This document shows, piece after piece, positions 1-64,000 of a stretch of DNA of 64,000 bases. The stretch covers positions 42,302 through 106,301 of the forward strand of contig DATIIY010000003.1 in the NCBI GenBank assembly GCA_035479135.1, read 5' to 3'. Numbering within the stretch: position 1 is the first letter of the stretch; each line of letters begins with the position of its first letter. The notes beneath the pieces are model-generated. The model did no database searches, was not told where the DNA came from, and saw only the letters and a program-made list of their open reading frames with translations. This DNA comes from Candidatus Saccharimonadales bacterium (GTDB taxonomy: Bacteria; Patescibacteriota; Saccharimonadia; Saccharimonadales; UBA4665). The translations under genes were made by a program, and so were the position numbers.

Positions 1-59
1 GTCATATACTATATTTTACAGGAGTAAATTTCCTTATCGTTTTACCGCCTTAAATAGTT

Positions 60-608
60 CTACAAATCCAGTGAACTTGTCAGCATATTATAATTTGGTA
101 CTTGGGCTTTAAATAAGCTAAGTGTCAGGCTGGTGTTTCCTCGGTAAGTGCTGGGTTTGCCACAGCTAGTTGCCCAATATCGCTCCAGTTGCTGGCCCTG
201 GTCAATAAATTCAAAAATGTACCGGTCTCCGAGTGGACAATATCCCCTGTCATCTTTATATAACGGGTTATTATCGCCTAGTCTAAAGCCGGCGTGCTGC
301 AGCGCTAATAAAAAGTTTGCATAAGCATTGGAGTTACTGGCAAAAGATTGTTGGTTTACAACCGTCCCCTGATAACCCTGAATTTGCTCGTACGTGACTT
401 CATCCTGACCAACACTTATCTGCACGGATTGGTGAATTAGATCAGTGTTTACCGGCCCATCGATAGTCAAACTAGCAATAGCATCAGTATCAGCGTAACT
501 ACCCAGCGATCGGCTTACTTTTGGTGGCTTGCTGCCGCCGTGAAACAATAGCAATAACAGAGAAAAAATTAGAACCACCACCACCAGAAATGCCAGAATA
601 TATCTCAT
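60..608 (-). CDS. hypothetical membrane-anchored/secreted protein
   Basis: 182-aa ORF with an N-terminal hydrophobic helix (MRYILAFLVVVVLIFSLLLLLF) followed by a soluble domain. No family recognised. Confidence 0.45.
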   Translation of the reverse strand: MRYILAFLVVVVLIFSLLLLLFHGGSKPPKVSRSLGSYADTDAIASLTIDGPVNTDLIHQSVQISVGQDEVTYEQIQGYQGTVVNQQSFASNSNAYANFLLALQHAGFRLGDNNPLYKDDRGYCPLGDRYIFEFIDQGQQLERYWATSCGKPSTYRGNTSLTLSLFKAQVPNYNMLTSSLDL

Positions 609-702
609 AATAAGCTACAAATAGCCATAAACGCATATACTACCACTTTTCTACTAAAATTGCAACTTTAATTAGGTGCTTATTGGCTTATAATGAATTA
701 AT

Positions 703-1149
703 GTGAAACTTACTTACCAGACTGCCGTCGCGACCCTTATTCAGTTCATAGTAGTGAGTCTTTTTATATTAATAAGCCAGCTGGGGTCATCTATTATTGG
801 CTGTTTTAAAAGCAGCTCTGGCGAATGCGTAACTAATCTGCTTACTTCTATTATCTTTTTTCTTCTAGCATCTGTTAGCTTTGGCTTTATTTGGTTGATC
901 GGTTTTGCTGCTCAGAATCGCCGCAGCAAACGCCTATCTCAACTTTTGATCTGTATTGAAAGTGCAATTGCCCTACTAGCATTGTTCAGTATCAAACTTA
1001 ATTCTCACTCCCGTAACGTCTCTGGACTAATTGCCAGTTTCGGTGTTCTAGTTATGAGCAGTTGGATAATTACTCTGGCTTTTCGATTGATGCGAGCCGG
1101 GGGAGGCCGAGTTGTGGTTAGATCACGGGCCCGGGTACGGCATCGTTAA
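703..1149 (+). CDS. hypothetical polytopic membrane protein
   Basis: 148-aa ORF with a GTG start, about 4 hydrophobic segments and an Arg-rich C-terminus. No family recognised. Confidence 0.4.
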   Translation: MKLTYQTAVATLIQFIVVSLFILISQLGSSIIGCFKSSSGECVTNLLTSIIFFLLASVSFGFIWLIGFAAQNRRSKRLSQLLICIESAIALLALFSIKLNSHSRNVSGLIASFGVLVMSSWIITLAFRLMRAGGGRVVVRSRARVRHR

Positions 1150-1162
1150 AATTTATTTATTA

Positions 1163-3823
1163 TTAAAGTTCGCCCCAGTTAGACCCGGTAGTAATATCTA
1201 CATCCAAACGAACCGGTAATTTATATATATTCTCCATAGTCTTTTTAAGCATATTCCCTATTCGCTCAGCGACTGGTTCCGGACATTCCACCAGTATCGA
1301 ATCATGAATTTGTAGAAGCATGTGACAGTCGTTGTGCTGTTCTCGCAAAATATTATCGACTTCAATCATAGCCATTTTCATAAGATCCGCCTCAGTTCCT
1401 TGAATAGGCATATTGATGGCGGCCCGCTCAGCGGCCTGGCGTACCACAAAATTACTGGATTTAATGTCCGGCATCGGGCGACGGCGTCCAAACAATGTTT
1501 CTACGTAGCCATCTTGTCGAGCTTGCTCCAAAACCTTATCCATATAGTCAAATAATGGCCGGCGCAGCTTTTTATAACGATCAATAAAATCCACAGCTTG
1601 TTCTCGGGTCATGCCGGTAGCTACCGATAATCCGTGCGGACTCATACCATATAAAATGCCAAAATTTATTACTTTGGCCGCCCGGCGCATCTGTTTCGTA
1701 ACATCTTCCTGCTCACGGCCGTACACCTGGGCTGCTGTCATGGCGTGGATATCAGCCCCCTGGTTGAACATTTCAATCAGCTCAGTATCTTTGGCCAGAA
1801 CGGCAGCCAATCTCAGTTCAAATTGCGAATAGTCGGCACTGACCAACTTGTGGTGCTGTTCAGCTACAAAGGCTGTCCGTATATGCCGACCAAGATCAGT
1901 TCGGGTCGGAATATTCTGCAGATTAGGATCGGTACTACTTAGCCGTCCGCTGCGCGATATCGTCAAATTAAAGGTAGTGTGAACTCTGGATTTTTCATCC
2001 ACTTGCTGCGGTAATGTATCAATATAAGTATTTTTGAGCTTGGCTACCTCGCGGTATTGCGTGATCAAATCAATTATCGGATGTTGACCGCGAAGTTTAT
2101 CCAGTTCCCTGGCAGCAGTACTGTAACCGGTTTTACCCTTCTTAACCCCCTGAGTCGATAATTTAAGTTTATCGAATAAAATATCTGCCAGCTGGCCAGG
2201 CGACCCGATGTTAAATTCCTGATCGGCATGACCGTATATCTGTTGTTCCAGTTTTAAAATCGTATCTTCAACTTCTATTGAAAACTTAGCTAAATATTTG
2301 GTATCGAGTTTGATGCCGATGTATTCCATATGAGCTAATACTGCAATAACTGGCCACTCAATATCAGTAGCTAACTTCGGTAATTTAGGAATTTTATGGA
2401 GTTCCGTGAGCTGCTTATCATATAAAGCTTTAATGACAGCGATGAATTCCGGAGCTCTTGTAATAGCTTCATCTTTGTCCAAGTCTTCGAACGGCGAACC
2501 GTCATAATTTAATTCAGTCTCGGCCAGTTCGGTCAAATTTTGTTCACGTCTAAGCGAGTTGAGCAAAAAAGCACCGATCAACACGTCATGCGCGATTTCA
2601 GGCAAAATTTTAATCTCCAAGCCTATAAGTATTTCCAATGTTGATTTAATATCATAACCAATTAAGGCGCGGTCTTGACTGAATAAATCTGCTAACGATT
2701 GTTTATCTACTTTGGCAAGCTCAATTGTATAAGTTTGCTTGCCATCGGTACTTAGAATTAATAATTCCGGTTTACGGCCGTGTTTGCCGGCTGAACGGCT
2801 ATGGATATATAAAAATTCAGATTTGTCATCCTTTAATTGATCAAGCTTTTGATTTGAATCAATAATCGTATTCGGACCGGCTTTGAGCGAAACACGGCCA
2901 CTTTTGACATGATGATCTTCTATAGCTATCTGCATTACTTCCGGCAATTGTCTGGCTAATGTACGAAACTCCAGCTTTTGTAGCAGCTCCAGAATTTTTC
3001 CCGGTTCGCTTTGACTGCCGTCCATTGATTTCAGATCCAATTTGAGAGGCGCGTCCGTCCAAATGCGGGCTAGTTCTTTACTTAGATAAGCAAGCTTTTT
3101 GCCAGCCTCCAGCTTCTTACGTGTAGAATCTTTAATCAGATCAAGATTTTGATAGATTCCGTCCAATGTATTGAATTGTTTTAGTAAATCAACTGCGCCT
3201 TTTTCACCGATTCCCGGCACCCCAGGAATATTATCCGAACTGTCACCTTTGATAGATTTGAGATCCAGAAATTGCTCAACAGTTATACCATACTTCGCTT
3301 CAAAACTCTTAGGTGAATACAATTCTATATTTGATAGTCCGGTCTTGAGTGCGTAAACATGTACGTGACCATTCACCAGCTGCAACATATCCAAGTCAGA
3401 GGTGATCAACATGGTTTCAATGTTTTTGGTGCGAGCTTGAACAGCTAAGGTACCCATAATATCATCAGCCTCATAGTCGTCTAGTTCATACAGCGGCCAG
3501 CCAAAAGCCTTAAGCAACTTTTGCAACACCGGTACTTGTTCATAGAAATCGGCCGGCGCCGGTTTGCGCCCGGCTTTGTATTCTGGATAGAGCTCGAGTC
3601 TTTTGCGAATATTGGTTTTGGGTTTGTCCCAGGCCACAGCCACATAATCCGGTTTTAATCTTCGAATAACCTCCAAAGCCATGGTCGCAAAGCCAAAAAC
3701 TCCACCCGTCGGCGTGCCGTCCTGGGTACTCAGATTCGGCATAGCATAATAGCCTCGGTAAAACACGCTTTTACCGTCAATAATAGCCAGCTTCTTTCGC
3801 TTAGTCTCAACCTCTGTTGCCAT
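1163..3823 (-). CDS. polA: DNA polymerase I
   Basis: 886 aa. N-terminal 5'-3' exonuclease/FEN motifs (LAIIDGKSVFYRGYYA, GIPGVPGIGEKGA). C-terminal family A polymerase motifs (DYSQFELRLAA, RRAAKVINFGILYGM, QIHDSILVE). Confidence 0.95.
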   Translation of the reverse strand: MATEVETKRKKLAIIDGKSVFYRGYYAMPNLSTQDGTPTGGVFGFATMALEVIRRLKPDYVAVAWDKPKTNIRKRLELYPEYKAGRKPAPADFYEQVPVLQKLLKAFGWPLYELDDYEADDIMGTLAVQARTKNIETMLITSDLDMLQLVNGHVHVYALKTGLSNIELYSPKSFEAKYGITVEQFLDLKSIKGDSSDNIPGVPGIGEKGAVDLLKQFNTLDGIYQNLDLIKDSTRKKLEAGKKLAYLSKELARIWTDAPLKLDLKSMDGSQSEPGKILELLQKLEFRTLARQLPEVMQIAIEDHHVKSGRVSLKAGPNTIIDSNQKLDQLKDDKSEFLYIHSRSAGKHGRKPELLILSTDGKQTYTIELAKVDKQSLADLFSQDRALIGYDIKSTLEILIGLEIKILPEIAHDVLIGAFLLNSLRREQNLTELAETELNYDGSPFEDLDKDEAITRAPEFIAVIKALYDKQLTELHKIPKLPKLATDIEWPVIAVLAHMEYIGIKLDTKYLAKFSIEVEDTILKLEQQIYGHADQEFNIGSPGQLADILFDKLKLSTQGVKKGKTGYSTAARELDKLRGQHPIIDLITQYREVAKLKNTYIDTLPQQVDEKSRVHTTFNLTISRSGRLSSTDPNLQNIPTRTDLGRHIRTAFVAEQHHKLVSADYSQFELRLAAVLAKDTELIEMFNQGADIHAMTAAQVYGREQEDVTKQMRRAAKVINFGILYGMSPHGLSVATGMTREQAVDFIDRYKKLRRPLFDYMDKVLEQARQDGYVETLFGRRRPMPDIKSSNFVVRQAAERAAINMPIQGTEADLMKMAMIEVDNILREQHNDCHMLLQIHDSILVECPEPVAERIGNMLKKTMENIYKLPVRLDVDITTGSNWGEL

Positions 3824-3860
3824 TAACTTACAGTATACGCCAAATATGATTTAATAGATC

Positions 3861-4406
3861 TTATTTACTTCGGTAAACTTGTTTTTCGGTGATAATTAAA
3901 TCAAGCGCAATATCATGTTTTTCTGTTGGCAAATCAGATGTGTTACCGATTTCGAAGCAGACCCCTACTTTTTGGGCTTCAGGCTGTGTCGCCAGAAACT
4001 TATCATAATACCCCCCGCCGTAACCAATCCGGTGCAATGTTTTAGGATCAAACCCCAGCATTGGTACAACCACTAAATCAAAATTATCCGGAGGTTGACT
4101 GCCATTAATACCAATAATTTCCCAGTCATTTTCAATTAATCTGGGTGAAAAAATTTTAATATTTACGTTTTTATCTTCTAGATCTGTAATAAAAGTATTA
4201 ATATCCGGCTCAGCTAAAATTAAAATTGGTTCAAAAACATGTAGGTTTTTAATCTTGGACCAATCCAAAACCGACTGAAGACCATCGACTATCGACTGAC
4301 TTGCCATGCGATGTTCGCTGGGCAGTATTTCCAATCGGGCATGTTTGAGTTGACTACGTAATTCGCTTTTTGTAAGTGGCATATGCTTATTGTAAGCTAA
4401 TGTCAT
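3861..4406 (-). CDS. 5-formyltetrahydrofolate cyclo-ligase
   Basis: 181 aa. The C-terminal motif DLVVVPMLGFDPKTLHRIGYGGGYYDKFL is typical of the MTHFS family. Confidence 0.8.
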   Translation of the reverse strand: MTLAYNKHMPLTKSELRSQLKHARLEILPSEHRMASQSIVDGLQSVLDWSKIKNLHVFEPILILAEPDINTFITDLEDKNVNIKIFSPRLIENDWEIIGINGSQPPDNFDLVVVPMLGFDPKTLHRIGYGGGYYDKFLATQPEAQKVGVCFEIGNTSDLPTEKHDIALDLIITEKQVYRSK

Positions 4407-5055
4407 GCATCATCGCATCAGCCGAACTGAATTACTTCAGGCACAACTAGCTTTAATTGTAGCAATCGGATTGCAAATATTTACACGCCATATTGGCAAT
4501 GATTTACTGCCCGGTTCGCAATACCTAATCATACTAACTGAAGTTACCCTGGCCGTATTAATGGGTTTTACGATTAACCTGGAACGGGCTCACAAATTAG
4601 GTATTCATCATATTTTGGCAGTAGTTTTATTGGCCGTTATTTCTACTGCTAACATCAGTGGCCTGGTATATGTTTTGAGATCGCTAATTGCCGGTGGCAG
4701 CGCACTTGATGGTGAGAAATTATTAGCTTCGGCCGTCGCTATTTTTATTACAAATATAATTGTCTATGCATTGTGGTATTGGGAAATTGATAGTCCCGGT
4801 TTAACTAGACTTCGATGGTCCAAATACCAAAAAGATTTCCAGTTCACCCAACAGGATTTAAAATCTGAGTATCCGGACTGGCAGCCGCAATTCGGTGATT
4901 ATTTATACTTATCGGTCACTAATGCCACAAACTTCGCCCCAGCTGACGTCCGCCCACTGACTCTGCAAACCAAACTGTTGATGTCCTCTCAATCTTTAGT
5001 CTCTGTCTTCACCCTGGCCCTGTTAATCGCCCGCTCCGTCAGCATACTGGGCTAG
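4405..5055 (+). CDS. DUF1345-like integral membrane protein
   Basis: 216 aa with multiple TM helices. The C-terminal region (FGDYLYLSVTNATNFAPADVRP) resembles the DUF1345 signature. Confidence 0.45.
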   Translation: MHHRISRTELLQAQLALIVAIGLQIFTRHIGNDLLPGSQYLIILTEVTLAVLMGFTINLERAHKLGIHHILAVVLLAVISTANISGLVYVLRSLIAGGSALDGEKLLASAVAIFITNIIVYALWYWEIDSPGLTRLRWSKYQKDFQFTQQDLKSEYPDWQPQFGDYLYLSVTNATNFAPADVRPLTLQTKLLMSSQSLVSVFTLALLIARSVSILG

Positions 5056-5057
5056 TG

Positions 5058-5642
5058 TTAAAACAAATTATCAACTTTTATCGTAAGCTCTTCAGAGTTG
5101 CTGTCGTTGTTCAGTGTTATGTCGCTTTTGGATTTGACGCCGGACATATCAAGAGTTGCTGCGTCACCAGATTGATTCATTTCCGCATTTTCCTCACTCA
5201 AGAATTGTACAAAACTCTTATGATCTTCACCCGGGCGGCCACGGTTAGCGGCATTGGCTTGTATTCGCTCGTATCGTATCTTTGGATCAGCATCAACCCA
5301 AATGACAGTGCCGTCCAGCTCGTGTATTCGATCGGCTTCGCCTGGGTTGCGTAAACTGGAAATAACCAGACCATTCGGGAATTTAGTTTTTAGCTTATCG
5401 TATTCTTCAACTGCTTTGTCTATTAAAAATCCGAGTCGTCCTGTTTCACGCCGCCACTGCGCGCTAATTGTGCGTAAAGTCTGTCGTTCAATCGGCAAAT
5501 CTCTTCTAATTGCCTCGTCTCTCAGAAGTTCGGTAATTGAAATAAATAAGTAGCCATATTTTTCAACTAAAATTCGACCGACTGTGTCTTTGCCGGAACC
5601 ATTGGTACCGGCAAGGCCGATAAGTTTCAATTTTGGTTTCAT
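5058..5642 (-). CDS. P-loop nucleotide/nucleoside kinase-like protein
   Basis: 194 aa with Walker A GLAGTNGSGKDT near the N-terminus. Small kinase fold size. Substrate not assignable by eye. Confidence 0.5.
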   Translation of the reverse strand: MKPKLKLIGLAGTNGSGKDTVGRILVEKYGYLFISITELLRDEAIRRDLPIERQTLRTISAQWRRETGRLGFLIDKAVEEYDKLKTKFPNGLVISSLRNPGEADRIHELDGTVIWVDADPKIRYERIQANAANRGRPGEDHKSFVQFLSEENAEMNQSGDAATLDMSGVKSKSDITLNNDSNSEELTIKVDNLF

Positions 5643-6794
5643 TTATTTGATGTAGTCGTGGAGCTTTTTGGCGTCGCGGTGTTTGCGTAGTTTGGCAAGA
5701 GCTTTGGCTTCTATCTGGCGGATACGCTCACGGGTCACACTGAATTCCTGGCCGACTTCTTCGAGGGTGTGGCTTTTACCATCTTCGAGACCGAAGCGTA
5801 ATTTGAGAATCTTCTGTTCACGTTCAGTGAGAGCTGACAGCATGTCCTTGACCTGTTCTTTGAGCAATTGACCGGTAGCTGATTCCTCCGGTGAAACCGT
5901 ATCTTCATCCTCGATGAAATCGGCCAGCACACTGTCTTCTTCGTCATCACGAATTGAAGCATCCAGTGAGCTAATATCCTGTTTGATTTTCATGATGTGT
6001 TCAACCTTGTCGGCATCGATTTCCATTTCCTTGGCGATTTCTTCATTAGTCGGTTCGCGGTTTAATTCTTGGGTTAAGCGTCGCTGGGTTCTAAGCAGTT
6101 TGTTGATGGTTTCCACCATGTGTACCGGAATACGGATAGTTCGGGCCTGGTCGGCAATCGCCCGGGTGATTGCTTGACGGATCCACCAAGTGGCGTAAGT
6201 ACTGAATTTGAACCCTTTGTCCGGGTCAAATTTCTCAACTGCTCTAAGTAAGCCGGTGTTGCCTTCTTGAATCAGATCCAGAAGATCTAGTCCGCGGCCA
6301 ACGTATCGCTTGGCGATTGATACTACCAGACGCATATTGGCTTCAGCCATTTGATCTTTGGCTAGTTTGTCACCGGCTACTACACGCTTAGCTAGCGCTA
6401 ACTCTTCTTCAGCGTTAAGTAGCGGAATTTTACCGATTTCACGGAGGTACAAACGGACTGAATCATCAGCCACATCGTCATCCAAATAAATCGGTGAGTT
6501 GGTAACAACCTTTTCTTCTTCAATTTCATCGGCTTCCCACTCGGCGGTGAAACCGGCCGTACCCGGTTCAGACGAAGTAATATCAATATTCAAATCAGCC
6601 AGCTCGGTATATAAAGCATCAAGTGCTTCGGCGTTTTCCGGGGTTTCCGGAATTACTTTGAAAATAGCCTGCTGATCAATGTGACCATCAGCTTTGGCAC
6701 GAGTTAGCAGCGTTTCTTTTTGTTGTTCCGGTGTCTGTGGTTCTTCTACTGTTTTGGAAGCCTTGGTTAGGCTTGGTTTTTTAGATCTGGGCAT
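5643..6794 (-). CDS. rpoD: RNA polymerase primary sigma factor
   Basis: 383 aa. Region 2 ([29 protein letters not shown]), region 3 and region 4 ([24 protein letters not shown]) are all present. Confidence 0.95.
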
Positions 6795-8550
6795 CGTTCA
6801 CTCCTTTGACTTGATTTAATAGAGTGTCATAATGCTTGGCTTGTTCTAATAATGGGCGGGTCGCCGATTCATCGGCATTGGCCATAGCTTCTGACAGTTT
6901 TGCTTTTTGGATTTTTATATATCTTTCCACCAGACGTGCCTGCAATCGAGCGGCTTCGTAATGAAGCTCATTGAGCTCGAGGCCCTGATAGAGTTCCTCG
7001 TATAGTAATGATTCTATTTTAACATAATCAGCGAGATTATGCACTATTTTAGGGTTTTGGCCGTCAAAATCCGGATTTTTCTTCAGAAATACTAATAATT
7101 CACGTCCCTCTTCGCTATATAGCATTTCCGGCGTTATAAGATCAAGAAACTCTCTCAAAGTTGGTCGAGTAAACATCAGACTAAGAAAATTGTCTTGAAT
7201 TTTCTGGTTTTCAATATCGGTTTGGTTGAGCTTTCCAGGTTCAATTTTGGGTTTTCGACGACGTGCTGCTACTTCAGATTTGGTAGTTTTTTGAAACTTC
7301 TGGTCTAAGGCTTCACGACCTACAACCAATGTTTTGGCTATGGCATTTAAATAATGATCTTGCTCAACAGCGTCACTTAAACTACGAACAACCGGCAATA
7401 AAATATCACTAAATTGTCGCTTACCCTGGGCAGAATTTAAGTCCAGTTGTTTTTCATAGCGGTCCATCAGCCAATCCACCGCATAAACCGGTTTGGTAAC
7501 AGCACTCTGCCAAAGCTTGGGGTCTTGTTTAATTAAATCATCAGGGTCCTGGCCTTCCGGAACATCAATTATGCTTAAACTAACTTTGACCCGCGAAGCT
7601 ATCGGAATTGCCCGTTCGGTGGCTGCCAATCCCGCTTTATCGGCATCAAAACTCAAACGTATGTCATTTGTAAAACGACTTAGTCCCTTAAGCTGTGGTT
7701 CGGTAAGGGCCGTACCGGCCGTCGCTACTACCTCCCGAACATCTGCTTGATGACTGGCGATAACGTCCAGATTGCCTTCGGCTATTACCGCGAATTTATT
7801 CTTACGAATCGCCTCCTTGGCGAAATGTAGCCCATAAATATGTCGGCTTTTATCATAAAGCACTGTTTGCGGTGTATTGATATATTTTGGTGCCTCCGGG
7901 TCGCTATCCAGTAGGCGGGCCGTAAAGCCAATTACCCGACTTTCTTGATCCTGGAGTGGAATCATCAGCCGACCTCTGAACATATCCTGCGTTCCGCCGC
8001 GGTAACTACGGGAACTTAGGCCGGCCTGCTTAATTTCCGTTTCAGTAAAACTTTTATTTAATAAATATTTAATTAGTGCTTGGCCGTTATTTGGCGCATA
8101 ACCAAGTCGCCATTTTAGTGCCGTATCTTTGCTGAACCGACGTTGTTTAAGTACATAATCCAGGGCTGTTTTATTGCGGCTGAATTGAACTTGGTAAAAC
8201 CTCGCCGAGGAATCCAGTAATTGATATAAACGCGCTTTGACCGGACCACCGCGGTTAGGAGTTGTTCTGTATTGCTCGATGTCTATGCCGGCTTTACGGG
8301 CTAAAAGTTCCAGTGCGTCTTTGAATTCCAAACCCTCCATTTCCATTACAAAACTAAATACGTTTCCGCCCTTTCCCGAGCTGAAATCGTGCCAGATCTG
8401 CTTCTCTGGACTGACCATAAAGCTAGGGGTTTTTTCATTGGAAAATGGGCTCAATCCCCGCCAATTCCGACCTGCTCGTTTCAATTGTATATATTCAGAA
8501 ACTACGTCTTCGATATTAAGACGAGATTTTATCTCTTCCACGGCATCCAT
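6781..8550 (-). CDS. dnaG: DNA primase
   Basis: 589 aa with the classic dnaG-rpoD arrangement. N-terminal primase region ([33 protein letters not shown]) and TOPRIM motifs ([16 protein letters not shown]). Confidence 0.95.
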
Positions 8551-8637
8551 ATTCCTAGCTTATAGCTTATACCCTTCCTCGCCTAGCATAAGCTCTTTAC
8601 CTTCACTCGAAGTAGAAGCTTATGGTTTAATGGGAGA

Positions 8638-9618
8638 ATGCCGCCACGCCCTCCCAGCCATTCCAATGAGTTTCACAACAACCGCCACATGTATATACCG
8701 GAGCGGGCTCAAAAAATCATGACCCAGAGGTTGGAACGTACTTTGCCCTCATCCATGAAGAAATATGCCTCAGCTTATGTGCAGCAAAACCTCGTCCAAC
8801 CAAGTTTAAGTAGTGGGACCGGTTATTCCCCGCATACCCCGCAGGCTGAACCGGCTTTCGCTCACCGGCCCATATCTGCCAGCCCGCAGTCATCAATCCA
8901 CTACAACTCTACCGAACTACCATATACGCCGGCTCAGCCTGCCGCAATCGCGCCTGAACCTGGTTTAATACAGCCTACCACGGACGACCACCTACCGTTG
9001 GATACACCGACAGTAGAACCTTATGATTTCATTATGAATCCCGGACAAACCAAGCCCAAAGCGGCACTCTTGCCTAACCTGAATTCAGGACTCAAAAAAG
9101 CTGTTTTTGTGATTGTTTTAGTGTTTATAGTCATTGTCGTCTTGTCTGTTGGTAAGAATTTATTAGGCGGCCCATCTATAGCATCAACTTTTGCATCTGT
9201 AGCTCAGGATCAACAGGCTATGATTCATATTACCAGTAGTCTGTCATCCGGCTCTAAGCAACAAACCCTAAGCGTGACCAGTCAGAATTTTGCTGCGACC
9301 GCCAACAGCAGTCTGGTATCATCCCAAGTGCAATTATTCAATTACCTGGCAAATAACAAACAGAAGATTAATCCCAAAGTTCTAAATCTGAAGATCAATC
9401 CAACATTTGATACCCAATTATCACAATCTTCAGCCAGTGGTACATTTGAGCATACCTTTCAACAAATAATGAAAACCGAGTTGACTTCTTACATGAATGA
9501 TCTCAACCATACCTACGAAAAAACCACCGGTAAAAACGGACGAACTTTACTGGTCAATGACTATACCCAAGCCAAGCTGCTTCTGGACCAGCTGAACCAG
9601 GCCAGCGCCGGTGGTTAG
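8638..9618 (+). CDS. hypothetical single-pass membrane protein with Pro-rich N-terminal region
   Basis: 326-aa ORF with a Pro/Ser-rich first 140 aa, one TM (AVFVIVLVFIVIVVLSV), then a soluble domain. The start codon is uncertain (alternative ATGs at about 8719 and 8755). Confidence 0.45.
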   Translation: MPPRPPSHSNEFHNNRHMYIPERAQKIMTQRLERTLPSSMKKYASAYVQQNLVQPSLSSGTGYSPHTPQAEPAFAHRPISASPQSSIHYNSTELPYTPAQPAAIAPEPGLIQPTTDDHLPLDTPTVEPYDFIMNPGQTKPKAALLPNLNSGLKKAVFVIVLVFIVIVVLSVGKNLLGGPSIASTFASVAQDQQAMIHITSSLSSGSKQQTLSVTSQNFAATANSSLVSSQVQLFNYLANNKQKINPKVLNLKINPTFDTQLSQSSASGTFEHTFQQIMKTELTSYMNDLNHTYEKTTGKNGRTLLVNDYTQAKLLLDQLNQASAGG

Positions 9619-9627
9619 CTGTAAGAA

Positions 9628-9957
9628 TTATTCTCCTTCGTTGGTAATAGCCAAATTGTAGCTATGCCGAATCAGATCCTGCACCTCGTCCCAGGTTAAT
9701 TGTCCGGCCAGAACCATAGTGTTCCAATATTTTTTATTCAAATGATAACCTGGCATTACTTCCGCATATTTAGCTCGTAATACCTCAGCCAATTGGGGAT
9801 CACACTTCAGACTAAGCTGCACCGGATCTTTGCCTTCTCTGATCAGTGCAAACATATTGTCATAAATTTTAAATACTGCCACACTCGGACCAAAAGGGTG
9901 TTCTAACCGTGCATTGGGCATGCTCATTAAGTAAGTTTCAACTGTTTGGCGATCCAT
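9628..9957 (-). CDS. MmcQ/YjbR family protein
   Basis: 109 aa. Motifs HPFGPSVAVFKI..NMFALI and YHLNKKYWNTM are typical of the YjbR family. Confidence 0.7.
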   Translation of the reverse strand: MDRQTVETYLMSMPNARLEHPFGPSVAVFKIYDNMFALIREGKDPVQLSLKCDPQLAEVLRAKYAEVMPGYHLNKKYWNTMVLAGQLTWDEVQDLIRHSYNLAITNEGE

Positions 9958-10501
9958 TCCTAAACCACTCCAAATAATTCTGCAGTTCGGCTATTGACGC
10001 TTGAATATCGTCAAAGGCCCGGTGCACTTCTTTTTTCTCAAACATCACTCCGTATTTGGCCTGCATCAAAACCTTCCAGGCACTGACATCCAACATTCTA
10101 TAATGTAATTTAAGATCCAGTTTTGGCCACCACTGTCTAATAAAATTACGGTCATTGTGAATGCTGTTGCCGGCTAATATAACCGGCTCTGAACCGAACT
10201 GTGTCTCAACCAGCTCAATTAATTCCTGCTCGACTTGGTCACTGGGTTTTCCGTTAGCTGTTTTACGTATAAATTCATCCCGATTGGCCGGAAAATCTAC
10301 CCACCATTTGTTGTTTTGCATACGTTTCACCACCGTATTATTGGGCTGTTTGACAATTGCCTCGTAGTTGGCCAGAGTTTTAAAATCAAAGTCCGTTACT
10401 TCGGCCGCTACTTCCAGAATTAGATCATTTTTGGGATCCAATCCGGTCATTTCCAAATCAACCCAGAGCAGCTTAGTGGCAATGATTTCATCATCAGGCA
10501 T
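9938..10501 (-). CDS. orn: oligoribonuclease
   Basis: 187 aa. DEDDh exonuclease motifs LLWVDLEMTGLDP, LAGNSIHNDRNFI and HRAFDDI. Confidence 0.88.
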   Translation of the reverse strand: MPDDEIIATKLLWVDLEMTGLDPKNDLILEVAAEVTDFDFKTLANYEAIVKQPNNTVVKRMQNNKWWVDFPANRDEFIRKTANGKPSDQVEQELIELVETQFGSEPVILAGNSIHNDRNFIRQWWPKLDLKLHYRMLDVSAWKVLMQAKYGVMFEKKEVHRAFDDIQASIAELQNYLEWFRNGSPNS

Positions 10502-10542
10502 TATCTGTAATTATAGCAGTTTTATGATATACTTTGTAAAGT

Positions 10543-10875
10543 ATGAGGCCTTCGACATTGACCAAACCTATCGAACCGCGAGTCGGTTGTATTGCCAATG
10601 CCATGCAAATTGTTGGCAGTAAATGGACGGCGCTGATCCTACGTGATTTGTTCAGTGGTCCAAAACGGTTCTGTGAACTGGAAAGATCAGTCGGAAGTAT
10701 TAACCCTCGAACTTTGAGCAATCGTCTGGCGGATCTGGAATCAAATGGCATAGTTACCAAGCGAAGCTATGCTGAAGTACCGCCAAGAACTGAATATACT
10801 TTAACCAACAAGGGTTCAGACTTATTACCAATCTTACAGCAAATGGCTACCTGGGGAACTAAATATTCTCATTAA
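10543..10875 (+). CDS. HxlR family transcriptional regulator
   Basis: 110 aa. The signature GSKWTALILRDLFSGPKRFCELERSVGSINPRTLSNRLADLESNGIV...PPRTEYTLT is a canonical HxlR winged helix. Confidence 0.88.
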   Translation: MRPSTLTKPIEPRVGCIANAMQIVGSKWTALILRDLFSGPKRFCELERSVGSINPRTLSNRLADLESNGIVTKRSYAEVPPRTEYTLTNKGSDLLPILQQMATWGTKYSH

Positions 10876-10894
10876 AATTTGCTAAATAATTAGT

Positions 10895-11305
10895 TTATTT
10901 TTTAGATTCCTGAAAATCAAGCGCGGCTGAATTTATACAGTAATGTTGGCCTGTGGGTGATGATTTATCATCAAACAGATGTCCCAGATGGCTGCCGCAG
11001 GTTTTACAAATTACCTCTGTACGGTGCATGCCCAGACTGGTATCGTCCTGTAACTTAACTTTATCGCTGTTGACCACTTCTGCAAAACTGGGCCAACCTT
11101 CCAAGCCTGATATATTTGAATCATATTTAGCATCGCTCTTAAACAAAACAGTGCCGCAAGCGGCGCACATATAATCGCCGTTTTTACTATTTCGCAGTAG
11201 CTTGCCACTATAAGGTGCTTCAGTGCCCTTTTCGCGAAGAATATGGTATTGTTCCGGAGTCAGTTTAGATTTCCATTCTTCCTCAGTTAATTTCATTGCC
11301 ATCAT
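10895..11305 (-). CDS. msrB: peptide-methionine (R)-S-oxide reductase
   Basis: 136 aa. Two CxxC pairs (CAACGT, CKTCGSHLGHLF) and the SelR domain pattern GWPSF. Confidence 0.9.
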   Translation of the reverse strand: MMAMKLTEEEWKSKLTPEQYHILREKGTEAPYSGKLLRNSKNGDYMCAACGTVLFKSDAKYDSNISGLEGWPSFAEVVNSDKVKLQDDTSLGMHRTEVICKTCGSHLGHLFDDKSSPTGQHYCINSAALDFQESKK

Positions 11306-11754
11306 CAGTCTCCCTTGGATTTCGGTTTGTCCAACTTATCCAATTTAAAAATTTTAACCATCGCATAGATGGCTGCCAATACGAAAATAAAATTAAGAAG
11401 TCCGTAAATGAAAGCACCCCAACCGAATGGCACTGACCGACCGTTTAGGTGCAAAGTAAAATCGCGCTGACTCAAGGCCTGCCCAAACAAAAGTTTGAAC
11501 AACGGATCAATAAAGCTGGCGACAAGTTGAGTTACTAATTTTTGGGCCTGAATACCAATAACAAACGCAATCGCAATACTGACGACTGAATGTTCCCGTA
11601 AAAATTCAACAAAACCGTTTACCGGATGAATTTCCGGCGCCGCAATCATAGTTTTGGACTGATGTTGACGGCTACTTTTAGGTTGTTCAAATCTAATTGT
11701 GGACCCACTATTGAGCGACTGCGAATTAGATGGAGAAGTCTTTCGTTTGGCCAT
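11305..11754 (-). CDS. mscL: large-conductance mechanosensitive channel-like protein
   Basis: 149 aa. An FVEFLRE..VVSIAIAFVIG TM1 and a second TM (FIYGLLNFIFVLAAIYAMVKIF) resemble MscL. The N-terminal 35-aa polar extension means the start is uncertain. Confidence 0.65.
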   Translation of the reverse strand: MAKRKTSPSNSQSLNSGSTIRFEQPKSSRQHQSKTMIAAPEIHPVNGFVEFLREHSVVSIAIAFVIGIQAQKLVTQLVASFIDPLFKLLFGQALSQRDFTLHLNGRSVPFGWGAFIYGLLNFIFVLAAIYAMVKIFKLDKLDKPKSKGD

Positions 11755-11771
11755 TACTTATATTTATTATC

Positions 11772-13466
11772 CTACATCTGCTGGGGCGCCGCAATGCCCA
11801 GCAATTTTAAGCCATTACTTAATGTTGAAGCATAATCACTAACCAACTGCAGCCTAATAGCTTGTCGCGGATCGTTAAGCACCCGGTTTGATTCATAGAA
11901 ATGATTAAAATCCTGGGCTAATTCATACAAGTAAGTGCATATCAAATGAGGCAAAAGTTCAATAACGGCTTTGTCTATAACTTCTACATATTCGGTTATC
12001 TTAAGTGCCAGTGTTCGCTCACCCGGTTCCATAATGCGATCGGTTCCCATTTTACCTGCCATATTTTTAACAACACTGGCTTTTTTGATTATGGAACAGG
12101 CTCGGGCATGGGCGTATTGAAGATATGGACCGCTATTGCCCTCCAGGCTGACGGATTCTTTGGGGTCATAAATTATGTCAGATCCAATTCTGTTCTTTAG
12201 AAATGCGTATCTGACGGCTGCCAGAACAGTTTCAGGCGATTCACGTCCAGGTAAACTTACACTGGCTGATCGAGCAGCTTGTAAGATATCAGTTGCTTTA
12301 AGAATGTTACCCGAACGACTACTCATCTTGCCGCCGCCAGTCATTTTTATCTGGCCATGAGATAAGTGAGTTGTAGCTTCCGCCAATTCCGGTGCAAACT
12401 CTTTGATACTCTGTAAAACTACCGTCAGATGATCTTTTTGGGCATGGTCGGTAATAATAAATGACTGGTCCGGAGAGTAGTCACGCTGTTTCTTAAAAAT
12501 TAAACCGACATCCTTGGCCGCATAGGTTGGCAATTCTTCACTGCTGATAAACACTTGAGTAAATAATCCGTGCTTTTCACCTCTGTAAATTACGGCACCT
12601 TCGGATTTTTCATAAACGCTACCGATATGCTGCCTGACAGTTTCCAGTCCCAAATCCGCAACTTCGCTTTCCGGATAATATTTATCAAACGGCTTCATTT
12701 CGAGTTGTTTATATAGTTGTTCAAAGCCGTCATAACTCCATTGCCGACAAGTCCAATAGATTTTTGCTAGCTGGCTAGCTTGATCATTAGTTTTGTGTAA
12801 TTCATAAATTCTTTGATTAATATAAATAATTTCCGTTTTGGCATTTTCATTTTGTTCATAAGCGGTATTGCCCTTTACATAGTGTTCGCCAACCCAATCC
12901 AGTTTTTTATCATCATGAATTTGCGTTAACTTTTCGGGATGTTCGCCTCCCAGATCGTTTACAATCGACCAGATAGTTTTACCAACGTGTAATCCAACGT
13001 CACCACCGAAGTTAACCCGATTTACAACCCCACCCGCCAGCTCCATTAAATTGGCCAATGCATCTCCGACAAGGCTAGTATACAAATGGCCGCCATGTAA
13101 GACCTTAAATGGATTTGGATCCGAATATTCAGCCACGATTTTTTTACCATTTAAAGATTTGGCAGGTTTGGCTTTGATCATCTCCCAAAGTACCTGATCT
13201 TTTAATTTGATATTAATAAATCCAGGACCGGCAATATTAATTTCACTGATCTGTCGACTCAACGTTTCACGAAGTTTCACGGCTAACGGTTCGGCTATTT
13301 CACGCGGTACTTTGCCTAAATTTTTAGCAAGCTTTAAAGCTACGTTAGTTGCATAATCGCCGAATTGTTCTTCCGGTCGGTCCAAGTCAATTTCAATATT
13401 TCTGGCGGCGTCTCCAAATAATTGTTGGCAGGCCTCCGCGATTTGATTTTCAAGCTCACTTTTCAT
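11772..13466 (-). CDS. argS: arginine--tRNA ligase
   Basis: 564 aa. Class I HIGH-like motif (PFKVLHGGHL), an MSSRSG (KMSKS-like) motif and a C-terminal DALR anticodon-binding region. Confidence 0.95.
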   Translation of the reverse strand: MKSELENQIAEACQQLFGDAARNIEIDLDRPEEQFGDYATNVALKLAKNLGKVPREIAEPLAVKLRETLSRQISEINIAGPGFINIKLKDQVLWEMIKAKPAKSLNGKKIVAEYSDPNPFKVLHGGHLYTSLVGDALANLMELAGGVVNRVNFGGDVGLHVGKTIWSIVNDLGGEHPEKLTQIHDDKKLDWVGEHYVKGNTAYEQNENAKTEIIYINQRIYELHKTNDQASQLAKIYWTCRQWSYDGFEQLYKQLEMKPFDKYYPESEVADLGLETVRQHIGSVYEKSEGAVIYRGEKHGLFTQVFISSEELPTYAAKDVGLIFKKQRDYSPDQSFIITDHAQKDHLTVVLQSIKEFAPELAEATTHLSHGQIKMTGGGKMSSRSGNILKATDILQAARSASVSLPGRESPETVLAAVRYAFLKNRIGSDIIYDPKESVSLEGNSGPYLQYAHARACSIIKKASVVKNMAGKMGTDRIMEPGERTLALKITEYVEVIDKAVIELLPHLICTYLYELAQDFNHFYESNRVLNDPRQAIRLQLVSDYASTLSNGLKLLGIAAPQQM

Positions 13467-13508
13467 TGTCTTACAGTTTACCAGATAAGATGTTAGAAAC
13501 TCTTAAGG

Positions 13509-14795
13509 CTAATGCATAACGGGAATCGCAATAATTTCTTCAGCTTTGGATTCCAGCGCTGAGAATTCTACGCCCCGGCCGAATAAAATCCATTCACCAT
13601 GACGTTTCATAATATCAGCGTGTCGATGATACCAGGAAGCATAGCGGTTTGTAACATGCGACCGCCACATTAACACCGGCCAGTCACTGGTAATTTTGTA
13701 CCACAGGCTTTCACCGATACCTCGGCCCTGTAACTGAGGCGAAACTGCCAATTTGTCCAAATACGGAGTGCCGTCGGATAATTTCGTCACTACTCCGAAA
13801 GCCAAGTGATCAGCTGTGAAATATATTTTCTCAACTGGCTGTTTTTCATAGCCTTCCGGTAATGTACCGTGAAAAGCTTTTTTAATTAGTCTGGTTAAAT
13901 CAGGCATGATTTCACTAAGATTGCTGGTTTCAATGATTTTTGGCCCTTTACCGACAAATGTACCGGCACCCTGATCTGTTAAAAGTTCAATTAACGTATC
14001 GGCAGGCTTCGTGATGGACACTGCGGATCCAATCTCCAGATCATCCAGTATTTGTGCTAGTTCGCGAAGCTTTAAAGCCATGCCGCCACTAACCACACCT
14101 TCACTAATTAAATTATCGACATCACGGATATCCAGTCCACTGATTAACTCCGGTGTCTGGTTGTTCGGAGATGCTTTTAGAACACCTCCGGTCGGAGTTA
14201 AATTGACCATTCGGTGAGGCCTAATCTTAGCTGCCAAGGCTCTGAAAATTGTGTCTGAATTAATATTTAGCGTTTTGCCCGTATCAAAATCGCTGGCTAA
14301 TGAATTCAAGACCAGAATTGAGTGTTGTTTCAATGTTTTAACGATAGTATCTATATCAATTGCTTCAATTTCCGAGCTGCTGTAACCAAATTCAGGTTGG
14401 CGTTTGGCTTTAAATAGTTTAGTCGATGGAATACTAACGGCATCAATACTATTTCGCTTGAAGCTTTCGATAAGTTTCTGGGTAAGTGTATTAAAAGTTG
14501 TCTCTGCCAATTCAAGCGTAAATTGGTCGGTATATCGAATGCCATCTATAAATCGCGGCTTATTGCCGGTCTGCTCGATGACGTGACTAAGCTGCGGACC
14601 ACCGCCATGTATTATCAAAGCATGTATGCCTTGGCCTGCCAGTTCCGATATGGCTTCACCAAGTTCTACCACATCTGCCTCATCTTCCAATATGCTTCCG
14701 CTGACTTTTACAAGTAATTGCTGATGCGGTTCGAAAGAACGCAGGGCTTCCAAATAGCGCTCTGACTGCTTGCTTGGTAAGTCGCTTATTTTCAT
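13509..14795 (-). CDS. argB: bifunctional N-acetylglutamate kinase/synthase-type protein (amino-acid kinase domain + vertebrate-like NAT/DUF619 domain)
   Basis: 428 aa. The N-terminal AAK fold carries LVKVSGSIL and LIIHGGGPQ. The C-terminal stretch YLDKLAVSPQLQGRGIGESLWYKI...LMWRSHVTNRYASWYHRHAD matches the NAGS NAT-domain signature. Confidence 0.85.
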   Translation of the reverse strand: MKISDLPSKQSERYLEALRSFEPHQQLLVKVSGSILEDEADVVELGEAISELAGQGIHALIIHGGGPQLSHVIEQTGNKPRFIDGIRYTDQFTLELAETTFNTLTQKLIESFKRNSIDAVSIPSTKLFKAKRQPEFGYSSSEIEAIDIDTIVKTLKQHSILVLNSLASDFDTGKTLNINSDTIFRALAAKIRPHRMVNLTPTGGVLKASPNNQTPELISGLDIRDVDNLISEGVVSGGMALKLRELAQILDDLEIGSAVSITKPADTLIELLTDQGAGTFVGKGPKIIETSNLSEIMPDLTRLIKKAFHGTLPEGYEKQPVEKIYFTADHLAFGVVTKLSDGTPYLDKLAVSPQLQGRGIGESLWYKITSDWPVLMWRSHVTNRYASWYHRHADIMKRHGEWILFGRGVEFSALESKAEEIIAIPVMH

Positions 14796-15970
14796 AATTT
14801 GGATAGATTTTTTAACACATCGTCCAATATTGATATTGCTGCATTAACTTCTACGGCATTGGTGGTCAGCGGCGGTAAGATGCGTATTACTGTGTTCTGT
14901 GTGGAGTTTACATAAAGCCCTCGATTCAGACATTCATCGGTAATTGGCTTAGACGGCCGATCAAGTTCCAGTCCGATCATTAATCCCTGCTGCCTAATTT
15001 CCTTGATACAAGAATGTCTCGAAGCCAATCCGTTAAGTTTTTCAGACAGCAGTTTTGACATATTGTTTACATTCTCGCGGATAGCGGGATCCAGAATTTG
15101 TTTCAATGTAGCTACAGCCGCGGCTGCCACTAATGGTCCGCCACCGAAGGTACTGCCATGCATACCGGCTTTAACAAGCGATGCAATTTTATCGCTGACA
15201 ATCGTGGCACCAATCGGCAAGCCGCTAGCCAAAGCTTTGGCAGAAGTAATAATGTCAGGCTTAATATCGTAATTCTGATAAGAAAATAATGGCCCCGTTC
15301 GGCCTATTCCCGATTGGACTTCATCGGCTATTAATAAAATATCTTGATCCTGACATATTTGTTTTACGGTCGCAGCGTATTCTGACGTGGCGATATTTAT
15401 ACCACCTTCGCCTTGTACAAACTCAAGCATAATGGCCACCGGATTATATTTAATAGCCGCTTTCAGTGCCACCACATTGTTAAACGGCACATGTATAAAT
15501 CCGGCTAGATGCGGGTCAAACCCATCTTTAATTTTTGTCTGTGCAGTGGCTGCCATTACACCGGCAGTCCGTCCATGAAACGAACCTTCAGCCGTAATAA
15601 TATTGTGCCGCTGGCTGGAGCGGCCATATAATTTTGCAAACTTAATTGCCGCTTCGTTGGCTTCAGCACCACTGTTTCCAAAGAAAATTTTACCTTTAAT
15701 AGAATTTTCAATCAGTAATTTAGCCAGTTGGCCCTGCGGCTTTGTGTAAAACACATTTGGTACATGAATCAGCTGTTTTACTTGATTATTTATTGCCTTA
15801 ACGACTGCCGGCGGTCGATGTCCTAAGTTAGAAACTGACCAACCGGATAAAAAATCAAGATATTTCTGGTCTTTGTCATCATAAATGTAGCTACCTTCCC
15901 CTCTAACTATGGTAATTGGAAATCGCTGATAAGTTGGTAGAACATAATTATCAAACTCTGCCGGTGTCAT
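14792..15970 (-). CDS. argD: acetylornithine aminotransferase
   Basis: 392 aa class III PLP aminotransferase (GNSGAEANEAAIKFA, DEVQSGIGRTG, SAKALASG). Lies inside the arg operon. Confidence 0.9.
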   Translation of the reverse strand: MTPAEFDNYVLPTYQRFPITIVRGEGSYIYDDKDQKYLDFLSGWSVSNLGHRPPAVVKAINNQVKQLIHVPNVFYTKPQGQLAKLLIENSIKGKIFFGNSGAEANEAAIKFAKLYGRSSQRHNIITAEGSFHGRTAGVMAATAQTKIKDGFDPHLAGFIHVPFNNVVALKAAIKYNPVAIMLEFVQGEGGINIATSEYAATVKQICQDQDILLIADEVQSGIGRTGPLFSYQNYDIKPDIITSAKALASGLPIGATIVSDKIASLVKAGMHGSTFGGGPLVAAAAVATLKQILDPAIRENVNNMSKLLSEKLNGLASRHSCIKEIRQQGLMIGLELDRPSKPITDECLNRGLYVNSTQNTVIRILPPLTTNAVEVNAAISILDDVLKNLSKL

Positions 15971-15999
15971 TCGCTTATTTTATCAAACAGCGTGAAAGT

Positions 16000-17142
16000 C
16001 TAGTTGTATTCGACATTTATGTCTACGTAGTCTTTGCTGAGATCGCAAGTGTAGACCGTTGCGTTGGCTTTACCCAGTTGTAAATTAATTATTAGACTAA
16101 GCTCGTCATCTGCTGCTTGTTCAACTTTAATATCCAAAGTATCTTCAGTGATCGGCAGTCCCAACTTACCAACTGCCTGGGCAATCCGGCCCCAGTTGCC
16201 GGATTTGCCATGGGCGGCGGTTTTGACCAATGGTGAGTTGGCTACGGCTAAAGCTATAGTTTTGGCCTGATCGTAATCCTGTGCGTTATTTACATCTACT
16301 TTTAACAGAATATTGGCGCCTTCTCCATCACGTACAATCATTAAAGCCAAATCCAGGCAGACTTGTCTCAAAGTTTCCAGAAAAGTATGGTAATTATCGC
16401 TTTCCTCCGTAATTTGCGGATTTTTGGCTTGTCCGTTGGTTAAGATTGCCAAAGTGTCATTAGTACTGGTTTCACCATCTATGGTAATTGAATTAAAAGT
16501 AGTACGGGCAGCTTCGATTAAAGCTTTGTCTAGCTGATCTTCAGAAATCGATACGTCGCTGGTCAAAAATCCTAGCAAGGTAGCCATATTCGGCTGAATC
16601 ATTCCTGAACCTTTGGAGCAGCCGGCAATGGTTACCATTTGTTCGCCAATTTTACACTGGTATGCCACAGCTTTGACATATGTGTCAGTCGTCATGATTG
16701 ACTGGGCAAAATCATCTTCAGCGGGCTTAGAGCTGGCTTCAAAGGCTTGTTTAATTCCGTATTCGACTTTGGAAATAGGCAGCGGTCGGCCGATGATGCC
16801 GGTAGAAGCTACAATAACCTCGTTTTCGCCTATATTCAGCAGGCCGGCCGCTGCCCGCGCCATTTGCAAGGCGTGATGCCTTCCCTCTTCGCCAGTAAGA
16901 CAGTTTGCGTTGCCACTATTCACTACTACGGCTTGGACTTTGTGATTACTATTATTTTGTTTGCTGAGCTGGACGGGGGCCGCGGCCAGGCTGTTTTGTG
17001 TGAAAATAGCACTGCTTACGGCCGGCGCATCGCTCCACAGCAAGCCCACATCTAATTTGCCGTTGGATTTGATTCCGGCAGCCGCGGCCCCCGCCTTAAA
17101 CCCTTTTGGCGTAAGAATACCACCGTCAATCTTTTGCATCAT
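16000..17142 (-). CDS. argJ: glutamate N-acetyltransferase / ornithine acetyltransferase
   Basis: 380 aa. The autoprocessing site context GMIQPNMATLLGF with nucleophile Thr is typical of ArgJ. Confidence 0.9.
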   Translation of the reverse strand: MMQKIDGGILTPKGFKAGAAAAGIKSNGKLDVGLLWSDAPAVSSAIFTQNSLAAAPVQLSKQNNSNHKVQAVVVNSGNANCLTGEEGRHHALQMARAAAGLLNIGENEVIVASTGIIGRPLPISKVEYGIKQAFEASSKPAEDDFAQSIMTTDTYVKAVAYQCKIGEQMVTIAGCSKGSGMIQPNMATLLGFLTSDVSISEDQLDKALIEAARTTFNSITIDGETSTNDTLAILTNGQAKNPQITEESDNYHTFLETLRQVCLDLALMIVRDGEGANILLKVDVNNAQDYDQAKTIALAVANSPLVKTAAHGKSGNWGRIAQAVGKLGLPITEDTLDIKVEQAADDELSLIINLQLGKANATVYTCDLSKDYVDINVEYN

Positions 17143-18161
17143 TTTAGACCGGTTGTTTCTTCAAGGCCAAACATTATATTGAAATTCTGTACGGCCTGCC
17201 CCGCTGCACCTTTTATAAGATTATCAATGACGCTGGTAATTACTAATAGGTTTTGGTCAGTAGCAGCTGTCAGTTGGATTTGAAGATTATTGGTACCGAC
17301 TACATTTTTTATTGCCAAATCAGCATCACCAGGCAAAACTTTAACAAAAGCTGAATTTTTATAAAATGATTCGAATAACTTCTGCGCATCAGCTTGTATT
17401 AGAGGTGATTCCAAAGATACATAAATTGTGGCAAAGATACCGCGTTCTATCGGTAACAAGTGAGGCACGAATGCCACTTGAATTGGTTTCCCGGCTACTA
17501 ATGCCAGCTGTTCGGTAATTTCAGGGGTGTGCTGATGGGCCAATATTTTATAAGCTTTGAAATTGTCTTTCATTTCAACCATTAATCGTTCAGTTTGCCT
17601 GATTCCGGCGCCGCTAACCCCAGATTTGGCATCAATATATATGGTTTTTATGTGATGATCCAACAGCGGTCTGACTGCTAATATACTGACTGTCGGGTAG
17701 CAACCGGGGTTGGCAACCAACCGGGCATCCTTAATTTGCTCAGAATAAAGTTCAGGTAATCCGTAAACTGCCACGTCAAGCAAATCCGGCGCAGAATGCT
17801 CAGACGCGGCTTTGTACCATTTAACAAATTCCCGCTCCGATGACAGACGAAAATCACCGCTCATATCAATAACTTTGACGTTACGTTTTAAAAGTTCCGG
17901 TGCCAGTTTCATACTAATAGTGTGGGGTGTAGCCAAAAATATAAGATCAGCTTTTGAGGCTTCGTCTAAGTTATAAGTTTGGCATATTAGATTGGTTTTA
18001 CCAGCCAGTTCAGGCCATATTTCTGCTACCGGGCCGGTAGTTTTATTGGCCGAGGCATAAATAACCTCGGTTCCCGGGTGATTCAGCATCAGCTTCAAAA
18101 TTTCACGGCCCGAATAACCTGAAATCCCCACAACTCCTACTTTTATAATCTGTTTGTCCAC
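17139..18161 (-). CDS. argC: N-acetyl-gamma-glutamyl-phosphate reductase
   Basis: 340 aa with a GTG start. NAD-binding VGVVGISGYSG and the catalytic Cys context ANPGCYPT. Confidence 0.9.
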   Translation of the reverse strand: MDKQIIKVGVVGISGYSGREILKLMLNHPGTEVIYASANKTTGPVAEIWPELAGKTNLICQTYNLDEASKADLIFLATPHTISMKLAPELLKRNVKVIDMSGDFRLSSEREFVKWYKAASEHSAPDLLDVAVYGLPELYSEQIKDARLVANPGCYPTVSILAVRPLLDHHIKTIYIDAKSGVSGAGIRQTERLMVEMKDNFKAYKILAHQHTPEITEQLALVAGKPIQVAFVPHLLPIERGIFATIYVSLESPLIQADAQKLFESFYKNSAFVKVLPGDADLAIKNVVGTNNLQIQLTAATDQNLLVITSVIDNLIKGAAGQAVQNFNIMFGLEETTGLK

Positions 18162-18231
18162 TAATAATTACTATATCAGACGAGAACTTTGCCTTGCCCG
18201 GCACCCAAAACAAAGCTACAATAAAGTTTTA

Positions 18232-19299
18232 ATGACGCTTGGAGCACTAGTTCTAAAAGATGGCACAGTCTTCGAGGGTCAAATCTTTGGCGAACAAAAA
18301 CTCATTAGCAGCGGTGAAGTGGTATTCCATACCGGGCTCAGCGGCTATCAGGAAATCCTGACTGATCCCAGTTATGCCGGACAGATTATATCTTTTACTT
18401 ATCCGCATATCGGAAACTACGGCATAAATGAACAGGATAACGAAAGCCGAAAAATATATGCCAGAGGGCTTATCATCAGGGATTTCGATCCGCATTTTAG
18501 TAATTACAGCGCTACCCAATCGCTAGACACTTGGCTTAAAGCTAATGGAATTAGTGGCATTTATGGATTGGATACTCGCAAATTGACTCGTCATATCAGA
18601 GGTCAAGGTGCATTACCAGGAGCTTTTGGAACTGCCGATAAGAATGAATTATTGAAAGCAGCACGCATAGAGGTTGGTACGGCTAATATCGATTTAGTAC
18701 AGACCGTTTCAACTAGCAAAAGATTTCATTTAGGTCGAGGCAAATTAAGAGTTACGGCACTAGATTTTGGTATCAAAGAATCAATCTTGAAGTTTTTATC
18801 CAGTTTCGCAACAGTTACCGTATTGCCCGCTAATGCTACGGCTAAACAGGTTTTGGATTCTCGGCCAAACGGCATTTTTCTGAGCAATGGTCCGGGTGAT
18901 CCTGGAGTAGTCAACTACGCCGTTACTACAATCGGTGAGCTTTTGGGCAAAGCACCGATATTTGGTATCTGTCTCGGTCATCAATTGCTAGCTACAGCCC
19001 TCGGCGGTCAAACGCAAAAAATGCCGTTTGGCCACCACGGCGCCAATCACCCGGTCAAAAATTTGCAAACCAACCGAATTGAAATTACCAGCCAGAATCA
19101 TAGCTTTACTGTTGTGGAGTCCAGTCTGCGTAATGTCACAGTCACTCACAGAAATCTTAATGATCACACAATTGAGGGATTAAAAAGCACCAAATATCCA
19201 GCTTTTAGCGTTCAGTTTCATCCGGAAGCCGGTCCCGGACCGCATGAAACCAGCCACTTGTTCAATGATTTCAAACTCATGATGGAACATTACGCCTAA
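18232..19299 (+). CDS. carA: carbamoyl-phosphate synthase small (glutaminase) subunit
   Basis: The start is trimmed to the ATG giving [16 protein letters not shown], a typical CarA N-terminus (the track ORF begins at 18154). GATase triad context GICLGHQLL and FHPEA. Confidence 0.9.
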
Positions 19300-22200
19300 T
19301 GCCGAAACGTACCGACATTAAGAGTATCCTTATTATCGGTAGCGGGCCGATCGTAATCGGCCAAGCCTGCGAATTTGATTATTCCGGCACCCAAGCATGC
19401 CGCGCTTTACGAACCGAAGGCTACCGGGTAATTCTGGTTAATTCAAACCCGGCGACAATTATGACTGATCCAGATTTTGCCGATAGTACTTATATAGAGC
19501 CGCTAACAACTGAAGTTCTGGAACGGATTATCATCAAAGAAAAGCCAGATGTTATATTACCTACCCTTGGTGGTCAGACAGCCTTGAATTTAGCAATGGA
19601 GCTTCACCGAAATGGCCTGCTTAAGAAATACAGTGTCGATTTAATCGGCGCCAGTCCGAAGGCCATTGCGACTGCCGAAGATCGTCAACTATTCAAAGAG
19701 GCCATGCAACAAATCGGATTAGCTGTCGCTAAATCAGGAACGGCCCATTCCATATCTCAGGCTAAAAGAATAATTAAAGAAATCGGATTACCGGTAATTA
19801 TTCGGCCAGCTTATATACTCGGTGGCCAAGGCACCGGAATTGCAGAAACTCACGCAGAATTTGAGAAAATCGCCCTAAATGGCCTCGATGCCAGCCCAAT
19901 TAATGAAATATTAATTGAAAAAAGTATTAAAGGCTGGAAAGAATTTGAGCTTGAGGTCATGAGGGATCACAAAGATAACTGCATTATCATCTGCTCAATT
20001 GAAAACGTTGATGCTATGGGCGTTCATACCGGAGATTCGATAACCGTGGCGCCTGCCCAAACATTGACCGATGTTGAATATCAAAAGATGCGCGATTCCG
20101 CTTTTGCTTGTCTTAGACGGGTTGGCGTCGAGACTGGTGGCAGTAATGTTCAGTTCGCAGTGAATCCACAAACCGGCGAACAGGTAATAATTGAAATGAA
20201 CCCTCGCGTGAGTCGAAGCTCGGCACTGGCTTCCAAAGCCACAGGATTTCCAATCGCTAAAATCGCTGCTCTACTGGCAGTCGGCTACACGCTGGATGAA
20301 ATACCCAACGATATTACCAAAAAAACACCGGCCAGTTTTGAACCGGTGATTGATTATGTGGTTACCAAGATTCCGCGCTGGACGTTTGAAAAATTTCCCA
20401 ATACACCAGAGGTTTTAGGTACTCAGATGCAATCTGTCGGTGAAGTTATGGCCATTGGTCGCACCTTCCCCGAAAGTTTGCAAAAAGCGGTTAGAAGTTT
20501 GGAACTTGGCAGATATGGTTTGAACTCTGATCCCAAAGAATCATCGGTTGAAAAATTATCAACTGCGAAATTATTAAAAGCGATCCAGATTCCAACACCA
20601 GGACGTATTTTTCAGGTTGAATCTCTTCTTCGCAGAGGCCATTCGCCCGCAAAACTTAACCGGCTATGTGGATATGATCCGTGGTTTTTATATCAGATTA
20701 GACGTCTTAGTGAAGCCAGATTATACTTTAGTAAATTAAGATTTGATAATCTTAAAAGTCAAGAATTAAAACATATGAAACAGTTAGGATTTTCGGATGT
20801 GCAATTGGGCTATCTATTAAACCAATCAACAGAGAATATCAGGGCCAAACGAATCAAGTTAGGAATATTACCAACCTATAAAACTGTTGACACCTGCGCT
20901 GCCGAATTTGAGGCTGACACGCCTTATTGCTATTCAAGCTGGGAAGATGAAACTGAAACAAAGCGCAGTAAACGTCAAAAAGTTATGATCCTGGGTAGCG
21001 GCCCAAATCGGATCGGACAAGGCATTGAATTTGATTACACCTGTGTTCATGCCAGTTTTGCACTCAAAGAAGCCAACGTGGAAAGTATTATGTACAATTG
21101 CAATCCGGAAACGGTCAGTACCGACTATGATACAAGCGATAAATTATATTTTGAACCAATTACGCTCGAAGACGTTTTAAGTGTAATCGATGTCGAAAAA
21201 CCGGACGGTATTATAGTCAGTTTAGGTGGTCAAACACCGCTAAAACTGGCTAACTTTTTGCCGCAATCATTAATTTTAGGAACTAGCCCGGCTAGCATTG
21301 ATCGTGCTGAAGACCGTGATGCTTGGAACCAACTATGCAAAAGTCTTTATATTCCCCAGCCACCGGGGGGCACAGCTACCAACATAAATCAGGCCAACAA
21401 AATTGCTAGTCAGGTTGGATTTCCGGTATTAATTCGTCCCAGCTACGTGCTTGGTGGCCGGGCCATGCGGATCGTCAATAATCAGTCTGAGCTAAAAGAC
21501 GCCTTCCAAGAATTGGCCGGTGACGGTGCCCTGGCTCGCGAAGGCGGTCTGAGCAGTGAACGGCCGGTATTGCTGGATCATTTCTTAGAGGACGCCATTG
21601 AAGTAGATCTGGACGCTCTGCGTGATCAGACCGGCGCTATCGCCATCGCCGGAATCATGGAACACGTTGAGCACGCCGGCGTACACAGTGGCGATAGCGC
21701 CTGCGCCCTGCCCACCCAAAACTTGTCTCCGCAAACTATCAAAAAACTAAATGAATATGCCCATCAAATCGCTGATGAGCTTCAAGTAATTGGTTTAATA
21801 AACATCCAGTTTGCTGTCCAAGCAAACCAAGTTTTCGTGATTGAAGCCAATCCCAGAGCAAGTCGTACCATTCCGTTTGTGGCAAAGGCGATCGGCGTGC
21901 CGATTGCCAAGATTGCCACTCGAATTATGCTCGGTGAAACTCTGGCCACTCTATCTAAAACTTATGGTTTTAAAATAAATGAACAAAAAATCGAGCGTGC
22001 CAAAAAACCCAAAAAACTTACGGCTGTCAAAGAATCAGTGTTTGCTTTTAACAGATTCATAAATGCAGATACAGTGCTAGGTCCGGAAATGAAAAGCACC
22101 GGTGAAGTGATGGGTCTGGGCAATAATTTCGCAGAAGCTTTTGCTAAATCTCAGACAGCTAGCGGGCTAAAAATTCCGTCAAAAGGTACTATCGTAATAA

Positions 22201-22580
22201 CCTCAGCCGATTTTGCCAAAGCGGCTATTTTACCCGTAACCAGAGATCTACAAGGGCTAGGATTTAAAATAGTTGCCACCAAAGGTACGGCGACGTTTTT
22301 ACAGGACAACAAAATTAAAATCAATCAAACGGTTCCAAAAGTCAGTGAAAACAAAAACCAAAATATAGTTAAATTAATAAGTAGCGGCAAGGTAGAATTA
22401 GTTATCAATATCCCCAACACCGCCCGACATGCCAGCTCCGATGGATATCAAACCAGAAAAGCCGCCCTCGAAAACCATATAGCAATTGTCACCAGCGTGG
22501 CGGCCGCCAAAGCTGTAGTTCAGGCAATTAAAGAGTTCCGCAATAAAAAACAAGTCGTTAGATCGTTGCAATCTCAGTAA
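19299..22580 (+). CDS. carB: carbamoyl-phosphate synthase large subunit
   Basis: 1093 aa. Duplicated ATP-grasp halves ([24 protein letters not shown] and [19 protein letters not shown]) plus an MGS-like C-terminus. ATG overlaps the carA stop. Confidence 0.96.
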
Positions 22581-22582
22581 AC

Positions 22583-23263
22583 CTAAAAATTTTTCGGCAT
22601 GCTCTTTACCAGTTGAGTACCGCGCCACAATAATCCATACATACTTAATAAAATAATGAAAAAACTGATTACCGTGGTGATCATTTCCGGATAGCTGGAA
22701 GGATGTTCTAAGCGGTCGGAAACATCGAAAAGCAGACCACCGGGGTTCGTCAAAATATCCCAACTATTCCAGCGTAAATCTCGCCCAATATAGACTGCAC
22801 CGCTACAAATAAATAGCGTAACAGCCACTCCAATACCGGCAATTGTCGGATTAATTTGATTTCTAACCCTCATATGCAGTAAATACAAACTACTAAACCC
22901 TAACGCTACTCCCGTGTAAATGAAGGAAGTGAACATTAAAGTGTCATATAAAATATCGACTCGCTGGACTTCCTGCAAGTGAATAAAATCACTTATCATA
23001 TAGAAACTATTTGGTAGCAGTACCAGCCATAACAAAAACAGCAAAAGGGCTTCCCAACTAGACCATATTTTAAGTTTTAGAACTTTGATTAAACGAATGG
23101 CTATTAACAACGGCAACCAGGCTAAAATCAGATTCCAGATCAAATAACTAAAATCCAGACTATGATTTTGCCAGGCTCCATAACTAAATAGACCAATACT
23201 TACCAATGTCGAAGCCACCAGCGTTAGGATAAACTGATCGCGGGACGATCGCCACCTAATCAT
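22583..23263 (-). CDS. DUF1361 family membrane protein
   Basis: 226 aa, polytopic. The motifs IWNLILAWLPLL and LPNSFYMISDFIHL match DUF1361. Confidence 0.65.
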   Translation of the reverse strand: MIRWRSSRDQFILTLVASTLVSIGLFSYGAWQNHSLDFSYLIWNLILAWLPLLIAIRLIKVLKLKIWSSWEALLLFLLWLVLLPNSFYMISDFIHLQEVQRVDILYDTLMFTSFIYTGVALGFSSLYLLHMRVRNQINPTIAGIGVAVTLFICSGAVYIGRDLRWNSWDILTNPGGLLFDVSDRLEHPSSYPEMITTVISFFIILLSMYGLLWRGTQLVKSMPKNF

Positions 23264-23287
23264 AATCTTTTAAGTATAACAGTTAGT

Positions 23288-23452
23288 CTATCTGGATAGA
23301 GTTTTACCGGCGGCAATCGAGTCCGCATTCTGACTAACATATTGATAAGTTGCGTTTAATTGCTGAGCCTGATTAAGTACCAAATCAGTGGTATGCATTA
23401 AAACGTAAACATATCCCCCAACCAAAACTCCTAGAATCAAGAATAGCCTCAT
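23288..23452 (-). CDS. possible small membrane-anchored protein (54 aa, below the ORF-track cutoff)
   Basis: Manual translation gives MRLFLILGVLVGGYVYVLMHTTDLVLNQAQQLNATYQYVSQNADSIAAGKTLSR. It fills an otherwise empty 246-nt gap. No clear SD. Confidence 0.3.
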   Translation of the reverse strand: MRLFLILGVLVGGYVYVLMHTTDLVLNQAQQLNATYQYVSQNADSIAAGKTLSR

Positions 23453-23509
23453 AATGCCTACTTATACCAGGCGTCGTACCCCAGATGCAAGCATAGGCGT
23501 CTTAAGGTT

Positions 23510-24541
23510 TTAGGTAGCGAGTTGCTGTTTGAGTTTTTCAACCAGGTCTACGGGAGTCGGGTTGAGGCCGTTTAATAAGGCCACATATAGGCTAACGAAA
23601 TCTCCAAAGTTTGATGACCATAGGAGTTGTTTAATTAGCGTTTCGCCTTCCGGCTTTACTACATTTGGAGATGGCCTTTTGCCGGAAAGTAGTCTTTCGG
23701 AGGCGTCGAATCGCTTCTGGACACGCTTGTTTTCCAGATCGGAACGTATTTCAATTACTGCGTAGGGCTTCTGAACGGGGTGGCTGGTCCAACCTATAAA
23801 TTCGTTATGGTTGAACTCCGGATACTGATTGGTCCAGGCAACATTTTTGGCATTTTCATTGAAGCAAATTTTCCATTTATTGGCTGCCGGGAAAAGTTTC
23901 GGCCCGCTATATACCACTACTGATTTGCCGATTAGTTCGAGCGCCAGTATTTTGGCCGAATTTTGTTTGGTTGGCTCGTCCGGTCGCCAATTTGCAATTT
24001 GGTCTTTTAACCATTCGCCGGATTTACGAAGTTCAGCCAGTTTGCCGGAAACGGTTAGCCCTAACGGCTCCAGGATTTGCAAAAACGCGGCTAAAAAGTA
24101 GAATGAACACATCCGTGGCTGAATGCCGCTTGGAATATTAAAAAACGGGTAGTTCTTAGCTTTGGCACGTTCGGCCAGCTTACCGCCAGCAGCAATTACT
24201 ATTATTACTGCTCCCTTGGCTTCGGCGTCATCAAGTGCTGATAAAGTTTCCTCAGTATTGCCAGAATAACTAGAAGAAATTACTAGAGTTTTCTCCCCAA
24301 CGTAATCTGGCAAACTGTAATCTCTGACAATTTCAAACGGTACTAATGTGCCCGGCCAGGAACGTAAAAATACGCCTGGTAGAGCCGACCCGCCCATTCC
24401 TGCCAACACCACATTTAATAATCCCTCCAAGCGTGGTAATTCAACTTCGAAATCATGCGTCAGTTGTTGCCATTGCTTTTCGGCTACCCCCAGCGCATCC
24501 TGAGCATCGCGCTCGTGAATCATTTTTAGATCGTCCAGCAT
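23510..24541 (-). CDS. bifunctional phosphoglucose/phosphomannose isomerase (SIS domain)
   Basis: 343 aa. SIS motifs GMGGSALPG and ISSSYSGNTEET. The C-terminal PGI/PMI-type region carries the EFNHNE motif. Confidence 0.72.
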   Translation of the reverse strand: MLDDLKMIHERDAQDALGVAEKQWQQLTHDFEVELPRLEGLLNVVLAGMGGSALPGVFLRSWPGTLVPFEIVRDYSLPDYVGEKTLVISSSYSGNTEETLSALDDAEAKGAVIIVIAAGGKLAERAKAKNYPFFNIPSGIQPRMCSFYFLAAFLQILEPLGLTVSGKLAELRKSGEWLKDQIANWRPDEPTKQNSAKILALELIGKSVVVYSGPKLFPAANKWKICFNENAKNVAWTNQYPEFNHNEFIGWTSHPVQKPYAVIEIRSDLENKRVQKRFDASERLLSGKRPSPNVVKPEGETLIKQLLWSSNFGDFVSLYVALLNGLNPTPVDLVEKLKQQLAT

Positions 24542-24618
24542 TTTGCCCCCAAATTTCTTGTGCTTTTAATGTAAATTTGTATATAGTATAGCCTAAGCAT
24601 AACTAATTAGGGGGAACG

Positions 24619-25281
24619 ATGTTTGGGCACCATGATGATGACAATCCATCGCAACCAGCTGATGATAGTCAAATCGAAAATACAACTGCTACAGCATCTG
24701 AAGAATCAACCACCCAAACTACTTCTGAATCATCTAATTTGGCGCCACCGACTATCTCGGATCAAACTACTTCCACACCAACTTTAAATGATTCTGCCGA
24801 ACCGACAATTTCAACTGAAAATATGTCAGTGCCCCAATCATTAACTACTTCGCCTGAACCCGAAAAGCAGCCTTCCGAAGATTCGGTTTCACCGGCTGGC
24901 GGATTTCCCAAGCGACCCAGTTTTAATTATCAGGGCGATCCGGCTCCAAGTGAGACTGATGACGGGCCGCCGCCAGTTAATCCAATTTCACAAGGCGTAA
25001 ATAACGATGAGTTAACTCAGGAACTAATTAGCGTCCGACAAAAAGCCTTAATTGAACTAGCACCAATTGTTGACAAACTTGACCTGCCGCCTCTGGAAAA
25101 GTTTCATACTATAATGATGATTATTCAGGTCAGTGACGACGAATCATTTGTTAAAAAAGCTTACGAACTGGCCCACTCGATTCCCGACGAAAAAGACAAA
25201 GCCCAAGCCTTACTAGACATTGTCAACGAAGTAAACTATTTCACGCATCAGCAGGCTGACGGTCAGCCAGCGGTAGTTTAG
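24619..25281 (+). CDS. hypothetical protein with a disordered Ser/Thr/Pro-rich N-terminal half
   Basis: 220-aa ORF with SD-like GGGGGA upstream and a helical C-terminal domain. No family recognised. Confidence 0.45.
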   Translation: MFGHHDDDNPSQPADDSQIENTTATASEESTTQTTSESSNLAPPTISDQTTSTPTLNDSAEPTISTENMSVPQSLTTSPEPEKQPSEDSVSPAGGFPKRPSFNYQGDPAPSETDDGPPPVNPISQGVNNDELTQELISVRQKALIELAPIVDKLDLPPLEKFHTIMMIIQVSDDESFVKKAYELAHSIPDEKDKAQALLDIVNEVNYFTHQQADGQPAVV

Positions 25282-25286
25282 CTAGA

Positions 25287-26939
25287 TTACATCATGCCCA
25301 TGCCGCCGCCCATGTCCGGGGCGCCGCCAGGCATTTCTTTCTTCTCAGGTACTTCAACTACTAGTGAACCCATAGTGGTAGCTGTTCCGGCAATACTTAC
25401 GGCATTCTGAATTGCTTCTTTAGTAACACGGGTTGGGTCGACAATGCCGGCACTTTTCAAATCTATCAGTTTTACGGCCTTATTTACATCAACTCCAAAC
25501 CCTGGCTTACCGTTTTTGACTTGTGGTAGCCATTCATCAGGGTTTAACCCGGCGTTAACCAATAGAATTCTAAAAGGTTGCTCCAGCGCCCGGACCAACA
25601 ACAATTTGCCGGCTGCCACCGAAGTATCATCACTAGGTGAAGTTTTAATGGTGTTAATCAAATTAATCAAGGTAACACCACCACCGGCTACGATACCTTC
25701 GTCCAGAGCTGCTTTGACAGCGTGAACTGCGTCATCAACCCGGAACTTTTTCTCTTCGATTTCAGTTTCAGTTGCACCACCAACTTTAATTACGGCAACT
25801 TTGCCTGATAGCGCAGCCCGGCGCTTTTCCAGATTTTCCTTATCGTATTCACTGGTGGCCTGATCGATTTGAGTATTAATCTGCTTGATGCGGGCCGCCA
25901 CTTCGGTTGGCGATCCACCGCCTTCAATAATTGTAGATTCATCTTTGTTGACGATCACTCGACGGGCTGAACCGACAACATCTATTTCCACGTTTTCAAA
26001 TGTCATTCCCCGGTCTTCAGTTATTACTTGCGCACCGGTTAAAATAGCAATGTCATTTAACACATCTTTGCGCCGATCACCAAATGCCGGGGCTTTAATA
26101 GCTACGGTGTTAAATACTCCTTTAAGCCGGTTTAAAATTAACGTTCCAAGCGCTTCGCCCTCGACATCTTCCGCAATCAAAACCAGATCCTTCTTACCAC
26201 TTTGTGCCAGCTTCTCCAATAACGGCAAAAACTCCTGAATACTGGAAATTTTCATATCGGTTATTACAATGGCAGCCTTATCATAAACAGCTTCCATGCG
26301 GGCCGTATCAGTAACCATGTATGGGCTGACAAAACCGCGGTCAAAAGTAAAACCTTCGACAACTTCGGATTCCAGCTTTAGTCCCTGACCTTCTTCAACG
26401 GTAACCACTCCGTCTTTGCCGACTTTTTCAATAACATCGGCAATCAAATTACCGATTTCACCGTCACCAGCGGAAATCGTGGCCACTTCTGCTACGCGCT
26501 TCTTCTGTCCCTGAATATCTTCAGATAGACTGCCTAATTGAGTAATCGCTTCGTGAGCAGCAGCTTCCAGGCCTTTGCGAAGTTGCAGCGGGCTGTGGCC
26601 GGCGGCAATCAATTTATTAGCTTCATTCAAAATGTGGTAAGTCAGCACAGTTACGGTAGTCGTGCCATCACCAGCTACGTCGTTCATCTTGCTAGCGGCT
26701 TGTTTAATTAACTCGGCGCCCACTTTGTAACCCAATGTTTCGTCATCAACATCTGCCAGATCAACGCCTTTGGCCACCGTCACACCATCATGAGTTACTG
26801 TTGGATTACCGAATGATTTGCCGATAACTACGTTTCGGCCTTTGGGACCCATGGTAGTTTTAACCGCGTTATACAAAATTTCCGCACCGCCCAGTACTCG
26901 CTTCCGGGCATCATCGTCATAAAAAACTTTTTTGGCCAT
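25287..26939 (-). CDS. groL: chaperonin GroEL
   Basis: 550 aa. AAVEEG-type motifs (AVKAALDEGIVAGGG), DGTTT and a C-terminal GGM-repeat tail (GGGMGMM). Confidence 0.97.
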   Translation of the reverse strand: MAKKVFYDDDARKRVLGGAEILYNAVKTTMGPKGRNVVIGKSFGNPTVTHDGVTVAKGVDLADVDDETLGYKVGAELIKQAASKMNDVAGDGTTTVTVLTYHILNEANKLIAAGHSPLQLRKGLEAAAHEAITQLGSLSEDIQGQKKRVAEVATISAGDGEIGNLIADVIEKVGKDGVVTVEEGQGLKLESEVVEGFTFDRGFVSPYMVTDTARMEAVYDKAAIVITDMKISSIQEFLPLLEKLAQSGKKDLVLIAEDVEGEALGTLILNRLKGVFNTVAIKAPAFGDRRKDVLNDIAILTGAQVITEDRGMTFENVEIDVVGSARRVIVNKDESTIIEGGGSPTEVAARIKQINTQIDQATSEYDKENLEKRRAALSGKVAVIKVGGATETEIEEKKFRVDDAVHAVKAALDEGIVAGGGVTLINLINTIKTSPSDDTSVAAGKLLLVRALEQPFRILLVNAGLNPDEWLPQVKNGKPGFGVDVNKAVKLIDLKSAGIVDPTRVTKEAIQNAVSIAGTATTMGSLVVEVPEKKEMPGGAPDMGGGMGMM

Positions 26940-26973
26940 TTATAAACTCCTTCTTAAGTTATTTAATCTAAAT

Positions 26974-27243
26974 TCAACCTTTTACCGTAGCCAGAACATC
27001 TTCTTCTTTGACCAGAATATATTCGTCTTTGCCCAGTTTTATTTCAGTTGTACTATAACTTTTATAAACAATCCTATCGCCGGCTTTAACTTGTTTAGCA
27101 TTAGGTCCGGCCGCCACAACTTTAGCTGTTTTGGGCTTCTCCTGAGCTTTATCCGGTAAATATATTCCACTGGCGGTTTTAGCTGCTGCCTCTTCTTGAG
27201 ACGCCACTATATAGTCGCCTAATGGTTGCAGTTTTGCACTCAT
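26974..27243 (-). CDS. groES: co-chaperonin GroES
   Basis: 89 aa with the mobile loop TASGIYLP. GGAGG SD sits 7 nt upstream. Directly precedes groEL. Confidence 0.95.
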   Translation of the reverse strand: MSAKLQPLGDYIVASQEEAAAKTASGIYLPDKAQEKPKTAKVVAAGPNAKQVKAGDRIVYKSYSTTEIKLGKDEYILVKEEDVLATVKG

Positions 27244-27301
27244 CAGTTAACCTCCGTTTGATTATTCTTAACAGATGCTCTCACGCATTGAACACCTGTT
27301 T

Positions 27302-27328
27302 CTAGCACTCACTATACCCGAGTGCTAA
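27302..27328. promoter_or_regulatory. CIRCE operator (HrcA binding site)
   Basis: CTAGCACTC-N9-GAGTGCTAA differs from the consensus TTAGCACTC-N9-GAGTGCTAA at one position. Lies 59-85 nt upstream of groES. Confidence 0.85.
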
Positions 27329-27340
27329 AAACTCTGTCAA
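27311..27340 (-). promoter_or_regulatory. sigma-70-type promoter of groES-groEL
   Basis: The minus strand reads TTGACA, an 18-nt spacer, then TATAGT. CIRCE overlaps the spacer and -10, the classical arrangement. Confidence 0.6.
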
Positions 27341-28641
27341 GCCCCTTTTAGATTCTCTAGCGCCTGACGGGCCATATCGGCTTCATTCCATGGATGCTCG
27401 CCATCAGCGTGTTCGATAGTTTTTTCGTGCCCCTTACCAAGCAGCAGCACCATATCACCCTTACTGGCACGTCTAACGGCAAAGTTAATGGCTTCGGGCC
27501 GATCATGAACCAAAAACAGATTTTTATTCCGCAGTTTGCCCTCAGACTCAGCACCGGCAGCTATAGCTTCCATAATCGCATGGCCGTCTTCTTGCCGGTC
27601 ATCCTCTTCGCATACGATTACTTCATCAGCATATCTTCCAGCTAATTTGCCCTGCAGCTCGCGCTTCGGTTTGTCGCCCTGCCCTAAAGAGCCAAACAAG
27701 ACTATCATTTTCTGCTCGGCTACCGGTCGCATATCTTTAAATAATTTTTCAAAACTATCGGGTGTGTGGGCATAATCAACAATTACTGTGAAATCTTGGC
27801 CGGTATCAATGTTTGTCATTCTACCTTCGACGCCCTCAAGTGCCTTAATACCGTGCTCAATTTGTTGTCGAGTTAAACCGATGGCGTGTCCCGCACATAG
27901 CGCTGCTAAGGAGTTATAAACATTGACTCGGCCTGAAATCTGGCAATTTATATGATAAATTTCATCTTCTAATGCAGTGCGGTAACTAACGCCACTGGCT
28001 GATAAATTGATATCCGTGGCTTTAATTGCACCTTTATCAATACCATAAGTAATTGGATGCTCAATATCACTGACAAATAAGTCCGCGCTCGGGTCATCGG
28101 CATTCACAATTCCAGTGCGTAAACCACGTTTATTGCGGTTGGTCAGTTTGAATAATTTCCTTTTGGCGTCACGATAGCGTTCAAAAGTCCGATGATAGGC
28201 CAGATGTTCATGCGTCACGTTTGTAATAACCGCAATCGAAAAAGGCACACCCCAGACCCGGTTCTGTGCCAACCCATGACTGGTAGTTTCTAGGACCAAC
28301 CATTCAATTCCTTGCGACTTCATCCACTTCAACCGCTTCATTAGTTCCGGCACACTGACGTTTGTCATATGATGAATTTGCGGAGTTATGTCATTACCTA
28401 CCCCGTATCCAACGGTGGTCATAAGTCCGACTTTGTGACCAGCCTCGTGTAGCATTTTATGGATCAAAAAACAGGTCGTAGTCTTGCCGTTTGTACCGGT
28501 TACTCCAACGACTTTTAGGCCACGGGCCGGGAATCCATTTAGAGTATTAAAAATTATTGCTTCGGCCAAATGCCCATAGGGCTCAATGGCCGCAAACAGG
28601 TTTTTGGGAATAAATTTCTTCACAATTGATCTGATATTCAT
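27337..28641 (-). CDS. Mur ligase family protein (MurE-like, short N-terminal domain)
   Basis: 434 aa. P-loop GVTGTNGKTTT, central-domain DYAHTPDS, and C-terminal LLLGKGHE and EEDDRQED (compare DNPR in MurE). Amino-acid specificity not assignable. Confidence 0.7.
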   Translation of the reverse strand: MNIRSIVKKFIPKNLFAAIEPYGHLAEAIIFNTLNGFPARGLKVVGVTGTNGKTTTCFLIHKMLHEAGHKVGLMTTVGYGVGNDITPQIHHMTNVSVPELMKRLKWMKSQGIEWLVLETTSHGLAQNRVWGVPFSIAVITNVTHEHLAYHRTFERYRDAKRKLFKLTNRNKRGLRTGIVNADDPSADLFVSDIEHPITYGIDKGAIKATDINLSASGVSYRTALEDEIYHINCQISGRVNVYNSLAALCAGHAIGLTRQQIEHGIKALEGVEGRMTNIDTGQDFTVIVDYAHTPDSFEKLFKDMRPVAEQKMIVLFGSLGQGDKPKRELQGKLAGRYADEVIVCEEDDRQEDGHAIMEAIAAGAESEGKLRNKNLFLVHDRPEAINFAVRRASKGDMVLLLGKGHEKTIEHADGEHPWNEADMARQALENLKGA

Positions 28642-28666
28642 ACTGTTTTAAGTATACTGGAATCTA

Positions 28667-29725
28667 ATGAAAGTTCTGGGAATTGAAACCAGTTGTGATG
28701 AGACGGCGGCTGCTGTGGTGCAAGATGGCCGTATAATGCTATCTAACACCGTAGCATCTAGCATGGAACTCCATAAAAAGTTTGGTGGCATCGTGCCGGA
28801 AATCGCCGCCCGTAGCCACATTGAAGTGATCATACCGGTTATTAAACAAGCTTTAAGTGATGCTAAATGCGACTGGCAAGAAATAGATGCTATAGGGGTT
28901 ACTCACGGCGCCGGTCTGGGTGGAAGCTTATTAATCGGCGTGATGACCGCCCGCACCCTGGCAATTGTTCATCAAAAACCGCTATACGCTGTTAATCATG
29001 TTGAAGCTCACGTCTATGCTAACTTCTTAACTGACTCCGCCCTGCCCGGCTACCAGATGCCTGCCAATCAACCGTCTTTTCCCCTGTTGGCAGTTATTAT
29101 ATCCGGCGGTCACAGTCAATTAGTTCTGTTTCACGATCATTTTAAATATCAGATATTAGGTCAGACTCAGGACGATGCCGTCGGCGAAGCTTTTGATAAA
29201 GTGGCCAAGATGCTTGGTCTCCCCTACCCTGGCGGTCCGGCGATTGCCGAAATTGCTAAAAAAGGAAATCCAAAAGCCTTCAGGCTACCAACTGCCCAAA
29301 TGGATAAATACGATTTTAGTTTCTCGGGGTTAAAAACCGCGGTATTACGTCAGGCTCAATCTGAAATAGGTGAAACATACACTTTCCCATCCATAAGGCT
29401 GCCAGAACGCCTCAGTGACTCCCAGAAAGCCGATATTGCTGCCAGTTTTCAATATACTGCTATCAAGACTATTGTTGAGAAAACCAGGCTGGCGTACGAA
29501 GAATTTAAGCCGAAAAGTGTTTTAGTGGCTGGAGGCGTTGCCTCAAATAAGGAGTTAATCCGTCAATTATCGGCTGCCCTGCCCTTGGCCGTGCACAGCC
29601 CCGATCCCAAATTATGTACCGATAATGCTGCAATGGTGGCGGCTCTGGCTTACTTCGAAGCCAGTCACCACCAAGATCCAGCTGATCCCTATAAATTAAC
29701 AATTCATCCTAGCTTATCAATGTAG
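28667..29725 (+). CDS. tsaD: tRNA N6-adenosine threonylcarbamoyltransferase
   Basis: 352 aa. MKVLGIETSCDETAAAV, the SHIE/HVEAH metal site and GGVASN. Confidence 0.95.
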   Translation: MKVLGIETSCDETAAAVVQDGRIMLSNTVASSMELHKKFGGIVPEIAARSHIEVIIPVIKQALSDAKCDWQEIDAIGVTHGAGLGGSLLIGVMTARTLAIVHQKPLYAVNHVEAHVYANFLTDSALPGYQMPANQPSFPLLAVIISGGHSQLVLFHDHFKYQILGQTQDDAVGEAFDKVAKMLGLPYPGGPAIAEIAKKGNPKAFRLPTAQMDKYDFSFSGLKTAVLRQAQSEIGETYTFPSIRLPERLSDSQKADIAASFQYTAIKTIVEKTRLAYEEFKPKSVLVAGGVASNKELIRQLSAALPLAVHSPDPKLCTDNAAMVAALAYFEASHHQDPADPYKLTIHPSLSM

Positions 29726-29774
29726 TTAAACGTTCGTTTTTTGTTCATAGTGGCTACATTATTACAGAGGTGGT

Positions 29775-32351
29775 ATGATGATTGGCATAATGAAGTTACC
29801 AAAAGTCTATGAGCCCCATAAATATGAGGCCGATATTTATGCCTTATGGGAGAAGAGCAGGGCATTTACACCGGCCAGTGGAGACAAACATTTCTCAATT
29901 GTCATGCCGCCACCGAATGCCAATGCCAATCTGCATATTGGCTATGAATTAACGGCTGCTCTAGAGGACATAGCCGCTCGTTATCACCGACAGAGGGGTA
30001 AATCAGTGCTGCTTTTACCCGGTGCTGATCACGCCGGTTTTGAGACTCAATCGGTCTATGAAAACCATTTAGCCAGAGAAGGGAAGAGCCGGTTTGATTT
30101 TTCACGAGAAACGCTTTATCAACAGATATGGGACTTCGTTGCCCAGAACCGCAATCAGTTCGAAGATCAACTGCGTAAAATGGGTGTCAGCTGCGACTGG
30201 TCTAGGTTTACGTTTACGCTGGACGATAAAATTGTTCGACTGGCTTATTCCACGTTTAAAAAAATGTGGGATGAAGGCTTGATTTACAGAGGTGAACGAT
30301 TAGTGAACTTCTGTACTTATCACGGCACGGCTTTCGCTGACATAGAGGTAGTTTTCAAAGAAGAAAAGGGTCATTTATGGCAAATTCGTTACCCGTTAGT
30401 TGACGGCAGCGGGGAAGTAGTCGTCGCTACCACCAGGCCGGAAACCATGCTTGGAGATACGGCTGTGGCAGTCCACCCCAAGGATAATCGTTATACCAAT
30501 ATGATTGGTAAAACTGTAAAATTGCCCCTAACTCTCCGAGAAATTCCAATATTGGCGGATGAGTTCGTTGATATGAAATTTGGTACTGGAGCAGTAAAGA
30601 TTACTCCAGCCCATGACTTTAATGATTTCGAGGTCGGCAAACGTCACGATCTGCCGTTTATATCTGTTATTGACCACGAGGGTAAACTTACAAATGTGCC
30701 GGAAATCTACCGCGGTTTGACAGTTATTGAGGGGCGTAAGAAGGTTATTGCCGATCTGGATAACCAAAACTATCTGATTAAAACCGAACCCTACACACAT
30801 AATGTTGGTCACTGTTACAAATGCGATACGGTGATAGAGCCGCTGCTACGCGAACAATGGTTTGTTAACATGCAACCTCTAGCCAAAGAGGCAATTAAAA
30901 GTCTCAAGGGCGATCAAATAACGTTTTATCCTAACAGCAAAAAGACACAACTAATAACTTATCTGGAGGGCTTAAAAGATTGGAATATCAGCCGCCAGAT
31001 AGCCTGGGGTATTCCCATACCGGCCTTTCAAAATATTGACGACCCCGATGATTGGATTTATGACGATCAAGTGCAGCAGGAAATAATCAAGCATGGCAGT
31101 AAAACTTACAGGCGAGATCCTGATGTGCTGGATACCTGGTTTAGCAGCAGTTCCTGGCCATACTCCACTCTCAACTATCCGGATGGTGAAGATTTTAATA
31201 AGTTTTATCCTTTGAGTCTAATGGAAACCGGCGGTGAAATTCTTTATCCCTGGGTCAGCCGGATGATCATGCTGGGACTCTACATGACTGGCAAAGTTCC
31301 GTTCCATGAAGTATACGTTCATGGCTATGTGATGGCCGAGGATGGCTCCAAAATGGCAAAGTCCGTTGGCAACGTTGTTGATCCCCTGCCGGTTATCAAA
31401 GAGTTTGGCTCAGACGCGCTTAGAATGGGTATAATCAGTGGTCGTTCAGCGGCAGTTAACAGGGGTTATGATCAGCGCAAGGTCGAAGAAGCCCGCAACT
31501 TTTGTAACAAATTGTGGAACATCGCGCGATATGTCGAAGACGTAGTCGGCGATATAACAGATTTCAAAAATCCAATACCTGAAACGATTGCCGATCACTG
31601 GATATTGACTAAATTACAACAGACGCAGAAACGGTTAATGGTTGACCTGGACAAATACCGATTCAGTGATGCTTATGACGCGGTTTATCACTTTGTCTGG
31701 GATGACTTAGCTGATTGGTACGTTGAAGCCAGCAAAGCTGCTCCAAACAAGGCTCTACTGGCATATTTATTGCAATCTGTATTAAAACTGACCCATCCAT
31801 TCGCACCATTTCTAACCGAATCAGTTTGGCAAACGCTGGCTTGGGAATCAGACTCAATTCTGGCCAAGTCCACTCTAGCGCCGATACTCACAAGCGACAA
31901 TAAAAAATCTAAAGATTTCACGGAAATTCAGAATATAGTCAGAGAAGTGCGGTTAATTGCTAGCAATCTAAAAGATTCAGGACTCAGTTTGAATTACATT
32001 GATACACAATTTCTTGCTGAAAACGCTGAAATTATTAAGCAATTGGCTGGAATAAAATCAGTCAGACAAGTGCCCGACGCTAGCACCGGTTTTCGGCTAA
32101 TTACTACCAAATACCCCTGTTGGTTGGAAATTAATAAAGCTACCGCCAAAGCTTATTCAGAGGAGCTGGAAGGGAAGAGAACTAAGCAATCTGCGCTCAT
32201 CAAGCAACTCGAGCGGCGTCTGGCTAATAAGAGTTATACCAGGAACGCACCAAAAGCGGTAGTTGATCAAACACGGCAGCAATTAGCAACCGCCGAAATC
32301 AGCTTAAGCGATATCGTACAGCAACAAAAACGTTTCAGGGACCAGGTCTAA
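29775..32351 (+). CDS. valS: valine--tRNA ligase
   Basis: 858 aa. PPPNANANLHIGY (HIGH), KMAKSVGN (KMSKS) and a C-terminal coiled coil. The start could be the ATG at 29790. Confidence 0.95.
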   Translation: MMIGIMKLPKVYEPHKYEADIYALWEKSRAFTPASGDKHFSIVMPPPNANANLHIGYELTAALEDIAARYHRQRGKSVLLLPGADHAGFETQSVYENHLAREGKSRFDFSRETLYQQIWDFVAQNRNQFEDQLRKMGVSCDWSRFTFTLDDKIVRLAYSTFKKMWDEGLIYRGERLVNFCTYHGTAFADIEVVFKEEKGHLWQIRYPLVDGSGEVVVATTRPETMLGDTAVAVHPKDNRYTNMIGKTVKLPLTLREIPILADEFVDMKFGTGAVKITPAHDFNDFEVGKRHDLPFISVIDHEGKLTNVPEIYRGLTVIEGRKKVIADLDNQNYLIKTEPYTHNVGHCYKCDTVIEPLLREQWFVNMQPLAKEAIKSLKGDQITFYPNSKKTQLITYLEGLKDWNISRQIAWGIPIPAFQNIDDPDDWIYDDQVQQEIIKHGSKTYRRDPDVLDTWFSSSSWPYSTLNYPDGEDFNKFYPLSLMETGGEILYPWVSRMIMLGLYMTGKVPFHEVYVHGYVMAEDGSKMAKSVGNVVDPLPVIKEFGSDALRMGIISGRSAAVNRGYDQRKVEEARNFCNKLWNIARYVEDVVGDITDFKNPIPETIADHWILTKLQQTQKRLMVDLDKYRFSDAYDAVYHFVWDDLADWYVEASKAAPNKALLAYLLQSVLKLTHPFAPFLTESVWQTLAWESDSILAKSTLAPILTSDNKKSKDFTEIQNIVREVRLIASNLKDSGLSLNYIDTQFLAENAEIIKQLAGIKSVRQVPDASTGFRLITTKYPCWLEINKATAKAYSEELEGKRTKQSALIKQLERRLANKSYTRNAPKAVVDQTRQQLATAEISLSDIVQQQKRFRDQV

Positions 32352-33196
32352 GCCGGTTCCAAAGCCTGGCGAGCCCTGGCAATAGATTCATCGGGCAGGG
32401 AATCGTCAAACCACAACACATGCCAACCCAGTTTTTCAGCGGCCATAATATTTACCCGATCATCATCAATCAGCAATATTTCGTCCGGCGGACAGCCGGC
32501 AACTTCCTGAGCAGTGGTGAAGATTTTAATCTCCGGTTTTATGGCTGCAACTTCTGAAGAGTCAATGATGGCATCGTAATGAACGTTAGGTATCTGATGA
32601 TCCCGGCGCATGGAGCTCAGTAGCCCGGGCATAACATTAGTTAAAAGACCAATCTTATAGCGCTCAGCAGCCCAATTTACCAACTCCTGCATCTGATTAA
32701 TCGGTTCTACGGCGGCCAGATAATAATCCTGCCATTTAATACTGTCGACAGCTAAACGCTCGGCTAATTTAGTATTAAAATCGCTGATACTTAAACTACC
32801 CCTACAGACTTCGTCATTATAATGCCAATAGATCGATTCGATCACATCCGGCGGCACACCATGATCTTTGGCCAGGGCTATAAAAGCCCGTTGATAATAA
32901 TGCACCAGACATCCGTTTACATCGAAGTAAACGAAGCTCACGCCACTCTTGGTTTTTTGAAGTTTTCGACTGGGTACATTTTCGATTTGACCGACTAATT
33001 CATCCAAGCTCATGCCGAGCGCCCCGGCAATCGCCTGAATTGTAAAAATTGACGGGGCTTTAATAGCGCCGCGCTCGATTTTTGTGAGAGTTGAAAAGCT
33101 AAGATTAGCCTGCTGACATAAAGCCTGTTGGGTCAGCCCGGCGGTCTGGCGCGCTTTTTGAAGTTTTTTGCCCAGCCCCCTCTCGTCCATAGCCAT
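32348..33196 (-). CDS. XRE-family HTH domain fused to a HAD-superfamily hydrolase domain
   Basis: 282 aa. The N-terminal part (LGKKLQKARQTAGLTQQALCQQANLSFSTLTKIERG) is an XRE HTH. The C-terminal part has HAD motifs (VYFDVNGCL, LLTNV, LLIDDD). Confidence 0.7.
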   Translation of the reverse strand: MAMDERGLGKKLQKARQTAGLTQQALCQQANLSFSTLTKIERGAIKAPSIFTIQAIAGALGMSLDELVGQIENVPSRKLQKTKSGVSFVYFDVNGCLVHYYQRAFIALAKDHGVPPDVIESIYWHYNDEVCRGSLSISDFNTKLAERLAVDSIKWQDYYLAAVEPINQMQELVNWAAERYKIGLLTNVMPGLLSSMRRDHQIPNVHYDAIIDSSEVAAIKPEIKIFTTAQEVAGCPPDEILLIDDDRVNIMAAEKLGWHVLWFDDSLPDESIARARQALEPA

Positions 33197-33250
33197 ATAG
33201 TATCAGTCAAACCGCCAAATTACCAATGTTATTTATATTAAACGGCTACT

Positions 33251-33430
33251 TTATCTGGGTTTTATAAAGGTCGCCAGAATTGTGTAAAAAATAATTGTCG
33301 TAATCACAAAAATCACCACTACGATGATAGTTACATTTTGAGTATTGCCATAACCGACCCTCCTGCCCAGACGGCTATAGGCAACCGCCGCTACTCCGGC
33401 ACCGAAGAAAAGAGCATAGAGCAAAGTCAT
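33251..33430 (-). CDS. possible small two-TM membrane protein (59 aa, just below the ORF-track cutoff)
   Basis: Manual translation gives MTLLYALFFGAGVAAVAYSRLGRRVGYGNTQNVTIIVVVIFVITTIIFYTILATFIKPR. Lies in an otherwise empty 249-nt gap. Confidence 0.35.
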   Translation of the reverse strand: MTLLYALFFGAGVAAVAYSRLGRRVGYGNTQNVTIIVVVIFVITTIIFYTILATFIKPR

Positions 33431-33445
33431 AAAGTTAATTCTAAC

Positions 33446-33838
33446 TTAAAAAGCCAGTTTTTTGGCAATTTCGGCTAGTGCTGCATGATCCGGAGCGGCG
33501 GTTGCATCAGGGACAAAACGCGAATCTTCGATAGTTGAGAAAGGATAAACATGGACATGGGCGTGCGGCACATCAATGCCGATGACCAGTTCGCCTACAA
33601 ATGGCCGATTAAGCGCTTCACGTATTCTTAAAGCTACCTTTTTAGCTGTGGCCATGACGGCCGCGTAGTCATCGTCATCCAAATCCCATAGAAATTCCAC
33701 TTGCTTCTTCGGTACTACCAAGGTGTGACCCGGTTGCTTGGGGTGAATATCTAGAAAGGCAAAAGTTCTGCCATCCTCATAAATCTTATGAGAAGGGATC
33801 TCACCCCTGATAATCTTCGTAAAAATACTTTCCGCCAT
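33446..33838 (-). CDS. HIT family nucleotide hydrolase
   Basis: 130 aa with the histidine triad HAHVHVYP and upstream GHTLVVPKK. Confidence 0.9.
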   Translation of the reverse strand: MAESIFTKIIRGEIPSHKIYEDGRTFAFLDIHPKQPGHTLVVPKKQVEFLWDLDDDDYAAVMATAKKVALRIREALNRPFVGELVIGIDVPHAHVHVYPFSTIEDSRFVPDATAAPDHAALAEIAKKLAF

Positions 33839-33861
33839 ACCCTATTATATGCACATATTAT

Positions 33862-34569
33862 CTATAAACTATGCCCAACTAGATGACCAATAAATGCAGT
33901 TATAGCCATCGCTGCTCCACCACCAAAGAAAACTCTAGCTGCTGCTCGTATTCTATGCCCACCACCAATATAAGCACCAATAGCGCCTGATATAGCCAAA
34001 GCTATCAATGAAAAGATTACTATAAACAAGGCTCCCATACTCTTATTGGATAATAACGCACCTACTATAGGTACGACTGCACCGATGGAAAATGATATAG
34101 CTGAAGCCATCGCAGCTTGCACGGGATTTGCTAAAGATTCTCTGTCAATGCCAAGCTCGTCGCGTAAATGTGCAGCCTGAGCATCATGGTCATGAAGCTG
34201 CTTAGCAACCTGCTTAGCCAATTCAGGTTCTAAACCCCTATGAACATAAATATGAGCAAGTTCAGCTATTTCTCCTTTAGGATTTGACTCCAACGAACGT
34301 TGCTCAATTGCCATATCTGCATACTCAGAATCTCTTTGGGAGCTAACCGAAACATATTCACCAACAGCCATTGACAAAGCACCTGCAGTTAACCCCGCAA
34401 TGCCTGCTGTAATGATAGTTGAACGGCTAGCATGTGCAGCTAATACGCCAAGCATAAGACTAGCTGTAGAAACTATTCCATCATTAACTCCTAAAACAGC
34501 GGCTCTTAACCAGTTCATTCGATAAGATTTATGCTCTTCTTGTGGATGAGGACTTTCAATTTTGCTCAT
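33862..34569 (-). CDS. VIT1/CCC1 family iron/manganese transporter
   Basis: 235 aa. WLRAAVLGVNDGIVSTASLMLGV and five TM segments are typical of the VIT family. Confidence 0.85.
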   Translation of the reverse strand: MSKIESPHPQEEHKSYRMNWLRAAVLGVNDGIVSTASLMLGVLAAHASRSTIITAGIAGLTAGALSMAVGEYVSVSSQRDSEYADMAIEQRSLESNPKGEIAELAHIYVHRGLEPELAKQVAKQLHDHDAQAAHLRDELGIDRESLANPVQAAMASAISFSIGAVVPIVGALLSNKSMGALFIVIFSLIALAISGAIGAYIGGGHRIRAAARVFFGGGAAMAITAFIGHLVGHSL

Positions 34570-34704
34570 CCCATTATTATAGTTGACAAGGTGTTTCCAA
34601 TATCCAATATTTAATGAAAAGTTAACAAACAGACTACTGCAAATAAGACCTTCTTTTAGTTTTCAAAAGTACCAAAATACACTGGTTTAGACTACAATAA
34701 GCTA

Positions 34705-35928
34705 ATGATTTGGGTGCGGAGAACCATAGTTGCATTGCTGTCTCTCATCCTGTTATTTGCCCTAGTTAGCGAAGCTTCGGCAGTTAGCGGCAAAATTAAT
34801 TTATCCAATCCGCAAAAACTGGAAACTTGGTTGGCTCAAAGTAACTTTTATCACAGTATCGTCGCTAATTCTCTCAAAAACGCTCAGCTATCGGCCAGTA
34901 ATGACCAAGGTGCTGGCCGAATTTCTCTGAATGATGCCGCCGTCCAACAGACCGTTAATAGTATTTTTACACCAGCAGTCCTACAGAGTTACGCCAACAC
35001 AATTATTGATGGTAACTATGCCTGGCTACAGGGCAAAACCCCGACTCCGGTTTTTACAGTTGATCTGAGACCTGCCAAACAAAAGCTAGCAGAACAGATA
35101 AATCAAGTGGTCAAGGATCGAGTGGCGAGTTTGCCGGCCTGCACCCCAGAACAATTAGCCCAATTGCAATCAACTCTTAATACCGACCCGCTGTCAGTGC
35201 CCTGCAAACTGCCAACCATGGATCCGGAAACCGCCGGTAAACAGGCTGCGTTTCAAATTAGCAGCAGTGAAAGCTTCCTTAACAACCCGGTAATTACGGC
35301 TAACACCATAAATCCGAACGGTAAAACATCCGGCAAGCCCTATTACAAACAACTCTCATCCCTGCCAAAAGCCTACACTTGGAGTCAGCGCGCGCCATGG
35401 ATTCTGGGTGGAATCGCTTTGCTTTGCACGCTCGGAATATTATTCATTGCGCCCAGGAAACGTTTCGGTCTCAGGCGTTTGGGAATTGTATTGGTAATAG
35501 CCGGAATTATCCTGATAATAATCAAATTCTTGTATGACGCTACTTTTAACAAGGTAGAAGATCACGTTTTCAATAATGCTAACGTCGGTGAAATCCAGAA
35601 ATCTTTAACAGATTTTTCGCATCATGTAGAGGCGCAATTAGTCAGAATTGATCTGTGGTTTGGCATAGCTTTTGTGCTGATCGGTTCAATCATACTGATA
35701 GTTTTATGGGCTACCCGCCCCAAACCACCAACCAAACTCCAGGGGCCCAAACCCGGCGATACAATCAAACCATCCGATAATAAGCCAGTCAGCAATCAGT
35801 CGGCTCCACCACCGACTAGACCGGTTTCCGGTTCGCCAACTCCTGCTCCCACAGTTCCAAGCCAGCGGCCACCCCTGCCAGTCCTAAAATCCCAACCAAG
35901 ACCTCGACCCCCAAGATTAATTCAATAA
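34705..35928 (+). CDS. hypothetical membrane protein with a Pro-rich C-terminal tail
   Basis: 407 aa. N-terminal signal/anchor, a roughly 210-aa extracytoplasmic domain, 3 TM helices, and a C-terminal 70 aa rich in Pro/Lys/Ser. Confidence 0.5.
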   Translation: MIWVRRTIVALLSLILLFALVSEASAVSGKINLSNPQKLETWLAQSNFYHSIVANSLKNAQLSASNDQGAGRISLNDAAVQQTVNSIFTPAVLQSYANTIIDGNYAWLQGKTPTPVFTVDLRPAKQKLAEQINQVVKDRVASLPACTPEQLAQLQSTLNTDPLSVPCKLPTMDPETAGKQAAFQISSSESFLNNPVITANTINPNGKTSGKPYYKQLSSLPKAYTWSQRAPWILGGIALLCTLGILFIAPRKRFGLRRLGIVLVIAGIILIIIKFLYDATFNKVEDHVFNNANVGEIQKSLTDFSHHVEAQLVRIDLWFGIAFVLIGSIILIVLWATRPKPPTKLQGPKPGDTIKPSDNKPVSNQSAPPPTRPVSGSPTPAPTVPSQRPPLPVLKSQPRPRPPRLIQ

Positions 35929-35931
35929 GAA

Positions 35932-36023
<92 letters not shown>

Positions 36024-36045
36024 CTAATTGAGGTATTTTAACAGA

Positions 36046-36540
36046 TCAGGGCCGCGTTTTACCGGCCGCCAGCATTTCACACATTTTCTGAATGCGGGAA
36101 ACCCGAGTTTCGGGTTTTTTGGCTTCTTCAATCCACTGAACATATTCTTTGCGGTGGGTGTAGGCTAATTTATCAAACTTTTCCCATAACCCAGCTGCTT
36201 TTAATGATTTTTTAATATCATATGCGATATTAATTTCACGAGGTTTGTCATCCAGCTCAACAACAACTTCTACCTTTTCACCGGGCTGTTTGTCAAGCTC
36301 CGCTCGCACATCTTTGCGCAGTAAAATCATGGCGCTGGGTCCACCCATTTTGGCTATACTGCCTCTGTAAACTACTCTTCCATCGAAGGTTGCTTTGAAA
36401 GGTACCAGATTGCCAACACCATAAGTTTCCTTAAGATCATAAGGAAAATTAATCCAGGCTGAAGAATTATCAATATCCGTATTTCGCTGAATTATTGCAG
36501 AAAACTTAATCGGTCCAGGATTTTTATAAACCTTTGTCAT
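36046..36540 (-). CDS. DUF1905 + YdeI/OmpD-associated family protein
   Basis: 164 aa. The C-terminal part (YTHRKEYVQWIEEAKKPETRVSRIQKMCEMLAAGK) matches the YdeI signature. The N-terminal beta domain is DUF1905-like. Confidence 0.72.
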   Translation of the reverse strand: MTKVYKNPGPIKFSAIIQRNTDIDNSSAWINFPYDLKETYGVGNLVPFKATFDGRVVYRGSIAKMGGPSAMILLRKDVRAELDKQPGEKVEVVVELDDKPREINIAYDIKKSLKAAGLWEKFDKLAYTHRKEYVQWIEEAKKPETRVSRIQKMCEMLAAGKTRP

Positions 36541-36608
36541 AAAACCATTCTAGCATCTGGTAAAACTAAGCTAAATATGCTAAAATTACCCCTGTTGTTT
36601 GCCAGTAT

Positions 36609-36685
36609 GCACCCGTAGCTCAGCTGGATAGAGCGTTGGCTTGCGGAGCCAAAGGTCGTAGGTTCAAATCCTATCGGGTGTACCA
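36609..36685 (+). tRNA. tRNA-Arg (anticodon GCG)
   Basis: 77-nt cloverleaf. D arm GCTCAGCTGGATAGAGC, anticodon stem TTGGC/GCCAA with loop TTGCGGA, T arm GTAGGTTCAAATCCTAT and an encoded CCA. Positions 1:72 form G-U. Confidence 0.85.
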
Positions 36686-36694
36686 TTTCGCTTA
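36677..36694 (+). repeat. 18-nt direct repeat, copy A (tRNA-Arg 3' end plus 9 nt downstream)
   Basis: GGTGTACCATTTCGCTTA is identical to 38375-38392. Confidence 0.8.
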
Positions 36695-36787
36695 TGCTTG
36701 GCGAGCCGTAACGGGACAAGTATGGAACAGTTTTGCCTAATAAAATAGAAATCATAGGAGCCCCACCTATGCGGGACGCCTAGCCCC

Positions 36788-36976
36788 CTACTTAGTTTCG
36801 GGCTGAGCAGGTGCTACCGGTTCAGAAGGCTTCGTTACCGCTTCGTCCGGCGTATTCCCAGTCTTGATGTACTGAGAGTTCGGAACTTTCGATTGTTCCT
36901 GTTTTTTAGGTGTAAATACTGACATGATGATGTCCTTTCGTTTAGAGTATTGCAGTTTGCCATAGGCCAACAACAA
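36788..36976 (-). CDS. possible small hypothetical protein
   Basis: 62-aa track ORF. An internal Met (MSVFTPKKQEQ...) would give 45 aa. Low-complexity and Pro/Glu-rich. Weak support. Confidence 0.25.
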   Translation of the reverse strand: MLLAYGKLQYSKRKDIIMSVFTPKKQEQSKVPNSQYIKTGNTPDEAVTKPSEPVAPAQPETK

Positions 36977-37157
36977 TCTTTTCGTTAGCTCCCTGCGAGA
37001 TATTTAGTGTTCCGGTTGGTCTAGCTACTCTTAAGTATGCGCCTATACTTGACATTTACCTAATCTCATACTATGACATATAAATGGTGCGCCGCGTCTT
37101 TGCAGGCTTAACTAAATCCAAACTATACCCTTATGCTGAAGCTGAGACTATAAGGTT

Positions 37158-37180
37158 CTAACCTCAGCAAGTGAGGTGTA
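37158..37180 (+). repeat. 23-nt hairpin repeat, copy 1
   Basis: CTAACCTCAGCAAGTGAGGTGTA. Stem ACCTCA/TGAGGT with a 5-nt loop, followed by TTTTCT. Matches 38358-38380 at 22 of 23 positions. Confidence 0.75.
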
Positions 37181-37243
37181 TTTTCTAAATCCAAGCTTTT
37201 GTGCAATACTTGAACTGAATTAGTAAAAAAGAATATACCGGAT

Positions 37244-38287
37244 ATGCTAAGCATTAACCGTTCAATTTTGAGAAGTCCTAAGAGAAAAATATTCGCTGGC
37301 CTGTTTATCATCTTTTTTGCTGCTATTGGAGTCTACTTTATATTCCAAACCCATGCTTCTACGCCTTATGTCTCCGTTAATGCCTCCAATGGTGTGTTGA
37401 GCGGTCCAGCAGCAGTATTCAGTGATGCCAACGCATCGAACGGTAAAGCCGTAAAGTTTGGTCAACTAACCAATAATCTATGCGGCAACACTCCGACCGG
37501 CAATAAGATCGATACCATAATCGTTATCTCGGAAGAAAACCGGACCTGGAGTAATGTAGGCGGGCCAGGGTTTTTATCCATGCCCTATACACATGGTGTA
37601 GCTGCGCAGTGTGGGTTCTTCCAGCAAGATACAGAGATCAATACCAGTGACAACTCGGCACAGCAATATGTGGGCGCCTGGACCGGATATGATTCATCCA
37701 TCACACATGTTGCAAATGACTGCATCCCATCGGCAAGCTGTTCCACAACAGTTAATAATATATTCCGTGTTTTCCGTAACGCGAGCATTCCGCACCGCGA
37801 ATACGTGGAAGGTGCTACTTCTAGCTGTTCGGCTTCTGGTAATGCCGCCAAACACATACCCGATATATATATGTGGGACCCGACCGATCGGGCGGCTTGC
37901 TCTACAGAAGTTTTACCAATGGCTCAGTTCAGCTTTGCCAATCCTCCTACAGGGTACACGTTCATCACGCCTGATCTGTGTAACGATGGTCACGACTGCG
38001 GTGATAGCACGGTGGACAGCTGGTTATCTAACTCTACGCGTTTACCTGCTTTGTTCAATTCCAGCGCTTATAAATCCGGCAAAGTATTGGTAGAACTTTG
38101 GTATGATGAAGACCATCCCAAACCTAATTTATTCGCTTGCTGGTCATGCAAACAGTTTAATTCTGTAGTTGACCCTCATTTCTCGGGGGAAAGCTTACTA
38201 TGGTTGAACTTACTCGGCGCGCCAACCAACGGCTTGGGCGCTATTAGCAATGCTACAGATATACGCCCCATAGTCGGTACGCCCTGA
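37244..38287 (+). CDS. secreted/anchored phosphoesterase family protein (AcpA/phospholipase C-like)
   Basis: 347 aa with an N-terminal TM anchor. IDTIIVISEENRTWSNV resembles the (V/I)VxxxENRSFD motif of the PF04185-type phosphoesterases. The later ITPDLCNDGHD metal-site-like motif also fits. Confidence 0.55.
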   Translation: MLSINRSILRSPKRKIFAGLFIIFFAAIGVYFIFQTHASTPYVSVNASNGVLSGPAAVFSDANASNGKAVKFGQLTNNLCGNTPTGNKIDTIIVISEENRTWSNVGGPGFLSMPYTHGVAAQCGFFQQDTEINTSDNSAQQYVGAWTGYDSSITHVANDCIPSASCSTTVNNIFRVFRNASIPHREYVEGATSSCSASGNAAKHIPDIYMWDPTDRAACSTEVLPMAQFSFANPPTGYTFITPDLCNDGHDCGDSTVDSWLSNSTRLPALFNSSAYKSGKVLVELWYDEDHPKPNLFACWSCKQFNSVVDPHFSGESLLWLNLLGAPTNGLGAISNATDIRPIVGTP

Positions 38288-38357
38288 CGTTGAATGCCAG
38301 TTAGTACTACTTTTGTCGCCTGATGCAAGATTAGTGTTTGTTGATAATAACAGCGTC

Positions 38358-38380
38358 CTAACCTCAGCGAGTGAGGTGTA
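38358..38380 (+). repeat. 23-nt hairpin repeat, copy 2
   Basis: CTAACCTCAGCGAGTGAGGTGTA lies exactly 1200 nt downstream of copy 1. The single difference falls in the loop. Confidence 0.75.
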
Positions 38381-38392
38381 CCATTTCGCTTA
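38375..38392 (+). repeat. 18-nt direct repeat, copy B
   Basis: GGTGTACCATTTCGCTTA is identical to the tRNA-Arg 3' end region at 36677-36694. Confidence 0.8.
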
Positions 38393-38555
38393 GAGAGTGA
38401 AATATTTCATACACAGATTTTATGAAAACTGTAAAAATAATTATGTACTAATATTAATGCTTGCTGATTAATAACCGGCCGCGTAGGCAGGTTTGAAAAT
38501 TTTAATCATCAAACACTAAGAAAGTATTATTTTACCACCTAACTCCAGGAGGTAT

Positions 38556-39266
38556 ATGGAGTATTCTAATTCGAATAAATCAGTGACCGGCAATCGACTG
38601 GTTTTAGTAGCTAGCTCACTCGCGCTAGTTGTCGGCAGTAAAAGCGCCAAAGCAATCCCTGAAGTCCCAGAACCCGTTAAACGGCCAAAGCCTGAGATAG
38701 CCCATACCCACGTGGGCAAGAAGGCAGTGGAGAGTTGTGCGCATTTTGCCCGAAAACTTGATTCAAAAGAAAAGGTTCAATTTGGTGCATATAAATTTTA
38801 TCTTAAGCGCGGATTGACACCTGCCCAATCGTCCGGCATTGGCGGAAACTTCGGGCAGGAAACTGACTGGAGCACTGATAACATCGCTCAATTTGGAGGC
38901 GACAGATTATCAGCCATGACTCGGTTTGCAGAGCGGCTGGGCAGAGCCCCGACATCTTTGACTGCTCAACTGAAATACACCTGGCTGGAATTGACCAATG
39001 GACCCGGCGCTGCCGAAGATGACAGAAGAGCTTTGAGAGATCTAAGGGCTTCCAATACGGTACGGGAGGCGGCTACCGTTTTTAGTAGTGAATATGAAAG
39101 GCCAGGGGATCCGCAATTGGAAAATCGAATATTGTACGGCAAACAAATCCTTCACAAATTCGGCCATTTAGCTTGTTCCGATCATACTGGTCCCAGGGCA
39201 CGGATAGCGCTACCAATTCAGGGCTCGACAACGACTGAGGCTACTCCGCATAGCTACGTTAATTGA
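38556..39266 (+). CDS. stand-alone phage-tail-lysozyme-like (lysozyme2-type) domain protein
   Basis: 236 aa. AGGAGG SD with a 5-nt spacer (TATAT) before the ATG, and an N-terminal hydrophobic segment. GLTPAQSSGIGGNFGQETDWS...YTWLELTNGPGAAEDD...FSSEYERPGDPQLENRI is clearly paralogous to the middle domain of the ORF at 57081-58844. Confidence 0.65.
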   Translation: MEYSNSNKSVTGNRLVLVASSLALVVGSKSAKAIPEVPEPVKRPKPEIAHTHVGKKAVESCAHFARKLDSKEKVQFGAYKFYLKRGLTPAQSSGIGGNFGQETDWSTDNIAQFGGDRLSAMTRFAERLGRAPTSLTAQLKYTWLELTNGPGAAEDDRRALRDLRASNTVREAATVFSSEYERPGDPQLENRILYGKQILHKFGHLACSDHTGPRARIALPIQGSTTTEATPHSYVN

Positions 39267-39515
39267 AGGAATTAATGACAGCTTGCAGGCAAAAGATGCC
39301 GTTAAGCCGATTGCATGAATGGGGTGTTGTAAGAAAACTAACAGCGGTATCAGGGTAGAGTAGCATAAGCTTCAAGTGAAAGCTCGATACGAGTTTTCTA
39401 TGTGGTGTGGAGTATTAAGGAGTTGAAATGGCTGTTAACGCTGTTAAGCGAAGCACTCGCCCCAGAGCAGCCGGACAATCACGGCCCTGGTGGCGTGAGT
39501 ATATTAGCTTATAAT

Positions 39516-40376
39516 TTATTTTTCGTTAATTTTGCGCGGCCAGAGGTGTTGGGCGCTAACGGCTGATATTGTGACCGCGTAATGTATCAATTGCGCCTGT
39601 AAATAAATCCAAAATAACAGACCTAAAGCCACTGCAAAATAGCTGTACAAGGCATCGAGACGTTGTAGCTCGTTTTTAAGTAGAACACCGCCTAATATCT
39701 GTAAAATTATTATCCCTAGAGCAGCTGTCAAAGCCCCGGGTACAGTGTCTTTAACGCGGACGTGTTTTGGTAAGCAAACATTAAGTAAAAATATAAATAG
39801 CCAAAATAAGATGTATAAGTTTACCGCCAATGAAAATACCCGAAAAGCCGGACCGTGACCGGCACTGGCCGCCAGTCCTGTAAATATTGAAGCCGCGATC
39901 AAGCCAACACCGGAAGCCACAATTATTATTAGGCTATTTAAAATAGTTTTGGGGAACTTCGGTCGCTGGGCCTTAGGTACACGCCATATTTGCTGCACGC
40001 TGCGCCGAAAGGCGTCAGCCACCCCTCGAGCACCGTATATCAGGAATAATATACCAATGATCAGCGCCAGGCCGTTTTTGTGCAAAGTACCAACGTGTTC
40101 CGATAGCTGGTTGCCCAAAACCGGAAAGTAAGTCGAAACACTTTGAATAATTCCGTGCTGAAGACTCGGGTGGCTGCTGGCCAATTGGCTGGCGATTGTT
40201 GAAATTATCAGTAGTAGCGGGAATAATGACAAAAATCCATAATAAGTTAATAATGCCGCCTGATAACCGGATTCGTCATCGCTATATTTCTTGATCACAG
40301 CGTAACTAAAGGCCGACCAACGATGTTTTTGCTGCCAATGGTCGATTTTATTTATAAAACTGTCTAATTTTTTCAC
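39516..40376 (-). CDS. YihY/BrkB family membrane protein
   Basis: 286 aa. AALLTYYGFLSLFPLLLI and six TM helices are typical of YihY/virulence factor BrkB. Confidence 0.85.
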   Translation of the reverse strand: MKKLDSFINKIDHWQQKHRWSAFSYAVIKKYSDDESGYQAALLTYYGFLSLFPLLLIISTIASQLASSHPSLQHGIIQSVSTYFPVLGNQLSEHVGTLHKNGLALIIGILFLIYGARGVADAFRRSVQQIWRVPKAQRPKFPKTILNSLIIIVASGVGLIAASIFTGLAASAGHGPAFRVFSLAVNLYILFWLFIFLLNVCLPKHVRVKDTVPGALTAALGIIILQILGGVLLKNELQRLDALYSYFAVALGLLFWIYLQAQLIHYAVTISAVSAQHLWPRKINEK

Positions 40377-40495
40377 AACTCCTTTTATCTTACAGCATGA
40401 TTTGACAAAAACAGGGTTAGAAACTTCACAGAATAGTTACCGCGTAAGCGTAATAATGGTTCATGCAACAATAAAATAATATTAGGAGGTGCGGC

Positions 40496-40630
40496 ATGTC
40501 CACCCTATCTAACGACGAAGCAGACGCATTAATGGAAAAGTTCGAAAAGTGGGACAACAAGCAAGCCAGGCACGAATTTATACACCGAATGGAGCGCAAG
40601 CTAAACCGCAAGCAGCGCCTGATTAATTAA
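40496..40630 (+). CDS. small hypothetical protein (44 aa, not in the ORF track)
   Basis: AGGAGG sits 6 nt upstream of the ATG. Translation is MSTLSNDEADALMEKFEKWDNKQARHEFIHRMERKLNRKQRLIN, helical and basic at the C-terminus. The opposite-strand 61-aa track ORF has no SD. Confidence 0.45.
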   Translation: MSTLSNDEADALMEKFEKWDNKQARHEFIHRMERKLNRKQRLIN

Positions 40631-40631
40631 T

Positions 40632-41180
40632 TTAAAACCGGATATGTTTCATAAGGCTGTCAACAGCATCAGCTTTGTGATTTTCGACGGGCAACCGACT
40701 AGTTAGAATTGCCATAATTTGATCTTCCTCCTCCGGAGGATAATATACGGTGATAGTTGGAGCAAACCTTTTGTGCGGCATGAATAAGACACCTGAAAAA
40801 GCCCCTTCCTGAACTATTGAAAACCAGCGAAAATGATCAAAATTGTAATGCTTCTCGCCAATATTTAAACCTCTGGAATTGAGCGAGTAATTCAATTGGC
40901 GTGGCTGGTGACCGGCGTAAAAACCGAAAAGTAGTCCGGCAAATACCACCACTGCAACCGATATCACGTCGTGGAAAAGCAAATATATGGCAACTGCCAA
41001 AACTATGGTAGTCAAAGCCAGCAGACCATACCAGCCGGCCGATTTATCATGAGCCACAAACTCTGAGGCCGTCCAGGTTATATCCTTGGTATTTTGCTCT
41101 TCTGGCTCGGGTTGGGCATCGTCCACTTCAGTTTGAAGTTGATTATTCGTAATTTCGGTCCCGGTTTCCGCCTCTTCCAT
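40632..41180 (-). CDS. hypothetical two-TM membrane protein
   Basis: 182 aa. Acidic N-terminus, a TM hairpin (WYGLLALTTIVLAVAIYLLF / ISVAVVVFAGLLFGFY), then a soluble C-terminal domain. Confidence 0.5.
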   Translation of the reverse strand: MEEAETGTEITNNQLQTEVDDAQPEPEEQNTKDITWTASEFVAHDKSAGWYGLLALTTIVLAVAIYLLFHDVISVAVVVFAGLLFGFYAGHQPRQLNYSLNSRGLNIGEKHYNFDHFRWFSIVQEGAFSGVLFMPHKRFAPTITVYYPPEEEDQIMAILTSRLPVENHKADAVDSLMKHIRF

Positions 41181-41326
41181 AATGGCTATTGTAAACCAAG
41201 ATTCGAGGGTTCACAAAACCAGCCTAGGATTGTAGTCACAAGTATTGTTTTGCTAAAAACCCTCCTAGACTGCTATAATCACCTCTGTTAATAATTGGCG
41301 AAGCTAAAGTTGTCAAATCAATGCAC

Positions 41327-41416
41327 GGAAGGGTGTCCGAGCGGTTTAAGGAACTGGTCTTGAAAACCAGCATGCCAGCAATGGTATCGTGGGTTCGAAT
41401 CCCACCCCTTCCGCCA
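41327..41416 (+). tRNA. tRNA-Ser (anticodon TGA)
   Basis: GGAAGGG...CCCTTCC acceptor, anticodon stem-loop CTGGT-CTTGAAA-ACCAG, long variable arm, GGTTCGAATCC and an encoded CCA. Confidence 0.9.
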
Positions 41417-41449
41417 ATGTACGTTAAAATAGTGAAACAATTCAGATAA

Positions 41450-41542
41450 GGAGAGGTACCCAAGAGGCTGAAGGGGTCGGTTTGCTAAATCGATAGGGGG
41501 GAGCAATCCCCCGCGAGGGTTCGAATCCCTCTCTCTCCGCCA
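41450..41542 (+). tRNA. tRNA-Ser (anticodon GCT)
   Basis: GGAGAGG...CTCTCTCC acceptor, anticodon loop TTGCTAA, long variable arm (GGGGGGAGCAATCCCCC), GGTTCGAATCC and an encoded CCA. Confidence 0.9.
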
Positions 41543-41546
41543 TATA

Positions 41547-42230
41547 TTAGATATTATTTATGAATTCCGGCTGGGCAAAAACCACGGCTTCGACTCGCTT
41601 AGCCCCAGCCGATCTTAAAACTAAGGCGGCTGCTTCTAGTGTGGCTCCGGTAGTTATAACATCGTCTACCAGCAAAACGTGGCGGCCGCGCAATTGTTCC
41701 GGCCGTTTAAGTCGAAACACTGCTGATAATTGACTTAGCCTGGCTTGCCTGGACAAGCCGTGCTGATGCATTTGACCTACGCGGCGAAGTCGATCGAAGT
41801 AAGGCGCCCTGGTCTGCAAGGATAATTCACGGGCAATCAGCCGGGCTTGATCATAGCCGCGCTGACGGATACGGCTGGTGGCCGTGGGCACCGGAATTAT
41901 CACGCTTCGATCAGCAACTCTAACTTGTTGGGCCATGTATTTTGCCATAATCCTGGCCGAAGACTGTGCGCCACCTAATTTTAGTTTCCAAATCAGCCCC
42001 TTAGCCACGCTGCCATAAACAGCCGCGACCTTAACGCTGTAGAGTAAGCTGGTTTGTCGACATTTTTCACAAGTTAATGAATCGTTCATTAATTTGCGGC
42101 AGCGGTAACACCTATCGGGAATACCCTGTAAACTACCGGCACATAACCCACATAACAGATTACCTTCGGCTCCGCAGGCAAGGCAATCATGTGGCGCGAC
42201 GATTCCCAGTAAACTATCTAAAAGACTCAT
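41547..42230 (-). CDS. comFC: ComF family protein (phosphoribosyltransferase domain, ComFC-like)
   Basis: N-terminal Cys4 pattern (CLACG...CGLC...CYRC...CEKC) and C-terminal PRT motif VLLVDDVITTGATL. The start is trimmed to MSLLDSLLGIV (the track ORF extends to 42275). Confidence 0.8.
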   Translation of the reverse strand: MSLLDSLLGIVAPHDCLACGAEGNLLCGLCAGSLQGIPDRCYRCRKLMNDSLTCEKCRQTSLLYSVKVAAVYGSVAKGLIWKLKLGGAQSSARIMAKYMAQQVRVADRSVIIPVPTATSRIRQRGYDQARLIARELSLQTRAPYFDRLRRVGQMHQHGLSRQARLSQLSAVFRLKRPEQLRGRHVLLVDDVITTGATLEAAALVLRSAGAKRVEAVVFAQPEFINNI

Positions 42231-42417
42231 GTTGTGTTTAATGTGTTGTAAATATGTACCCCACGCATTGCACACCGTTCATCGCCTAAGCTATACTGCT
42301 ACTAACATAAAAATGCAAGATTTTTAATCTCTTTCCTCACTTTGGCTACTCCAGCGATAGTGATAGCGATTCGAAAACCGGCCCACAGCAATAATTTAGT
42401 GGAGGGTAACAGCTAGC

Positions 42418-42897
42418 ATGGCGCGACGCAATCAAGACGATGATCTTTTGCTTGAAGAAGATGAATTAACAGCGGCTTTTCTCGGTGATGAAGGCCCTGC
42501 TCCAGAGGGCGAAGCCGAACCGGCCGGAGCTTCTCCGGTCCCTGAAGATGAATGGGATGAAGACAATAATGTACCCGGCCAGTTGGCCGTCGATGTTTAT
42601 GAAACCAGGGAGAAATTAATCGTTAAGGCCCGCACCGCCGGTGTCAACAAAAGCGACCTGGATGTCAGTATTTCAGATAATCAATTAACAATCCGCGGCA
42701 CGCTTAGCTCCGGCAGCGAAAACGACGTCGAGAACTATTTCCTGCAGGAATGTTACTGGGGTGAATTTTCCCGAACTATCGCCTTACCAGTTCCCGTCAA
42801 AGAAGAAGAAATCGAAGCCGTACTCAAAGACGGCGTGCTAACCATTAGCTTCGGCAAAGTCCAACAGGACACTATCAAGAAGATCCAAGTCCTCTAG
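42418..42897 (+). CDS. Hsp20/alpha-crystallin family small heat-shock protein
   Basis: 159 aa. The alpha-crystallin domain carries DVYETREKLIVKA..GV, FSRTIALP and DGVLTI. Confidence 0.85.
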   Translation: MARRNQDDDLLLEEDELTAAFLGDEGPAPEGEAEPAGASPVPEDEWDEDNNVPGQLAVDVYETREKLIVKARTAGVNKSDLDVSISDNQLTIRGTLSSGSENDVENYFLQECYWGEFSRTIALPVPVKEEEIEAVLKDGVLTISFGKVQQDTIKKIQVL

Positions 42898-42916
42898 CCC
42901 TTTTGGAATCAATAAG

Positions 42917-43378
42917 TTAGCCGCCTATGGTACCGTTTTGAACATTGTTCGATTGGTTAAGCACAAAGTGCACGATGAGTTGAGCCAGAGCTACTATAAT
43001 TAGACCAATTATGGCATAAATAAGTGTATTCTTAGCGCTGCCAACACGGCCAGAATCACCACCGGAAGTAATGTAGCGGAAGCCACCATAAATTATCATG
43101 ATTACAGAAACCGCGCCAACTATGATAGAAAATATCTTAACTATATTCTGGGCGATCTTACCGATGCTACTACTATCTACATTTGTTGAGTCACAGGTAA
43201 CACTGCCAGGTTGACCAGATGCTTGACTGGCACCATCAGCCACGTTATTTGCAATATTACTAGTACAACCTTCCGCGTTCGCTACACCAAGAGTTAGCGG
43301 AACAAGTCCTGGCGCCAATAGCGAAAGCATCATTATTAGTGGCAGAAAATAGCTTTTTATTTTTTGTGTCATATTCAA
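42917..43378 (-). CDS. T4SS pilin-like protein (VirB2/TrbC-like), paralog 1 of 6
   Basis: 153 aa. Signal/anchor, a variable region with 2 Cys, then a conserved TM hairpin (IIYGGFRYITSGGDSGRVGSAKNTLIYAIIGLIIVALAQLIV). Confidence 0.7.
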   Translation of the reverse strand: MNMTQKIKSYFLPLIMMLSLLAPGLVPLTLGVANAEGCTSNIANNVADGASQASGQPGSVTCDSTNVDSSSIGKIAQNIVKIFSIIVGAVSVIMIIYGGFRYITSGGDSGRVGSAKNTLIYAIIGLIIVALAQLIVHFVLNQSNNVQNGTIGG

Positions 43379-43459
43379 ACCTTTCTTTTCGATATCTGTC
43401 AGTTTATATCTTATTTATACTACATGTTTATGTTTAAAATCAAGATCTGCACATGTATG

Positions 43460-43930
43460 CTAATTCTTTACACATTTATTGGCTGATGAATCAAAATGTT
43501 GATTAACGCCACAATTATTTGTAACATTTGTTGACTGTGTAAGGATGAATGTAACCAGTAATTGAGCCAAAACTGCTATTGCCAGCCCAATTAATGCATA
43601 TATCAGAGTATTTTTGGCTGAACTTATCCTAGCAGAATCTCCACCGGATGTAATATATCTTAAACCGCTGTAGATTATCATAATTATTGCTGCCGCCCCG
43701 GTTATTATGCTTAGAATTTTCACTGCAGCACTAATTGTATTCGTAACACCGCTCCCATTACAGGTGTCGCCCGTTTCGCCAACACCGTTTAAAACTTGGT
43801 CTTTAGACGTTCCGGATGTTCCTCCACAAGCATAAGCCGATATTGGAGAGCTTAAATTGAGTCCAACTAGAGCTGTTAATAACAAGGCAGTTGGGATAAA
43901 AATTCGACGAAGATTATTTAAAAATTTCAT
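43460..43930 (-). CDS. T4SS pilin-like protein, paralog 2 of 6
   Basis: The start is trimmed to MKFLNNLRR, preceded by TAGGAG. Core IIYSGLRYITSGGDSARISSAKNTLIYALIGLAIAVLAQLLV. It has an extra C-terminal tail with a Cys pair. Confidence 0.7.
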   Translation of the reverse strand: MKFLNNLRRIFIPTALLLTALVGLNLSSPISAYACGGTSGTSKDQVLNGVGETGDTCNGSGVTNTISAAVKILSIITGAAAIIMIIYSGLRYITSGGDSARISSAKNTLIYALIGLAIAVLAQLLVTFILTQSTNVTNNCGVNQHFDSSANKCVKN

Positions 43931-43937
43931 ATAACTC

Positions 43938-44333
43938 CTAAAGTTTATTAACAACATAAGTTATTAAGCTCGACGCTAAAGCGATCACAAGTAGTCCAAT
44001 TATTGCCCCTGTTAGAGTGCTTTTGGCAGTGCCCACAGCATTGCTGTCCCCACCAGAAGTTATATATCGCAAGCCACTAATTATTATTAAAATCACTGCT
44101 GCTGCACCGGCGATATAGGCCACAATTTGGGTAATATCGTATAGCAAGCCGTTACTGCCGGAGATGGGGTCACTGGAGGTTTTGTCCTGGCAGACTGCAG
44201 AGGTTTTGTTAGTGCTGTCGCTACAATTAATTCCCGAGGGACCTCCAAAAGGGTCAAAAGCTAAAGCAGTTGTTGGCGTAGCAATAAAACATAGGCAAAG
44301 TAACATAATTGAACATAATAGTCGTCGTATCAT
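43938..44333 (-). CDS. T4SS pilin-like protein, paralog 3 of 6
   Basis: 131 aa. Signal peptide ending ALA-FD, 2 Cys, and core IISGLRYITSGGDSNAVGTAKSTLTGAIIGLLVIALA. Confidence 0.7.
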   Translation of the reverse strand: MIRRLLCSIMLLCLCFIATPTTALAFDPFGGPSGINCSDSTNKTSAVCQDKTSSDPISGSNGLLYDITQIVAYIAGAAAVILIIISGLRYITSGGDSNAVGTAKSTLTGAIIGLLVIALASSLITYVVNKL

Positions 44334-44626
44334 CCTACACGACTCCCCACGAAGAAAACTATTGATTCAGCTGCAATGGCGATAGTCAATCCAACTAATG
44401 AATAAACAATGCCATTCTTAGCCTTAGAAATCTTCTGCGGATCACCGGCAGCCACAATGTAACGCAGGCCTGATATGGTAATCATCAGAAGTGCCAAGGC
44501 ACCGGCAACTCCGAAAGCAATACCCAAAACCGTTGGAATAAATGAACCACCGCTAGTTACGTCAGGGTGTGGTAGACTGCGGCCACTGATTTCAGTACTA
44601 ACGATGGTGTTTATTATTGTTTCCAT
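44330..44626 (-). CDS. T4SS pilin-like protein, paralog 4 of 6
   Basis: 98 aa with no Cys. Core ISGLRYIVAAGDPQKISKAKNGIVYSLVGLTIAIAA. Has a 4-nt overlap with the next gene. Confidence 0.65.
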   Translation of the reverse strand: METIINTIVSTEISGRSLPHPDVTSGGSFIPTVLGIAFGVAGALALLMITISGLRYIVAAGDPQKISKAKNGIVYSLVGLTIAIAAESIVFFVGSRVG

Positions 44627-44627
44627 T

Positions 44628-45032
44628 TTATGACAGTTTATTACCTATAAATGATACTACAGCCACTGAAACCATGGCTATCGCCATCCCAATTAAGGCA
44701 TTTATAACGGTGCCTTGGGCTCTAGCAGTAGCCTCCGGATCACCCTGACTGGCAATGTACTTTATGGCTCCATAAAATACGAAGGCCACGGCCACAATTC
44801 CGGCAATGCGTAGTAAATCATCAACGACAGCCAACAAAATCAGAGGTAAATCACTGCCGCCAGCCGAGATAAAATTAAAGTTGGTATTTATGTTGCAAGC
44901 ATAAGTTACGCCGTTAACTGTTACTCCAAAATCTTTGTCAGGCAAGTAATGATACCAAGTTACCAGACCAAAGAAATCATGCCGACAACCAGCTGGAGCA
45001 GAAGCAAAATATAATAATTGCAGCCAAATCAT
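44628..45032 (-). CDS. T4SS pilin-like protein, paralog 5 of 6
   Basis: 134 aa. FFGLVTWYHYLP motif and core FYGAIKYIASQGDPEATARAQGTVINALIGMAIAMVS. Confidence 0.62.
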   Translation of the reverse strand: MIWLQLLYFASAPAGCRHDFFGLVTWYHYLPDKDFGVTVNGVTYACNINTNFNFISAGGSDLPLILLAVVDDLLRIAGIVAVAFVFYGAIKYIASQGDPEATARAQGTVINALIGMAIAMVSVAVVSFIGNKLS

Positions 45033-45051
45033 AATTTATACCTGCGTTTAT

Positions 45052-45621
45052 TCAATGTAAAAATCCTCCCGGCACTAAGAATTGCAAAAATCCGTATAAC
45101 AATGCGTAAGCGAAGATTGCGATAATCGTACCACTAATTCTATTCTTGGCGGATGAGGCCTTCTGCGGGTCACCTTCAGAAGTCGAAAATTGAATACCGC
45201 CAATAATCAATGAAATTACAGCAATTAAACCAAATATCGCTGTCAACAAATTAATTCCAGGATTAATGTACTTGGCTATCAGATCGCAGCTGTCAGCTGA
45301 GCAGTCGACCGCCGGGTCAGTGCCATCACCAATATCCCAACCTTGCTTACAACTGGTGCGCAAATTCTTATCCGGATAAGCAGAGGTGCTGCAAGCGCTA
45401 GTTTTAGATGTACCGCCAGCTTGGGCTTTCCACCCATGTTCGCAGGCTGCCTCATTGTCACCGCTTAGATTTAGCGGACTGCAAGCATTGCAAGCATTGG
45501 GGCTACCGCTTTTTGAGCAATCGGGGCTGGCAGACACAACTGACAAAGGCGCGATGAAAAACAAAGCCAAAAACAGAATTAAACTGCGTGCAAAATATGG
45601 CTTCAATATTTTTTGTATCAT
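45052..45621 (-). CDS. T4SS pilin-like protein with a Cys-rich ectodomain, paralog 6 of 6
   Basis: 189 aa. Signal peptide, a roughly 95-aa region with 10 Cys, then core IIGGIQFSTSEGDPQKASSAKNRISGTIIAIFAYALL. Confidence 0.62.
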   Translation of the reverse strand: MIQKILKPYFARSLILFLALFFIAPLSVVSASPDCSKSGSPNACNACSPLNLSGDNEAACEHGWKAQAGGTSKTSACSTSAYPDKNLRTSCKQGWDIGDGTDPAVDCSADSCDLIAKYINPGINLLTAIFGLIAVISLIIGGIQFSTSEGDPQKASSAKNRISGTIIAIFAYALLYGFLQFLVPGGFLH

Positions 45622-45707
45622 CTAGTAATGTTTAATTTTACGAATGTCTAAATCTATTATGTGGCTCCATATGCAAAAAAACAAGAGTACCGAAGTCTAA
45701 CCACTTA

Positions 45708-45716
45708 TGGTATATT
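45708..45716 (+). promoter_or_regulatory. candidate extended -10 promoter element for the T4SS operon
   Basis: TGGTATATT (a TGn + TATAAT-like element) ends 30 nt upstream of the ATG at 45746. No good -35. Confidence 0.35.
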
Positions 45717-45745
45717 GGTTAAGGTAATCTTTCAAAGATAAAAAC

Positions 45746-48568
45746 ATGTGGCGTAGACTGATCTACTTATTCCCCGTTGTACTGATCCTTGCTACTATTG
45801 GCGTGAATATTGTCCAGTCACCGAATGCCTTGGCTGCCACAACAGCAACAAGTTATTGCGACTCACAAGGTTTTGCTTCAAAAACTGGTGAGGATTACAA
45901 AGCCTGCCAGCACGGTTTCAACGGCAAAGTAGCTGGCACCAGCCAACAAGCAAGTTGTAAAAATGAAGGCGGTTCTGCCACAAACCAAGGTGATCCCAAG
46001 TATATATGTTATGTAGCTTGGTCGGTCGCAACAGTAGGCAATAAACCCGCACCAGTAGTCCAACCATATAAAAGTCCATCTGCTGCAGCTAAAAAAGCTT
46101 GCACTGGCTCAGACTCCCCAGTTTCAGGTGGAGATGCTGGTACGATTAATGCTTGTGAGCGCGGATATGATGGTGGCAAAAGCGGTAAAACACAGAGCCA
46201 AGCCTGTAGTGTCCTGGTCGGCGAATCAAAAACTACGGGCAATGCTGATGAATGCGGTATAGGTTGGGATCTGGCAACAGGCGCCCCAATTCCGGGTGCC
46301 AGCTCTAGAGGCAGCGGGAGTACTGGCAGTGGTAGCGATGCTTCTGCTGCTGCACCTACATTGGGCTGCGATACCAAGTTTACCAATCCGCTGACCTGGA
46401 TTATTTGTCCCGTTACGGATGTATTAGTACAAATTGTTGGCGCAATTGATAACGCCATTACTAACCAATTAAATATAAAAACAGATGCAATTTTTTGTAC
46501 AGATACTGATACTTGCCAAGCCTACTATTCAGCCTGGCAATCGTTTAGAAATATCGCTCTTGGTCTAATGGCCATCGCTGGTCTTATTATTGTAATTGCC
46601 CAAGCATTAGGTGTGGAGGTACTAGATGCCTACACTATTCGCAAAACATTACCAAGATTGCTAATTGTAGCAGTTGCAATAACGCTCTCATGGCCATTAA
46701 TGAAATTTCTGATTGATCTATCTGATGATTTGGGTTTTGGAGTTAGACATCTTATATATGCGCCATTTTCTCATTTGGGATCTGGACTTAATTTAGACTT
46801 TGGTGGAAATGCCGCCAATATATTCTTCGGTGGTTTGGGTTTTGCGGCAGTAACCGGAGCTGGTGTAGGAGCGGCGGCTTTTACCCTATTAGGCGGGATA
46901 GGTGCGCTTCTAGGTTATGCAGGTACGGCCGCTTTGGCAGTTTTCGTGGCAATCGTTGTGCTGATATTAAGACAAATAATAATAATTTTATTAATGCTTT
47001 TGGCTCCTGTAGCTTTGGTTGCTTACATCTTGCCTAATACTCAAAGGATTTATAGATTATGGGGTGATACTTTTCTGAGAGCACTTCTGATGTTTCCATT
47101 AATCTCAGCTCTAATAGCTACCGGTAGAGTATTTTCAGCTGTAGCAATTCATAATGGAGGGGCATTAAACCAACTGATTGGATTTGCAGCTTATTTTGCG
47201 CCATATTTCTTGATACCCTTGACTTTCAGAATGTCAGGTGCTGCTATTAATGGTGTTGGTAGCTTTGTAAATAGCCGAGCACAAGGTGGTTTCGAAGGAC
47301 TTCGCAAATTCCGCACCACCCGACGGCAGAAAGGCAGAGAACGAATATTGTCAGGCAATCTATTTAATAAGGCGCGAGAGGGTTCATACCGTCAAAAATT
47401 AAATCAGGCTTATCAGTCTGGTGGTTTGGGTTTGGCCAATACTGACCGGATGGGTAGTAACCCAATGAAATGGCGCAGAAATGCTCAACAATTACGCGAA
47501 ACAGCAAACCTGAATAACGCAGATAAGCTATTACAGTCAGAAGAATTTAAACCGTACGTGGGAGATGACGACTTTGCTAAGGCTGCCATGAACAGTGGCG
47601 GTAGCGTTGATAGCTTTAAGCGATACCTCAGAGAAACAGGTAAATTCAGTAACGCTGATATTGAACAAAAGGGTACCGGTTTTGAAATTATGCAGAGGAA
47701 ATTTGGTACACCTGCCCTTGAACAAGGTGCCTTTCAGAGTGCCCTTACAGCTAGCACGTTTCTTGCACCTGGGCAATCAGGCGAATTGCTTGATTATATT
47801 GATAAGCTATCTGGTGGCCGGTCTCAAACCCAAGCACAGCTAATTGCTAAAGCCAAAGACCTTGCTCCAAAAGCTGGCCGTGGAGATGTAGTAGCACCGT
47901 TTAGTGATATGATGGGGCAACTGAAGACAATTGGCGCAGCAACAACCCCTGCAGCCAGGGCAGCAGCTATACGCAATGCCTCCGAATTCCTTGCAGACAC
48001 TAACGAAGATGTAGAAGGTTCTGCCTACTGGTTTACCGGCAAGGGTAGAATGACTGAAGCCGGCATTCCTGCGATTCAACGTAAAATAAAGCGTGCTGCC
48101 AGTAATGTCGCAGCCATTAATCAAAACAACGGCCAACCTATAACAATAACTAGGTTAAACGGAAAGCAAGAAGTGTTGACTGAGGACCAGGCTCATAGAG
48201 AAATGAAACAAGTACTGGCTCAGGTTGCCGGTACATCAGACGTTTTACAGCAGGTATCGCCTGAGAAGCAGCGCCTGTTTGCCGAAGGTGTTCTTTCATG
48301 GCAAATCCCAGGTTTTAAATCTAATGTTATTCAAAATATCGACGACTTTAGTACCGATCCAGAATTTACTGAAACACGTAGCCGCTATGAGAGAAACATG
48401 GCGCAATCGATGCAAAGATCAGCTCAAGCGGAACAAGCAGCAGCACAAGCCGGAGCCAATATGACACCTGCGCAACGAGCTGCGTCAGAAGCTGCAGCGG
48501 CACAGGCAGCGGCAGACGCTGCCAGACAAATGGGCGGCGGTGATCCTAATGTCGGAGGACAACTGTAA
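45746..48568 (+). CDS. extended VirB6/TrbL-like polytopic membrane protein
   Basis: 940 aa. Signal peptide, a roughly 190-aa Cys-rich ectodomain, about 7-8 TM helices (residues about 215-500), and a roughly 440-aa soluble C-terminal extension ending in an Ala/Gln-rich tail. The call rests on architecture and operon position (first gene before PrgI/VirB4). Confidence 0.6.
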   Translation: MWRRLIYLFPVVLILATIGVNIVQSPNALAATTATSYCDSQGFASKTGEDYKACQHGFNGKVAGTSQQASCKNEGGSATNQGDPKYICYVAWSVATVGNKPAPVVQPYKSPSAAAKKACTGSDSPVSGGDAGTINACERGYDGGKSGKTQSQACSVLVGESKTTGNADECGIGWDLATGAPIPGASSRGSGSTGSGSDASAAAPTLGCDTKFTNPLTWIICPVTDVLVQIVGAIDNAITNQLNIKTDAIFCTDTDTCQAYYSAWQSFRNIALGLMAIAGLIIVIAQALGVEVLDAYTIRKTLPRLLIVAVAITLSWPLMKFLIDLSDDLGFGVRHLIYAPFSHLGSGLNLDFGGNAANIFFGGLGFAAVTGAGVGAAAFTLLGGIGALLGYAGTAALAVFVAIVVLILRQIIIILLMLLAPVALVAYILPNTQRIYRLWGDTFLRALLMFPLISALIATGRVFSAVAIHNGGALNQLIGFAAYFAPYFLIPLTFRMSGAAINGVGSFVNSRAQGGFEGLRKFRTTRRQKGRERILSGNLFNKAREGSYRQKLNQAYQSGGLGLANTDRMGSNPMKWRRNAQQLRETANLNNADKLLQSEEFKPYVGDDDFAKAAMNSGGSVDSFKRYLRETGKFSNADIEQKGTGFEIMQRKFGTPALEQGAFQSALTASTFLAPGQSGELLDYIDKLSGGRSQTQAQLIAKAKDLAPKAGRGDVVAPFSDMMGQLKTIGAATTPAARAAAIRNASEFLADTNEDVEGSAYWFTGKGRMTEAGIPAIQRKIKRAASNVAAINQNNGQPITITRLNGKQEVLTEDQAHREMKQVLAQVAGTSDVLQQVSPEKQRLFAEGVLSWQIPGFKSNVIQNIDDFSTDPEFTETRSRYERNMAQSMQRSAQAEQAAAQAGANMTPAQRAASEAAAAQAAADAARQMGGGDPNVGGQL

Positions 48569-48621
48569 GCGTACATTGGTAATTGACTTAGCTTCATATT
48601 TATGCTATAATTTAAGGTGTT

Positions 48622-49881
48622 ATGGAAGCCTCTCCGCCACTTCGTCCAAATCCAAACGCAAATCAAACAGGAAATCATTGGCCAGATGTCTCTGGTACAT
48701 TTAAACCTGTCACGAGAGCATCAGTCAGGTCTATATATATGCCGACTTCACCAGAAGTCGTGGTGCCCGACACGCTTTTACCTGACCCCGTACCTCAAGA
48801 ATTATCGCCAAGTCCAGTGTTGACTGGGGGTACAGTGCCAAAGGTTAGGCCAATATTATTAGATCTTCGAAACAGATTATTACAGCGACGTATTGATAAG
48901 ATTGAAGGAAGTATTGATCAATTAAGCCATCCGTCACAATCAATGCTCGAACATGAAGAAATGGCCCGTCACGTGGGCAGATCTATTTTAACAAGTAAAG
49001 GGTACTGGCCTCACACTGAAAGTAGACGTCCATATACATTGAAGAGAACTATGGCCGCACGGGCGCTCGAAAGCCTAGATGCCAGGCGGCGAAAGAATGT
49101 AGCTAGGGCGCATTCTACTGCCAAGCTATTTAAAGCTAGTGATACCGAACATTTTGTTCCAGATTTTGAAGGCAGCAATCCTCATCCTACTCGATTTGAG
49201 GCTCGCGATACTCGGAGTCACGCTAAAAGTTATAACAAAAATATGCGACAGGCAGCTCGTCGCGACCGAATGTTCGCGAGTATTGTAAGTCCTCGGAGCG
49301 CATATGCTCAACGACTCTTAAGGAAACGCGACAAACTTTCACTTAAGCAGCAAGCCATTGAACATTTGAGAACCGGTAAACCTATCGAACGACAATCAGA
49401 ATTGCCACAAGGCGAACTAATTCAATATGGAAATCCGGATGCTCGTGGCAAAGTATCAGTCAATATTGAATATAGTCAACCCGCAGATGTGAATATTGAT
49501 ATCAGCTCATACATGCGTTCGAGAGGAAAAAGAGCAGAAATAGTTATATATAACGAGGATGGCACGACTTTGTATATTCATGGAAATACATTGTACTCGT
49601 GGAAACGCAATGCTGAGGGTGAAATTATTCAAAATATGCAAGAACTTAGTGATCTACAATCCGAGTTAGGATTTTTGCCCCGACTTAGTGTTGGTAGACC
49701 ATTACGGGTTAGAAACGGCATATCATCGCCAGAATCTCCCATTATTGGTATTGTCGTACATTCAGGCAATATGAACTCGCAGATAGCGATAGAAAAACAC
49801 ATGAGAAGAAAAGCTAACGATCCGCTTGATAGTGCTCGCCGGATTGCCAGACATATTGATAATAGTGAACGCTCAGACTAA
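48622..49881 (+). CDS. hypothetical basic soluble protein within the T4SS operon
   Basis: 419 aa with AAGGTG SD and no TM or signal peptide. The central region is Arg/Lys/His-rich. No family recognised. Confidence 0.5.
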   Translation: MEASPPLRPNPNANQTGNHWPDVSGTFKPVTRASVRSIYMPTSPEVVVPDTLLPDPVPQELSPSPVLTGGTVPKVRPILLDLRNRLLQRRIDKIEGSIDQLSHPSQSMLEHEEMARHVGRSILTSKGYWPHTESRRPYTLKRTMAARALESLDARRRKNVARAHSTAKLFKASDTEHFVPDFEGSNPHPTRFEARDTRSHAKSYNKNMRQAARRDRMFASIVSPRSAYAQRLLRKRDKLSLKQQAIEHLRTGKPIERQSELPQGELIQYGNPDARGKVSVNIEYSQPADVNIDISSYMRSRGKRAEIVIYNEDGTTLYIHGNTLYSWKRNAEGEIIQNMQELSDLQSELGFLPRLSVGRPLRVRNGISSPESPIIGIVVHSGNMNSQIAIEKHMRRKANDPLDSARRIARHIDNSERSD

Positions 49882-49920
49882 TACGGTTTTCAGTTAGCGA
49901 TTTGCTATACTGTTACTGTA

Positions 49921-51030
49921 GTGGCAACATACAAACTGATACAAGATATTGAGGCTGAGGATAAGATTCTGGGGCCGTTGACGCTGAGGCAGTTTATCTT
50001 CGCGATGATTGCCGTATTTTTATTTTATCTATGTTTTCTGGTAACCGTAAAGCATGTTGTTTTCTTACTAATTATATTTTTGCCGCCGGCGCTTTTCTTT
50101 GGGTTTTTTGCCTTACCGTTCGGTAGGGATCAGCCGACAGAGATCTGGTTTCTGGCTAAGTTGAGATTTTGGTTTAAGCCAAGGCGGCGAGTCTGGAATC
50201 AAAGCGGCCTCAAAGAACTGGTCGAAATCAATGTTCCCAAGAAATTGGTACACAATTACACCAACGGATTAAGCCAGCCGGAAGTGGAGAGCCGACTTAA
50301 AATTCTGGCTCAGACGATCGACAGCCGCGGGTGGGCAGTTAAACATGCTGTTAATAACACCTTCCAGCCGCCTGTTATAGTCGGCGGCGGTTCAGATCGT
50401 TTAATAGATATCGGCAGCATGCCACAAGAAGTTCCGGCCGATAATAGTGTTGTTTATAACGATGTTATGGATCCCGGCACCAGCCCAATTGCCCGCCAAT
50501 TCGATTCTATGATTGACGAGTCTGAAAAAACCCGGCGAGAGCAATTGGTGGAGCAGATGGATGGCGCTGTACGCTTACCACAGCGATTGCAGCAAGCCGC
50601 ATCTGGTCCAAGTGCGCCAAGTAGCAATTGGTTTATGCCAACGCCCGGGCCAACTCAGGGCGGGGGTTATACCGCTACACCGCTACCAGCCGCAGAAGTA
50701 GACTCGGCAGCCGAGGCCACCTTAGCAGCCGGGCTTTCACATCAGGCCAATACCCATCGGGCCTTCGGTAATTTGCGCACCTTGCAGCCTCTGTCAACTC
50801 GCAAAGCTTCGACCGTTTCAACTAATAACGGCTCTGTCACCGATGATAATTCAAGCCCTTCAGCGAGCGCGGTAGACCAAACTACACCGATGACAGCCCA
50901 GAGAGACCCTGCTATAATGTATCTGGCCACAAATAATGATTTAAATTTGTCTACTATCGCGCGAGAGGCCAATAAAAACAAGAGCAGTGCAGAAGCGTCT
51001 TCCAACGAGGTCGTAATTCCGCTGCATTAA
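49921..51030 (+). CDS. PrgI family (VirB3-like) membrane protein with a long disordered C-terminal extension
   Basis: 369 aa with a GTG start. The N-terminus (YKLIQDIEAEDKILGPLTLRQFIFAMIAVFLFYL) plus a second TM matches the PrgI-family pattern. The rest is low complexity. Confidence 0.62.
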   Translation: MATYKLIQDIEAEDKILGPLTLRQFIFAMIAVFLFYLCFLVTVKHVVFLLIIFLPPALFFGFFALPFGRDQPTEIWFLAKLRFWFKPRRRVWNQSGLKELVEINVPKKLVHNYTNGLSQPEVESRLKILAQTIDSRGWAVKHAVNNTFQPPVIVGGGSDRLIDIGSMPQEVPADNSVVYNDVMDPGTSPIARQFDSMIDESEKTRREQLVEQMDGAVRLPQRLQQAASGPSAPSSNWFMPTPGPTQGGGYTATPLPAAEVDSAAEATLAAGLSHQANTHRAFGNLRTLQPLSTRKASTVSTNNGSVTDDNSSPSASAVDQTTPMTAQRDPAIMYLATNNDLNLSTIAREANKNKSSAEASSNEVVIPLH

Positions 51031-51082
51031 ACGCTAAAACTAGCGTGACCCCTGATGAAAATTAAGGTGGGACAGTCGTATC

Positions 51083-52018
51083 ATGGATCCGTCGAGGCAA
51101 CCGATTCCAAACCAACAAAACCCAAATCAACAGGCTCAGTCTGACGCTTTAAGCTATTCAGCAAGTAATGCTCCGCCGCCGGCGCCGCTAATTCCCAACC
51201 AAATTGTTCCGCCGGTTCAAGACCCTAACGGCGGGCCCACGCCTCTGGCTATGCCCACGTCAGGCCGGATGCCGGCTAAACCCGCGCAGCAGCACCCCAA
51301 CAGCACCCAGAATTCTTTGCAAATCGCCGAAGTTCGTGACGGCATCGTGATAATGAGTGACGGCTCGTTTCGATCAGTCGTGATGGTCAAAAGCATCAAT
51401 TTTGATCTGATGAGCCCGCAGGAACAAGAGGCCGTAGAGTTTAGCTATCAGGGATTTTTGAATTCGCTTTATTTCCCCTTGCAAATTTTTATTCGATCTC
51501 AAAAAGTCGACCTCGCTCCTTACATCGATAAACTAGACAAAATACGAACAGAACACGATAACATGCTGCTGGCGCTACTTATGGAAGATTACATTGCGTT
51601 TATCGGTAATTTGGCGCAGCAGACCAATATTATGGATAAAAAATTCTATCTGGTGGTGCCGTTTTTCCCGGTCGTAGATGCTCAAAAAGCGTTGACTCAA
51701 AGTAAGAATTTCCTGGGCGGCATAGGCGGTTTATTTAACAAAAAAGAAGAACACGTCGTTATTAATGAAGCGGACCTCGAAAATGCTAAAACCGAGCTAC
51801 GCAACCGCGTCCAAGCGGTTTTGGCCGGGTTAATGCAGTCTGGAATTAAGGGCTTGCCGCTGGATACCGAGGAGTTAATCGAGCTATATTACGACACTTA
51901 TAATCCGGACACGGCCACCAGGCAGCAGCTTAAGGATTTCAGCGGTTTGACAGCTGACGTTATCACCAAGGGTGAAGGAGCCGCGCCCCAAGCCCACCTG
52001 AAGGGAGAGCTTCACTAA
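51083..52018 (+). CDS. VirB4 N-terminal-domain-like protein (separate ORF)
   Basis: 311 aa. An 80-aa Pro/Gln-rich leader is followed by IAEVRDGIVIMSDGSFRSVVMVKSINFDLMSPQEQEAVEFSYQGFLNSLYFPLQIFI, which resembles the N-terminus of Gram-positive VirB4/TrsE/PrgJ proteins. The stop overlaps the next start (TAATG). Confidence 0.5.
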   Translation: MDPSRQPIPNQQNPNQQAQSDALSYSASNAPPPAPLIPNQIVPPVQDPNGGPTPLAMPTSGRMPAKPAQQHPNSTQNSLQIAEVRDGIVIMSDGSFRSVVMVKSINFDLMSPQEQEAVEFSYQGFLNSLYFPLQIFIRSQKVDLAPYIDKLDKIRTEHDNMLLALLMEDYIAFIGNLAQQTNIMDKKFYLVVPFFPVVDAQKALTQSKNFLGGIGGLFNKKEEHVVINEADLENAKTELRNRVQAVLAGLMQSGIKGLPLDTEELIELYYDTYNPDTATRQQLKDFSGLTADVITKGEGAAPQAHLKGELH

Positions 52019-53964
52019 TGCTGGGCCGTAAGAAGCAGCCGCCTCCCGACCCGGTAGCGATTGCCAGAGCCCAGAGAGCCCGGGAAGAAATGGAGGTTCA
52101 GGCCGCCTTCCGCAAAGGCATCACTGCACTGCGGGATTTCATAGCGCCAAGTTCACTGGAGTTCAGTAACACTCATTTCCAGATTGGTACCCGTTACGCC
52201 AGGACCTATTATGTTTACGGCTATCCCCGACAGCTTTACACCGGCTGGCTGAGTGGACTGGTTAATCTGGATGAAATTGTCGATATGAGCATGTACGTTT
52301 ATCCGGTCGAAAGTCAGGTGGTGCTGGAAAACCTGCGGAAGAAAGTTACGCAACTTGAAGCCGGTATTCAGATCGAGGCCGAGAAAGGCCGAGTCCGAGA
52401 TCCGGGCAAAGAAGCGGCCATCATGGATGCCGAAGAAATGCGCGACAAACTGCAGGTTGGCGAAGAACGGTTCTTTAGATTCGGATTGTACTTCACATTG
52501 TATGCCGGCAGTCTTGACGAGTTGGAATTTATTTCTCACAAAGTTGAATCAATGCTCGGTCAGCAGCTGGTTTATAGTAAGGCCGCCACCTCTCAGCAAG
52601 AACAGGGGCTCAACAGCACTATTCCTCAATTAGTCGACCAGTTGCAGATTCGCCGCAACATGAGTACCGGGGCACTGAGCACCAGTTTTCCGTTTACCAG
52701 TGCGGATCTGAGTCAGGAAACCGGCATCTTGTATGGCATAAATATGCACAACTCCGGCTTGGTGATTTTCGATCGTTTCTCTCTGGAAAACGGTAATTCG
52801 GTGGTCTTCGCTAAATCCGGGGCCGGCAAAAGTTTTGCTGTTAAATTAGAAGCTCTGCGCTCCATGATGTTCGGCACCGAGATATTTATCATTGACCCTG
52901 AAAACGAGTATCAGCGGATGTGCGATGCGGTAGGCGGAGCCTATGTTCGCCTGAGCCTGAATTCGGCAACCAGAATAAATCCGTTTGACTTGCCCAAAGT
53001 CGTCGATACCGAGGAAGCTGACAACGCTCTGAGGAGCAACCTGATAACGCTGCACGGTTTACTACGATTAATGATGGGCGGCGCCCAGATCCAAATGGCC
53101 GGCGCCGGCGGTGTCATGGCACCGCCGTTAGCTCCCTCAGAAGAAGCTGATCTGGACGCCGCCCTGATCGAAACCTATGCCAAAGCCGGAATAACCAACG
53201 ATCCGCTAACTCACACCGGCACCCCACCGGCCATAAACGATCTTTATGACGTTTTGCTGCACATGGGTGGCACCGGGCCACAACTGGCCCAGCGATTGCG
53301 CAAGTACACTACTGGCACCTTCGCCGGAATTTTCTCGCAGCAAAGCAATATCGATATAAATAATCCGATGGTAGTTTTCAACTTGCGTGACCTGGAGGAT
53401 GAACTACGGCCAGTAGCCATGTACATCGTACTTAATTACGTCTGGAACAAAACCAAAACCGATCAGAAACGTCGCCTAATGATAGTCGATGAAGCCTGGC
53501 AACTTATGAAGTACGAAGATTCCGCCAATTTCCTGTTTTCGCTGGCCAAGCGGGCCCGCAAATACAACCTTGGGATCACCACGGTAACTCAGGATGTCGA
53601 GGATTTCATGGGCTCGCGGATGGGACGGGCAATTGTCGCCAACGCTTCCATGCAGTTTCTGATGAAACAGTCGCCTTCAGCCGTTGACGTTTTAACGGAT
53701 GTGTTCAAATTAACAGAGGAGGAGCGTAAACGGCTAAGTCAGTTCCCGGTCGGTCAGGGACTGTTTTTCGCCGGCCAAAACCACGTTCACATTCAAGTTG
53801 TGGCCAGTCCTACCGAAACCGGCCTGATCACTACCAACCCGGAAGAGGTTCAACAGATAGCGGCGGCCGAAGCCAGCGGCGAATTTGACCAGGCGCAGGG
53901 CACAATCGATTTAAACAATCGGCTAACGCCCGGCAGCACCGGCAATACGGCCAGTAGCGTATAA
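52018..53964 (+). CDS. virB4: VirB4-family type IV secretion ATPase
   Basis: 648 aa. Walker A FAKSGAGKSFAVK, Walker B RRLMIVDEAWQLM, and GITTVTQDVEDF. The upstream part (FIAPSSLEFSNTHFQIGTRYARTYYVYGYPRQ) is typical of the VirB4 middle region. Confidence 0.9.
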   Translation: MLGRKKQPPPDPVAIARAQRAREEMEVQAAFRKGITALRDFIAPSSLEFSNTHFQIGTRYARTYYVYGYPRQLYTGWLSGLVNLDEIVDMSMYVYPVESQVVLENLRKKVTQLEAGIQIEAEKGRVRDPGKEAAIMDAEEMRDKLQVGEERFFRFGLYFTLYAGSLDELEFISHKVESMLGQQLVYSKAATSQQEQGLNSTIPQLVDQLQIRRNMSTGALSTSFPFTSADLSQETGILYGINMHNSGLVIFDRFSLENGNSVVFAKSGAGKSFAVKLEALRSMMFGTEIFIIDPENEYQRMCDAVGGAYVRLSLNSATRINPFDLPKVVDTEEADNALRSNLITLHGLLRLMMGGAQIQMAGAGGVMAPPLAPSEEADLDAALIETYAKAGITNDPLTHTGTPPAINDLYDVLLHMGGTGPQLAQRLRKYTTGTFAGIFSQQSNIDINNPMVVFNLRDLEDELRPVAMYIVLNYVWNKTKTDQKRRLMIVDEAWQLMKYEDSANFLFSLAKRARKYNLGITTVTQDVEDFMGSRMGRAIVANASMQFLMKQSPSAVDVLTDVFKLTEEERKRLSQFPVGQGLFFAGQNHVHIQVVASPTETGLITTNPEEVQQIAAAEASGEFDQAQGTIDLNNRLTPGSTGNTASSV

Positions 53965-54003
53965 TTAAACCATTAGTGTTATAGGGGTACAGCGGAAACA
54001 AAC

Positions 54004-57000
54004 ATGGCAACACCCGCCAATCAAAGAGACCCGGTCTATGATGATGACCGATCGCCAGAACCGGTTAGACAACCCGATCTACGCCGGCTAGAAGGCATCG
54101 GAGGTAACACTGCCGGCGGTGGCACACGGGGTGCCAGCAGCAGCACGGGATCACAAGGAGGTGGCGCCTCTAATTCCACCAAAGCTTCGGCAGGCGGAGC
54201 CAGCGATCAAACCGGCGACACATCGGCCAAGCTAAATAACGCTGAAGAATCTACAGGCGACAACGATGACGAAGATGACGACAGTGACCGTGTTGGCAAA
54301 GGCTACACAGGCAACAACAATTCCACCAGCAGAGGCCGCGTCCGATTCCGGCTCACCCGAAAAAAAGCCGCCGTAGGCATCGGCTCCGTAGCTATAATTT
54401 CCGGGGTTATTGGCTTTTTTTCTATATCTACCGGCCCGCTGGAATTTATCCATATCGCTCAACTATTAGACCGCTTCCACTTCTCCAGCCAACAAGACGC
54501 CGAAGACGGCAGGTTAACTAAAATGGCCCGCTACCTGCATGACACCAATAAGCCGCAAAACACGCGGCTTGGACTTGTAGGCAATTCTGTAGCATCCAAG
54601 CTTGAAACTAAAATTAAAGACGCGACCGGATTAGAGCCGGAATTCAATGAAAAGTCTGGTAGATTCGTTGGTTATAATGGCGACCGGGCTCATGAAAACT
54701 TTAAAGGCAAGTCGGAAGCTGAGATAAAAAGTCAGATAGCAAACCAGACCGGTATTGATGGGATTAAAGTTTCTTTTTCTTCGGATGGCAAATCGTTCAG
54801 CTATAATCCTGACGCAGGTATACGCAATCCCGTTACTGCTTATAGAGTCCAGACTCGCACTGCGCGGGCCCAGCTGAGCGAGGCTGGATTATCCAAAGTT
54901 TCCCAACATGTCGGAAGCAGAATTCTAAGAACTCGAGCTGGGTGGACATTTCACCCCATCAAAAAGGCAGATGCAGCCCTTCAAGCCAAAGCTATCGAAA
55001 AGGGTGCCAAAGCTTATGAGCAATTCAAAGAAAAGCTAAAGCAGCAGTTTAACAAAGACGAAACGGCCTATATAGAAAACGGAGCAGTTGAAAAACCCGG
55101 CGGAGATCCCACTCGACAAAAAGAAACCGATACTAGTGGTAAAACCGTGGACACACCTGGATCGCAAGATACACAAGCGGGTGTAAATGGTGTTAAATCC
55201 GACACTCAAGGTGAAGACCCGGCAAATCCGCAAACTGTGGAGGATGCCAAAACCAGCCTAAAAGCCAAGGTTGGAGCCGGGGGTGCCAGTTTAATTGGGG
55301 TGATCTGCGTAATGAACAGCATTAATCATGAGATGCCGCAATTACGACAAGAAAAAGTTATGCTGCCGATGATGAGAATGGCTGGTGAAGCCATAAGTGT
55401 TGGCAGTCAAGTCCAGAGTGGACAAGACATTAGTGCTCTTCAACTTGGATTTTACAAGGACCAACTTGATGGTACAGATAGTACTGGCAAGACCTCCACT
55501 TGGAATCAAGCCCAAAGTATTCAAGCCGAGTTAGGGCAACCGCAATCCGGTACGGATGTACCAAAAGAAGGTCAAGTATTTAACGGAGATGTGCCTTTTG
55601 GCTTTTTGCAAGGTTCGATAGTAGATTCGGTTTGTGGTATTTTGGGAAGCACTTTTGGCCAGATTTTCTCGATTGTCACTGGACCAATCAGCTTCATTGC
55701 TTCGGCTATTACTGTCGGCCCAGCTACAAGCATTCTGGCAAACTGGTTATCCGGAGCCCCCATAAGTCCTTTGGCTGCCGGCGCAGACCGAGGAAATTAT
55801 ATTAATTACGGTGCGCGTTTGTCGGCCAATCAACAATATGCGTCAGCTGGTGGTGTACCGATGAACTCCAGCGATGAAGGGCAAGTGACTGCGATAGATA
55901 ACAGCTTCGATATGGCCGATTTCCAATCTCATGGTCTGGCTTATAGGCTTTTTAATACAAAAGATAGTCGTAGTTTAGTATCGCATTTGATTGATAGTGA
56001 GAGCGCTTCCGGACCAGTAGATAATATAGCAACTATGGTTCAGCACTTTGGTAGTATCTTCGGAGCTGCCTCAAGAGTGCCGGCCAGTCTATTATCGGGG
56101 GTCACTCATGCTGCTGGAACGACTTACAATTGGCATGGTCTCAATAAAATCGGTTTCACAGCAAGTGAATTAGGCAATCCTAGCGTCGATAACCCTTTTG
56201 ACAATGCCTGCCTTGTAGCAGGCGGTAACTGTAAATTAGCAAATGGTACGCTTGAACATACGGGTATTCTTGACGGCTCAAACGGTCAGCACTATATTGA
56301 TCTTGCCCACACTTGTTTCAATGCTACTATCACCAACGACCCCTCCACAGGTTGGCAAATCAATAATGCCAGCTCACTAAATCAAGAAGACGATAACTAT
56401 CGATCGCATGCTATTGAGTGCAGCAGCGATAGCGACGGGAACTGGTTACGTGTACGTTTCTGGTTACTCGACACAGCAACCATAGAAGGCTACGACTGTT
56501 ATCAAGGCGATACAGACACATCCGACCAATCTTGTAACGATGTCGGCGTCACACAGTCCAGTACAGCATCCGTATCAGCCGGGTCAAGCGATATCAGCGC
56601 TTATCAAAACCCTCTTCGGGATGTGATGAAAAACGGCAGCTTATTCCCACGACGCATAGATGAAGGCGTCGATTACGGGGGTCATGGCCCGATTTATGCC
56701 ATGGGCAACGGCGTAGTCACTTTTGCCGGTACTGGAGAATGGTTTGCTGCTTACGGCCAGTCGGTTGTTTATACATTAAGTGATGGCCCGGCTGCTGGAA
56801 AAAGCGTTTATTTCTCAGAAAGCTGTACTCCGACCGTCAAGGCCGGTGATCACGTTACTCCTTCAACCGTAATATGTAATATGAATGGAGATAACAGTCC
56901 TTGGATTGAAACAGGATGGGCGGTTGGAGGTACAGCCAATCAGGATATCCCATCGGCTCATATAGGTTACAATGAGTGCGCAACAGTATATGGAGCTAAC

Positions 57001-57096
57001 TATTCTGACCTTCTCAAAAAACTAGGTGCTCCCGGCGGAAAAATCGAGTGTGGCGGACCTGACGAGACACTGCCGGCAGGATGGCCGAAATGGTGA
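54004..57096 (+). CDS. large T4SS-associated membrane protein with a C-terminal degenerate LytM/M23-like domain
   Basis: 1030 aa. A 110-aa Gly/Ser/Asp-rich N-terminus, a TM (AAVGIGSVAIISGVIGFFSI), and further hydrophobic segments near residues 430 and 540-580. The C-terminal stretch IDEGVDYGGHGPIYAMGNGVVTFAG...VKAGDHVTPSTVI resembles the M23 barrel but lacks the HxxxD/HxH metal ligands. Confidence 0.5.
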   Translation: MATPANQRDPVYDDDRSPEPVRQPDLRRLEGIGGNTAGGGTRGASSSTGSQGGGASNSTKASAGGASDQTGDTSAKLNNAEESTGDNDDEDDDSDRVGKGYTGNNNSTSRGRVRFRLTRKKAAVGIGSVAIISGVIGFFSISTGPLEFIHIAQLLDRFHFSSQQDAEDGRLTKMARYLHDTNKPQNTRLGLVGNSVASKLETKIKDATGLEPEFNEKSGRFVGYNGDRAHENFKGKSEAEIKSQIANQTGIDGIKVSFSSDGKSFSYNPDAGIRNPVTAYRVQTRTARAQLSEAGLSKVSQHVGSRILRTRAGWTFHPIKKADAALQAKAIEKGAKAYEQFKEKLKQQFNKDETAYIENGAVEKPGGDPTRQKETDTSGKTVDTPGSQDTQAGVNGVKSDTQGEDPANPQTVEDAKTSLKAKVGAGGASLIGVICVMNSINHEMPQLRQEKVMLPMMRMAGEAISVGSQVQSGQDISALQLGFYKDQLDGTDSTGKTSTWNQAQSIQAELGQPQSGTDVPKEGQVFNGDVPFGFLQGSIVDSVCGILGSTFGQIFSIVTGPISFIASAITVGPATSILANWLSGAPISPLAAGADRGNYINYGARLSANQQYASAGGVPMNSSDEGQVTAIDNSFDMADFQSHGLAYRLFNTKDSRSLVSHLIDSESASGPVDNIATMVQHFGSIFGAASRVPASLLSGVTHAAGTTYNWHGLNKIGFTASELGNPSVDNPFDNACLVAGGNCKLANGTLEHTGILDGSNGQHYIDLAHTCFNATITNDPSTGWQINNASSLNQEDDNYRSHAIECSSDSDGNWLRVRFWLLDTATIEGYDCYQGDTDTSDQSCNDVGVTQSSTASVSAGSSDISAYQNPLRDVMKNGSLFPRRIDEGVDYGGHGPIYAMGNGVVTFAGTGEWFAAYGQSVVYTLSDGPAAGKSVYFSESCTPTVKAGDHVTPSTVICNMNGDNSPWIETGWAVGGTANQDIPSAHIGYNECATVYGANYSDLLKKLGAPGGKIECGGPDETLPAGWPKW

Positions 57097-58844
57097 GACG
57101 CACTTTATTATTACTAGCTTCAAGTGCATTTATAATTGTCCATTGTGCTTCGGCATTTGCAATGTCCGATACTCAAGCAAAATTGTTCCGTGAAAATATT
57201 AATTACTTTGATTCCGACGCTTGCGGTGCTAGTTCTTCTAGTAGTGTTACAGCCGGATCGGGCGCACCGGATGGTGCGACGTTTCCAAATTTAGACCCAA
57301 ACTCAATGGCAACCTCTATAGATAATTTTATTCAAAAAGAGAATTCAAACAGCGCGCTAAAGGGCCTTGGTTCTACGATTGTAGCCAGCGCTAAAAACTC
57401 GAATGTCAATCCGTTCTTAATAGTCGCTATTGCTCATAAAGAGTCAGGGCTAGCAGATCCGTCTGACTTTAATGTGAGTCATGGCAATAACTCTTTTGGC
57501 CGAGAAGCCACAAATAGCCAACCACATTTTGTTGGGAGTCATTTATGGTACAAGTGGTCATCTGTTAAGGCTAGCGTGGATTATACTGCTCCGGAAAACA
57601 AAGGAGCATCTGGCGGCGGAGACATGGCTACTTATTTGCGTACACAATATAACAGTTCAATTGATAAAAGCGATCTTGTTTCATTAATAATGCAATACGC
57701 CCCGCCTTCTGAAAACGATACCGCTCAATATACTAGTGACGTAAAAAGCTGGATAAAGGATATGGTAAGCGGTTCTAGTGGAGCAAGTTCTAGCACGTCG
57801 AGCTCATCAACAGCTAACACATGCGCATGCAACGGTTCAAGTACAGATCTTTCAGGTAGTGATAATCAGGAGAAGATATTTAATTACTTCATTGGAAAGG
57901 GGCTAAGTCCAGCTCAATCAGCCGGAATTGATGGTAATTTTGGCCAGGAATCAGGCTGGGATCCAAATGATAGTAATGGTTATTTAGGTCAGTGGGGAGG
58001 TAGTAGATTAACTGCCCTTGAGACCTTTGCCCAAAATCAAGGTACTCCGGTTAATGACTTGGGTGTGCAGCTTGATTATGTATGGTTGGAGTTAACTAAT
58101 GGTTCAGGTGCCGGTGAAGATGACTCAAAGGTATTAAGCGACTTGAAAAAAACAACCACTGCCACTGACGCGGCAACAATATTCAGTAAAGAGTACGAAA
58201 GACCCGGTGATCCCCAACTCCAAAATCGCATAGATTATGCAAATAATATTTTAAATAAATATGGCGGTAATTCCGCCGCGGGAGGTGGTACGGCGTCGAT
58301 GGGATGTAGCAATAGTGTAACTTGTACGAGTGGTGTTCCTGCAGGTACTAACGGTCTCAGTACAGTTCGGCAAAATGCCGTCTGCATTGCTCAACAGGAA
58401 TTGGCCTTATGGGATAGTAGAAAAATGACACCTGGTTTTCGTCCAAACTCATCTAATAGTTATACTAAATATAGCCAGAATGTTGAGGAGGAGTGGTGTG
58501 CAGATTTTGTAAGTTGGGTATACAATCAAGCTAACTTTCCTCTGCAAACAGGCTCTACTTGGCGCGTGCCGTTTGTACCTAATATACAATCAATTGGCGA
58601 GCAAAATAAAAACTTCCATTGGCATCCAGCAACCGCAGCGTACAATCCGAAGCCTGGTGATATTGCAATTCATGGCGATTCACACACCAATATTGTTACT
58701 GAGGTAAATGGCACTGCTGTTACTCTAATTGGGGGGGATCAGCATGCTGCGCCGCCAGGAGCTCCCAATGGTACAAGTGTAAGCAAGTATCAAATCTCCA
58801 GTTTTACTGGTGATGGAACCACAGGATACGTTTCACCGGACTAA
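57081..58844 (+). CDS. multidomain peptidoglycan hydrolase (VirB1/PrgK analogue): glucosaminidase-like + lysozyme2-like + CHAP
   Basis: 587 aa with a signal peptide. NPFLIVAIAHKESGL...GNNSFGRE is GH73/FlgJ-like. GLSPAQSAGIDGNFGQESGWDP...GQWGG is phage-tail-lysozyme-like. The C-terminal EWCADFVSWVY...GDIAIHGDSHTNIV is a CHAP Cys/His pair. Confidence 0.75.
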   Translation: MAEMVRRTLLLLASSAFIIVHCASAFAMSDTQAKLFRENINYFDSDACGASSSSSVTAGSGAPDGATFPNLDPNSMATSIDNFIQKENSNSALKGLGSTIVASAKNSNVNPFLIVAIAHKESGLADPSDFNVSHGNNSFGREATNSQPHFVGSHLWYKWSSVKASVDYTAPENKGASGGGDMATYLRTQYNSSIDKSDLVSLIMQYAPPSENDTAQYTSDVKSWIKDMVSGSSGASSSTSSSSTANTCACNGSSTDLSGSDNQEKIFNYFIGKGLSPAQSAGIDGNFGQESGWDPNDSNGYLGQWGGSRLTALETFAQNQGTPVNDLGVQLDYVWLELTNGSGAGEDDSKVLSDLKKTTTATDAATIFSKEYERPGDPQLQNRIDYANNILNKYGGNSAAGGGTASMGCSNSVTCTSGVPAGTNGLSTVRQNAVCIAQQELALWDSRKMTPGFRPNSSNSYTKYSQNVEEEWCADFVSWVYNQANFPLQTGSTWRVPFVPNIQSIGEQNKNFHWHPATAAYNPKPGDIAIHGDSHTNIVTEVNGTAVTLIGGDQHAAPPGAPNGTSVSKYQISSFTGDGTTGYVSPD

Positions 58845-58848
58845 AAAT

Positions 58849-59622
58849 ATGAATTTAACTCAACTAATTAAACCTATTGTTTTCATAGCACTCGTTTTAT
58901 TAGCGGTATTCTTGGCATTTGAATTTATTACATCCCGGCACTTTCATGTTGTAGGAACTAACCCGAAAACAAACAAAGTTGCCACGGTCTCGCCTTTCAT
59001 AAAAATAAAGTTCAATAAACCATTGTCTAAAAAGGGCGTTTCAATTAATTCAAGTTATTCAATAATAAAATCTTATAACATTCAAGATAAAACACTGGTA
59101 ATTACTCTTAAAACCCCTATGACACAAGGGTATAATTATTTTATAAGGATTAAATCAATTGCTGATCTTGATGGCGACACAATTGTAAATCAGGTATTCT
59201 CGTTTACGCCAAAATACATAAGCCCCCAGGATTTACCAAAAGATCAGCAACGGGCTTTACTTCAGTTGCAAACAAATCACCCTAAATCACAAGGTGATGT
59301 GCAATATGTGGGTTTTAGCGATTTAACAAATTATGGGGTAGCAAGTGATCAAGTTGCTAATATAGAACAGTTTGCTTACACTTTTGCGCCACATGCACAT
59401 ACAATTTCTATTGATCCTTCTAGCATTATGCCGGTTCCCCACAACCGTAATAGTTCAAGTACTTCCGACACAGTTAATTTCTTAATGGATGTTGACTCAA
59501 CTGCTTATAAAGCAAAAATTGTCTATTCTAATTTAAACAGTGAGGTCAGACTATATTTATTTGATTCTAATACTGGCGGGCAAGTATTTGACTCTAATGC
59601 TCCACCCAAGATATTTGATTAG
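58849..59622 (+). CDS. membrane-anchored protein with an Ig-like domain (last gene of the T4SS operon)
   Basis: The start is trimmed to MNLTQLIKPIVFIALVLLAVFLAF, 4 nt after the previous stop. SPFIKIKFNKPLSKKGVSI...KTLVITLKTPMTQGYNYFIRIKSIADLDGDTI resembles SbsA/Big_5-type Ig-like domains. Confidence 0.5.
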   Translation: MNLTQLIKPIVFIALVLLAVFLAFEFITSRHFHVVGTNPKTNKVATVSPFIKIKFNKPLSKKGVSINSSYSIIKSYNIQDKTLVITLKTPMTQGYNYFIRIKSIADLDGDTIVNQVFSFTPKYISPQDLPKDQQRALLQLQTNHPKSQGDVQYVGFSDLTNYGVASDQVANIEQFAYTFAPHAHTISIDPSSIMPVPHNRNSSSTSDTVNFLMDVDSTAYKAKIVYSNLNSEVRLYLFDSNTGGQVFDSNAPPKIFD

Positions 59623-59629
59623 TTTGTGT

Positions 59630-60688
59630 CTACCCCAGGGGGATGACGTTGCTCTTGGCGGTGAAGTGCTGGAGGACAATGTCGGCGTCAGTGGTGGTGA
59701 TGAAGGTTTGATAGGTTGCCAGATGGTCGGTTAAGGCGTGGCGGCGCTTGCCGTCGAGTTCACTGAAGACATCGTCCAGTAATAATAGTGGGGACTGGCC
59801 GCCACGCGCGGCCTGCAGGACTTTTAGTTCCAGTATTTTTAGGGCTAGTACGACAGTCCGAACTTCACCGCGGGAGGCCACGCTTTGGGCCGGCCGACCG
59901 TCAAATGTTAAGAGCAAATCTTCACGATGAGGGCCGCTGCTAGTAAAACCCTTTAGGTGATCTTCGTGGTGGGTGGCTTCCAGCCTTTTTAGCAACCGGC
60001 TCTCATAGACGTCTACCGGCCATTGATTAGCATAAATGATATTGACTATGGTTTTTGATTTTGACAGCTGATTGTACAGGGCCGGCAGATCATGATTGAT
60101 GTTTTCGGCTAAACCGCTGCGGGCCCGGACAAGTTGACCGGCTAGTTGACTTAAGCGAATGTCCCAAGGGAAAAGCTGACTACTGGACGCCTTGTTTGTT
60201 TGTTTAAGTAAGCGGTTGCGCTGAGCCAGTGCCCGCTTGTATTGTCGCCTTAACGACTTATAGCCGGCGGTAGTTTGTTCTAGCAGATCATCAAGATAAT
60301 CACGACGTCTCTCCGGCCCACCGGAAAACATTTGCAAATGATTCGGTTCAAAAATCACCACTGGCAGACTTTGAGCTAAACTAAGTCGTTGGTAGTTGTT
60401 GCCACCAATCTCAAATAGTTTGCCAGGTGTCGGTTCCCGGACAATTTTTACAGCTCGGTGGGTGTAATTCCCGTTGTGCGCGTCCAGTCTGGCCCACGGT
60501 TGATTAAATTTTATAAGTTCACCGCTGGCCACCCGAAATGATGAACCTTGAGCTAATACCAGAACGGCTTCCAACAAGCTGGTTTTGCCGCTGGCGTTGG
60601 GGCCGACAATAATATTGATGCCAGCCCCCAGTTCAAATGAATCGTCTTGAAATAGCCGGAAATTTTGCAGCCTCAGATCGGTTATCAT
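59630..60688 (-). CDS. recF: DNA replication and repair protein RecF
   Basis: 352 aa. Walker A GPNASGKTSLLEA, signature SGGPERRR-type region, and Walker B LLLLDDVFSELD. Confidence 0.92.
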   Translation of the reverse strand: MITDLRLQNFRLFQDDSFELGAGINIIVGPNASGKTSLLEAVLVLAQGSSFRVASGELIKFNQPWARLDAHNGNYTHRAVKIVREPTPGKLFEIGGNNYQRLSLAQSLPVVIFEPNHLQMFSGGPERRRDYLDDLLEQTTAGYKSLRRQYKRALAQRNRLLKQTNKASSSQLFPWDIRLSQLAGQLVRARSGLAENINHDLPALYNQLSKSKTIVNIIYANQWPVDVYESRLLKRLEATHHEDHLKGFTSSGPHREDLLLTFDGRPAQSVASRGEVRTVVLALKILELKVLQAARGGQSPLLLLDDVFSELDGKRRHALTDHLATYQTFITTTDADIVLQHFTAKSNVIPLG

Positions 60689-60716
60689 TCTGACTATTAT
60701 ATTGGTTTTATTTGTC

Positions 60717-61808
60717 TCATGATTTGAGAGGCATGATGATGTGCCGGTAATCCGGAGATTTAGGATCGCTGAGCATGGTTGGTTCTAGTTTGCCGTTGAA
60801 ACTGAATTCGACTGCCTCTCCGGACATTACATTTAAGGCATCTAACAGATAACGAGAATTAACTGTGATGCTGCCAGTGCCAGTGATTTTAGCATCAGCG
60901 GTGGCAGTGTTTTCGCCGAGTTGTGAGGCCACTGATCGGATACTAAGTTTTTGTTCAACTTCATCGACGCCGATGGTTACACTGCCGGCGCTTTCGCGAG
61001 CGAAAAGGCTTGATACCTTGGTTACATTAACTAAATCCGCGCGTTTAAGATTGGCTTTGGTAGAGAAGTTCTCAGGGATCAGCCGACGATAGTCGGGATA
61101 TTTACCGTCAACTAGTCTGGTCACCAGTTCGATATCAGCTACTTTGAACTGAACTTGTTGACTGTTGTGGGTTATGTGAATGGTTTCTTCGTCGTCACTT
61201 AAAACCCGTAAGAGGTCTTGCATGGCTGAAGCCGGGATAAGTAGTTTCGTTGATTCTTTATTGGTGCCAAGTTGCCGCTCGGCTAATCTATAACTGTCGG
61301 TGGCTGCCAGATATAATTTATTGCCGATAGTGTGTAGTAAAATTCCGGTTAACACTGGGCGGGTTTCGTCGTTAGCAGCTGCAAATACAACTTGCTGTAG
61401 AGCTTTTTTGAACAAGTTGCTTTTGAGGGTCCAGGTTTGGCCATCGGAAATCTCTGGCATAACCGGGAAATCATCAGCAATTATACCGTTTACAACGGAT
61501 TTATATTGATCGGTGTTGACGTGAAGTTTGGTGGTTTGAAGGTCTAACTCAATAACACCATCCGGTAAACTACTTACGAAATCTTGCATTAAGCGAGCCG
61601 GTACCGTAATTGAGCCTTCATCCCTCACTTTGGCACCGATGTAATGGGTAATTGCTATATCAAGATTAGTAGCTGACAGGCTTAGTCGGTTATTATTGGT
61701 TTTAATTAATACATTTGCCAATATCGGTAATGTGCCGCGACTATTAGCAACTCTGGCTACCGAACTAAGCGCCCGGTTTAGGTTTTCCTGTGTTACCTGC
61801 AGCTTCAT
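60717..61808 (-). CDS. dnaN: DNA polymerase III beta sliding clamp
   Basis: 363 aa counted from the ATG (MKLQVTQENL), which lies 6 nt after AGGAGG. Three-domain clamp length and position between dnaA and recF. TRPVLTGILL motif. Confidence 0.93.
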   Translation of the reverse strand: MKLQVTQENLNRALSSVARVANSRGTLPILANVLIKTNNNRLSLSATNLDIAITHYIGAKVRDEGSITVPARLMQDFVSSLPDGVIELDLQTTKLHVNTDQYKSVVNGIIADDFPVMPEISDGQTWTLKSNLFKKALQQVVFAAANDETRPVLTGILLHTIGNKLYLAATDSYRLAERQLGTNKESTKLLIPASAMQDLLRVLSDDEETIHITHNSQQVQFKVADIELVTRLVDGKYPDYRRLIPENFSTKANLKRADLVNVTKVSSLFARESAGSVTIGVDEVEQKLSIRSVASQLGENTATADAKITGTGSITVNSRYLLDALNVMSGEAVEFSFNGKLEPTMLSDPKSPDYRHIIMPLKS

Positions 61809-62078
61809 CACCAACCTCCTTTAATTATAATTTAATTAAATTGTCGTACTTTGTTATTGGTAATGTGGAAAGCCTGACTAAAACCACCATTAACAGATCC
61901 AAAACGGCTGTTCAAAAAAATGTAAAACCTTAGCATAACCTCCGCACAAAACGTTGATAAACCATCTCTTTTTCCAGAGACTCCCAACCCATAATTAAAC
62001 CACCTGCGCATAACCACTGAACTTATACCACTGACTATAAACAGCTGAACCACAGGCTTTCCCCAACTAACTACGGTT

Positions 62079-63488
62079 TTACGCATGTAAATGCTCCCTG
62101 ATTTCACTAATCGCCATTCGTAGATTAGCATCCAAACGAGCCTCGCGGTTTATCTTTTCTACCGAATGAATGGCTGTAGTGTGATCTTTGCGCCCTAATT
62201 CTTTGGCAATTTTAGGAAAACTTAGTTTCAATTCATTTCTTAAAATATACATGGCTACTTGCCGGGGCACTACAATATCTTTGTCACGTTTCGGACCGAC
62301 AATATCTTCAACCGGTATCTGATAATGTTTGGCCGTGCGCTCAATTATCTGCTTGGCACTAAGATGTTTAGGCCGGGTTCGATTTACATTCAAGAGACTG
62401 GTAGCTATTGCCAAAGTTGGCTCCAAGCCGCGCATTTCACAAAAAGCCAGAAGTTGATTCAATGCTCCCTCCAGCTCACGAATATTGGTTTGAATATTAG
62501 CTGCCAGATAATCAACAACTTCATTATCCAATTCAGTATTGTGAGCCTGGGCTTTGGTCTGAACGATGGCGCAACGGGTTTCAAAATCCGGAATTTGCAT
62601 ATCTATACTCATACCACCGGCAAACCGTGAACGCAGCCGGTCTTCAAGCGTCGGGATATCCCTAGGCGGCTTATCAGCACTGATAATTATCTGTTTATTG
62701 GCCTGGTGCAACGCGTTGAAGGTATGGAAGAACTCTTCCTGCATCTTCTCTTTGCCGGCGATGAACTGAACATCATCAACAATCAAAACATCGGCCGTCC
62801 GGTAGTGGCTGGCAAAAGCGGCGGTTTTACGAAACCGGAGGGCGTCAACGAACTCCTGCACAAACTGCTCGGTTGAAATGTACAACACTTTGATGTTTGG
62901 CTCACTGGCCGCCAAAATATTTCCGACCGCCTGGATCAAATGAGTTTTACCGATGCCTACTCCGCCATACAAAAACAGAGGATTATATTTGGTGCCGGGC
63001 TGAGCGGCGACCGCTTGACAAGCCGCAAAAGCCAGCTCATTAGAACTGCCAACAATAAAACTATCGAGAGTATAACGCTCATTTAAGCCCTGGCGGTAGG
63101 AGTGCGCCAAACCACCACCCACCCCAGATCCGCGGGCCATTCTGTCAGCCTGACTTACAGATCCGTTACCTTGCCCGTTCGACGTAGCCGGTGGAGATTG
63201 AAGCGACTCATCCGTCGATTTTCCGGATCGTTTGCCGCTAGCCGAGGGCACTATTTTATATTCAATCGCTTTGGATTTAATACCGTTTTTAGCCAAAGTT
63301 TTGATTATTAAATCGTTATATTTTTTTTCTAGCTGCTGTTTGATAAAAATATTTGATACGCCGATTATGATAATTTCGTCTGAATATTTTTGCAGCGTTG
63401 TGCCTTTGAACCAGGTTATAAAATTTCCGTGCGATACTGATAATTCAATTTCACCTAACACTGCTTGCCATAAGGAATCCTCCTGCAT
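62079..63488 (-). CDS. dnaA: chromosomal replication initiator DnaA
   Basis: 469 aa. Walker A GGVGIGKTHL, Walker B LIVDDVQF, sensor motifs, and C-terminal domain IV (VMPRQVAMYL-like VVPRQVAMYILRNE, HTTAIHSVEKI). Confidence 0.97.
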   Translation of the reverse strand: MQEDSLWQAVLGEIELSVSHGNFITWFKGTTLQKYSDEIIIIGVSNIFIKQQLEKKYNDLIIKTLAKNGIKSKAIEYKIVPSASGKRSGKSTDESLQSPPATSNGQGNGSVSQADRMARGSGVGGGLAHSYRQGLNERYTLDSFIVGSSNELAFAACQAVAAQPGTKYNPLFLYGGVGIGKTHLIQAVGNILAASEPNIKVLYISTEQFVQEFVDALRFRKTAAFASHYRTADVLIVDDVQFIAGKEKMQEEFFHTFNALHQANKQIIISADKPPRDIPTLEDRLRSRFAGGMSIDMQIPDFETRCAIVQTKAQAHNTELDNEVVDYLAANIQTNIRELEGALNQLLAFCEMRGLEPTLAIATSLLNVNRTRPKHLSAKQIIERTAKHYQIPVEDIVGPKRDKDIVVPRQVAMYILRNELKLSFPKIAKELGRKDHTTAIHSVEKINREARLDANLRMAISEIREHLHA

Positions 63489-63786
63489 CCGTCCTCCACT
63501 TGCTCTTAACTATACGACAGTCCGGAGCAGTTTTCCACACCCGGTAAGAAGAAATTTTGAGCCCAGCAGGCAAAACTGAGCAAAGAAGAGTATTTATACA
63601 CAGCCAACTGTCTTATCTGTTAATCTGTGGACAATAACCTACTTTACGTGGATAACCTTAACCGATCGGCGACTAATTATTGTCAAAACCACGATAAGAC
63701 TTGGCCGCCATGGCCAGCTTTACACCCGAAGCTTTAATTAGTATAGTTTAAGCTAAGCCAACAAGATTAAATCAAGATTCGAGACT
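63489..63786. other. candidate oriC region (dnaA-rpmH intergenic) with DnaA boxes
   Basis: Four 9-mers lie one mismatch from TTATCCACA or its complement. They are TTTTCCACA (63530-63538), TTATACACA (63593-63601), TGTGGACAA (63625-63633) and CGTGGATAA (63646-63654). Flanked by divergent dnaA and rpmH. Confidence 0.6.
63718..63746 (+). promoter_or_regulatory. candidate sigma-70-type promoter for rpmH-rnpA
   Basis: TTTACA, a 17-nt spacer, then TATAGT, ending 40 nt upstream of the rpmH ATG. Confidence 0.5.
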
Positions 63787-63924
63787 ATGCCCAAACGAAC
63801 CTACCAGCCCAAAAAACGATCACGTGCCCGCGAGCATGGTTTTCTTAAGCGAATGAAAGATAGAGCTGGACGACGCGTGCTGAAACGTCGCCGACTCAAA
63901 GGCCGGACCAAACTGTCAGCCTAG
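63787..63924 (+). CDS. rpmH: 50S ribosomal protein L34
   Basis: Manual translation gives [45 protein letters not shown] (45 aa), a canonical L34. Below the ORF-track cutoff. Confidence 0.95.
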
Positions 63925-63934
63925 AAATTTACGA

Positions 63935-64000
63935 ATGCTGAGCGTCAGACATCGATTTCACGGACGCGGCAGTCTGAATAGCGTCTATCGCCGCGGTGAA
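63935..64000 (+). CDS. rnpA: ribonuclease P protein component (5' partial, runs off the window)
   Basis: ATG lies 10 nt after the rpmH stop. MLSVRHRFHGRGSLNSVYRRGE resembles the RnpA N-terminus. Conserved rpmH-rnpA synteny. Confidence 0.7.
   Translation, partial: MLSVRHRFHGRGSLNSVYRRGE

What the first reader, a model, noticed from the sequence alone, without database searches (positions are those of the whole stretch)
42917..59622. Chromosomal type IV secretion-like machine with no coupling protein or relaxase, wedged against recF/oriC
A 16.7-kb locus encodes the minimal Gram-positive-style T4SS parts list. It has six VirB2-like pilins, an extended VirB6-like polytopic protein, a PrgI/VirB3-like protein, a VirB4 ATPase, a PrgK/VirB1-like multi-hydrolase, a 1030-aa membrane protein and an Ig-like anchored protein. 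No second (VirD4/FtsK-like) ATPase, relaxase, integrase, replication or partition gene occurs in the locus or anywhere else in the 64-kb window. The right flank is recF-dnaN-dnaA, with only 7 nt to the recF stop, and the left flank is hsp20, comFC and tRNAs. This argues against a conjugative element and for a domesticated, core-genome secretion or contact apparatus. T4SS-like gene sets have been noted in Saccharibacteria/CPR genomes, but their substrate and role are unresolved, so this is the best candidate for a poorly described system in the window. Several of its genes (48622-49881, 54004-57096, 58849-59622) have no recognisable family.
Basis: partly seen in the sequence, partly recalled or inferred. 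Interest (0 to 1): 0.78.

Follow-up and report, generated by a model that had tools for sequence, protein, structure and literature searches.

The report
Saccharibacterial chromosomal type IV secretion locus
This is the origin-adjacent, non-conjugative type IV secretion gene cluster that all close relatives of this tiny epibiotic bacterium carry; it is real and biologically intriguing, but it was already described and shown to be essential in a cultured relative.

Summary
Window 42917-59622 holds six VirB2-like pilin genes on the minus strand. Diverging from them is a nine-gene plus-strand operon: extended VirB6-like, a 419-aa accessory gene, PrgI/VirB3, TrsD-like, VirB4, a ~1000-aa membrane protein, a three-domain cell-wall hydrolase and a small anchored Ig-like protein. 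No coupling ATPase, relaxase or integrase is in the 64 kb. The operon ends 7 nt from recF-dnaN-dnaA, and the replication origin lies just beyond.

The organism is an uncultured Saccharimonadales bacterium. The gene order, flanks included, matches Southlakia epibionticum ML1 SEML1_0001-0022, whose T4SS genes are essential for growth on its host (Wang 2023). The relaxase-free, dnaA-proximal Patescibacteria T4SS was surveyed in 2025.

Small additions from 80 related genomes:
- recF follows the locus in 57/57 informative loci.
- VirB4 is more conserved than DnaA, DnaN and RecF although synonymous sites are saturated.
- The pilin paralogues keep their order in 26/27 arrays.
- The VirB6-PrgI gap is a variable slot, and the 419-aa gene is its occupant here.
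- The ~1000-aa protein carries a swappable C-terminal wall-hydrolase module.

The substrate and the direction of transport remain unknown.

The parts
42917..43378 (-). VirB2-like pilin 1: signal/anchor plus two TM helices. It belongs to the distal, expansion-prone pil1-3 group.
   Evidence: Pfam T4SS_pilin E 2.6e-16, 59.9 bits. Topology. NCBIfam Mbov_0395 pilin-like hit, E 5e-7, below cut-off. Positional orthologues in relatives.
43460..43957 (-). VirB2-like pilin 2, 45% identical to pilin 1.
   Evidence: Pfam T4SS_pilin E 2.4e-12. Paralogue alignment.
43938..44333 (-). VirB2-like pilin 3.
   Evidence: Pfam T4SS_pilin E 5.5e-11; TrbC E 5.6e-6.
44330..44626 (-). VirB2-like pilin 4: short, with no long ectodomain. 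Its position is conserved across relatives.
   Evidence: Pfam T4SS_pilin E 1.8e-11. NCBIfam NF045849 E 1.1e-8. Colinearity in 26/27 arrays.
44628..45032 (-). VirB2-like pilin 5, in a conserved position.
   Evidence: Pfam T4SS_pilin E 8.7e-8, 32.6 bits against a 26.6 cut-off..
45052..45621 (-). VirB2-like pilin 6, with a long Cys-rich ectodomain (8 Cys). It is always the pilin next to the VirB6-like gene.
   Evidence: Pfam T4SS_pilin E 2e-8. Cys count. Position.
45622..45745 (.). 124-nt divergent intergenic region between the pilin operon and the main operon; presumed divergent promoters.
   Evidence: Sequence. Only weak consensus matches. Inference.
45746..48568 (+). Extended VirB6-like protein: signal/anchor, Cys-rich ectodomain (~30-205), about six TM helices (216-468) and a ~470-aa hydrophilic C-terminal region.
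   Evidence: Precomputed Pfam PF19590 TrbL_3 on the identical product. TrbL PF04610 in 5/44 orthologues, best E 1e-4. Top five Foldseek-PDB hits are TrwI/VirB6. Topology.
48622..49881 (+). Accessory gene in the variable slot between VirB6-like and PrgI. 419 aa, pI 10.1, no TM helix or signal peptide, with its own promoter-like site at 48583-48611.
   Evidence: No Pfam, NCBIfam or PDB family. Only 36 relatives among 1.84 billion representatives. Four of the five relatives found in the related loci lie between the VirB6-like gene and PrgI; the fifth (L012) lies upstream of PrgI with no VirB6-like gene identified. The slot is empty in 27 of 58 related loci. Promoter-like site.
49921..51030 (+). 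PrgI/VirB3-like protein: two TM helices plus a ~275-aa C-terminal extension.
   Evidence: Pfam PrgI E 5.9e-11, 43.2 bits against 27. Topology.
51083..52018 (+). TrsD-like protein resembling the N-terminal domain of VirB4. Its stop overlaps the virB4 start (TAATG).
   Evidence: NCBIfam TrsD E 7.4e-6. VirB4 CD1110 model positions 2-100, E 5.4e-5, whereas the 648-aa VirB4 covers model positions 174-733. Junction. 72% median identity across relatives.
52018..53964 (+). VirB4 ATPase, the only T4SS ATPase in the window.
   Evidence: NCBIfam conju_CD1110, 356 bits against 325. Pfam TraG P-loop E 1.6e-28. PDB 4ag5 E 7e-47. 84-92% identity in 80 species.
54004..57096 (+). ~1000-aa membrane protein: disordered N-terminus, TM at ~121-146, large exported body and a C-terminal wall-hydrolase-type module, M23-like here.
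   Evidence: Pfam Peptidase_M23 E 1.9e-4, 22 bits, below cut-off. Topology. The body forms one BLAST cluster of 67 orthologues, while the last 200 aa form 17 clusters.
57081..58844 (+). Secreted three-domain peptidoglycan hydrolase (glucosaminidase-like, lysozyme, CHAP); VirB1/PrgK analogue.
   Evidence: Pfam Phage_lysozyme2 E 2.5e-31, CHAP E 1.3e-7, Glucosaminidase E 0.007. Signal peptide.
58849..59622 (+). Small N-terminally anchored Ig-like protein in a variable position next to recF.
   Evidence: Pfam Big_5 E 1.2e-4, 23.2 bits against 23.6. TM helix. Recognisable in only 14 of 80 loci.
42418..42897 (+). Context: hsp20, the conserved left neighbour of the pilin array.
   Evidence: Pfam HSP20 E 2.9e-17. 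Present in 32 of the 80 loci (all that reach that far to the left), ~80% identical.
59630..63488 (-). Context: recF, dnaN and dnaA, convergent with the main operon.
   Evidence: Pfam for recF. tblastn synteny, 57/57 loci.
63531..63655 (.). Context: cluster of four DnaA-box-like 9-mers between dnaA and rpmH; the probable oriC.
   Evidence: 4 of the window's 16 one-mismatch TTATCCACA matches lie in 125 nt. rpmH is read at 63788-63925.

Best explanation
This is the chromosomal, vertically inherited type IV secretion system of Saccharimonadia, a class of Patescibacteria. It is the orthologue of the Southlakia epibionticum ML1 cluster SEML1_0004-0019 and sits between hsp20 and recF-dnaN-dnaA, about 4 kb from oriC.

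Shown here:
- The parts list is six VirB2-like pilins, an extended VirB6, PrgI/VirB3, TrsD followed by VirB4 (TrsD stop overlapping the virB4 start), and two wall-hydrolase proteins.
- It derives from the monoderm (MPF-FATA) conjugation machinery.
- It has no relaxase, coupling ATPase, integrase or att sites in the window.
- Its context is fixed across at least 57 related species.

Inferred mechanism:
- VirB4 is held at the membrane by PrgI/VirB3 and works with TrsD. It extracts pilins from the membrane and polymerises them on a VirB6 platform. This is the VirD4-independent pilus-building half of a T4SS.
- The six pilin paralogues are ancient, keep their positions and are individually essential in ML1. 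They therefore probably build one heteromeric fibre or conduit and are not interchangeable antigenic variants.
- The lysozyme/CHAP enzyme and the ~1000-aa protein with a lineage-specific C-terminal hydrolase module open peptidoglycan, so the structure can cross the epibiont's wall and probably the actinobacterial host's wall.
- The fibre then serves the epibiont-host interface, by effector export or by uptake of host molecules.

The direction of transport and the cargo are not determined. The 419-aa gene is a lineage-specific occupant of a variable slot, not a core subunit.
For: Family assignments:
-.

Same gene order, domain content and flanks as ML1:
- Table S2 of PMC10633639.

Essentiality in ML1:
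- SEML1_0004-0010 and 0013-0019 are called essential.
- Slot gene 0012 is not essential, and 0011 tolerates 43-46 insertions.
- comF is not essential (Table S1; text).

Phylum-wide description:
- The relaxase-free, MPF-FATA-related, dnaA-proximal T4SS with TrsD, PrgI, VirB6 and pilin arrays is described.

My own comparison of 80 species-level relatives:
- At least 582 relatives of VirB4 were found in the genome collection.
- recF is present in 57/57 informative loci.
- VirB4 shows a median 86% identity, against DnaA 69, DnaN 68 and RecF 56, and is higher in 32/32 genomes.
- Four-fold-site identity is only 0.30-0.38 in all these genes. The conservation is therefore selection, not recent transfer.
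- Pilin order is colinear in 26/27 complete arrays.
- No att-like repeats were found.
- No mobility or second-ATPase genes were found in the window. No conserved one lies within 10 kb in relatives.
Against: - No pilus or conduit has been seen, and no substrate is known. The 2024 PNAS perspective calls the role 'completely unknown'.
- A VirB8-like part was not recognised in this window. ML1 has an NTF2-like protein in the slot, but it is non-essential.
- The M23-like module here is sub-threshold and, by my reading, lacks the canonical His ligands. Its activity is therefore uncertain.
- Absence of a coupling protein is shown only for 64 kb.
- Orthology to ML1 rests on matching annotation tables and gene order. 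I had no ML1 sequences to align.
- The 80 loci were chosen by VirB4 score, which inflates VirB4 identity somewhat.
- The VirB6 structural model is low-confidence (pLDDT 58).
Confidence: 0.85

Rival explanations
1. It is an integrated conjugative element or its recent remnant. The T4SS moves DNA to other cells, and the relaxase and coupling protein are encoded elsewhere.
For: - The parts descend from monoderm conjugation systems. VirB4 passes the CD1110 conjugal ATPase model, and TrsD and PrgI are present.
- Two tRNA-Ser genes lie 1.4 kb to the left.
- VirD4 homologues exist elsewhere in many Patescibacteria genomes.
Against: - No relaxase, integrase or T4CP is in the 64 kb.
- No att-like repeat was found.
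- The chromosomal context is identical in 57/57 related species and in ML1.
- VirB4 evolves more slowly than DnaA while synonymous sites are saturated.
- Relaxases were found in only 103 Patescibacteria genomes (VirD4-type homologues in 2,918) and rarely near virB4.
- The ML1 T4CP homologue is non-essential, whereas the locus is essential.
Confidence: 0.03
2. It is an uptake machine, comparable to Helicobacter ComB. It imports host DNA, nucleotides or other building blocks into the epibiont.
For: - Saccharibacteria generally lack nucleotide and amino-acid synthesis.
- Competence (comEC) is dispensable in ML1, yet the T4SS is essential. The PNAS perspective and the FEMS review therefore propose uptake.
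- comFC is a conserved near neighbour.
Against: - comF is non-essential in ML1.
- No DNA-handling protein is encoded in the locus.
- ComB systems have no pilin array or wall hydrolases of this kind.
- This window's organism encodes arginine and carbamoyl-phosphate synthesis, so it is less auxotrophic, yet it keeps the locus intact.
- No direct evidence of import exists.
Confidence: 0.2
3. It is a coupling-protein-independent effector exporter, as in Bordetella Ptl or Brucella VirB. It delivers proteins into or onto the host. The polymorphic C-terminal hydrolase module and the variable slot proteins would be cargo or host-range determinants.
For: - Precedents exist for T4CP-less protein export.
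- The ~1000-aa protein has one conserved body but 17 C-terminal clusters. That pattern is typical of polymorphic effectors and of phage wall-piercing enzymes.
- The slot carries unrelated, fast-turning-over genes: 46 ORFs in 34 clusters.
- The 419-aa protein has no export signal and an Arg-rich C-terminus.
Against: - No translocation signal or chaperone has been identified.
- Slot genes are dispensable in ML1 and absent from about half of the relatives. Some slot occupants are ordinary metabolic genes (AdoHcy hydrolase, PfkB kinase).
- The hydrolase module could act on the epibiont's own wall.
Confidence: 0.3

Closest known systems
Southlakia epibionticum ML1 T4SS (SEML1_0004/0006-0019; Wang et al. 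2023, Cell)
   Same: Gene order and content match: dnaA, dnaN, recF, small anchored Ig-like protein(s), lysozyme+CHAP hydrolase, ~1000-aa peptidase-tailed protein, VirB4, TrsD-like, PrgI, slot, ~1000-aa VirB6-like, six PF18895 pilins, hsp20, comF, tRNA-Ser. No relaxase or coupling protein is in the cluster.
   Different: - The slot holds one 419-aa gene here, against two (0011 at ~1000 aa, and 0012, NTF2-like) in ML1.
- The C-terminal module is M23-like here, against Hedgehog/DD-peptidase-like in ML1.
- One small anchored protein lies next to recF here, against two in ML1.
- This organism is an uncultured environmental lineage with arginine biosynthesis genes nearby.
- Sequence-level orthology was not tested, because no ML1 sequences were on hand.
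Patescibacteria-clade T4SS as surveyed by Quinonero-Coronel et al. 2025 (Microb Genom)
   Same: MPF-FATA-related VirB4, TrsD, PrgI/VirB3, VirB6, arrays of 2-11 VirB2-like pilins with ~25% mutual identity, no relaxase, T4CP rarely nearby, and frequent proximity to dnaA/dnaN.
   Different: Nothing essential differs. This locus is one more instance. As far as I read, that survey does not describe the positional orthology of the pilin paralogues, the variable VirB6-PrgI slot, the swapped C-terminal hydrolase module or the head-on orientation.
Monoderm conjugative T4SS (MPF-FATA: pCF10 Prg/Pcf, pGO1 Trs, CTn2 CD1110)
   Same: VirB4 of the CD1110 family (356 bits), TrsD, PrgI, a VirB6/PrgH-type polytopic protein and a multi-domain PrgK-like wall hydrolase.
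   Different: - No relaxase, T4CP, oriT or adhesin was found.
- No recognisable PrgL/VirB8 was found.
- It has a VirB2-like pilin array.
- It is chromosomal, fixed next to oriC, vertically inherited and (in ML1) essential.
Mycoplasma ICE transfer apparatus (Mbov_0395 / Mbov_0397 families)
   Same: The second-best VirB4 model is Mbov_0397 (249 bits). All six pilins hit the Mbov_0395 'pilin-like conjugal transfer protein' model (E 1e-8 to 6e-4).
   Different: All pilin hits are below the model cut-off (19-35 bits against 40). The mycoplasma element is mobile, has a VirD4 homologue and lacks wall hydrolases. The FEMS review reads those small proteins as VirB3-like.
T4SSs without a coupling protein (Bordetella Ptl, Brucella VirB) and DNA-uptake ComB of Helicobacter
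   Same: They work without a dedicated VirD4-type ATPase. They offer precedents for non-conjugative export or import.
   Different: They have a diderm architecture with VirB7/9/10 and VirB11. They have no pilin array of this kind, and they are not essential for growth.

Membership tests
VirB4-based type IV secretion system (Patescibacteria / MPF-FATA-derived) | VirB4-family ATPase | tested here: met
   NCBIfam conju_CD1110, 356 bits against a 325 cut-off. PDB VirB4 4ag5 E 7e-47.
VirB4-based type IV secretion system (Patescibacteria / MPF-FATA-derived) | VirB3/PrgI membrane partner adjacent to VirB4 | tested here: met
   Pfam PrgI, 43.2 bits against 27. Two TM helices.
VirB4-based type IV secretion system (Patescibacteria / MPF-FATA-derived) | VirB6/TrbL-type polytopic channel protein | tested here: met
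   A precomputed PF19590 TrbL_3 hit, unmarked (E <= 1e-5), lies on the identical 940-aa product. It is corroborated by TrbL in 5/44 orthologues and by TrwI/VirB6 as the top five Foldseek hits. The local Pfam copy gave no above-threshold hit for the window protein itself.
VirB4-based type IV secretion system (Patescibacteria / MPF-FATA-derived) | TrsD (VirB4-N-terminus-like) protein next to VirB4 | tested here: inconclusive
   NCBIfam TrsD E 7.4e-6 but 25.9 bits against a 200 cut-off. The hit to VirB4 model positions 2-100 complements the 648-aa VirB4, which covers positions 174-733. No PDB hit.
VirB4-based type IV secretion system (Patescibacteria / MPF-FATA-derived) | VirB2-like pilin array | tested here: met
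   Six genes are above the PF18895 cut-off. They have VirB2 topology and are 25-45% identical to one another.
VirB4-based type IV secretion system (Patescibacteria / MPF-FATA-derived) | VirB1/PrgK-type wall hydrolase | tested here: met
   Phage_lysozyme2, 109 bits, and CHAP, 32.5 bits.
VirB4-based type IV secretion system (Patescibacteria / MPF-FATA-derived) | VirB8/PrgL-type (NTF2-like) bitopic protein | tested here: not met
   No Pfam or NCBIfam hit in any locus protein. The 419-aa slot protein has no TM helix, and its model was unusable. The published survey also rarely finds VirB8 outside class ABY1.
Orthologue of S. epibionticum ML1 SEML1_0004-0019 | Same gene order, domain content and flanking genes | tested here: met
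   Gene-by-gene match with Table S2. The sequences themselves were not compared.
Integrative conjugative element | Relaxase and coupling protein (T4CP) | tested here: not met
   None was found in the window. No conserved extra P-loop ORF lies within 10 kb in 80 relatives. The rest of the genome was not available.
Integrative conjugative element | Integrase, att repeats and patchy distribution | tested here: not met
   No integrase. No flanking direct repeat. Same context in 57/57 loci.
Effector-translocating or DNA-uptake T4SS | Demonstrated substrate and direction of transport | not testable with these tools
   This needs experiments. The literature states that the role is unknown.

The most novel reading that the evidence does not exclude
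The conserved T4SS core carries two plug-in positions that tune it to a particular host. One is the C-terminal peptidoglycan-hydrolase module of the ~1000-aa protein: M23-like here, DD-peptidase/M15-like, amidase-like or other in relatives. The other is the variable VirB6-PrgI slot. The six fixed pilin paralogues build a heteromeric, host-wall-piercing conduit. On this reading the locus would be a host-range-determining feeding or injection device and not a generic secretion system.
Probability: 0.2. Interest if true: 0.7.

Novelty: already known. Interest (0 to 1): 0.3.

Why it matters
Patescibacteria are a large share of bacterial diversity, and they live by attaching to other microbes. This T4SS is one of the few machines shown to be essential for that lifestyle, and its cargo and direction of transport are still unknown.

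This window adds no new kind of system. The comparison with 80 relatives does give concrete handles for experiments in the tractable ML1 model:
- which parts are invariant: VirB4, TrsD, PrgI, and the order of the pilins;
- which parts are swapped between lineages: the hydrolase tail, the slot genes, and the small anchored proteins next to recF.

Tried and rejected
- AlphaFold2 of the VirB6 TM core with 12 sequences gave pLDDT 58. It is usable only as a weak pointer.
- AlphaFold2 of the 419-aa protein with 2 sequences gave pLDDT 48. It was not searched further.
- A profile search of the VirB6 family against PDB sequences returned only chance-level influenza HA2 hits, E about 0.01 and above.
- The C-terminus of the 1030-aa protein against PDB gave only antibody chance hits.
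- TrsD against PDB gave nothing.
- The 419-aa family has no Pfam or PDB relative.
- The similarity between the Cys-rich ectodomains of pilin 6 and the VirB6-like protein (E 1e-5 and 3e-4; E 3e-5 without signal peptides) is not recurrent. It reached E < 1e-3 in 0 of 31 related genomes. I therefore do not treat it as a shared module of the system.
- A search for att-like repeats found only the mutual similarity of the two tRNA-Ser genes.
- Promoter and terminator scans were barely above shuffles: 42 against 31 +/- 5, and 21 against 19.
- Walker-A matches in unannotated neighbours were scattered chance hits in the ~1000-aa proteins.
- PDB sequence searches of three other C-terminal module types gave only weak amidase_2 hits for one of them.
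- PF19590 is not returned by the local Pfam copy. That assignment therefore rests on the precomputed table.

Full report
**What is in the sequence**

On the minus strand, 42917-45621 holds six small genes. Each has a signal/anchor segment and two C-terminal transmembrane helices. Each is above the Pfam cut-off for T4SS_pilin PF18895. They are 25-45% identical to one another and share a core G-L-R-Y-I-T-S-G-G-D...A-K-N.

Across a 124-nt gap, a plus-strand operon runs from 45746 to 59622 with gaps of -16 to 53 nt. Its nine genes are:
- A 940-aa protein with a signal/anchor, a Cys-rich ectodomain, about six TM helices and a ~470-aa hydrophilic tail.
- A 419-aa basic protein without TM helices.
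- PrgI/VirB3 (Pfam 43.2 bits against 27).
- A 311-aa protein that hits NCBIfam TrsD (E 7e-6) and the first 100 positions of VirB4 models.
- VirB4, which passes NCBIfam conju_CD1110 (356 against 325 bits, covering model positions 174-733) and matches PDB 4ag5 (E 7e-47).
- A 1030-aa membrane protein with a sub-threshold M23-like C-terminus.
- A secreted hydrolase with glucosaminidase-like, lysozyme and CHAP domains.
- A small anchored protein with a near-threshold Ig-like Big_5 hit.

The TrsD stop overlaps the virB4 start (TAATG). TrsD and VirB4 thus look like a split VirB4 that is translationally coupled.

**The VirB6 assignment**

The window protein gave no hit in the local Pfam copy. Three independent weak-to-moderate lines agree, however:
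- The collection's precomputed table lists PF19590 TrbL_3, unmarked (E <= 1e-5), on this exact 940-aa product and on its homologues.
- TrbL PF04610 is the only family hit by more than one of the 44 orthologues (5 members, best E 1e-4).
- A low-confidence AlphaFold model of the TM core (pLDDT 58) has R388 TrwI/VirB6 chains as its five best Foldseek-PDB matches, with probability 0.99-0.63 and TM-score 0.36-0.45.

I accept the assignment.

**Surroundings**

- The operon ends 7 nt from the recF stop. recF, dnaN and dnaA follow on the minus strand.
- Four DnaA-box-like 9-mers cluster in 63531-63655, between dnaA and rpmH. That places oriC about 4 kb from the locus.
- The main operon therefore faces the leftward replication fork head-on, whereas the pilin operon runs with it. 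This is an inference from gene orientation.
- To the left lie hsp20, comFC and two tRNA-Ser genes.
- The other 41 kb are housekeeping genes: polA, rpoD, dnaG, argS, an arginine/carbamoyl-phosphate synthesis block, groEL, murE, tsaD and valS.
- No VirD4, relaxase, integrase, replication or partition family was found there among the ORFs of at least 100 aa scanned. These include every one of 180 aa or more and two shorter ones. Six ORFs of 109-164 aa that do not overlap a longer ORF were left unscanned. The unassigned ORFs gave nothing relevant either.
- No direct repeat links the tRNA flank with the recF flank.

**Organism and relatives**

The 419-aa product is recorded as a hypothetical protein of a 'Candidatus Saccharimonadales bacterium' MAG. 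A scan of one genome per species with VirB4 found at least 582 relatives. The best 80 are nearly all labelled Saccharibacteria/Saccharimonadia or Patescibacteria MAGs, with 84-92% identity.

The architecture is constant across them: hsp20, pilin array (4-9 pilin ORFs detected, a lower bound), VirB6-like, slot, PrgI, TrsD, VirB4, a ~800-1600-aa protein, hydrolase, variable small genes, recF, dnaN, dnaA. recF is present in all 57 loci that extend at least 8.5 kb past VirB4.

VirB4 (median 86% identity) and TrsD (72%) are more conserved than DnaA (69%), DnaN (68%) and RecF (56%). VirB4 exceeds all three in 32 of 32 genomes. Identity at four-fold degenerate sites is 0.30-0.38 for all these genes, which is saturation. 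The protein conservation therefore reflects purifying selection, not recent exchange. The loci were picked by VirB4 score, which biases that figure upward somewhat. No conserved second P-loop protein lies within 10 kb.

**What is already published**

The gene order, flanks included, matches S. epibionticum ML1 SEML1_0001-0022 in the structure-based annotation of Wang et al. 2023. Their Tn-seq calls 0004-0010 and 0013-0019 essential for growth on the host. The slot gene 0012 and comF are dispensable, and 0011 keeps many insertions. They already noted the pilin series and the missing coupling and relaxase proteins.

Quinonero-Coronel et al. 2025 surveyed the phylum and described:
- an MPF-FATA-related VirB4 clade;
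- TrsD, PrgI and VirB6;
- pilin arrays of 2-11 genes;
- relaxases in only 103 genomes;
- T4CP homologues mostly far from virB4, including a non-essential one in ML1;
- frequent proximity to dnaA/dnaN.

A 2025 FEMS review repeats this. A 2024 perspective calls the role 'completely unknown'.

**What the comparison adds**

1. The pilin paralogues are positional orthologues. Labelling each pilin in 27 complete arrays by its best window paralogue gives a colinear order in 26. Pilins 4, 5 and 6 are fixed next to VirB6, and copy-number changes occur at the distal pil1-3 end. Each pilin is also essential in ML1. This favours distinct structural roles in one fibre over interchangeable variants.

2. The gap between VirB6-like and PrgI is a variable slot.
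   - It is under 100 nt in 27 of 58 loci.
   - Elsewhere it holds 46 ORFs in 34 similarity clusters, some on the opposite strand. These include AdoHcy hydrolase and a PfkB kinase.
   - The window's 419-aa gene belongs to a small family: 36 relatives at E <= 1e-3 among 1.84 billion representatives.
   - Four of the five members seen in the related loci lie between the VirB6-like gene and PrgI. The fifth (L012) lies upstream of PrgI, where no VirB6-like gene was identified.
   - The gene has a good promoter-like site of its own and no known fold or family.
   - It is an accessory gene, not a core subunit.

3. The ~1000-aa protein after VirB4 has a homologous body and a more modular tail.
   - The body forms one single-linkage cluster of 67 proteins, with 27% of pairs at E < 1e-5.
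   - The last 200 aa fall into 17 clusters of sizes 26, 16, 5, 4, 3, 2 and eleven singletons.
   - The window shares its M23-like tail with four loci.
   - 27 of the 67 tails carry an H..G.A.D motif, which I read as M15-like. ML1 is annotated as DD-peptidase-like.
   - One relative gives weak amidase_2 hits.
   - The family names for these tails need HMM confirmation.
   - The window's M23-like tail has DEGVD and PWIETGW where I expect H..D and H.H. This is my reading of the motifs, not a tool alignment.

4. VirB4 has the highest GC3 in the window (0.59, against 0.37-0.47 for housekeeping genes). It exceeds dnaN in 58 of 60 relatives.

5. All six pilins hit the NCBIfam model for the Mycoplasma ICE 'pilin-like' protein, below cut-off. 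VirB2-like hairpins may therefore not be foreign to MPF-FATA systems.

**Mechanism**

Shown: the parts list, its ancestry, its fixed chromosomal position and strong selection. Essentiality in a close relative comes from the literature.

Inferred: the set VirB2, VirB3, VirB4(+TrsD), VirB6 plus hydrolases is the pilus-building subset of a T4SS and needs no VirD4. It most likely assembles a heteromeric fibre or short conduit through the epibiont's wall and into the host's wall. The hydrolases clear the path.

The evidence does not decide whether the structure exports effectors or imports host material. I rate export at about 0.3, import at about 0.2 and a conjugative role at about 0.03. The remainder is adhesion or an unknown role.

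**Verdict**

The feature is real and correctly interpreted, but already known. This locus is one more orthologue of a described, essential Saccharimonadia T4SS. The added comparative details are modest leads, not a new system.

Noticed in passing
window 13509-22580: An arginine and carbamoyl-phosphate synthesis block is present: argB/NAGS-like, argD, argJ, argC, carA, carB. This is unexpected for Saccharibacteria, which are usually described as lacking amino-acid biosynthesis and as catabolising arginine.
   Followed up: no
window 63531-63655 and 63788-63925: Four DnaA-box-like 9-mers cluster in 125 nt between dnaA and rpmH, the probable oriC. It follows that the 13.9-kb main T4SS operon is transcribed head-on to the replication fork, which is unusual for an essential, highly conserved operon. 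The same convergent recF arrangement occurs in 57/57 relatives and in ML1.
   Followed up: partly
window 54004-57096; L001-L080 orthologues: The ~1000-aa protein after VirB4 keeps a homologous body, but its last 200 aa fall into 17 unrelated clusters. The tail is M23-like here; other tails carry an M15-like motif, are amidase_2-like, or are of other types. A wall-hydrolase module appears to be swapped between lineages.
   Followed up: partly
window 48569-49920; slot in L001-L080: The gap between VirB6-like and PrgI is an insertion hotspot. It is empty in 27 of 58 loci. Elsewhere it holds unrelated genes, some on the opposite strand, including AdoHcy hydrolase plus a PfkB kinase in L006, L007 and L030.
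   Followed up: partly
window 52018-53964 and relatives: VirB4 has the highest third-position GC in the window (0.59). Fast-evolving locus genes have the lowest (pilin 2 and the Ig-like gene, 0.28). VirB4 GC3 exceeds dnaN GC3 in 58 of 60 related genomes. The cause is unknown; codon selection for high expression is one possibility.
   Followed up: partly
window 42917-45621: All six pilins give sub-threshold hits to the NCBIfam Mycoplasma ICE 'Mbov_0395 pilin-like conjugal transfer protein'. VirB4's second-best model is the neighbouring Mbov_0397 family. This hints that the pilins may be native to the MPF-FATA lineage and not borrowed from diderm systems.
   Followed up: partly
window 45052-45621 and 45746-46400: Pilin 6 and the VirB6-like N-terminus share a Cys-rich motif (AC-E/Q-x-G-...-C-...-GWD), twice in the latter (E 1e-5 and 3e-4). 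The similarity is not seen in 31 related genomes, so it is either lineage-specific or compositional.
   Followed up: yes
window 38556-39266: A second Phage_lysozyme2-domain protein (236 aa, E 4e-19) is encoded 3.6 kb outside the locus.
   Followed up: no
window 61815-62078; relatives: Many related loci show an 80-150-aa minus-strand ORF between dnaN and dnaA. The window has a 99-aa ORF at 61832-62131 that overlaps the dnaA end. It is probably spurious reading of the dnaA-dnaN intergenic region, but I did not examine it.
   Followed up: no

Follow-up and report, generated by a model that had tools for sequence, protein, structure and literature searches.

Type IV secretion systems (T4SSs) of the classical kind encode a single major pilin. 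Agrobacterium VirB2 and RP4 TrbC are small proteins in which a signal peptide precedes two hydrophobic helices and the short loop between them; they are encoded in one copy per system beside homologs of VirB3, VirB4 and VirB6, and belong to diderm systems in which VirB5 is the minor pilin. The Trw system of Bartonella (TrwL) and the T4SS of Anaplasma phagocytophilum carry several tandem, diverged VirB2 genes per locus. There the extra copies arose by amplification within particular lineages and probably serve to vary the cell surface. Gram-positive systems of the MPF_FATA class, such as Prg of pCF10 and Con of ICEBs1, have PrgI-like, VirB4, VirB6/PrgH-like and PrgK-like cell-wall hydrolase genes together with a coupling protein and a relaxase, and they are without VirB2-like pilins.

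Pilin arrays are already on record for Patescibacteria. A 2018 preprint (McLean et al., 10.1101/258137) describes an array of four to six small signal-peptide proteins related to VirB2, a 2025 survey (Quinonero-Coronel et al., PMC12102498) counts 441 VirB2 arrays of 2–11 genes, and the arrays have also been covered in a review. According to the survey, patescibacterial arrays lie near virB4 and often near dnaA, are most abundant in Saccharimonadia and Microgenomatia, show about 25% mean within-array identity and have no relaxase nearby, and a VirB4 phylogeny places the patescibacterial systems beside the Gram-positive MPF_FATA class. In the searched text of the two sources the copies are treated as variable paralogs, with no mention of positional orthology, pilin–pilin fusions or an internal promoter. 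In Southlakia epibionticum, each of six pilin genes (SEML1_0014–0019) was scored GD/ES/ES by Tn-seq, that is, essential at later time points (Wang 2023, PMC10633639); there are 11–15 insertion sites per pilin gene, and polar effects are possible. That screen is the only source for a requirement in epibiotic growth, and a 2024 perspective (PMC11665869) describes the function of the Saccharibacteria T4SS as "completely unknown".

The locus analyzed here lies in a 64-kb stretch of DNA (the window) from the chromosome of a Candidatus Saccharimonadales (TM7) bacterium and matches the S. epibionticum ML1 locus SEML1_0001–0021 gene for gene. Both run dnaA-dnaN-recF, Ig-like protein, lysozyme, M23-like, VirB4, PrgI, VirB6-like, pilins, hsp20, comFC, tRNA-Ser. 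In both, six tandem PF18895 genes diverge from the VirB6-like gene, the third is the shortest, and a gap precedes the last pilin (83 nt in ML1, 87 nt in the window). ML1 belongs to another species and family, its sequences are diverged, and its pilins measure 132, 185, 103, 126, 127 and 138 aa, in place of the sizes given in Table 1. The six-pilin array is real but not new, since it has been published and scored essential in a cultured relative, and the system in the window is not of a new kind. The initial annotation was right to call it unusual beside single-pilin T4SSs; the peculiarity had been described for Saccharibacteria and Patescibacteria.

Layout of the array and its T4SS neighbourhood

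Six consecutive small ORFs lie in tandem on the minus strand between 42917 and 45621, as originally annotated, and are called A (first) to F (last) here. Two starts were refined, each backed by its ribosome-binding site and by gene calls made independently on a public contig of the same sequence: E probably begins at 43930 instead of 43957, where its longest ORF starts, and is preceded by AGGAG and in line with a 156-aa gene call, and F begins at 43372 instead of the TTG at 43378. With these models, the gaps from A–B to E–F are +19, +1, –4, +7 and +87 nt, so that C starts 1 nt past the B stop and the start of D overlaps the C stop by 4 nt.

Table 1. Coordinates of the pilin genes, their T4SS neighbours and the intergenic regions in the window
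Feature	Position	Strand	Basis or remark
Pilin F, 151 aa	42917..43372	–	Last array gene; PF18895 E 2.6e-16
E–F intergenic region	43373..43459	–	Conserved promoter-like element
Pilin E, 156 aa	43460..43930	–	PF18895 E 2.4e-12
Pilin D, 131 aa	43938..44333	–	PF18895 E 5.5e-11
Pilin C, 98 aa	44330..44626	–	PF18895 E 1.8e-11
Pilin B, 134 aa	44628..45032	–	PF18895 E 8.7e-8
Pilin A, 189 aa	45052..45621	–	First array gene; PF18895 E 2e-8
A / VirB6-like operon divergent intergenic region	45622..45745		Sequence inspection
VirB6/TrbL-like polytopic membrane protein, 940 aa	45746..48568	+	Precomputed PF19590 TrbL_3 on identical protein
PrgI/VirB3-like protein, 369 aa	49921..51030	+	PF12666 PrgI E 5.9e-11
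VirB4-type ATPase, 648 aa	52018..53964	+	P-loop_TraG E 1.6e-28, AAA_10 E 1.1e-12
Two cell-wall hydrolase-type proteins	54004..58844	+	1030 aa, weak M23; 587 aa, Phage_lysozyme2 + CHAP
dnaA	62079..63488		Adjoining recF-dnaN-dnaA

When aligned, the six proteins all finish in a pair of long hydrophobic helices of the sort seen in integral membrane hairpins. A six-frame translation of the entire 64 kb contains the core motif [GA][LFI][RKQ][YF][IS]x[SA]xGD[SP]x5A[KQ] six times, once per pilin gene and nowhere else, and an HMM built from the pilin core matched exactly these six in the window. The motif as originally annotated, with an initial G, thus holds for all copies except B, in which the first residue is A. 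Core identity within the array is low (about 34%), and the N-terminal regions of the six paralogs are unrelated to one another. Total cysteines from A to F number 8, 2, 0, 5, 4 and 2; the maximum is eight, in place of the ten annotated originally.

Pilin A consists of a signal peptide and a long Cys-rich ectodomain (seven cysteines), the two-helix core and a C-terminal FLQFLVPGG motif. In B, whose sequence agrees 100% with an NCBI protein (locus tag VLF79_01370), helix 1 begins with LLAVVDDLLRIAG. C, the shortest copy, is without signal peptide, ectodomain or cysteine. D, E and F each combine a signal peptide with a two-Cys ectodomain; three of the five cysteines of D lie within the signal peptide, and the four of E are split 2+2 between the ectodomain and a C-terminal tail. 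F is 100% identical to NCBI 'MAG TPA: pilin [Candidatus Saccharimonadales bacterium]', and its nearest paralog is E (45% identity).

The neighbours of the array are those of a T4SS. The VirB6-like protein, which has a Cys-rich N-terminal ectodomain, gave no match in the Pfam scan run here, and its gene is syntenic with SEML1_0013, for which the structure-based match is TrbL/VirB6. VirB4 is 84–92% identical to the VirB4 proteins of 80 Saccharimonadia MAGs. The hydrolase genes are syntenic with SEML1_0007 and SEML1_0006, the 587-aa protein being analogous to VirB1/PrgK, and recF-dnaN-dnaA adjoins the locus. Homologs of VirB3, VirB4 and VirB6 are thus encoded with the array, which lies 125 nt from the divergent VirB6-like gene and 6.4 kb from virB4. 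The linkage is the same in related loci. In a comparison set of 80 such loci, pilins were found by HMM in 51 and the VirB6-like gene was located in 40; the array was opposite in strand to the virB4 operon in 51/51 and directly upstream of the VirB6-like gene in 40/40.

The host system is a chromosomal, origin-proximal T4SS of Gram-positive type that is conserved across Saccharimonadia. It differs from Agrobacterium VirB2 and RP4 TrbC systems in having six pilin copies, a monoderm-type apparatus and no detected VirB5. Unlike MPF_FATA systems, it shows neither relaxase nor coupling protein, at the level of Pfam detection, among the 55 ORFs of at least 98 aa in the window.

Pilin A and the N-terminus of the VirB6-like protein share similarity in the window (E 3e-5 and 2e-4). 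A co-varying Cys-rich module in these two proteins was considered and rejected: the own-locus match was obtained in 6/40 loci, with only that of the window significant, and 2/40 ectodomains of A contain the motif C-x-x-G-[WFY], as do 9/40 N-termini of the VirB6-like protein.

Family membership and fold

All six proteins pass the gathering cutoff of Pfam PF18895, T4SS_pilin (32.6–59.9 bits against a cutoff of 26.6; E 8.7e-8 to 2.6e-16), and precomputed PF18895 matches are present on identical public proteins. Alignment shows the PF18895 core of about 70 residues, two hydrophobic helices with a short polar loop, in each of them, and AF2 models show the hairpin in F and, twice over, in a B+C fusion. 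These matches and the T4SS neighbours bear out the initial annotation of six tandem, diverged VirB2-like paralogs with a pilin-like core. For PF04956, TrbC/VirB2, the cutoff of 27.9 bits was not reached by D, F or E (26.9, 23.6 and 20.4 bits; E 5.6e-6 to 6e-4), and the Pfam scan gave no match for A, B or C; many homologs carry precomputed PF04956 matches.

More distant comparisons yielded little. A sequence search of the PDB with a 58-sequence profile of F returned zero matches even at E 10. Foldseek was run against the PDB with AF2 models of F (a helical hairpin, H67–102 and H107–146, pLDDT 70.5) and of a natural B+C fusion (two hairpins with a disordered linker between them, pLDDT about 70). 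Nothing was found at E <= 0.001, the best E values being 1.1–1.5; entry 8dfu, the archaeal conjugation pilin of A. pernix, ranked fifth (E 3.5, TM 0.62 on target), helical hairpins carrying little signal, and the structure-based matches were generic hairpins such as ATP synthase subunit c. In hhalign comparisons with seven bona fide MPF_T VirB2/TrbC proteins from plasmids, the helices align in register but the homology is not significant (E 0.06–0.08, probability <1%), with both alignments shallow. A fold search from predicted models cannot confirm the pilin identity of the array proteins.

Given that no significant fold or profile–profile link to solved or bona fide VirB2 pilins was obtained, one could suppose that the genes encode a generic two-transmembrane family, unrelated to T4SSs and adjacent by chance. 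The conserved linkage effectively refutes this idea: placement relative to the virB4 operon and the VirB6-like gene is invariant in the related loci where pilins and that gene were located, the array has the same place in S. epibionticum, and in the 2025 survey the pilin gene lies close to virB4 in 1135 of the 1,948 assemblies that contain both VirB4 and a VirB2-like pilin (PMC12102498). The PF04956 E values (down to 5.6e-6) and the precomputed PF04956 matches on homologs also speak against it.

It is likewise very improbable that the six are Sec-signal proteins secreted as small effectors or delivered to the host as substrates. Most copies do carry a signal peptide, and a TM7x transcriptome study labels the set 'six putative effector genes', half of which rise in stable symbiosis. 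However, two long hydrophobic C-terminal helices and a pilin-family match are found in every copy, and C has no signal peptide.

Positional orthology and natural fusions

Positional orthology was assessed in 31 loci that are not truncated and have six pilins each. The copy closest to A, B, C or F in another species occupies the same array position in 31/31 loci, and for D and E this is the case in 26/31 and 19/31. The order A–F is kept in all other loci too, and the modal number of pilins per locus is six. Extra copies in relatives are all F-type; F-type copies number two in one species (L063) and four in another (L064). Ectodomain motifs specific to the position are kept across species in B (C..FFGLxxWYHYL..C), D, E and F, and two cysteines are kept in F (31/31 loci), B (27/31), E (25/31) and D (18/31). 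F is the most conserved of the six, with the highest cross-species core identity (0.64). On these sequence comparisons, the six pilins are ancient positional orthologs in the fixed order A–F. No copy looks decayed, as each has positional orthologs across 31 species and an ortholog that was scored essential in S. epibionticum.

Neighbouring paralogs are occasionally fused. Natural B+C fusions were found in six loci and among 34/120 top homologs of B, and A+B fusions in two loci.

The ectodomain of A is the only one that is strongly variable in length and cysteine content across species (52–250 aa, 1–12 Cys). Ectodomains change two to three times faster than cores (dN 0.35–1.9 versus 0.22–0.6); only dN can be compared here, as synonymous sites are saturated even for the closest available species (pS 0.6–1.0), making dN/dS uninformative on positive selection.

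These data bear on the possibility that the array encodes alternative forms of a single major pilin, serving antigenic variation or adaptation to host strains. The initial annotation had raised it, and Quinonero-Coronel et al. 2025 (PMC12102498) make a similar suggestion by analogy with Bartonella and Anaplasma. The low core identity within the array, the faster change of the ectodomains, the size range of the A ectodomain and the amplification of F-type copies in some species all fit such a scheme. Against it stand the fixed order and strict positional orthology in 31 species, the position-specific motifs and Cys pairs, and the fusion of neighbouring paralogs. Moreover, all six genes were individually scored essential in S. 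epibionticum, which alternatives of one function should not be, and reading the array sequence by eye revealed no repeats or invertible elements. Lineage-specific duplication with copy-number variation, as in Bartonella Trw, does not fit either, since the orthologs at five of the six places are fixed and copy number differs for the F type alone. We therefore consider switchable variants quite improbable. The N-terminal regions, annotated as unrelated and hypervariable, are indeed unrelated between paralogs of this genome, but across species hypervariability is confined to A. The other half of the original proposal, a heteropolymer, gains indirect support from the B+C and A+B fusions and from the tight packing of A–E.

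The E–F gap and a model of subunit assembly

In related loci, the E–F gap has a median of 71 nt (44–122), versus medians of –4 to +8 nt at the other junctions. In the window, it contains a promoter-like element with –35 TTGATT (43443–43438), an 18-nt spacer and –10 TATAAA (43419–43414), followed by the ribosome-binding site of F, GAAAGG (43385–43380). The pattern TTGNNN-N15-19-NTATAA is present in 31/31 E–F gaps, where background density would predict 0.3 sites, and 29/31 contain GAAAGG-N4-14-ATG. A generic scan of the region for sigma-70 promoters and terminators gave counts not above shuffles; the E–F element is absent from its list because the –10 box ends in A, and it emerged only through cross-species comparison. 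We infer a promoter before F from this conservation. The divergent region between A and the VirB6-like operon presumably holds the promoters of both operons; in relatives, TATAGT-type –10 boxes are seen there on both strands.

The fixed order, the fusions between neighbours, the A–E packing and the promoter-like motif of F favour a fixed heteromeric assembly over switchable variants. In such an assembly, each pilin would enter the membrane as a hairpin of helices. Signal peptides would serve this step in A, D, E and F, whose disulfide-bearing ectodomains would face outward, and the charged loop (GLRYITSGGDSxxxxxAKN) would face the cytoplasm. A–E, expressed from one tightly packed operon and probably translationally coupled, would be made in near-equal amounts. 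F would have an additional source of transcripts in its own conserved promoter, which probably makes it the abundant subunit and possibly the major one. A machine of VirB4, VirB3-like and VirB6-like proteins, helped by the adjacent cell-wall hydrolases, would extract the subunits and may then build from them a heteromeric pilus of fixed composition or a conduit spanning the wall. The bulk of this structure would be F, with A–E as a defined accessory complex (tip, base or priming) whose members would be physically adjacent, as the A+B and B+C fusions suggest. For host contact, a candidate is the ectodomain of A, which is Cys-rich and variable.

Our confidence in the parts of this account differs. 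That the six are T4SS subunits orthologous to the ML1 array is very probable. The specific arrangement, with F as major subunit and A–E as accessory complex, is put forward tentatively. Blending the two, we regard it as reasonably probable that the six genes encode distinct, non-redundant VirB2-family subunits of the T4SS, with F major and A–E accessory.

A competing and fairly unlikely view is that the six hairpins are parts of a membrane or wall channel or platform rather than of an extended pilus, much as VirB2 can act in substrate transfer independently of a pilus. According to the literature, T4SSs of Gram-positive type are as a rule without pili, and the searched papers on Saccharibacteria gave no report of a filament of these proteins, or of their processing, cyclisation or bound lipid. 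C has no signal peptide or ectodomain, a simple helical lattice of a single subunit would not easily take up four-helix B+C fusions, and the structure-based matches to generic hairpins point the same way. However, the signal peptides and disulfide-bearing ectodomains of A, D, E and F suggest that these copies are exposed at the surface, the conserved, separately promoted F suits a bulk structural subunit, and there is a family-level relation to pilins (PF18895, with PF04956 just under threshold). The Pam pili of Mycosynbacter, reported in a 2026 preprint that makes no mention of a T4SS, were considered and set aside; they are a different, Ig-fold pilus built by donor-strand exchange.

For the fixed heteromeric assembly, type IV pili (PilA, FimU/PilVWXE) and type II secretion (GspG, GspHIJK) may offer a functional parallel. 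There, too, diverged paralogs of one pilin fold are all required, and an accessory set in a tight operon would correspond to A–E and one separately controlled bulk subunit to F; the fold is unrelated and the assembly machine different. Whether the array represents the first known VirB2-type pilus or conduit of fixed, specialized subunits, with a separately promoted F as major component and an equimolar A–E accessory complex, is doubtful at present.

The Saccharibacteria T4SS is essential for epibiotic life, and what distinguishes it from every other T4SS of Gram-positive type is its pilin array. Positional orthology, the fusions, the A–E packing and the promoter-like element of F turn a picture of "variable pilins" into a model, testable in cultivable S. 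epibionticum and N. lyticus, which predicts F as the bulk subunit and A–E as an obligate accessory complex. If true, the array would bring the major/minor division of type IV pili to conjugative pilins, and it would form an essential host-contact or uptake device in a monoderm epibiont.

Six pilin genes and their protein family

The six minus-strand ORFs run in uninterrupted succession from 42917 to 45621, as the initial annotation had it, and are lettered A–F here in order of transcription. The longest-ORF starts of E (43957) and F (a TTG at 43378) are probably wrong. Ribosome-binding sites precede later ATG codons in both genes (AGGAG before the E ATG at 43930, GAAAGG before the F ATG at 43372), and an identical public contig, on which genes were called independently, has E at 156 aa and F at 151 aa. 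With the refined starts, the gaps from A to F are +19, +1, –4, +7 and +87 nt. The motif of the C-terminal two-helix core, said earlier to be common to all six, turns up once in each pilin gene and nowhere else when the 64-kb window is translated in all six frames, which makes six occurrences, and a core HMM matched the six pilin ORFs and no others among the ORFs of the window. Cysteine counts of 0, 2, 4 or 10 had been reported; these are slightly off, with totals for A–F of 8, 2, 0, 5, 4 and 2.

Features of the array and its surroundings in the window
Feature	Position	Strand	Basis or remark
Pilin A	45621–45052	minus	ORF listing
Pilin B	45032–44628	minus	ORF listing
Pilin C	44626–44330	minus	ORF listing
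Pilin D	44333–43938	minus	ORF listing
Pilin E	43930–43460	minus	ORF listing with refined start
Pilin F	43372–42917	minus	ORF listing with refined start
E–F promoter-like element	TTGATT 43443–43438, TATAAA 43419–43414	minus	cross-species motif
C-x-x-G-[WFY] module, pilin A ectodomain	45300–45530		
C-x-x-G-[WFY] module, VirB6-like N-terminus	45850–46300		
940-aa polytopic protein	45746–48568		first gene of operon divergent from pilin A
419-aa protein, function unassigned			operon divergent from pilin A
PrgI/VirB3-like protein			operon divergent from pilin A
311-aa protein, function unassigned			operon divergent from pilin A
VirB4 ATPase			operon divergent from pilin A
1030-aa protein, weak M23 match			operon divergent from pilin A
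Lysozyme + CHAP hydrolase			operon divergent from pilin A
Ig-like protein			operon divergent from pilin A
hsp20	42418–42897	plus	convergent with pilin F
tRNA-Ser pair	41327–41542	plus	anticodons tga, gct
236-aa Phage_lysozyme2-domain protein	38556–39266	plus	E 4e-19
argJ, argC-like semialdehyde dehydrogenase, acetylornithine aminotransferase, amino-acid kinase/NAT, carAB	13509–22580		clustered

All six proteins are members of Pfam T4SS_pilin (PF18895), each scoring above the gathering cutoff (E 2.6e-16 to 8.7e-8), which bears out their assignment to a pilin family. A "Candidatus Saccharimonadales bacterium" MAG in NCBI has proteins 100% identical to pilins F and B, and the twin of F is already annotated "pilin". 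Matches of D, F and E to PF04956 (TrbC/VirB2) were all sub-threshold; the highest score was 26.9 bits, the cutoff being 27.9. For F, AlphaFold2 run on a 58-sequence alignment gave a long helical hairpin (H67–102 and H107–146) of moderate confidence (pLDDT 70.5). A sequence profile search of the PDB gave no match for the pilin, Foldseek with the F model returned nothing significant (best E 1.5, with an archaeal conjugation pilin fifth at E 3.5), and hhalign against seven annotated VirB2/TrbC proteins from MPF_T plasmids was not significant (E 0.06–0.08). As none of these three comparisons reached significance, homology to classical VirB2 is plausible rather than proven. The main rival to a pilus reading is that A–F are membrane or channel components that never form an extended filament; we consider it rather unlikely.

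Positional orthology across related loci

An HMM of the six cores was run against the ORFs of 80 related loci (L numbers below). The modal array size was six, the array and virB4 were always on opposite strands, and in all 40 loci with a located VirB6-like gene the array was directly upstream of it. That the genes encode effectors, or are mere chance neighbours of the secretion genes, is very unlikely.

Positional orthology was counted in the 31 untruncated six-gene loci. For A, B, C and F, the closest cross-species relative occupied the same array position in 31/31 cases each; for D the count was 26/31 and for E 19/31, the remaining E proteins being nearest to F. Core identity across species at the same position is 0.42–0.64, highest for F, compared to 0.34 among paralogs of one genome. 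Each position also has its own traits. Pilin A has a long, Cys-rich ectodomain (the N-terminal exposed region) of variable length and keeps a position-specific C-terminal FLQFLVPGG motif; B conserves C..FFGLxPWYHYL..C and LLAVVDDLLRIAG; the short C has no signal peptide; one is present in D, E and F, which usually have two cysteines as well (18/31, 25/31 and 31/31 loci, respectively). Even in the non-standard loci, the A–F order is kept.

The pilins evolve much faster than VirB4, which in the window is 84–92% identical to the VirB4 of 80 Saccharimonadia genomes. Their ectodomains change ∼2–3 times as fast as the cores; the dN/dS comparison of the two proposed in the initial annotation is uninformative because synonymous sites are saturated. 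A survey counted 441 arrays of 2–11 pilin genes in 383 assemblies, with a mean within-array identity of 25%, and its authors proposed host-range or antigenic versatility (Quinonero-Coronel et al. 2025, PMC12102498). The antigenic-variation reading is weakened by our data: the fixed order, same-position orthologs and position-specific conserved features leave the description of the array as hypervariable and switchable unsupported. They fit a fixed set of six specialised, non-redundant subunits and not interchangeable variants.

In the present genome, pilin A and the VirB6-like protein have a repeated C-x-x-G-[WFY] module in common, located in the Cys-rich ectodomain of the former and the N-terminal ectodomain of the latter (BLASTP E 3e-5 and 2e-4). 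The likeness is lineage-specific; in related loci, 2 of 40 A ectodomains and 9 of 40 VirB6-like N-termini contain the motif.

Junctions, fusions and extra copies

Median gaps are tight at A–B (–1 nt), B–C (–1), C–D (–4) and D–E (+8), and 71 nt at E–F. The E–F gap contains a TTGNNN-N15–19-NTATAA element in 31/31 species, with 0.3 sites expected from background density, and a GAAAGG ribosome-binding site in 29/31. Upstream of A, many relatives (L001, L002, L023, L024, L029, L033, L035, L041 and others) have a TATAGT or TATAAT box only ∼8 nt before the ATG, which suggests, from its spacing, that the A–E operon transcript of those relatives has no leader or almost none; no clear equivalent of the box was found upstream of A in the window.

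Adjacent paralogs are naturally fused as B+C in six loci (L024, L037, L057, L059, L060, L079) and as A+B in two (L040, L045), giving four-helix, two-domain proteins (homologs P0131, P0139 and others). B+C fusions make up 34 of the 120 highest-ranking homologs of B in the database, and the AlphaFold2 model of one has two hairpins joined by a disordered linker of 20–25 residues. In arrays of more than six genes, all surplus copies are F-type, two in L063 (1470–2344) and four in L064 (602–2590). An F-like copy holds the E position in L040, L045, L057 and L059.

Genomic context, published record and model

The T4SS context claimed earlier is confirmed by the adjoining PrgI/VirB3-like, VirB4, TrbL_3 and hydrolase genes. 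TrbL_3 (PF19590) comes from the precomputed annotation of a protein identical to the 940-aa one, for which a direct Pfam scan gave no family at E ≤ 0.1; differing Pfam versions or thresholds may account for the discrepancy. Neither a coupling protein nor a relaxase was detected by Pfam scans in the window. The T4SS operon is followed by recF, dnaN and dnaA; on the other flank of the array are hsp20, in convergent orientation, a comF-type gene and a pair of tRNA-Ser genes. The remainder carries ordinary chromosomal genes, among them polA, rpoD, dnaG, argS, carAB, groEL and those of arginine biosynthesis. The arginine cluster stands out, since Saccharibacteria are as a rule described as unable to make amino acids de novo. 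A second Phage_lysozyme2-domain protein, of 236 aa, is separated by ∼18 kb from the gene for the T4SS hydrolase, which bears the same domain.

The six-pilin array is already published, and earlier accounts making it known include McLean et al. (2018 preprint, 10.1101/258137). SEML1_0001–0021 of Southlakia epibionticum ML1 match the window locus gene for gene (Wang et al. 2023, PMC10633639, Table S1). That genome has six PF18895 genes (399, 558, 312, 381, 384 and 417 bp), every one of which was called essential at the later time points, with an 83-nt gap before the last, compared to 87 nt here. Because the published record extends to the six-gene count and to the essential scoring of every copy, the array itself has low discovery value. 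The tRNA-Ser pair adjoins the comF-type gene, matching the tRNA-Ser after comFC in S. epibionticum. The arrangement of hsp20, convergent with F and 19 nt beyond its end in the window, recurs in 22/23 related loci with sufficient flanking sequence and in S. epibionticum, whose hsp20 (SEML1_0020) was scored essential (Wang et al. 2023); the adjacency may be simply conserved origin-proximal synteny or a sign of a chaperone link. Mycosynbacter Pam pili are a different system. In the literature searched, no structural or biochemical work on the filament came up. What the present analysis adds are the observations on positional orthology, fusions and the promoter-like element, none of which we met in the papers searched.

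A–F are very probably T4SS subunits orthologous to the ML1 array. The fusions, tight packing and individual essentiality calls imply that adjacent paralogs act together, in fixed proportion and with the same membrane orientation. Among the six, F is the strongest candidate for bulk subunit, given its separate conserved promoter-like element, its highest conservation and the restriction of copy-number change to F-type genes. We favour a heteromeric pilus or wall-spanning conduit, which the VirB4, VirB3-like and VirB6-like machine would assemble from the pilins; its logic resembles that of major and minor pilins in type IV pili, as an analogy only. The narrower model in which F is the major subunit and A–E form an accessory complex is possible, and we hold it tentatively.

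What the first reader, a model, noticed from the sequence alone, without database searches (positions are those of the whole stretch)
45276..46271. The same Cys-rich repeat module decorates both a pilin and the VirB6-like protein, encoded head-to-head
Pilin paralog 6 and the N-terminal ectodomain of the 940-aa VirB6-like protein are divergently transcribed across a 124-nt spacer. Both carry the same short disulfide-type module. The pilin has AACEHGWKAQAGGTSKTSAC followed by SCKQGWDIGDG. The VirB6-like protein has KACQHGFNGKVAGTSQQASC, NACERGYDGGKSGKTQSQAC and then ECGIGWDLATG. The pattern C-x-[HRQ]-G-[FWY]-x(2-3)-[GK]-x(1-2)-G-x-[ST]-x(3-4)-C followed by C-x-x-GWD-[IL]-x-x-G is too specific to be compositional. 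A shared exposed module on the filament subunit and the channel component suggests a common ligand, such as a host envelope, or a docking interaction between the two.
Basis: seen in the sequence. Interest (0 to 1): 0.6.

Follow-up and report, generated by a model that had tools for sequence, protein, structure and literature searches.

The report
Shared cysteine module on pilin and VirB6
An ultrasmall, probably host-dependent bacterium carries the same small four-cysteine, three-helix surface module on two neighbouring parts of its type IV secretion machine (one pilin and the VirB6-like platform); the module is real, rare and undescribed, which makes these two proteins candidates for the parts that face the host, but what it binds is unknown.

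Summary
The unit is about 55 residues with four invariant Cys: C-x(8-18)-C-x-x-G-[FYW]-x(9-14)-C-x(9-20)-C-x-x-[GA]-[WY].

- **Copies here:** one in the promoter-proximal T4SS pilin (45052-45621, -) and two complete copies in the N-terminal ectodomain of the 940-aa VirB6-like protein (45746-48568, +).
- **Homology:** HMMs built from only one protein class of other genomes find the other class here (E 6e-8 and 3e-12). Nothing else in the genome scores.
- **Rarity:** a profile search of 1.84 billion proteins gave 46 hits. About 34 are these pilins or VirB6-like proteins, about 8 are tandem-repeat lipoproteins of three Solirubrobacterales species, and 4 are spurious.
- **Spread:** 12 of 401 Saccharimonadales genomes carry it, always in a promoter-proximal pilin or the VirB6-like protein.
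- **Fold:** AlphaFold predicts a three-helix unit (pLDDT 84) with no PDB or Pfam match. The genome encodes VKOR and a DsbA-like protein.

The two proteins carry the module together more often than expected. But close relatives pair the same pilin module with unrelated VirB6 heads, which argues against obligatory docking. A module tree shows repeated exchange between the two genes.

Best reading: a swappable, probably disulfide-stapled brick of variable surface heads. Ligand unknown.

The parts
45052..45621 (-). Promoter-proximal ('sixth') T4SS pilin, 189 aa: signal peptide, Cys-rich head, two-helix pilin core
   Evidence: PF18895 T4SS_pilin, 34.6 bits (cut-off 26.6), aa 118-181. Orthologues occupy the same position in about 38 of 40 related loci.
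45529..45621 (-). Pilin signal peptide (aa 1-31, ...PLSVVSA|S)
   Evidence: Read from the sequence. The cleavage site is inferred, not predicted by a tool.
45322..45486 (-). Pilin copy of the four-Cys module (aa 46-100; Cys 47, 60, 77, 91)
   Evidence: Module HMM domain E 3e-15. Found by an HMM built from VirB6-class modules only, E 6.3e-8.
45055..45291 (-). Pilin core (aa 111-189), preceded by the conserved neck DPAVDCSADSCDL
   Evidence: The neck motif DPA..C....CD[LF] is shared by most orthologues.
45622..45745 (.). 124-nt divergent spacer between the two start codons
   Evidence: One weak sigma-70-like site on the - strand, no more than in shuffles. No DNA-level inverted repeat between the two genes.
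45746..48568 (+). Extended VirB6-like protein, 940 aa: signal or anchor sequence, Cys-rich head, polytopic core (aa about 196-560), long hydrophilic tail
   Evidence: The core is conserved in 54 of 61 relatives. Orthologues carry PF19590 TrbL_3 in precomputed hits. The AlphaFold core model's top 7 PDB matches are all TrwI/VirB6 chains.
45854..46039 (+). VirB6-like module copy 1 (aa 37-98; Cys 38, 54, 71, 88)
   Evidence: Module HMM domain E 2.3e-15. Orthologous to module 1 of P0084.
46097..46285 (+). VirB6-like module copy 2 (aa 118-180; Cys 119, 137, 154, 170)
   Evidence: Module HMM domain E 4e-17. It is 78% identical to module 2 of P0084. It was the sequence modelled: three helices, pLDDT 83.8.
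46367..46411 (+). Conserved junction motif C-x9-W-x2-C-P (aa 208-222, GCDTKFTNPLTWIICP), where the variable head meets the conserved core
   Evidence: W218 and C221 are invariant; C208 and P222 are conserved in at least 90% of 26 relatives.

Best explanation
The shared element is an independently folding extracellular domain of about 55 residues. It is predicted to form three short helices and has four invariant cysteines, probably forming two disulfides. It belongs to no described family.

In this Saccharimonadales genome it forms part of the variable 'heads' of two neighbouring, divergently transcribed T4SS components. There is one copy between the signal peptide and the two-helix core of the promoter-proximal VirB2-type pilin. 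There are two copies at the N-terminus of an extended VirB6-like platform protein.

Shown here:
- The copies are homologous.
- The family is rare and almost confined to these two protein families in two Saccharimonadales families.
- The copy number varies (1-4).
- On a module tree, pilin and VirB6 copies are interleaved, so modules have moved between the two genes several times.
- The one clade outside the T4SS is a set of Solirubrobacterales lipoproteins.

Inferred:
- Both heads protrude from the cell surface of this monoderm.
- The module is a disulfide-stapled building brick of those exposed, fast-changing heads.
- Its most likely role is contact with the partner (host) cell envelope, rather than an obligatory pilin-to-VirB6 docking.
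- The two genes draw on a common pool of small Cys-stapled head modules. A second module type is also found in both families.
For: - **Presence and significance:**
- **Four invariant Cys plus Gly** in 80 instances.
- **Rarity and distribution:** 46 hits in 1.84e9 proteins. These are 20 VirB6-like proteins plus 2 N-terminal VirB6-like fragments, 12 pilins, about 8 lipoprotein sequences and 4 spurious hits.
- **Within the order:** 12 of 401 genomes, two families, always in a proximal pilin or the VirB6-like protein.
- **Variable heads on a conserved core and a conserved gene layout:**
- **Tree:** the lipoprotein clade has 99/99 support. A pilin clade contains the third module of the VirB6-like proteins P0084 and P0088. 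The class labels need 5-6 changes on the tree.
- **Fold:** pLDDT 83.8, pTM 0.72, three helices. No PDB match at E below 3. No Pfam or NCBIfam hit on the heads.
- **Disulfide machinery in the genome:** VKOR E 3e-42 and Thioredoxin_4/DsbA-like E 5.8e-25. Cys counts are even: 8 in the pilin head, and 8 plus a conserved pair in the VirB6 head.
- **Second shared module type:** an HMM built from pilins only hits the VirB6-like protein of L079 at E 5e-4.
- **Machine:** the T4SS, its six-pilin array and VirB6 are essential for epibiotic growth in S. epibionticum, and their function is unknown (PMC12102498, PMC12857230, PMC11665869).
Against: - No ligand, localisation or expression data exist.
- The module occurs in only about 3% of genomes of the order, so it cannot be a general requirement of the machine.
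- The head could be removed during pilin maturation; VirB2-type pilins have long cleaved leaders.
- The module tree rests on about 60 columns, and many forks are unresolved.
- The VirB6 label rests on weak evidence: fold match E 0.03 with TM-scores 0.38-0.48, precomputed Pfam hits and gene context. My own Pfam scans gave TrbL E 0.67 and no PF19590 hit on this gene.
Confidence: 0.6

Rival explanations
1. Docking: the copies on the pilin and on the VirB6-like platform bind each other. This would seat the decorated pilin on the platform, for example as the first or tip subunit, replacing the missing VirB5.
For: The two genes are adjacent and divergently transcribed in nearly all relatives. The two proteins carry the module together more often than independence predicts: 3 genomes observed against 0.14 expected, Fisher p 1.8e-4 over 401 genomes. 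In the R388 machine VirB6 is the platform on which pilins assemble (PMC9259494, cited from its abstract and my own knowledge).
Against: Orthologous pilins with the module sit beside VirB6-like proteins with unrelated, Cys-poor or beta-type heads in L090, L091 and L093. VirB6-like proteins with the module sit beside pilins without it in G289 and G175. The p value falls to 0.03-0.06 if only the clades that have the module are counted. The Solirubrobacterales lipoproteins carry the module without any T4SS.
Confidence: 0.12
2. Generic structural brick: the module is only a stable, disulfide-stapled spacer that lifts or stiffens extracytoplasmic segments and has no ligand of its own.
For: It is small and helical. 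It repeats in tandem with variable copy number (1-4). It occurs in unrelated lipoproteins. The conserved positions are Cys, Gly and aromatic residues, which are likely core residues.
Against: Its extreme rarity and its near restriction to two proteins of one machine are not what a generic spacer would show. Module 2 is 78% identical between two genomes whose VirB6 cores are about 53% identical overall, which suggests constraint on surface residues too.
Confidence: 0.22
3. Leader or propeptide: the Cys-rich stretch of the pilin is part of a long pro-region removed at maturation, so the module is never displayed on a filament.
For: VirB2/TraA-type pilins have long N-terminal leaders that are cleaved (established knowledge). 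The conserved neck DPA..C....CD[LF] just before the pilin core could mark a processing site.
Against: A normal signal peptide already precedes the module. The module is a confidently predicted fold with invariant Cys. The same module sits in VirB6-like proteins and lipoproteins, where no such processing is expected.
Confidence: 0.04
4. Chance or compositional resemblance of two Cys/Gly/Ser-rich secreted segments.
For: Pairwise identity is only 29-32% over 44-56 residues.
Against: Class-exclusive HMMs cross-detect the other protein at E 6e-8 and 3e-12, with nothing else in the genome below E 0.5. There are four invariant Cys and one Gly over 80 instances.
Confidence: 0.02

Closest known systems
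VirB2-like pilin arrays of Patescibacteria T4SS (Pfam PF18895 T4SS_pilin; the six-pilin essential array of Ca. Southlakia epibionticum ML1; PMC12102498, PMC12857230)
   Same: Six tandem, sequence-divergent VirB2-type pilins next to virB6, prgI/virB3 and virB4. Same order of bacteria and same gene layout.
   Different: The papers describe the arrays and their variability. In the passages my term searches returned, they do not mention a defined Cys module in the proximal pilin, nor that the same module sits on the VirB6-like protein.
Extended VirB6 proteins (VirB6 with large extra hydrophilic domains, e.g. Rickettsiales; reviewed in PMC12857230)
   Same: A polytopic VirB6-type core with large added hydrophilic parts whose role is unknown.
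   Different: Here the addition studied is an N-terminal, Sec-exported, hypervariable Cys-rich head built of repeats that are also found on a pilin. According to the review, the known extended VirB6 proteins carry central or C-proximal domains.
TrwI/VirB6 - TrwJ/VirB5 stalk of the R388 T4SS (PDB 7O3V, 8RT9)
   Same: The core model's best structural matches are the TrwI/VirB6 chains. VirB6 is the platform under the pilus.
   Different: The match is weak (E 0.03, TM-scores 0.38-0.48). I did not see a VirB5 homologue in the Pfam and NCBIfam scans of this locus. TrwI has no Cys-rich head.
Variable multi-copy VirB2 and VirB6 paralogues of Anaplasma and Bartonella T4SS (PMC3556328; cited in PMC12102498)
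   Same: Tandem, diverged surface-exposed T4SS subunits that are thought to vary host contact.
   Different: Those vary whole paralogues in diderm intracellular pathogens. Here a discrete small domain is shared and exchanged between a pilin and VirB6 in a monoderm epibiont.

Membership tests
T4SS_pilin (PF18895), VirB2-type pilin | Match to the family model above the curated cut-off | tested here: met
   34.6 bits against a cut-off of 26.6, aa 118-181. NCBIfam Mbov_0395 pilin-like: 31.6 bits, below its cut-off of 40.
T4SS_pilin (PF18895), VirB2-type pilin | Signal peptide followed by two hydrophobic helices joined by a short charged loop; gene inside a T4SS locus | tested here: met
   Sequence read. 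Neighbours are PrgI, a VirB4-like ATPase and cell-wall hydrolases.
T4SS_pilin (PF18895), VirB2-type pilin | Polymerises into a filament | not testable with these tools
   No experimental data. No pilus has been seen in this lineage, as far as the papers I read state.
VirB6 / TrbL (PF04610, PF19590 TrbL_3) | Match to a family model above the cut-off | tested here: inconclusive
   My own scans gave TrbL E 0.67, and PF19590.4 did not hit this gene. Precomputed tables list PF19590 for this protein. They list it without a weak mark, meaning E of 1e-5 or lower, for orthologues in L090-L092.
VirB6 / TrbL (PF04610, PF19590 TrbL_3) | Polytopic helical core with the VirB6 fold | tested here: inconclusive
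   The AlphaFold model of aa 196-620 has pLDDT 73.9. Its top 7 PDB matches are all TrwI/VirB6 chains of R388, at probability 0.77-1.00, but with E 0.03-0.6 and TM-scores 0.36-0.48.
VirB6 / TrbL (PF04610, PF19590 TrbL_3) | Encoded with virB3 and virB4 in one locus | tested here: met
   PrgI lies at 49921-51030. The VirB4-like genes lie at 51083-53964.
New four-Cys three-helix head module (no accession) | C-x(8-18)-C-x-x-G-[FYW]-x(9-14)-C-x(9-20)-C-x-x-[GA]-[WY], with four invariant Cys | tested here: met
   All three window copies fit the pattern. Across 80 aligned instances the four Cys are invariant and the Gly is conserved in at least 90%.
New four-Cys three-helix head module (no accession) | The cysteines form intradomain disulfides | not testable with these tools
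   The model has three helices, but coordinates are not returned. Indirect support: the location is extracytoplasmic, Cys numbers are even, and VKOR plus a DsbA-like protein are present.
New four-Cys three-helix head module (no accession) | Absent from described families and solved folds | tested here: met
   No Pfam or NCBIfam hit on the heads. The best PDB fold match has E 3.1.

The most novel reading that the evidence does not exclude
The module is the host-recognition element of this essential but unexplained T4SS. Its single clade outside the T4SS, the tandem-repeat surface lipoproteins of soil Solirubrobacterales (Actinomycetota), would then record gene exchange between epibiont and host. 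The lipoproteins would point to Solirubrobacterales as hosts of these soil Saccharimonadales. They might act as host-made decoys that occupy whatever the epibiont's pilin and VirB6 heads bind.
Probability: 0.08. Interest if true: 0.8.

Novelty: new variant of a known kind. Interest (0 to 1): 0.5.

Why it matters
The T4SS of Saccharibacteria is essential for growth on the host, yet its role is called completely unknown (PMC11665869). No adhesin or VirB5-type tip protein has been found for it.

This finding defines a small, expressible domain that marks the exposed heads of both a pilin and the VirB6-like platform, and it shows that the two genes exchange such modules. That gives concrete objects for binding, localisation and swap experiments. 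It also suggests that the platform protein itself reaches the cell surface in these monoderm cells. The Solirubrobacterales link offers a possible handle on host identity for uncultured soil lineages.

Tried and rejected
1. **Invertible-segment idea.** The two genes lie head to head, so their modules are inverted repeats and could swap N-termini by recombination. No DNA-level inverted repeat longer than 17 nt was found. The similarity is at the protein level only, so this was rejected for the present genome.
2. **General rule that pilin and VirB6 heads match within a genome.** BLASTP of 41 VirB6 heads against all pilin heads gave a same-genome hit only for the window. Rejected as a rule.
3. 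**Sequence-profile search of the VirB6 core against PDB.** It returned only weak influenza HA2 matches (E about 0.005) over a hydrophilic helical stretch. I treat these as spurious.
4. **PF19590 search in the window's own genome.** It did not hit the gene. It gave a weak hit elsewhere on contig C3.
5. **The search for related loci with whole lipoproteins (A2).** It was repeated with the module alignment A3.
6. **Profile hits judged spurious.** P0087, P0096, P0117 and P0122 show only part of the Cys pattern, or are beta-type repeats.
Full report
**1. What is there**

The window is part of an 851-kb, 42% G+C genome in 8 contigs. Names on homologues place it in Candidatus Saccharimonadales.

The locus layout is as follows:
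- 42917-45621 (-): six tandem genes, all matching PF18895 T4SS_pilin.
- 45746-48568 (+): a 940-aa polytopic protein, after a 124-nt spacer.
- 48622-49881: a 419-aa protein with no family match.
- 49921-51030: PrgI/VirB3.
- 51083-53964: a VirB4-like ATPase in two ORFs.
- 54004-57096: a 1030-aa protein.
- 57081-58844: a lysozyme plus CHAP wall hydrolase.

This is the Patescibacteria T4SS described in PMC12102498 and PMC12857230. Its pilin array and virB6 are essential in S. epibionticum, and its function is unknown (PMC11665869).

**2. The observation**

It is about 55 residues with four cysteines: [YF]C-x(8-18)-C-x-x-G-[FYW]-x(9-14)-C-x(9-20)-C-x-x-[GA]-[WY].

- The pilin has one copy, at aa 46-100.
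- The VirB6-like protein has two complete copies, at aa 37-98 and aa 118-180.

Both proteins start with a signal-peptide-like segment, so the modules should be extracytoplasmic. This is read from the sequence and is an inference.

Cys numbers are even. The pilin head has 8. The VirB6 head has 8, plus a conserved pair in the junction motif C-x9-W-x2-C-P.

**3. Is it more than chance?**

BLASTP with compositional adjustment gives E 3e-5 and 2e-4 for the pilin head against the two VirB6 copies.

The stronger test leaves one protein class out of the model. Each HMM was searched against the 7513 six-frame ORFs of this genome.

| HMM built only from | Finds the VirB6-like protein | Finds the pilin |
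|---|---|---|
| VirB6-class modules of other genomes | E 3.6e-18 | E 6.3e-8 |
| Pilin modules of other genomes | E 3e-12 | E 4e-9 |
| Solirubrobacterales lipoproteins | E 5.6e-8 | E 3e-3 |

In all three searches the next ORF has E above 0.5. The three copies are therefore homologous, and nothing else in the genome carries the module.

**4. How widespread?**

A 57-position profile of 19 instances (A1) was searched against 1.84 billion representative proteins. It found only 46 at E of 0.001 or lower. I classified them with my own pilin-core and VirB6-core models and by reading them:
- 20 VirB6-like proteins, plus 2 N-terminal VirB6-like proteins.
- 12 pilins.
- 6 lipobox proteins made of 2-3 tandem modules, plus 2 fragments of the same kind.
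- 4 spurious hits.

In 401 genomes sampled across the order, 12 have the module, in two families. Every hit lies in a promoter-proximal pilin or in the VirB6-like protein.

The lipoproteins come from three Solirubrobacterales (Actinomycetota) species:
- In L087 the 251-aa gene (5416-6171) has three near-identical repeats. It lies between an RHS/YD-repeat protein and an integrase.
- 0 of 200 other genomes of that order have the module.
- The genes have the G+C content of their genomes.

No Pfam or NCBIfam model matches the heads or the lipoprotein.

**5. Context in relatives**

The VirB6-like core (aa about 196-560) is found in 54 of 61 relatives. The alignments start near residue 180-200 in most of them, so the head is not conserved.

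In about 38 of 40 fetched loci, 6-7 pilin genes lie head to head with the VirB6-like gene. The proximal pilin usually carries the longest head. Both heads differ completely between genera. They are Cys-rich helical modules in some and beta-type domains in others.

**6. Co-variation**

| Situation | Where seen |
|---|---|
| Both proteins carry the module | G000, G015, G404; the 121-kb contig with P0084 (3 copies) and P0008; more weakly L092 |
| Pilin only | G355, G323, G277, G247, G301 |
| VirB6-like only | G289, G419, G175, G386 |

Over the 401 genomes this is 3 joint cases against 0.14 expected (Fisher p 1.8e-4). The value falls to 0.007-0.06 if the reference set is limited to the clades that have the module, and the sequences are not independent.

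Close orthologues of the window's pilin that keep the module lie beside VirB6-like proteins with unrelated heads. These are L090 and L091 and L093, which holds P0098, 59% identical to the window's pilin. The association is therefore real but loose. An obligatory module-to-module fit is unlikely.

**7. Exchange between the genes**

On a maximum-likelihood tree of 51 modules:
- The lipoprotein copies form one clade (99/99).
- VirB6 copies 1 and 2 each group with their positional counterparts in relatives.
- The third copy of P0084 and P0088 falls inside the pilin-type clade, next to the window's pilin and P0098 (92/89).
- One pilin (P0111) groups with VirB6 copy 1.
- The class labels need 5-6 changes, and starred branches force at least 2.

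The tree has few columns, so the details are uncertain. The interleaving still shows that modules moved between the two genes.

There is no DNA-level repeat between the genes now.

A second four-Cys module type has the form C...C-x-x-Y...D-x-D-K-A...C-x-K-Y-G...K-L-K...C-x-x-Y. An HMM built from pilins only also hits the VirB6-like head of L079, at E 5e-4 among 3112 ORFs. The two genes appear to draw on a shared pool of head modules.

**8. Structure**

AlphaFold2 on VirB6 copy 2 with 80 aligned instances gives pLDDT 83.8 and pTM 0.72. It predicts three helices, at residues 14-28, 33-40 and 50-61. Cys 2, 3 and 4 lie in helices 1, 2 and 3, and Cys 1 lies in the N-terminal arm.

Foldseek finds no PDB match better than E 3.1. 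Coordinates are not returned, so Cys-Cys distances could not be measured.

The genome encodes VKOR (E 3e-42) and a DsbA-like thioredoxin (E 5.8e-25), so extracytoplasmic disulfide formation is plausible.

**9. Is the 940-aa protein VirB6-like?**

- My Pfam scan gave only TrbL at E 0.67, and PF19590 did not hit the gene in my search.
- Precomputed tables list PF19590 TrbL_3 for it and for its orthologues.
- An AlphaFold model of the core (pLDDT 73.9) has TrwI/VirB6 chains of the R388 stalk as its top seven PDB matches. These have probability 0.77-1.00, E 0.03-0.6 and TM-scores 0.36-0.48.

Together with the gene context, the label is reasonable but not proven.

**10. Reading**

Shown: a rare, undescribed, homologous four-Cys module sits on the exported heads of the proximal pilin and the VirB6-like protein. 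Its copy number varies, and it has moved between the two genes.

Inferred: the module is a disulfide-stapled brick of variable, surface-exposed heads, and these heads most likely face the host envelope.

The docking idea is weakened by the mismatched pairs in relatives. A purely structural role cannot be excluded.

Earlier notes of this scan on other Patescibacteria describe modular Cys-rich heads on VirB2-type pilins. The point added here is that the VirB6-like platform carries the same kind of head.

**11. Limits**

Noticed in passing
L087:5416-6171 (also L088:5395-6168, L089:5860-6513): Solirubrobacterales (Actinomycetota) lipobox proteins consist of 2-3 tandem copies of the same module. 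In L087 the three repeats are near-identical, and the gene lies between a 1357-aa RHS/YD-repeat protein and an excisionase-like gene plus an integrase. The module is absent from 200 other genomes of that order.
   Followed up: partly
L079:1913-3160; pilins P0012, P0022, P0024, P0051, P0054; L081:289-1020: A second four-Cys head module (C...C-x-x-Y...D-x-D-K-A...C-x-K-Y-G...K-L-K...C-x-x-Y) occurs in proximal pilins of several genomes and, at E 5e-4, in one VirB6-like head.
   Followed up: partly
window 46367-46411: A nearly invariant motif C-x9-W-x2-C-P (GCDTKFTNPLTWIICP) marks the border between the variable head and the conserved VirB6-like core in 26 relatives. It may be a disulfide-closed loop.
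   Followed up: no
L031, L073 and L082 (VirB6-like heads of G017, G355, G301): A third, unrelated Cys-rich head type with repeated '...LGCS..MF...' units recurs in VirB6-like proteins of different families. A beta-type head ('W.D...I.F.G..Y.D.N.YD') recurs in L038, L051, L055, L058 and L070.
   Followed up: no
window 51083-53964: The 311-aa ORF before the 648-aa VirB4-like ATPase matches the N-terminal parts of TrsD and VirB4 models weakly (E 7e-6 to 4e-4). The VirB4 therefore seems to be split into two ORFs.
   Followed up: no
window 45052-45114 region and orthologues: Almost all orthologues of the proximal pilin share a neck, DPA..C....CD[LF], just before the pilin core, whatever head they carry. 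It may be a disulfide-closed hinge or a processing site.
   Followed up: no
window 42418-42897 and 41547-42275: The HSP20 and phosphoribosyltransferase (ComF-like) genes that flank the far end of the pilin array are syntenic in relatives (L090-L092). The T4SS locus is therefore chromosomal and stable, not a mobile island.
   Followed up: no
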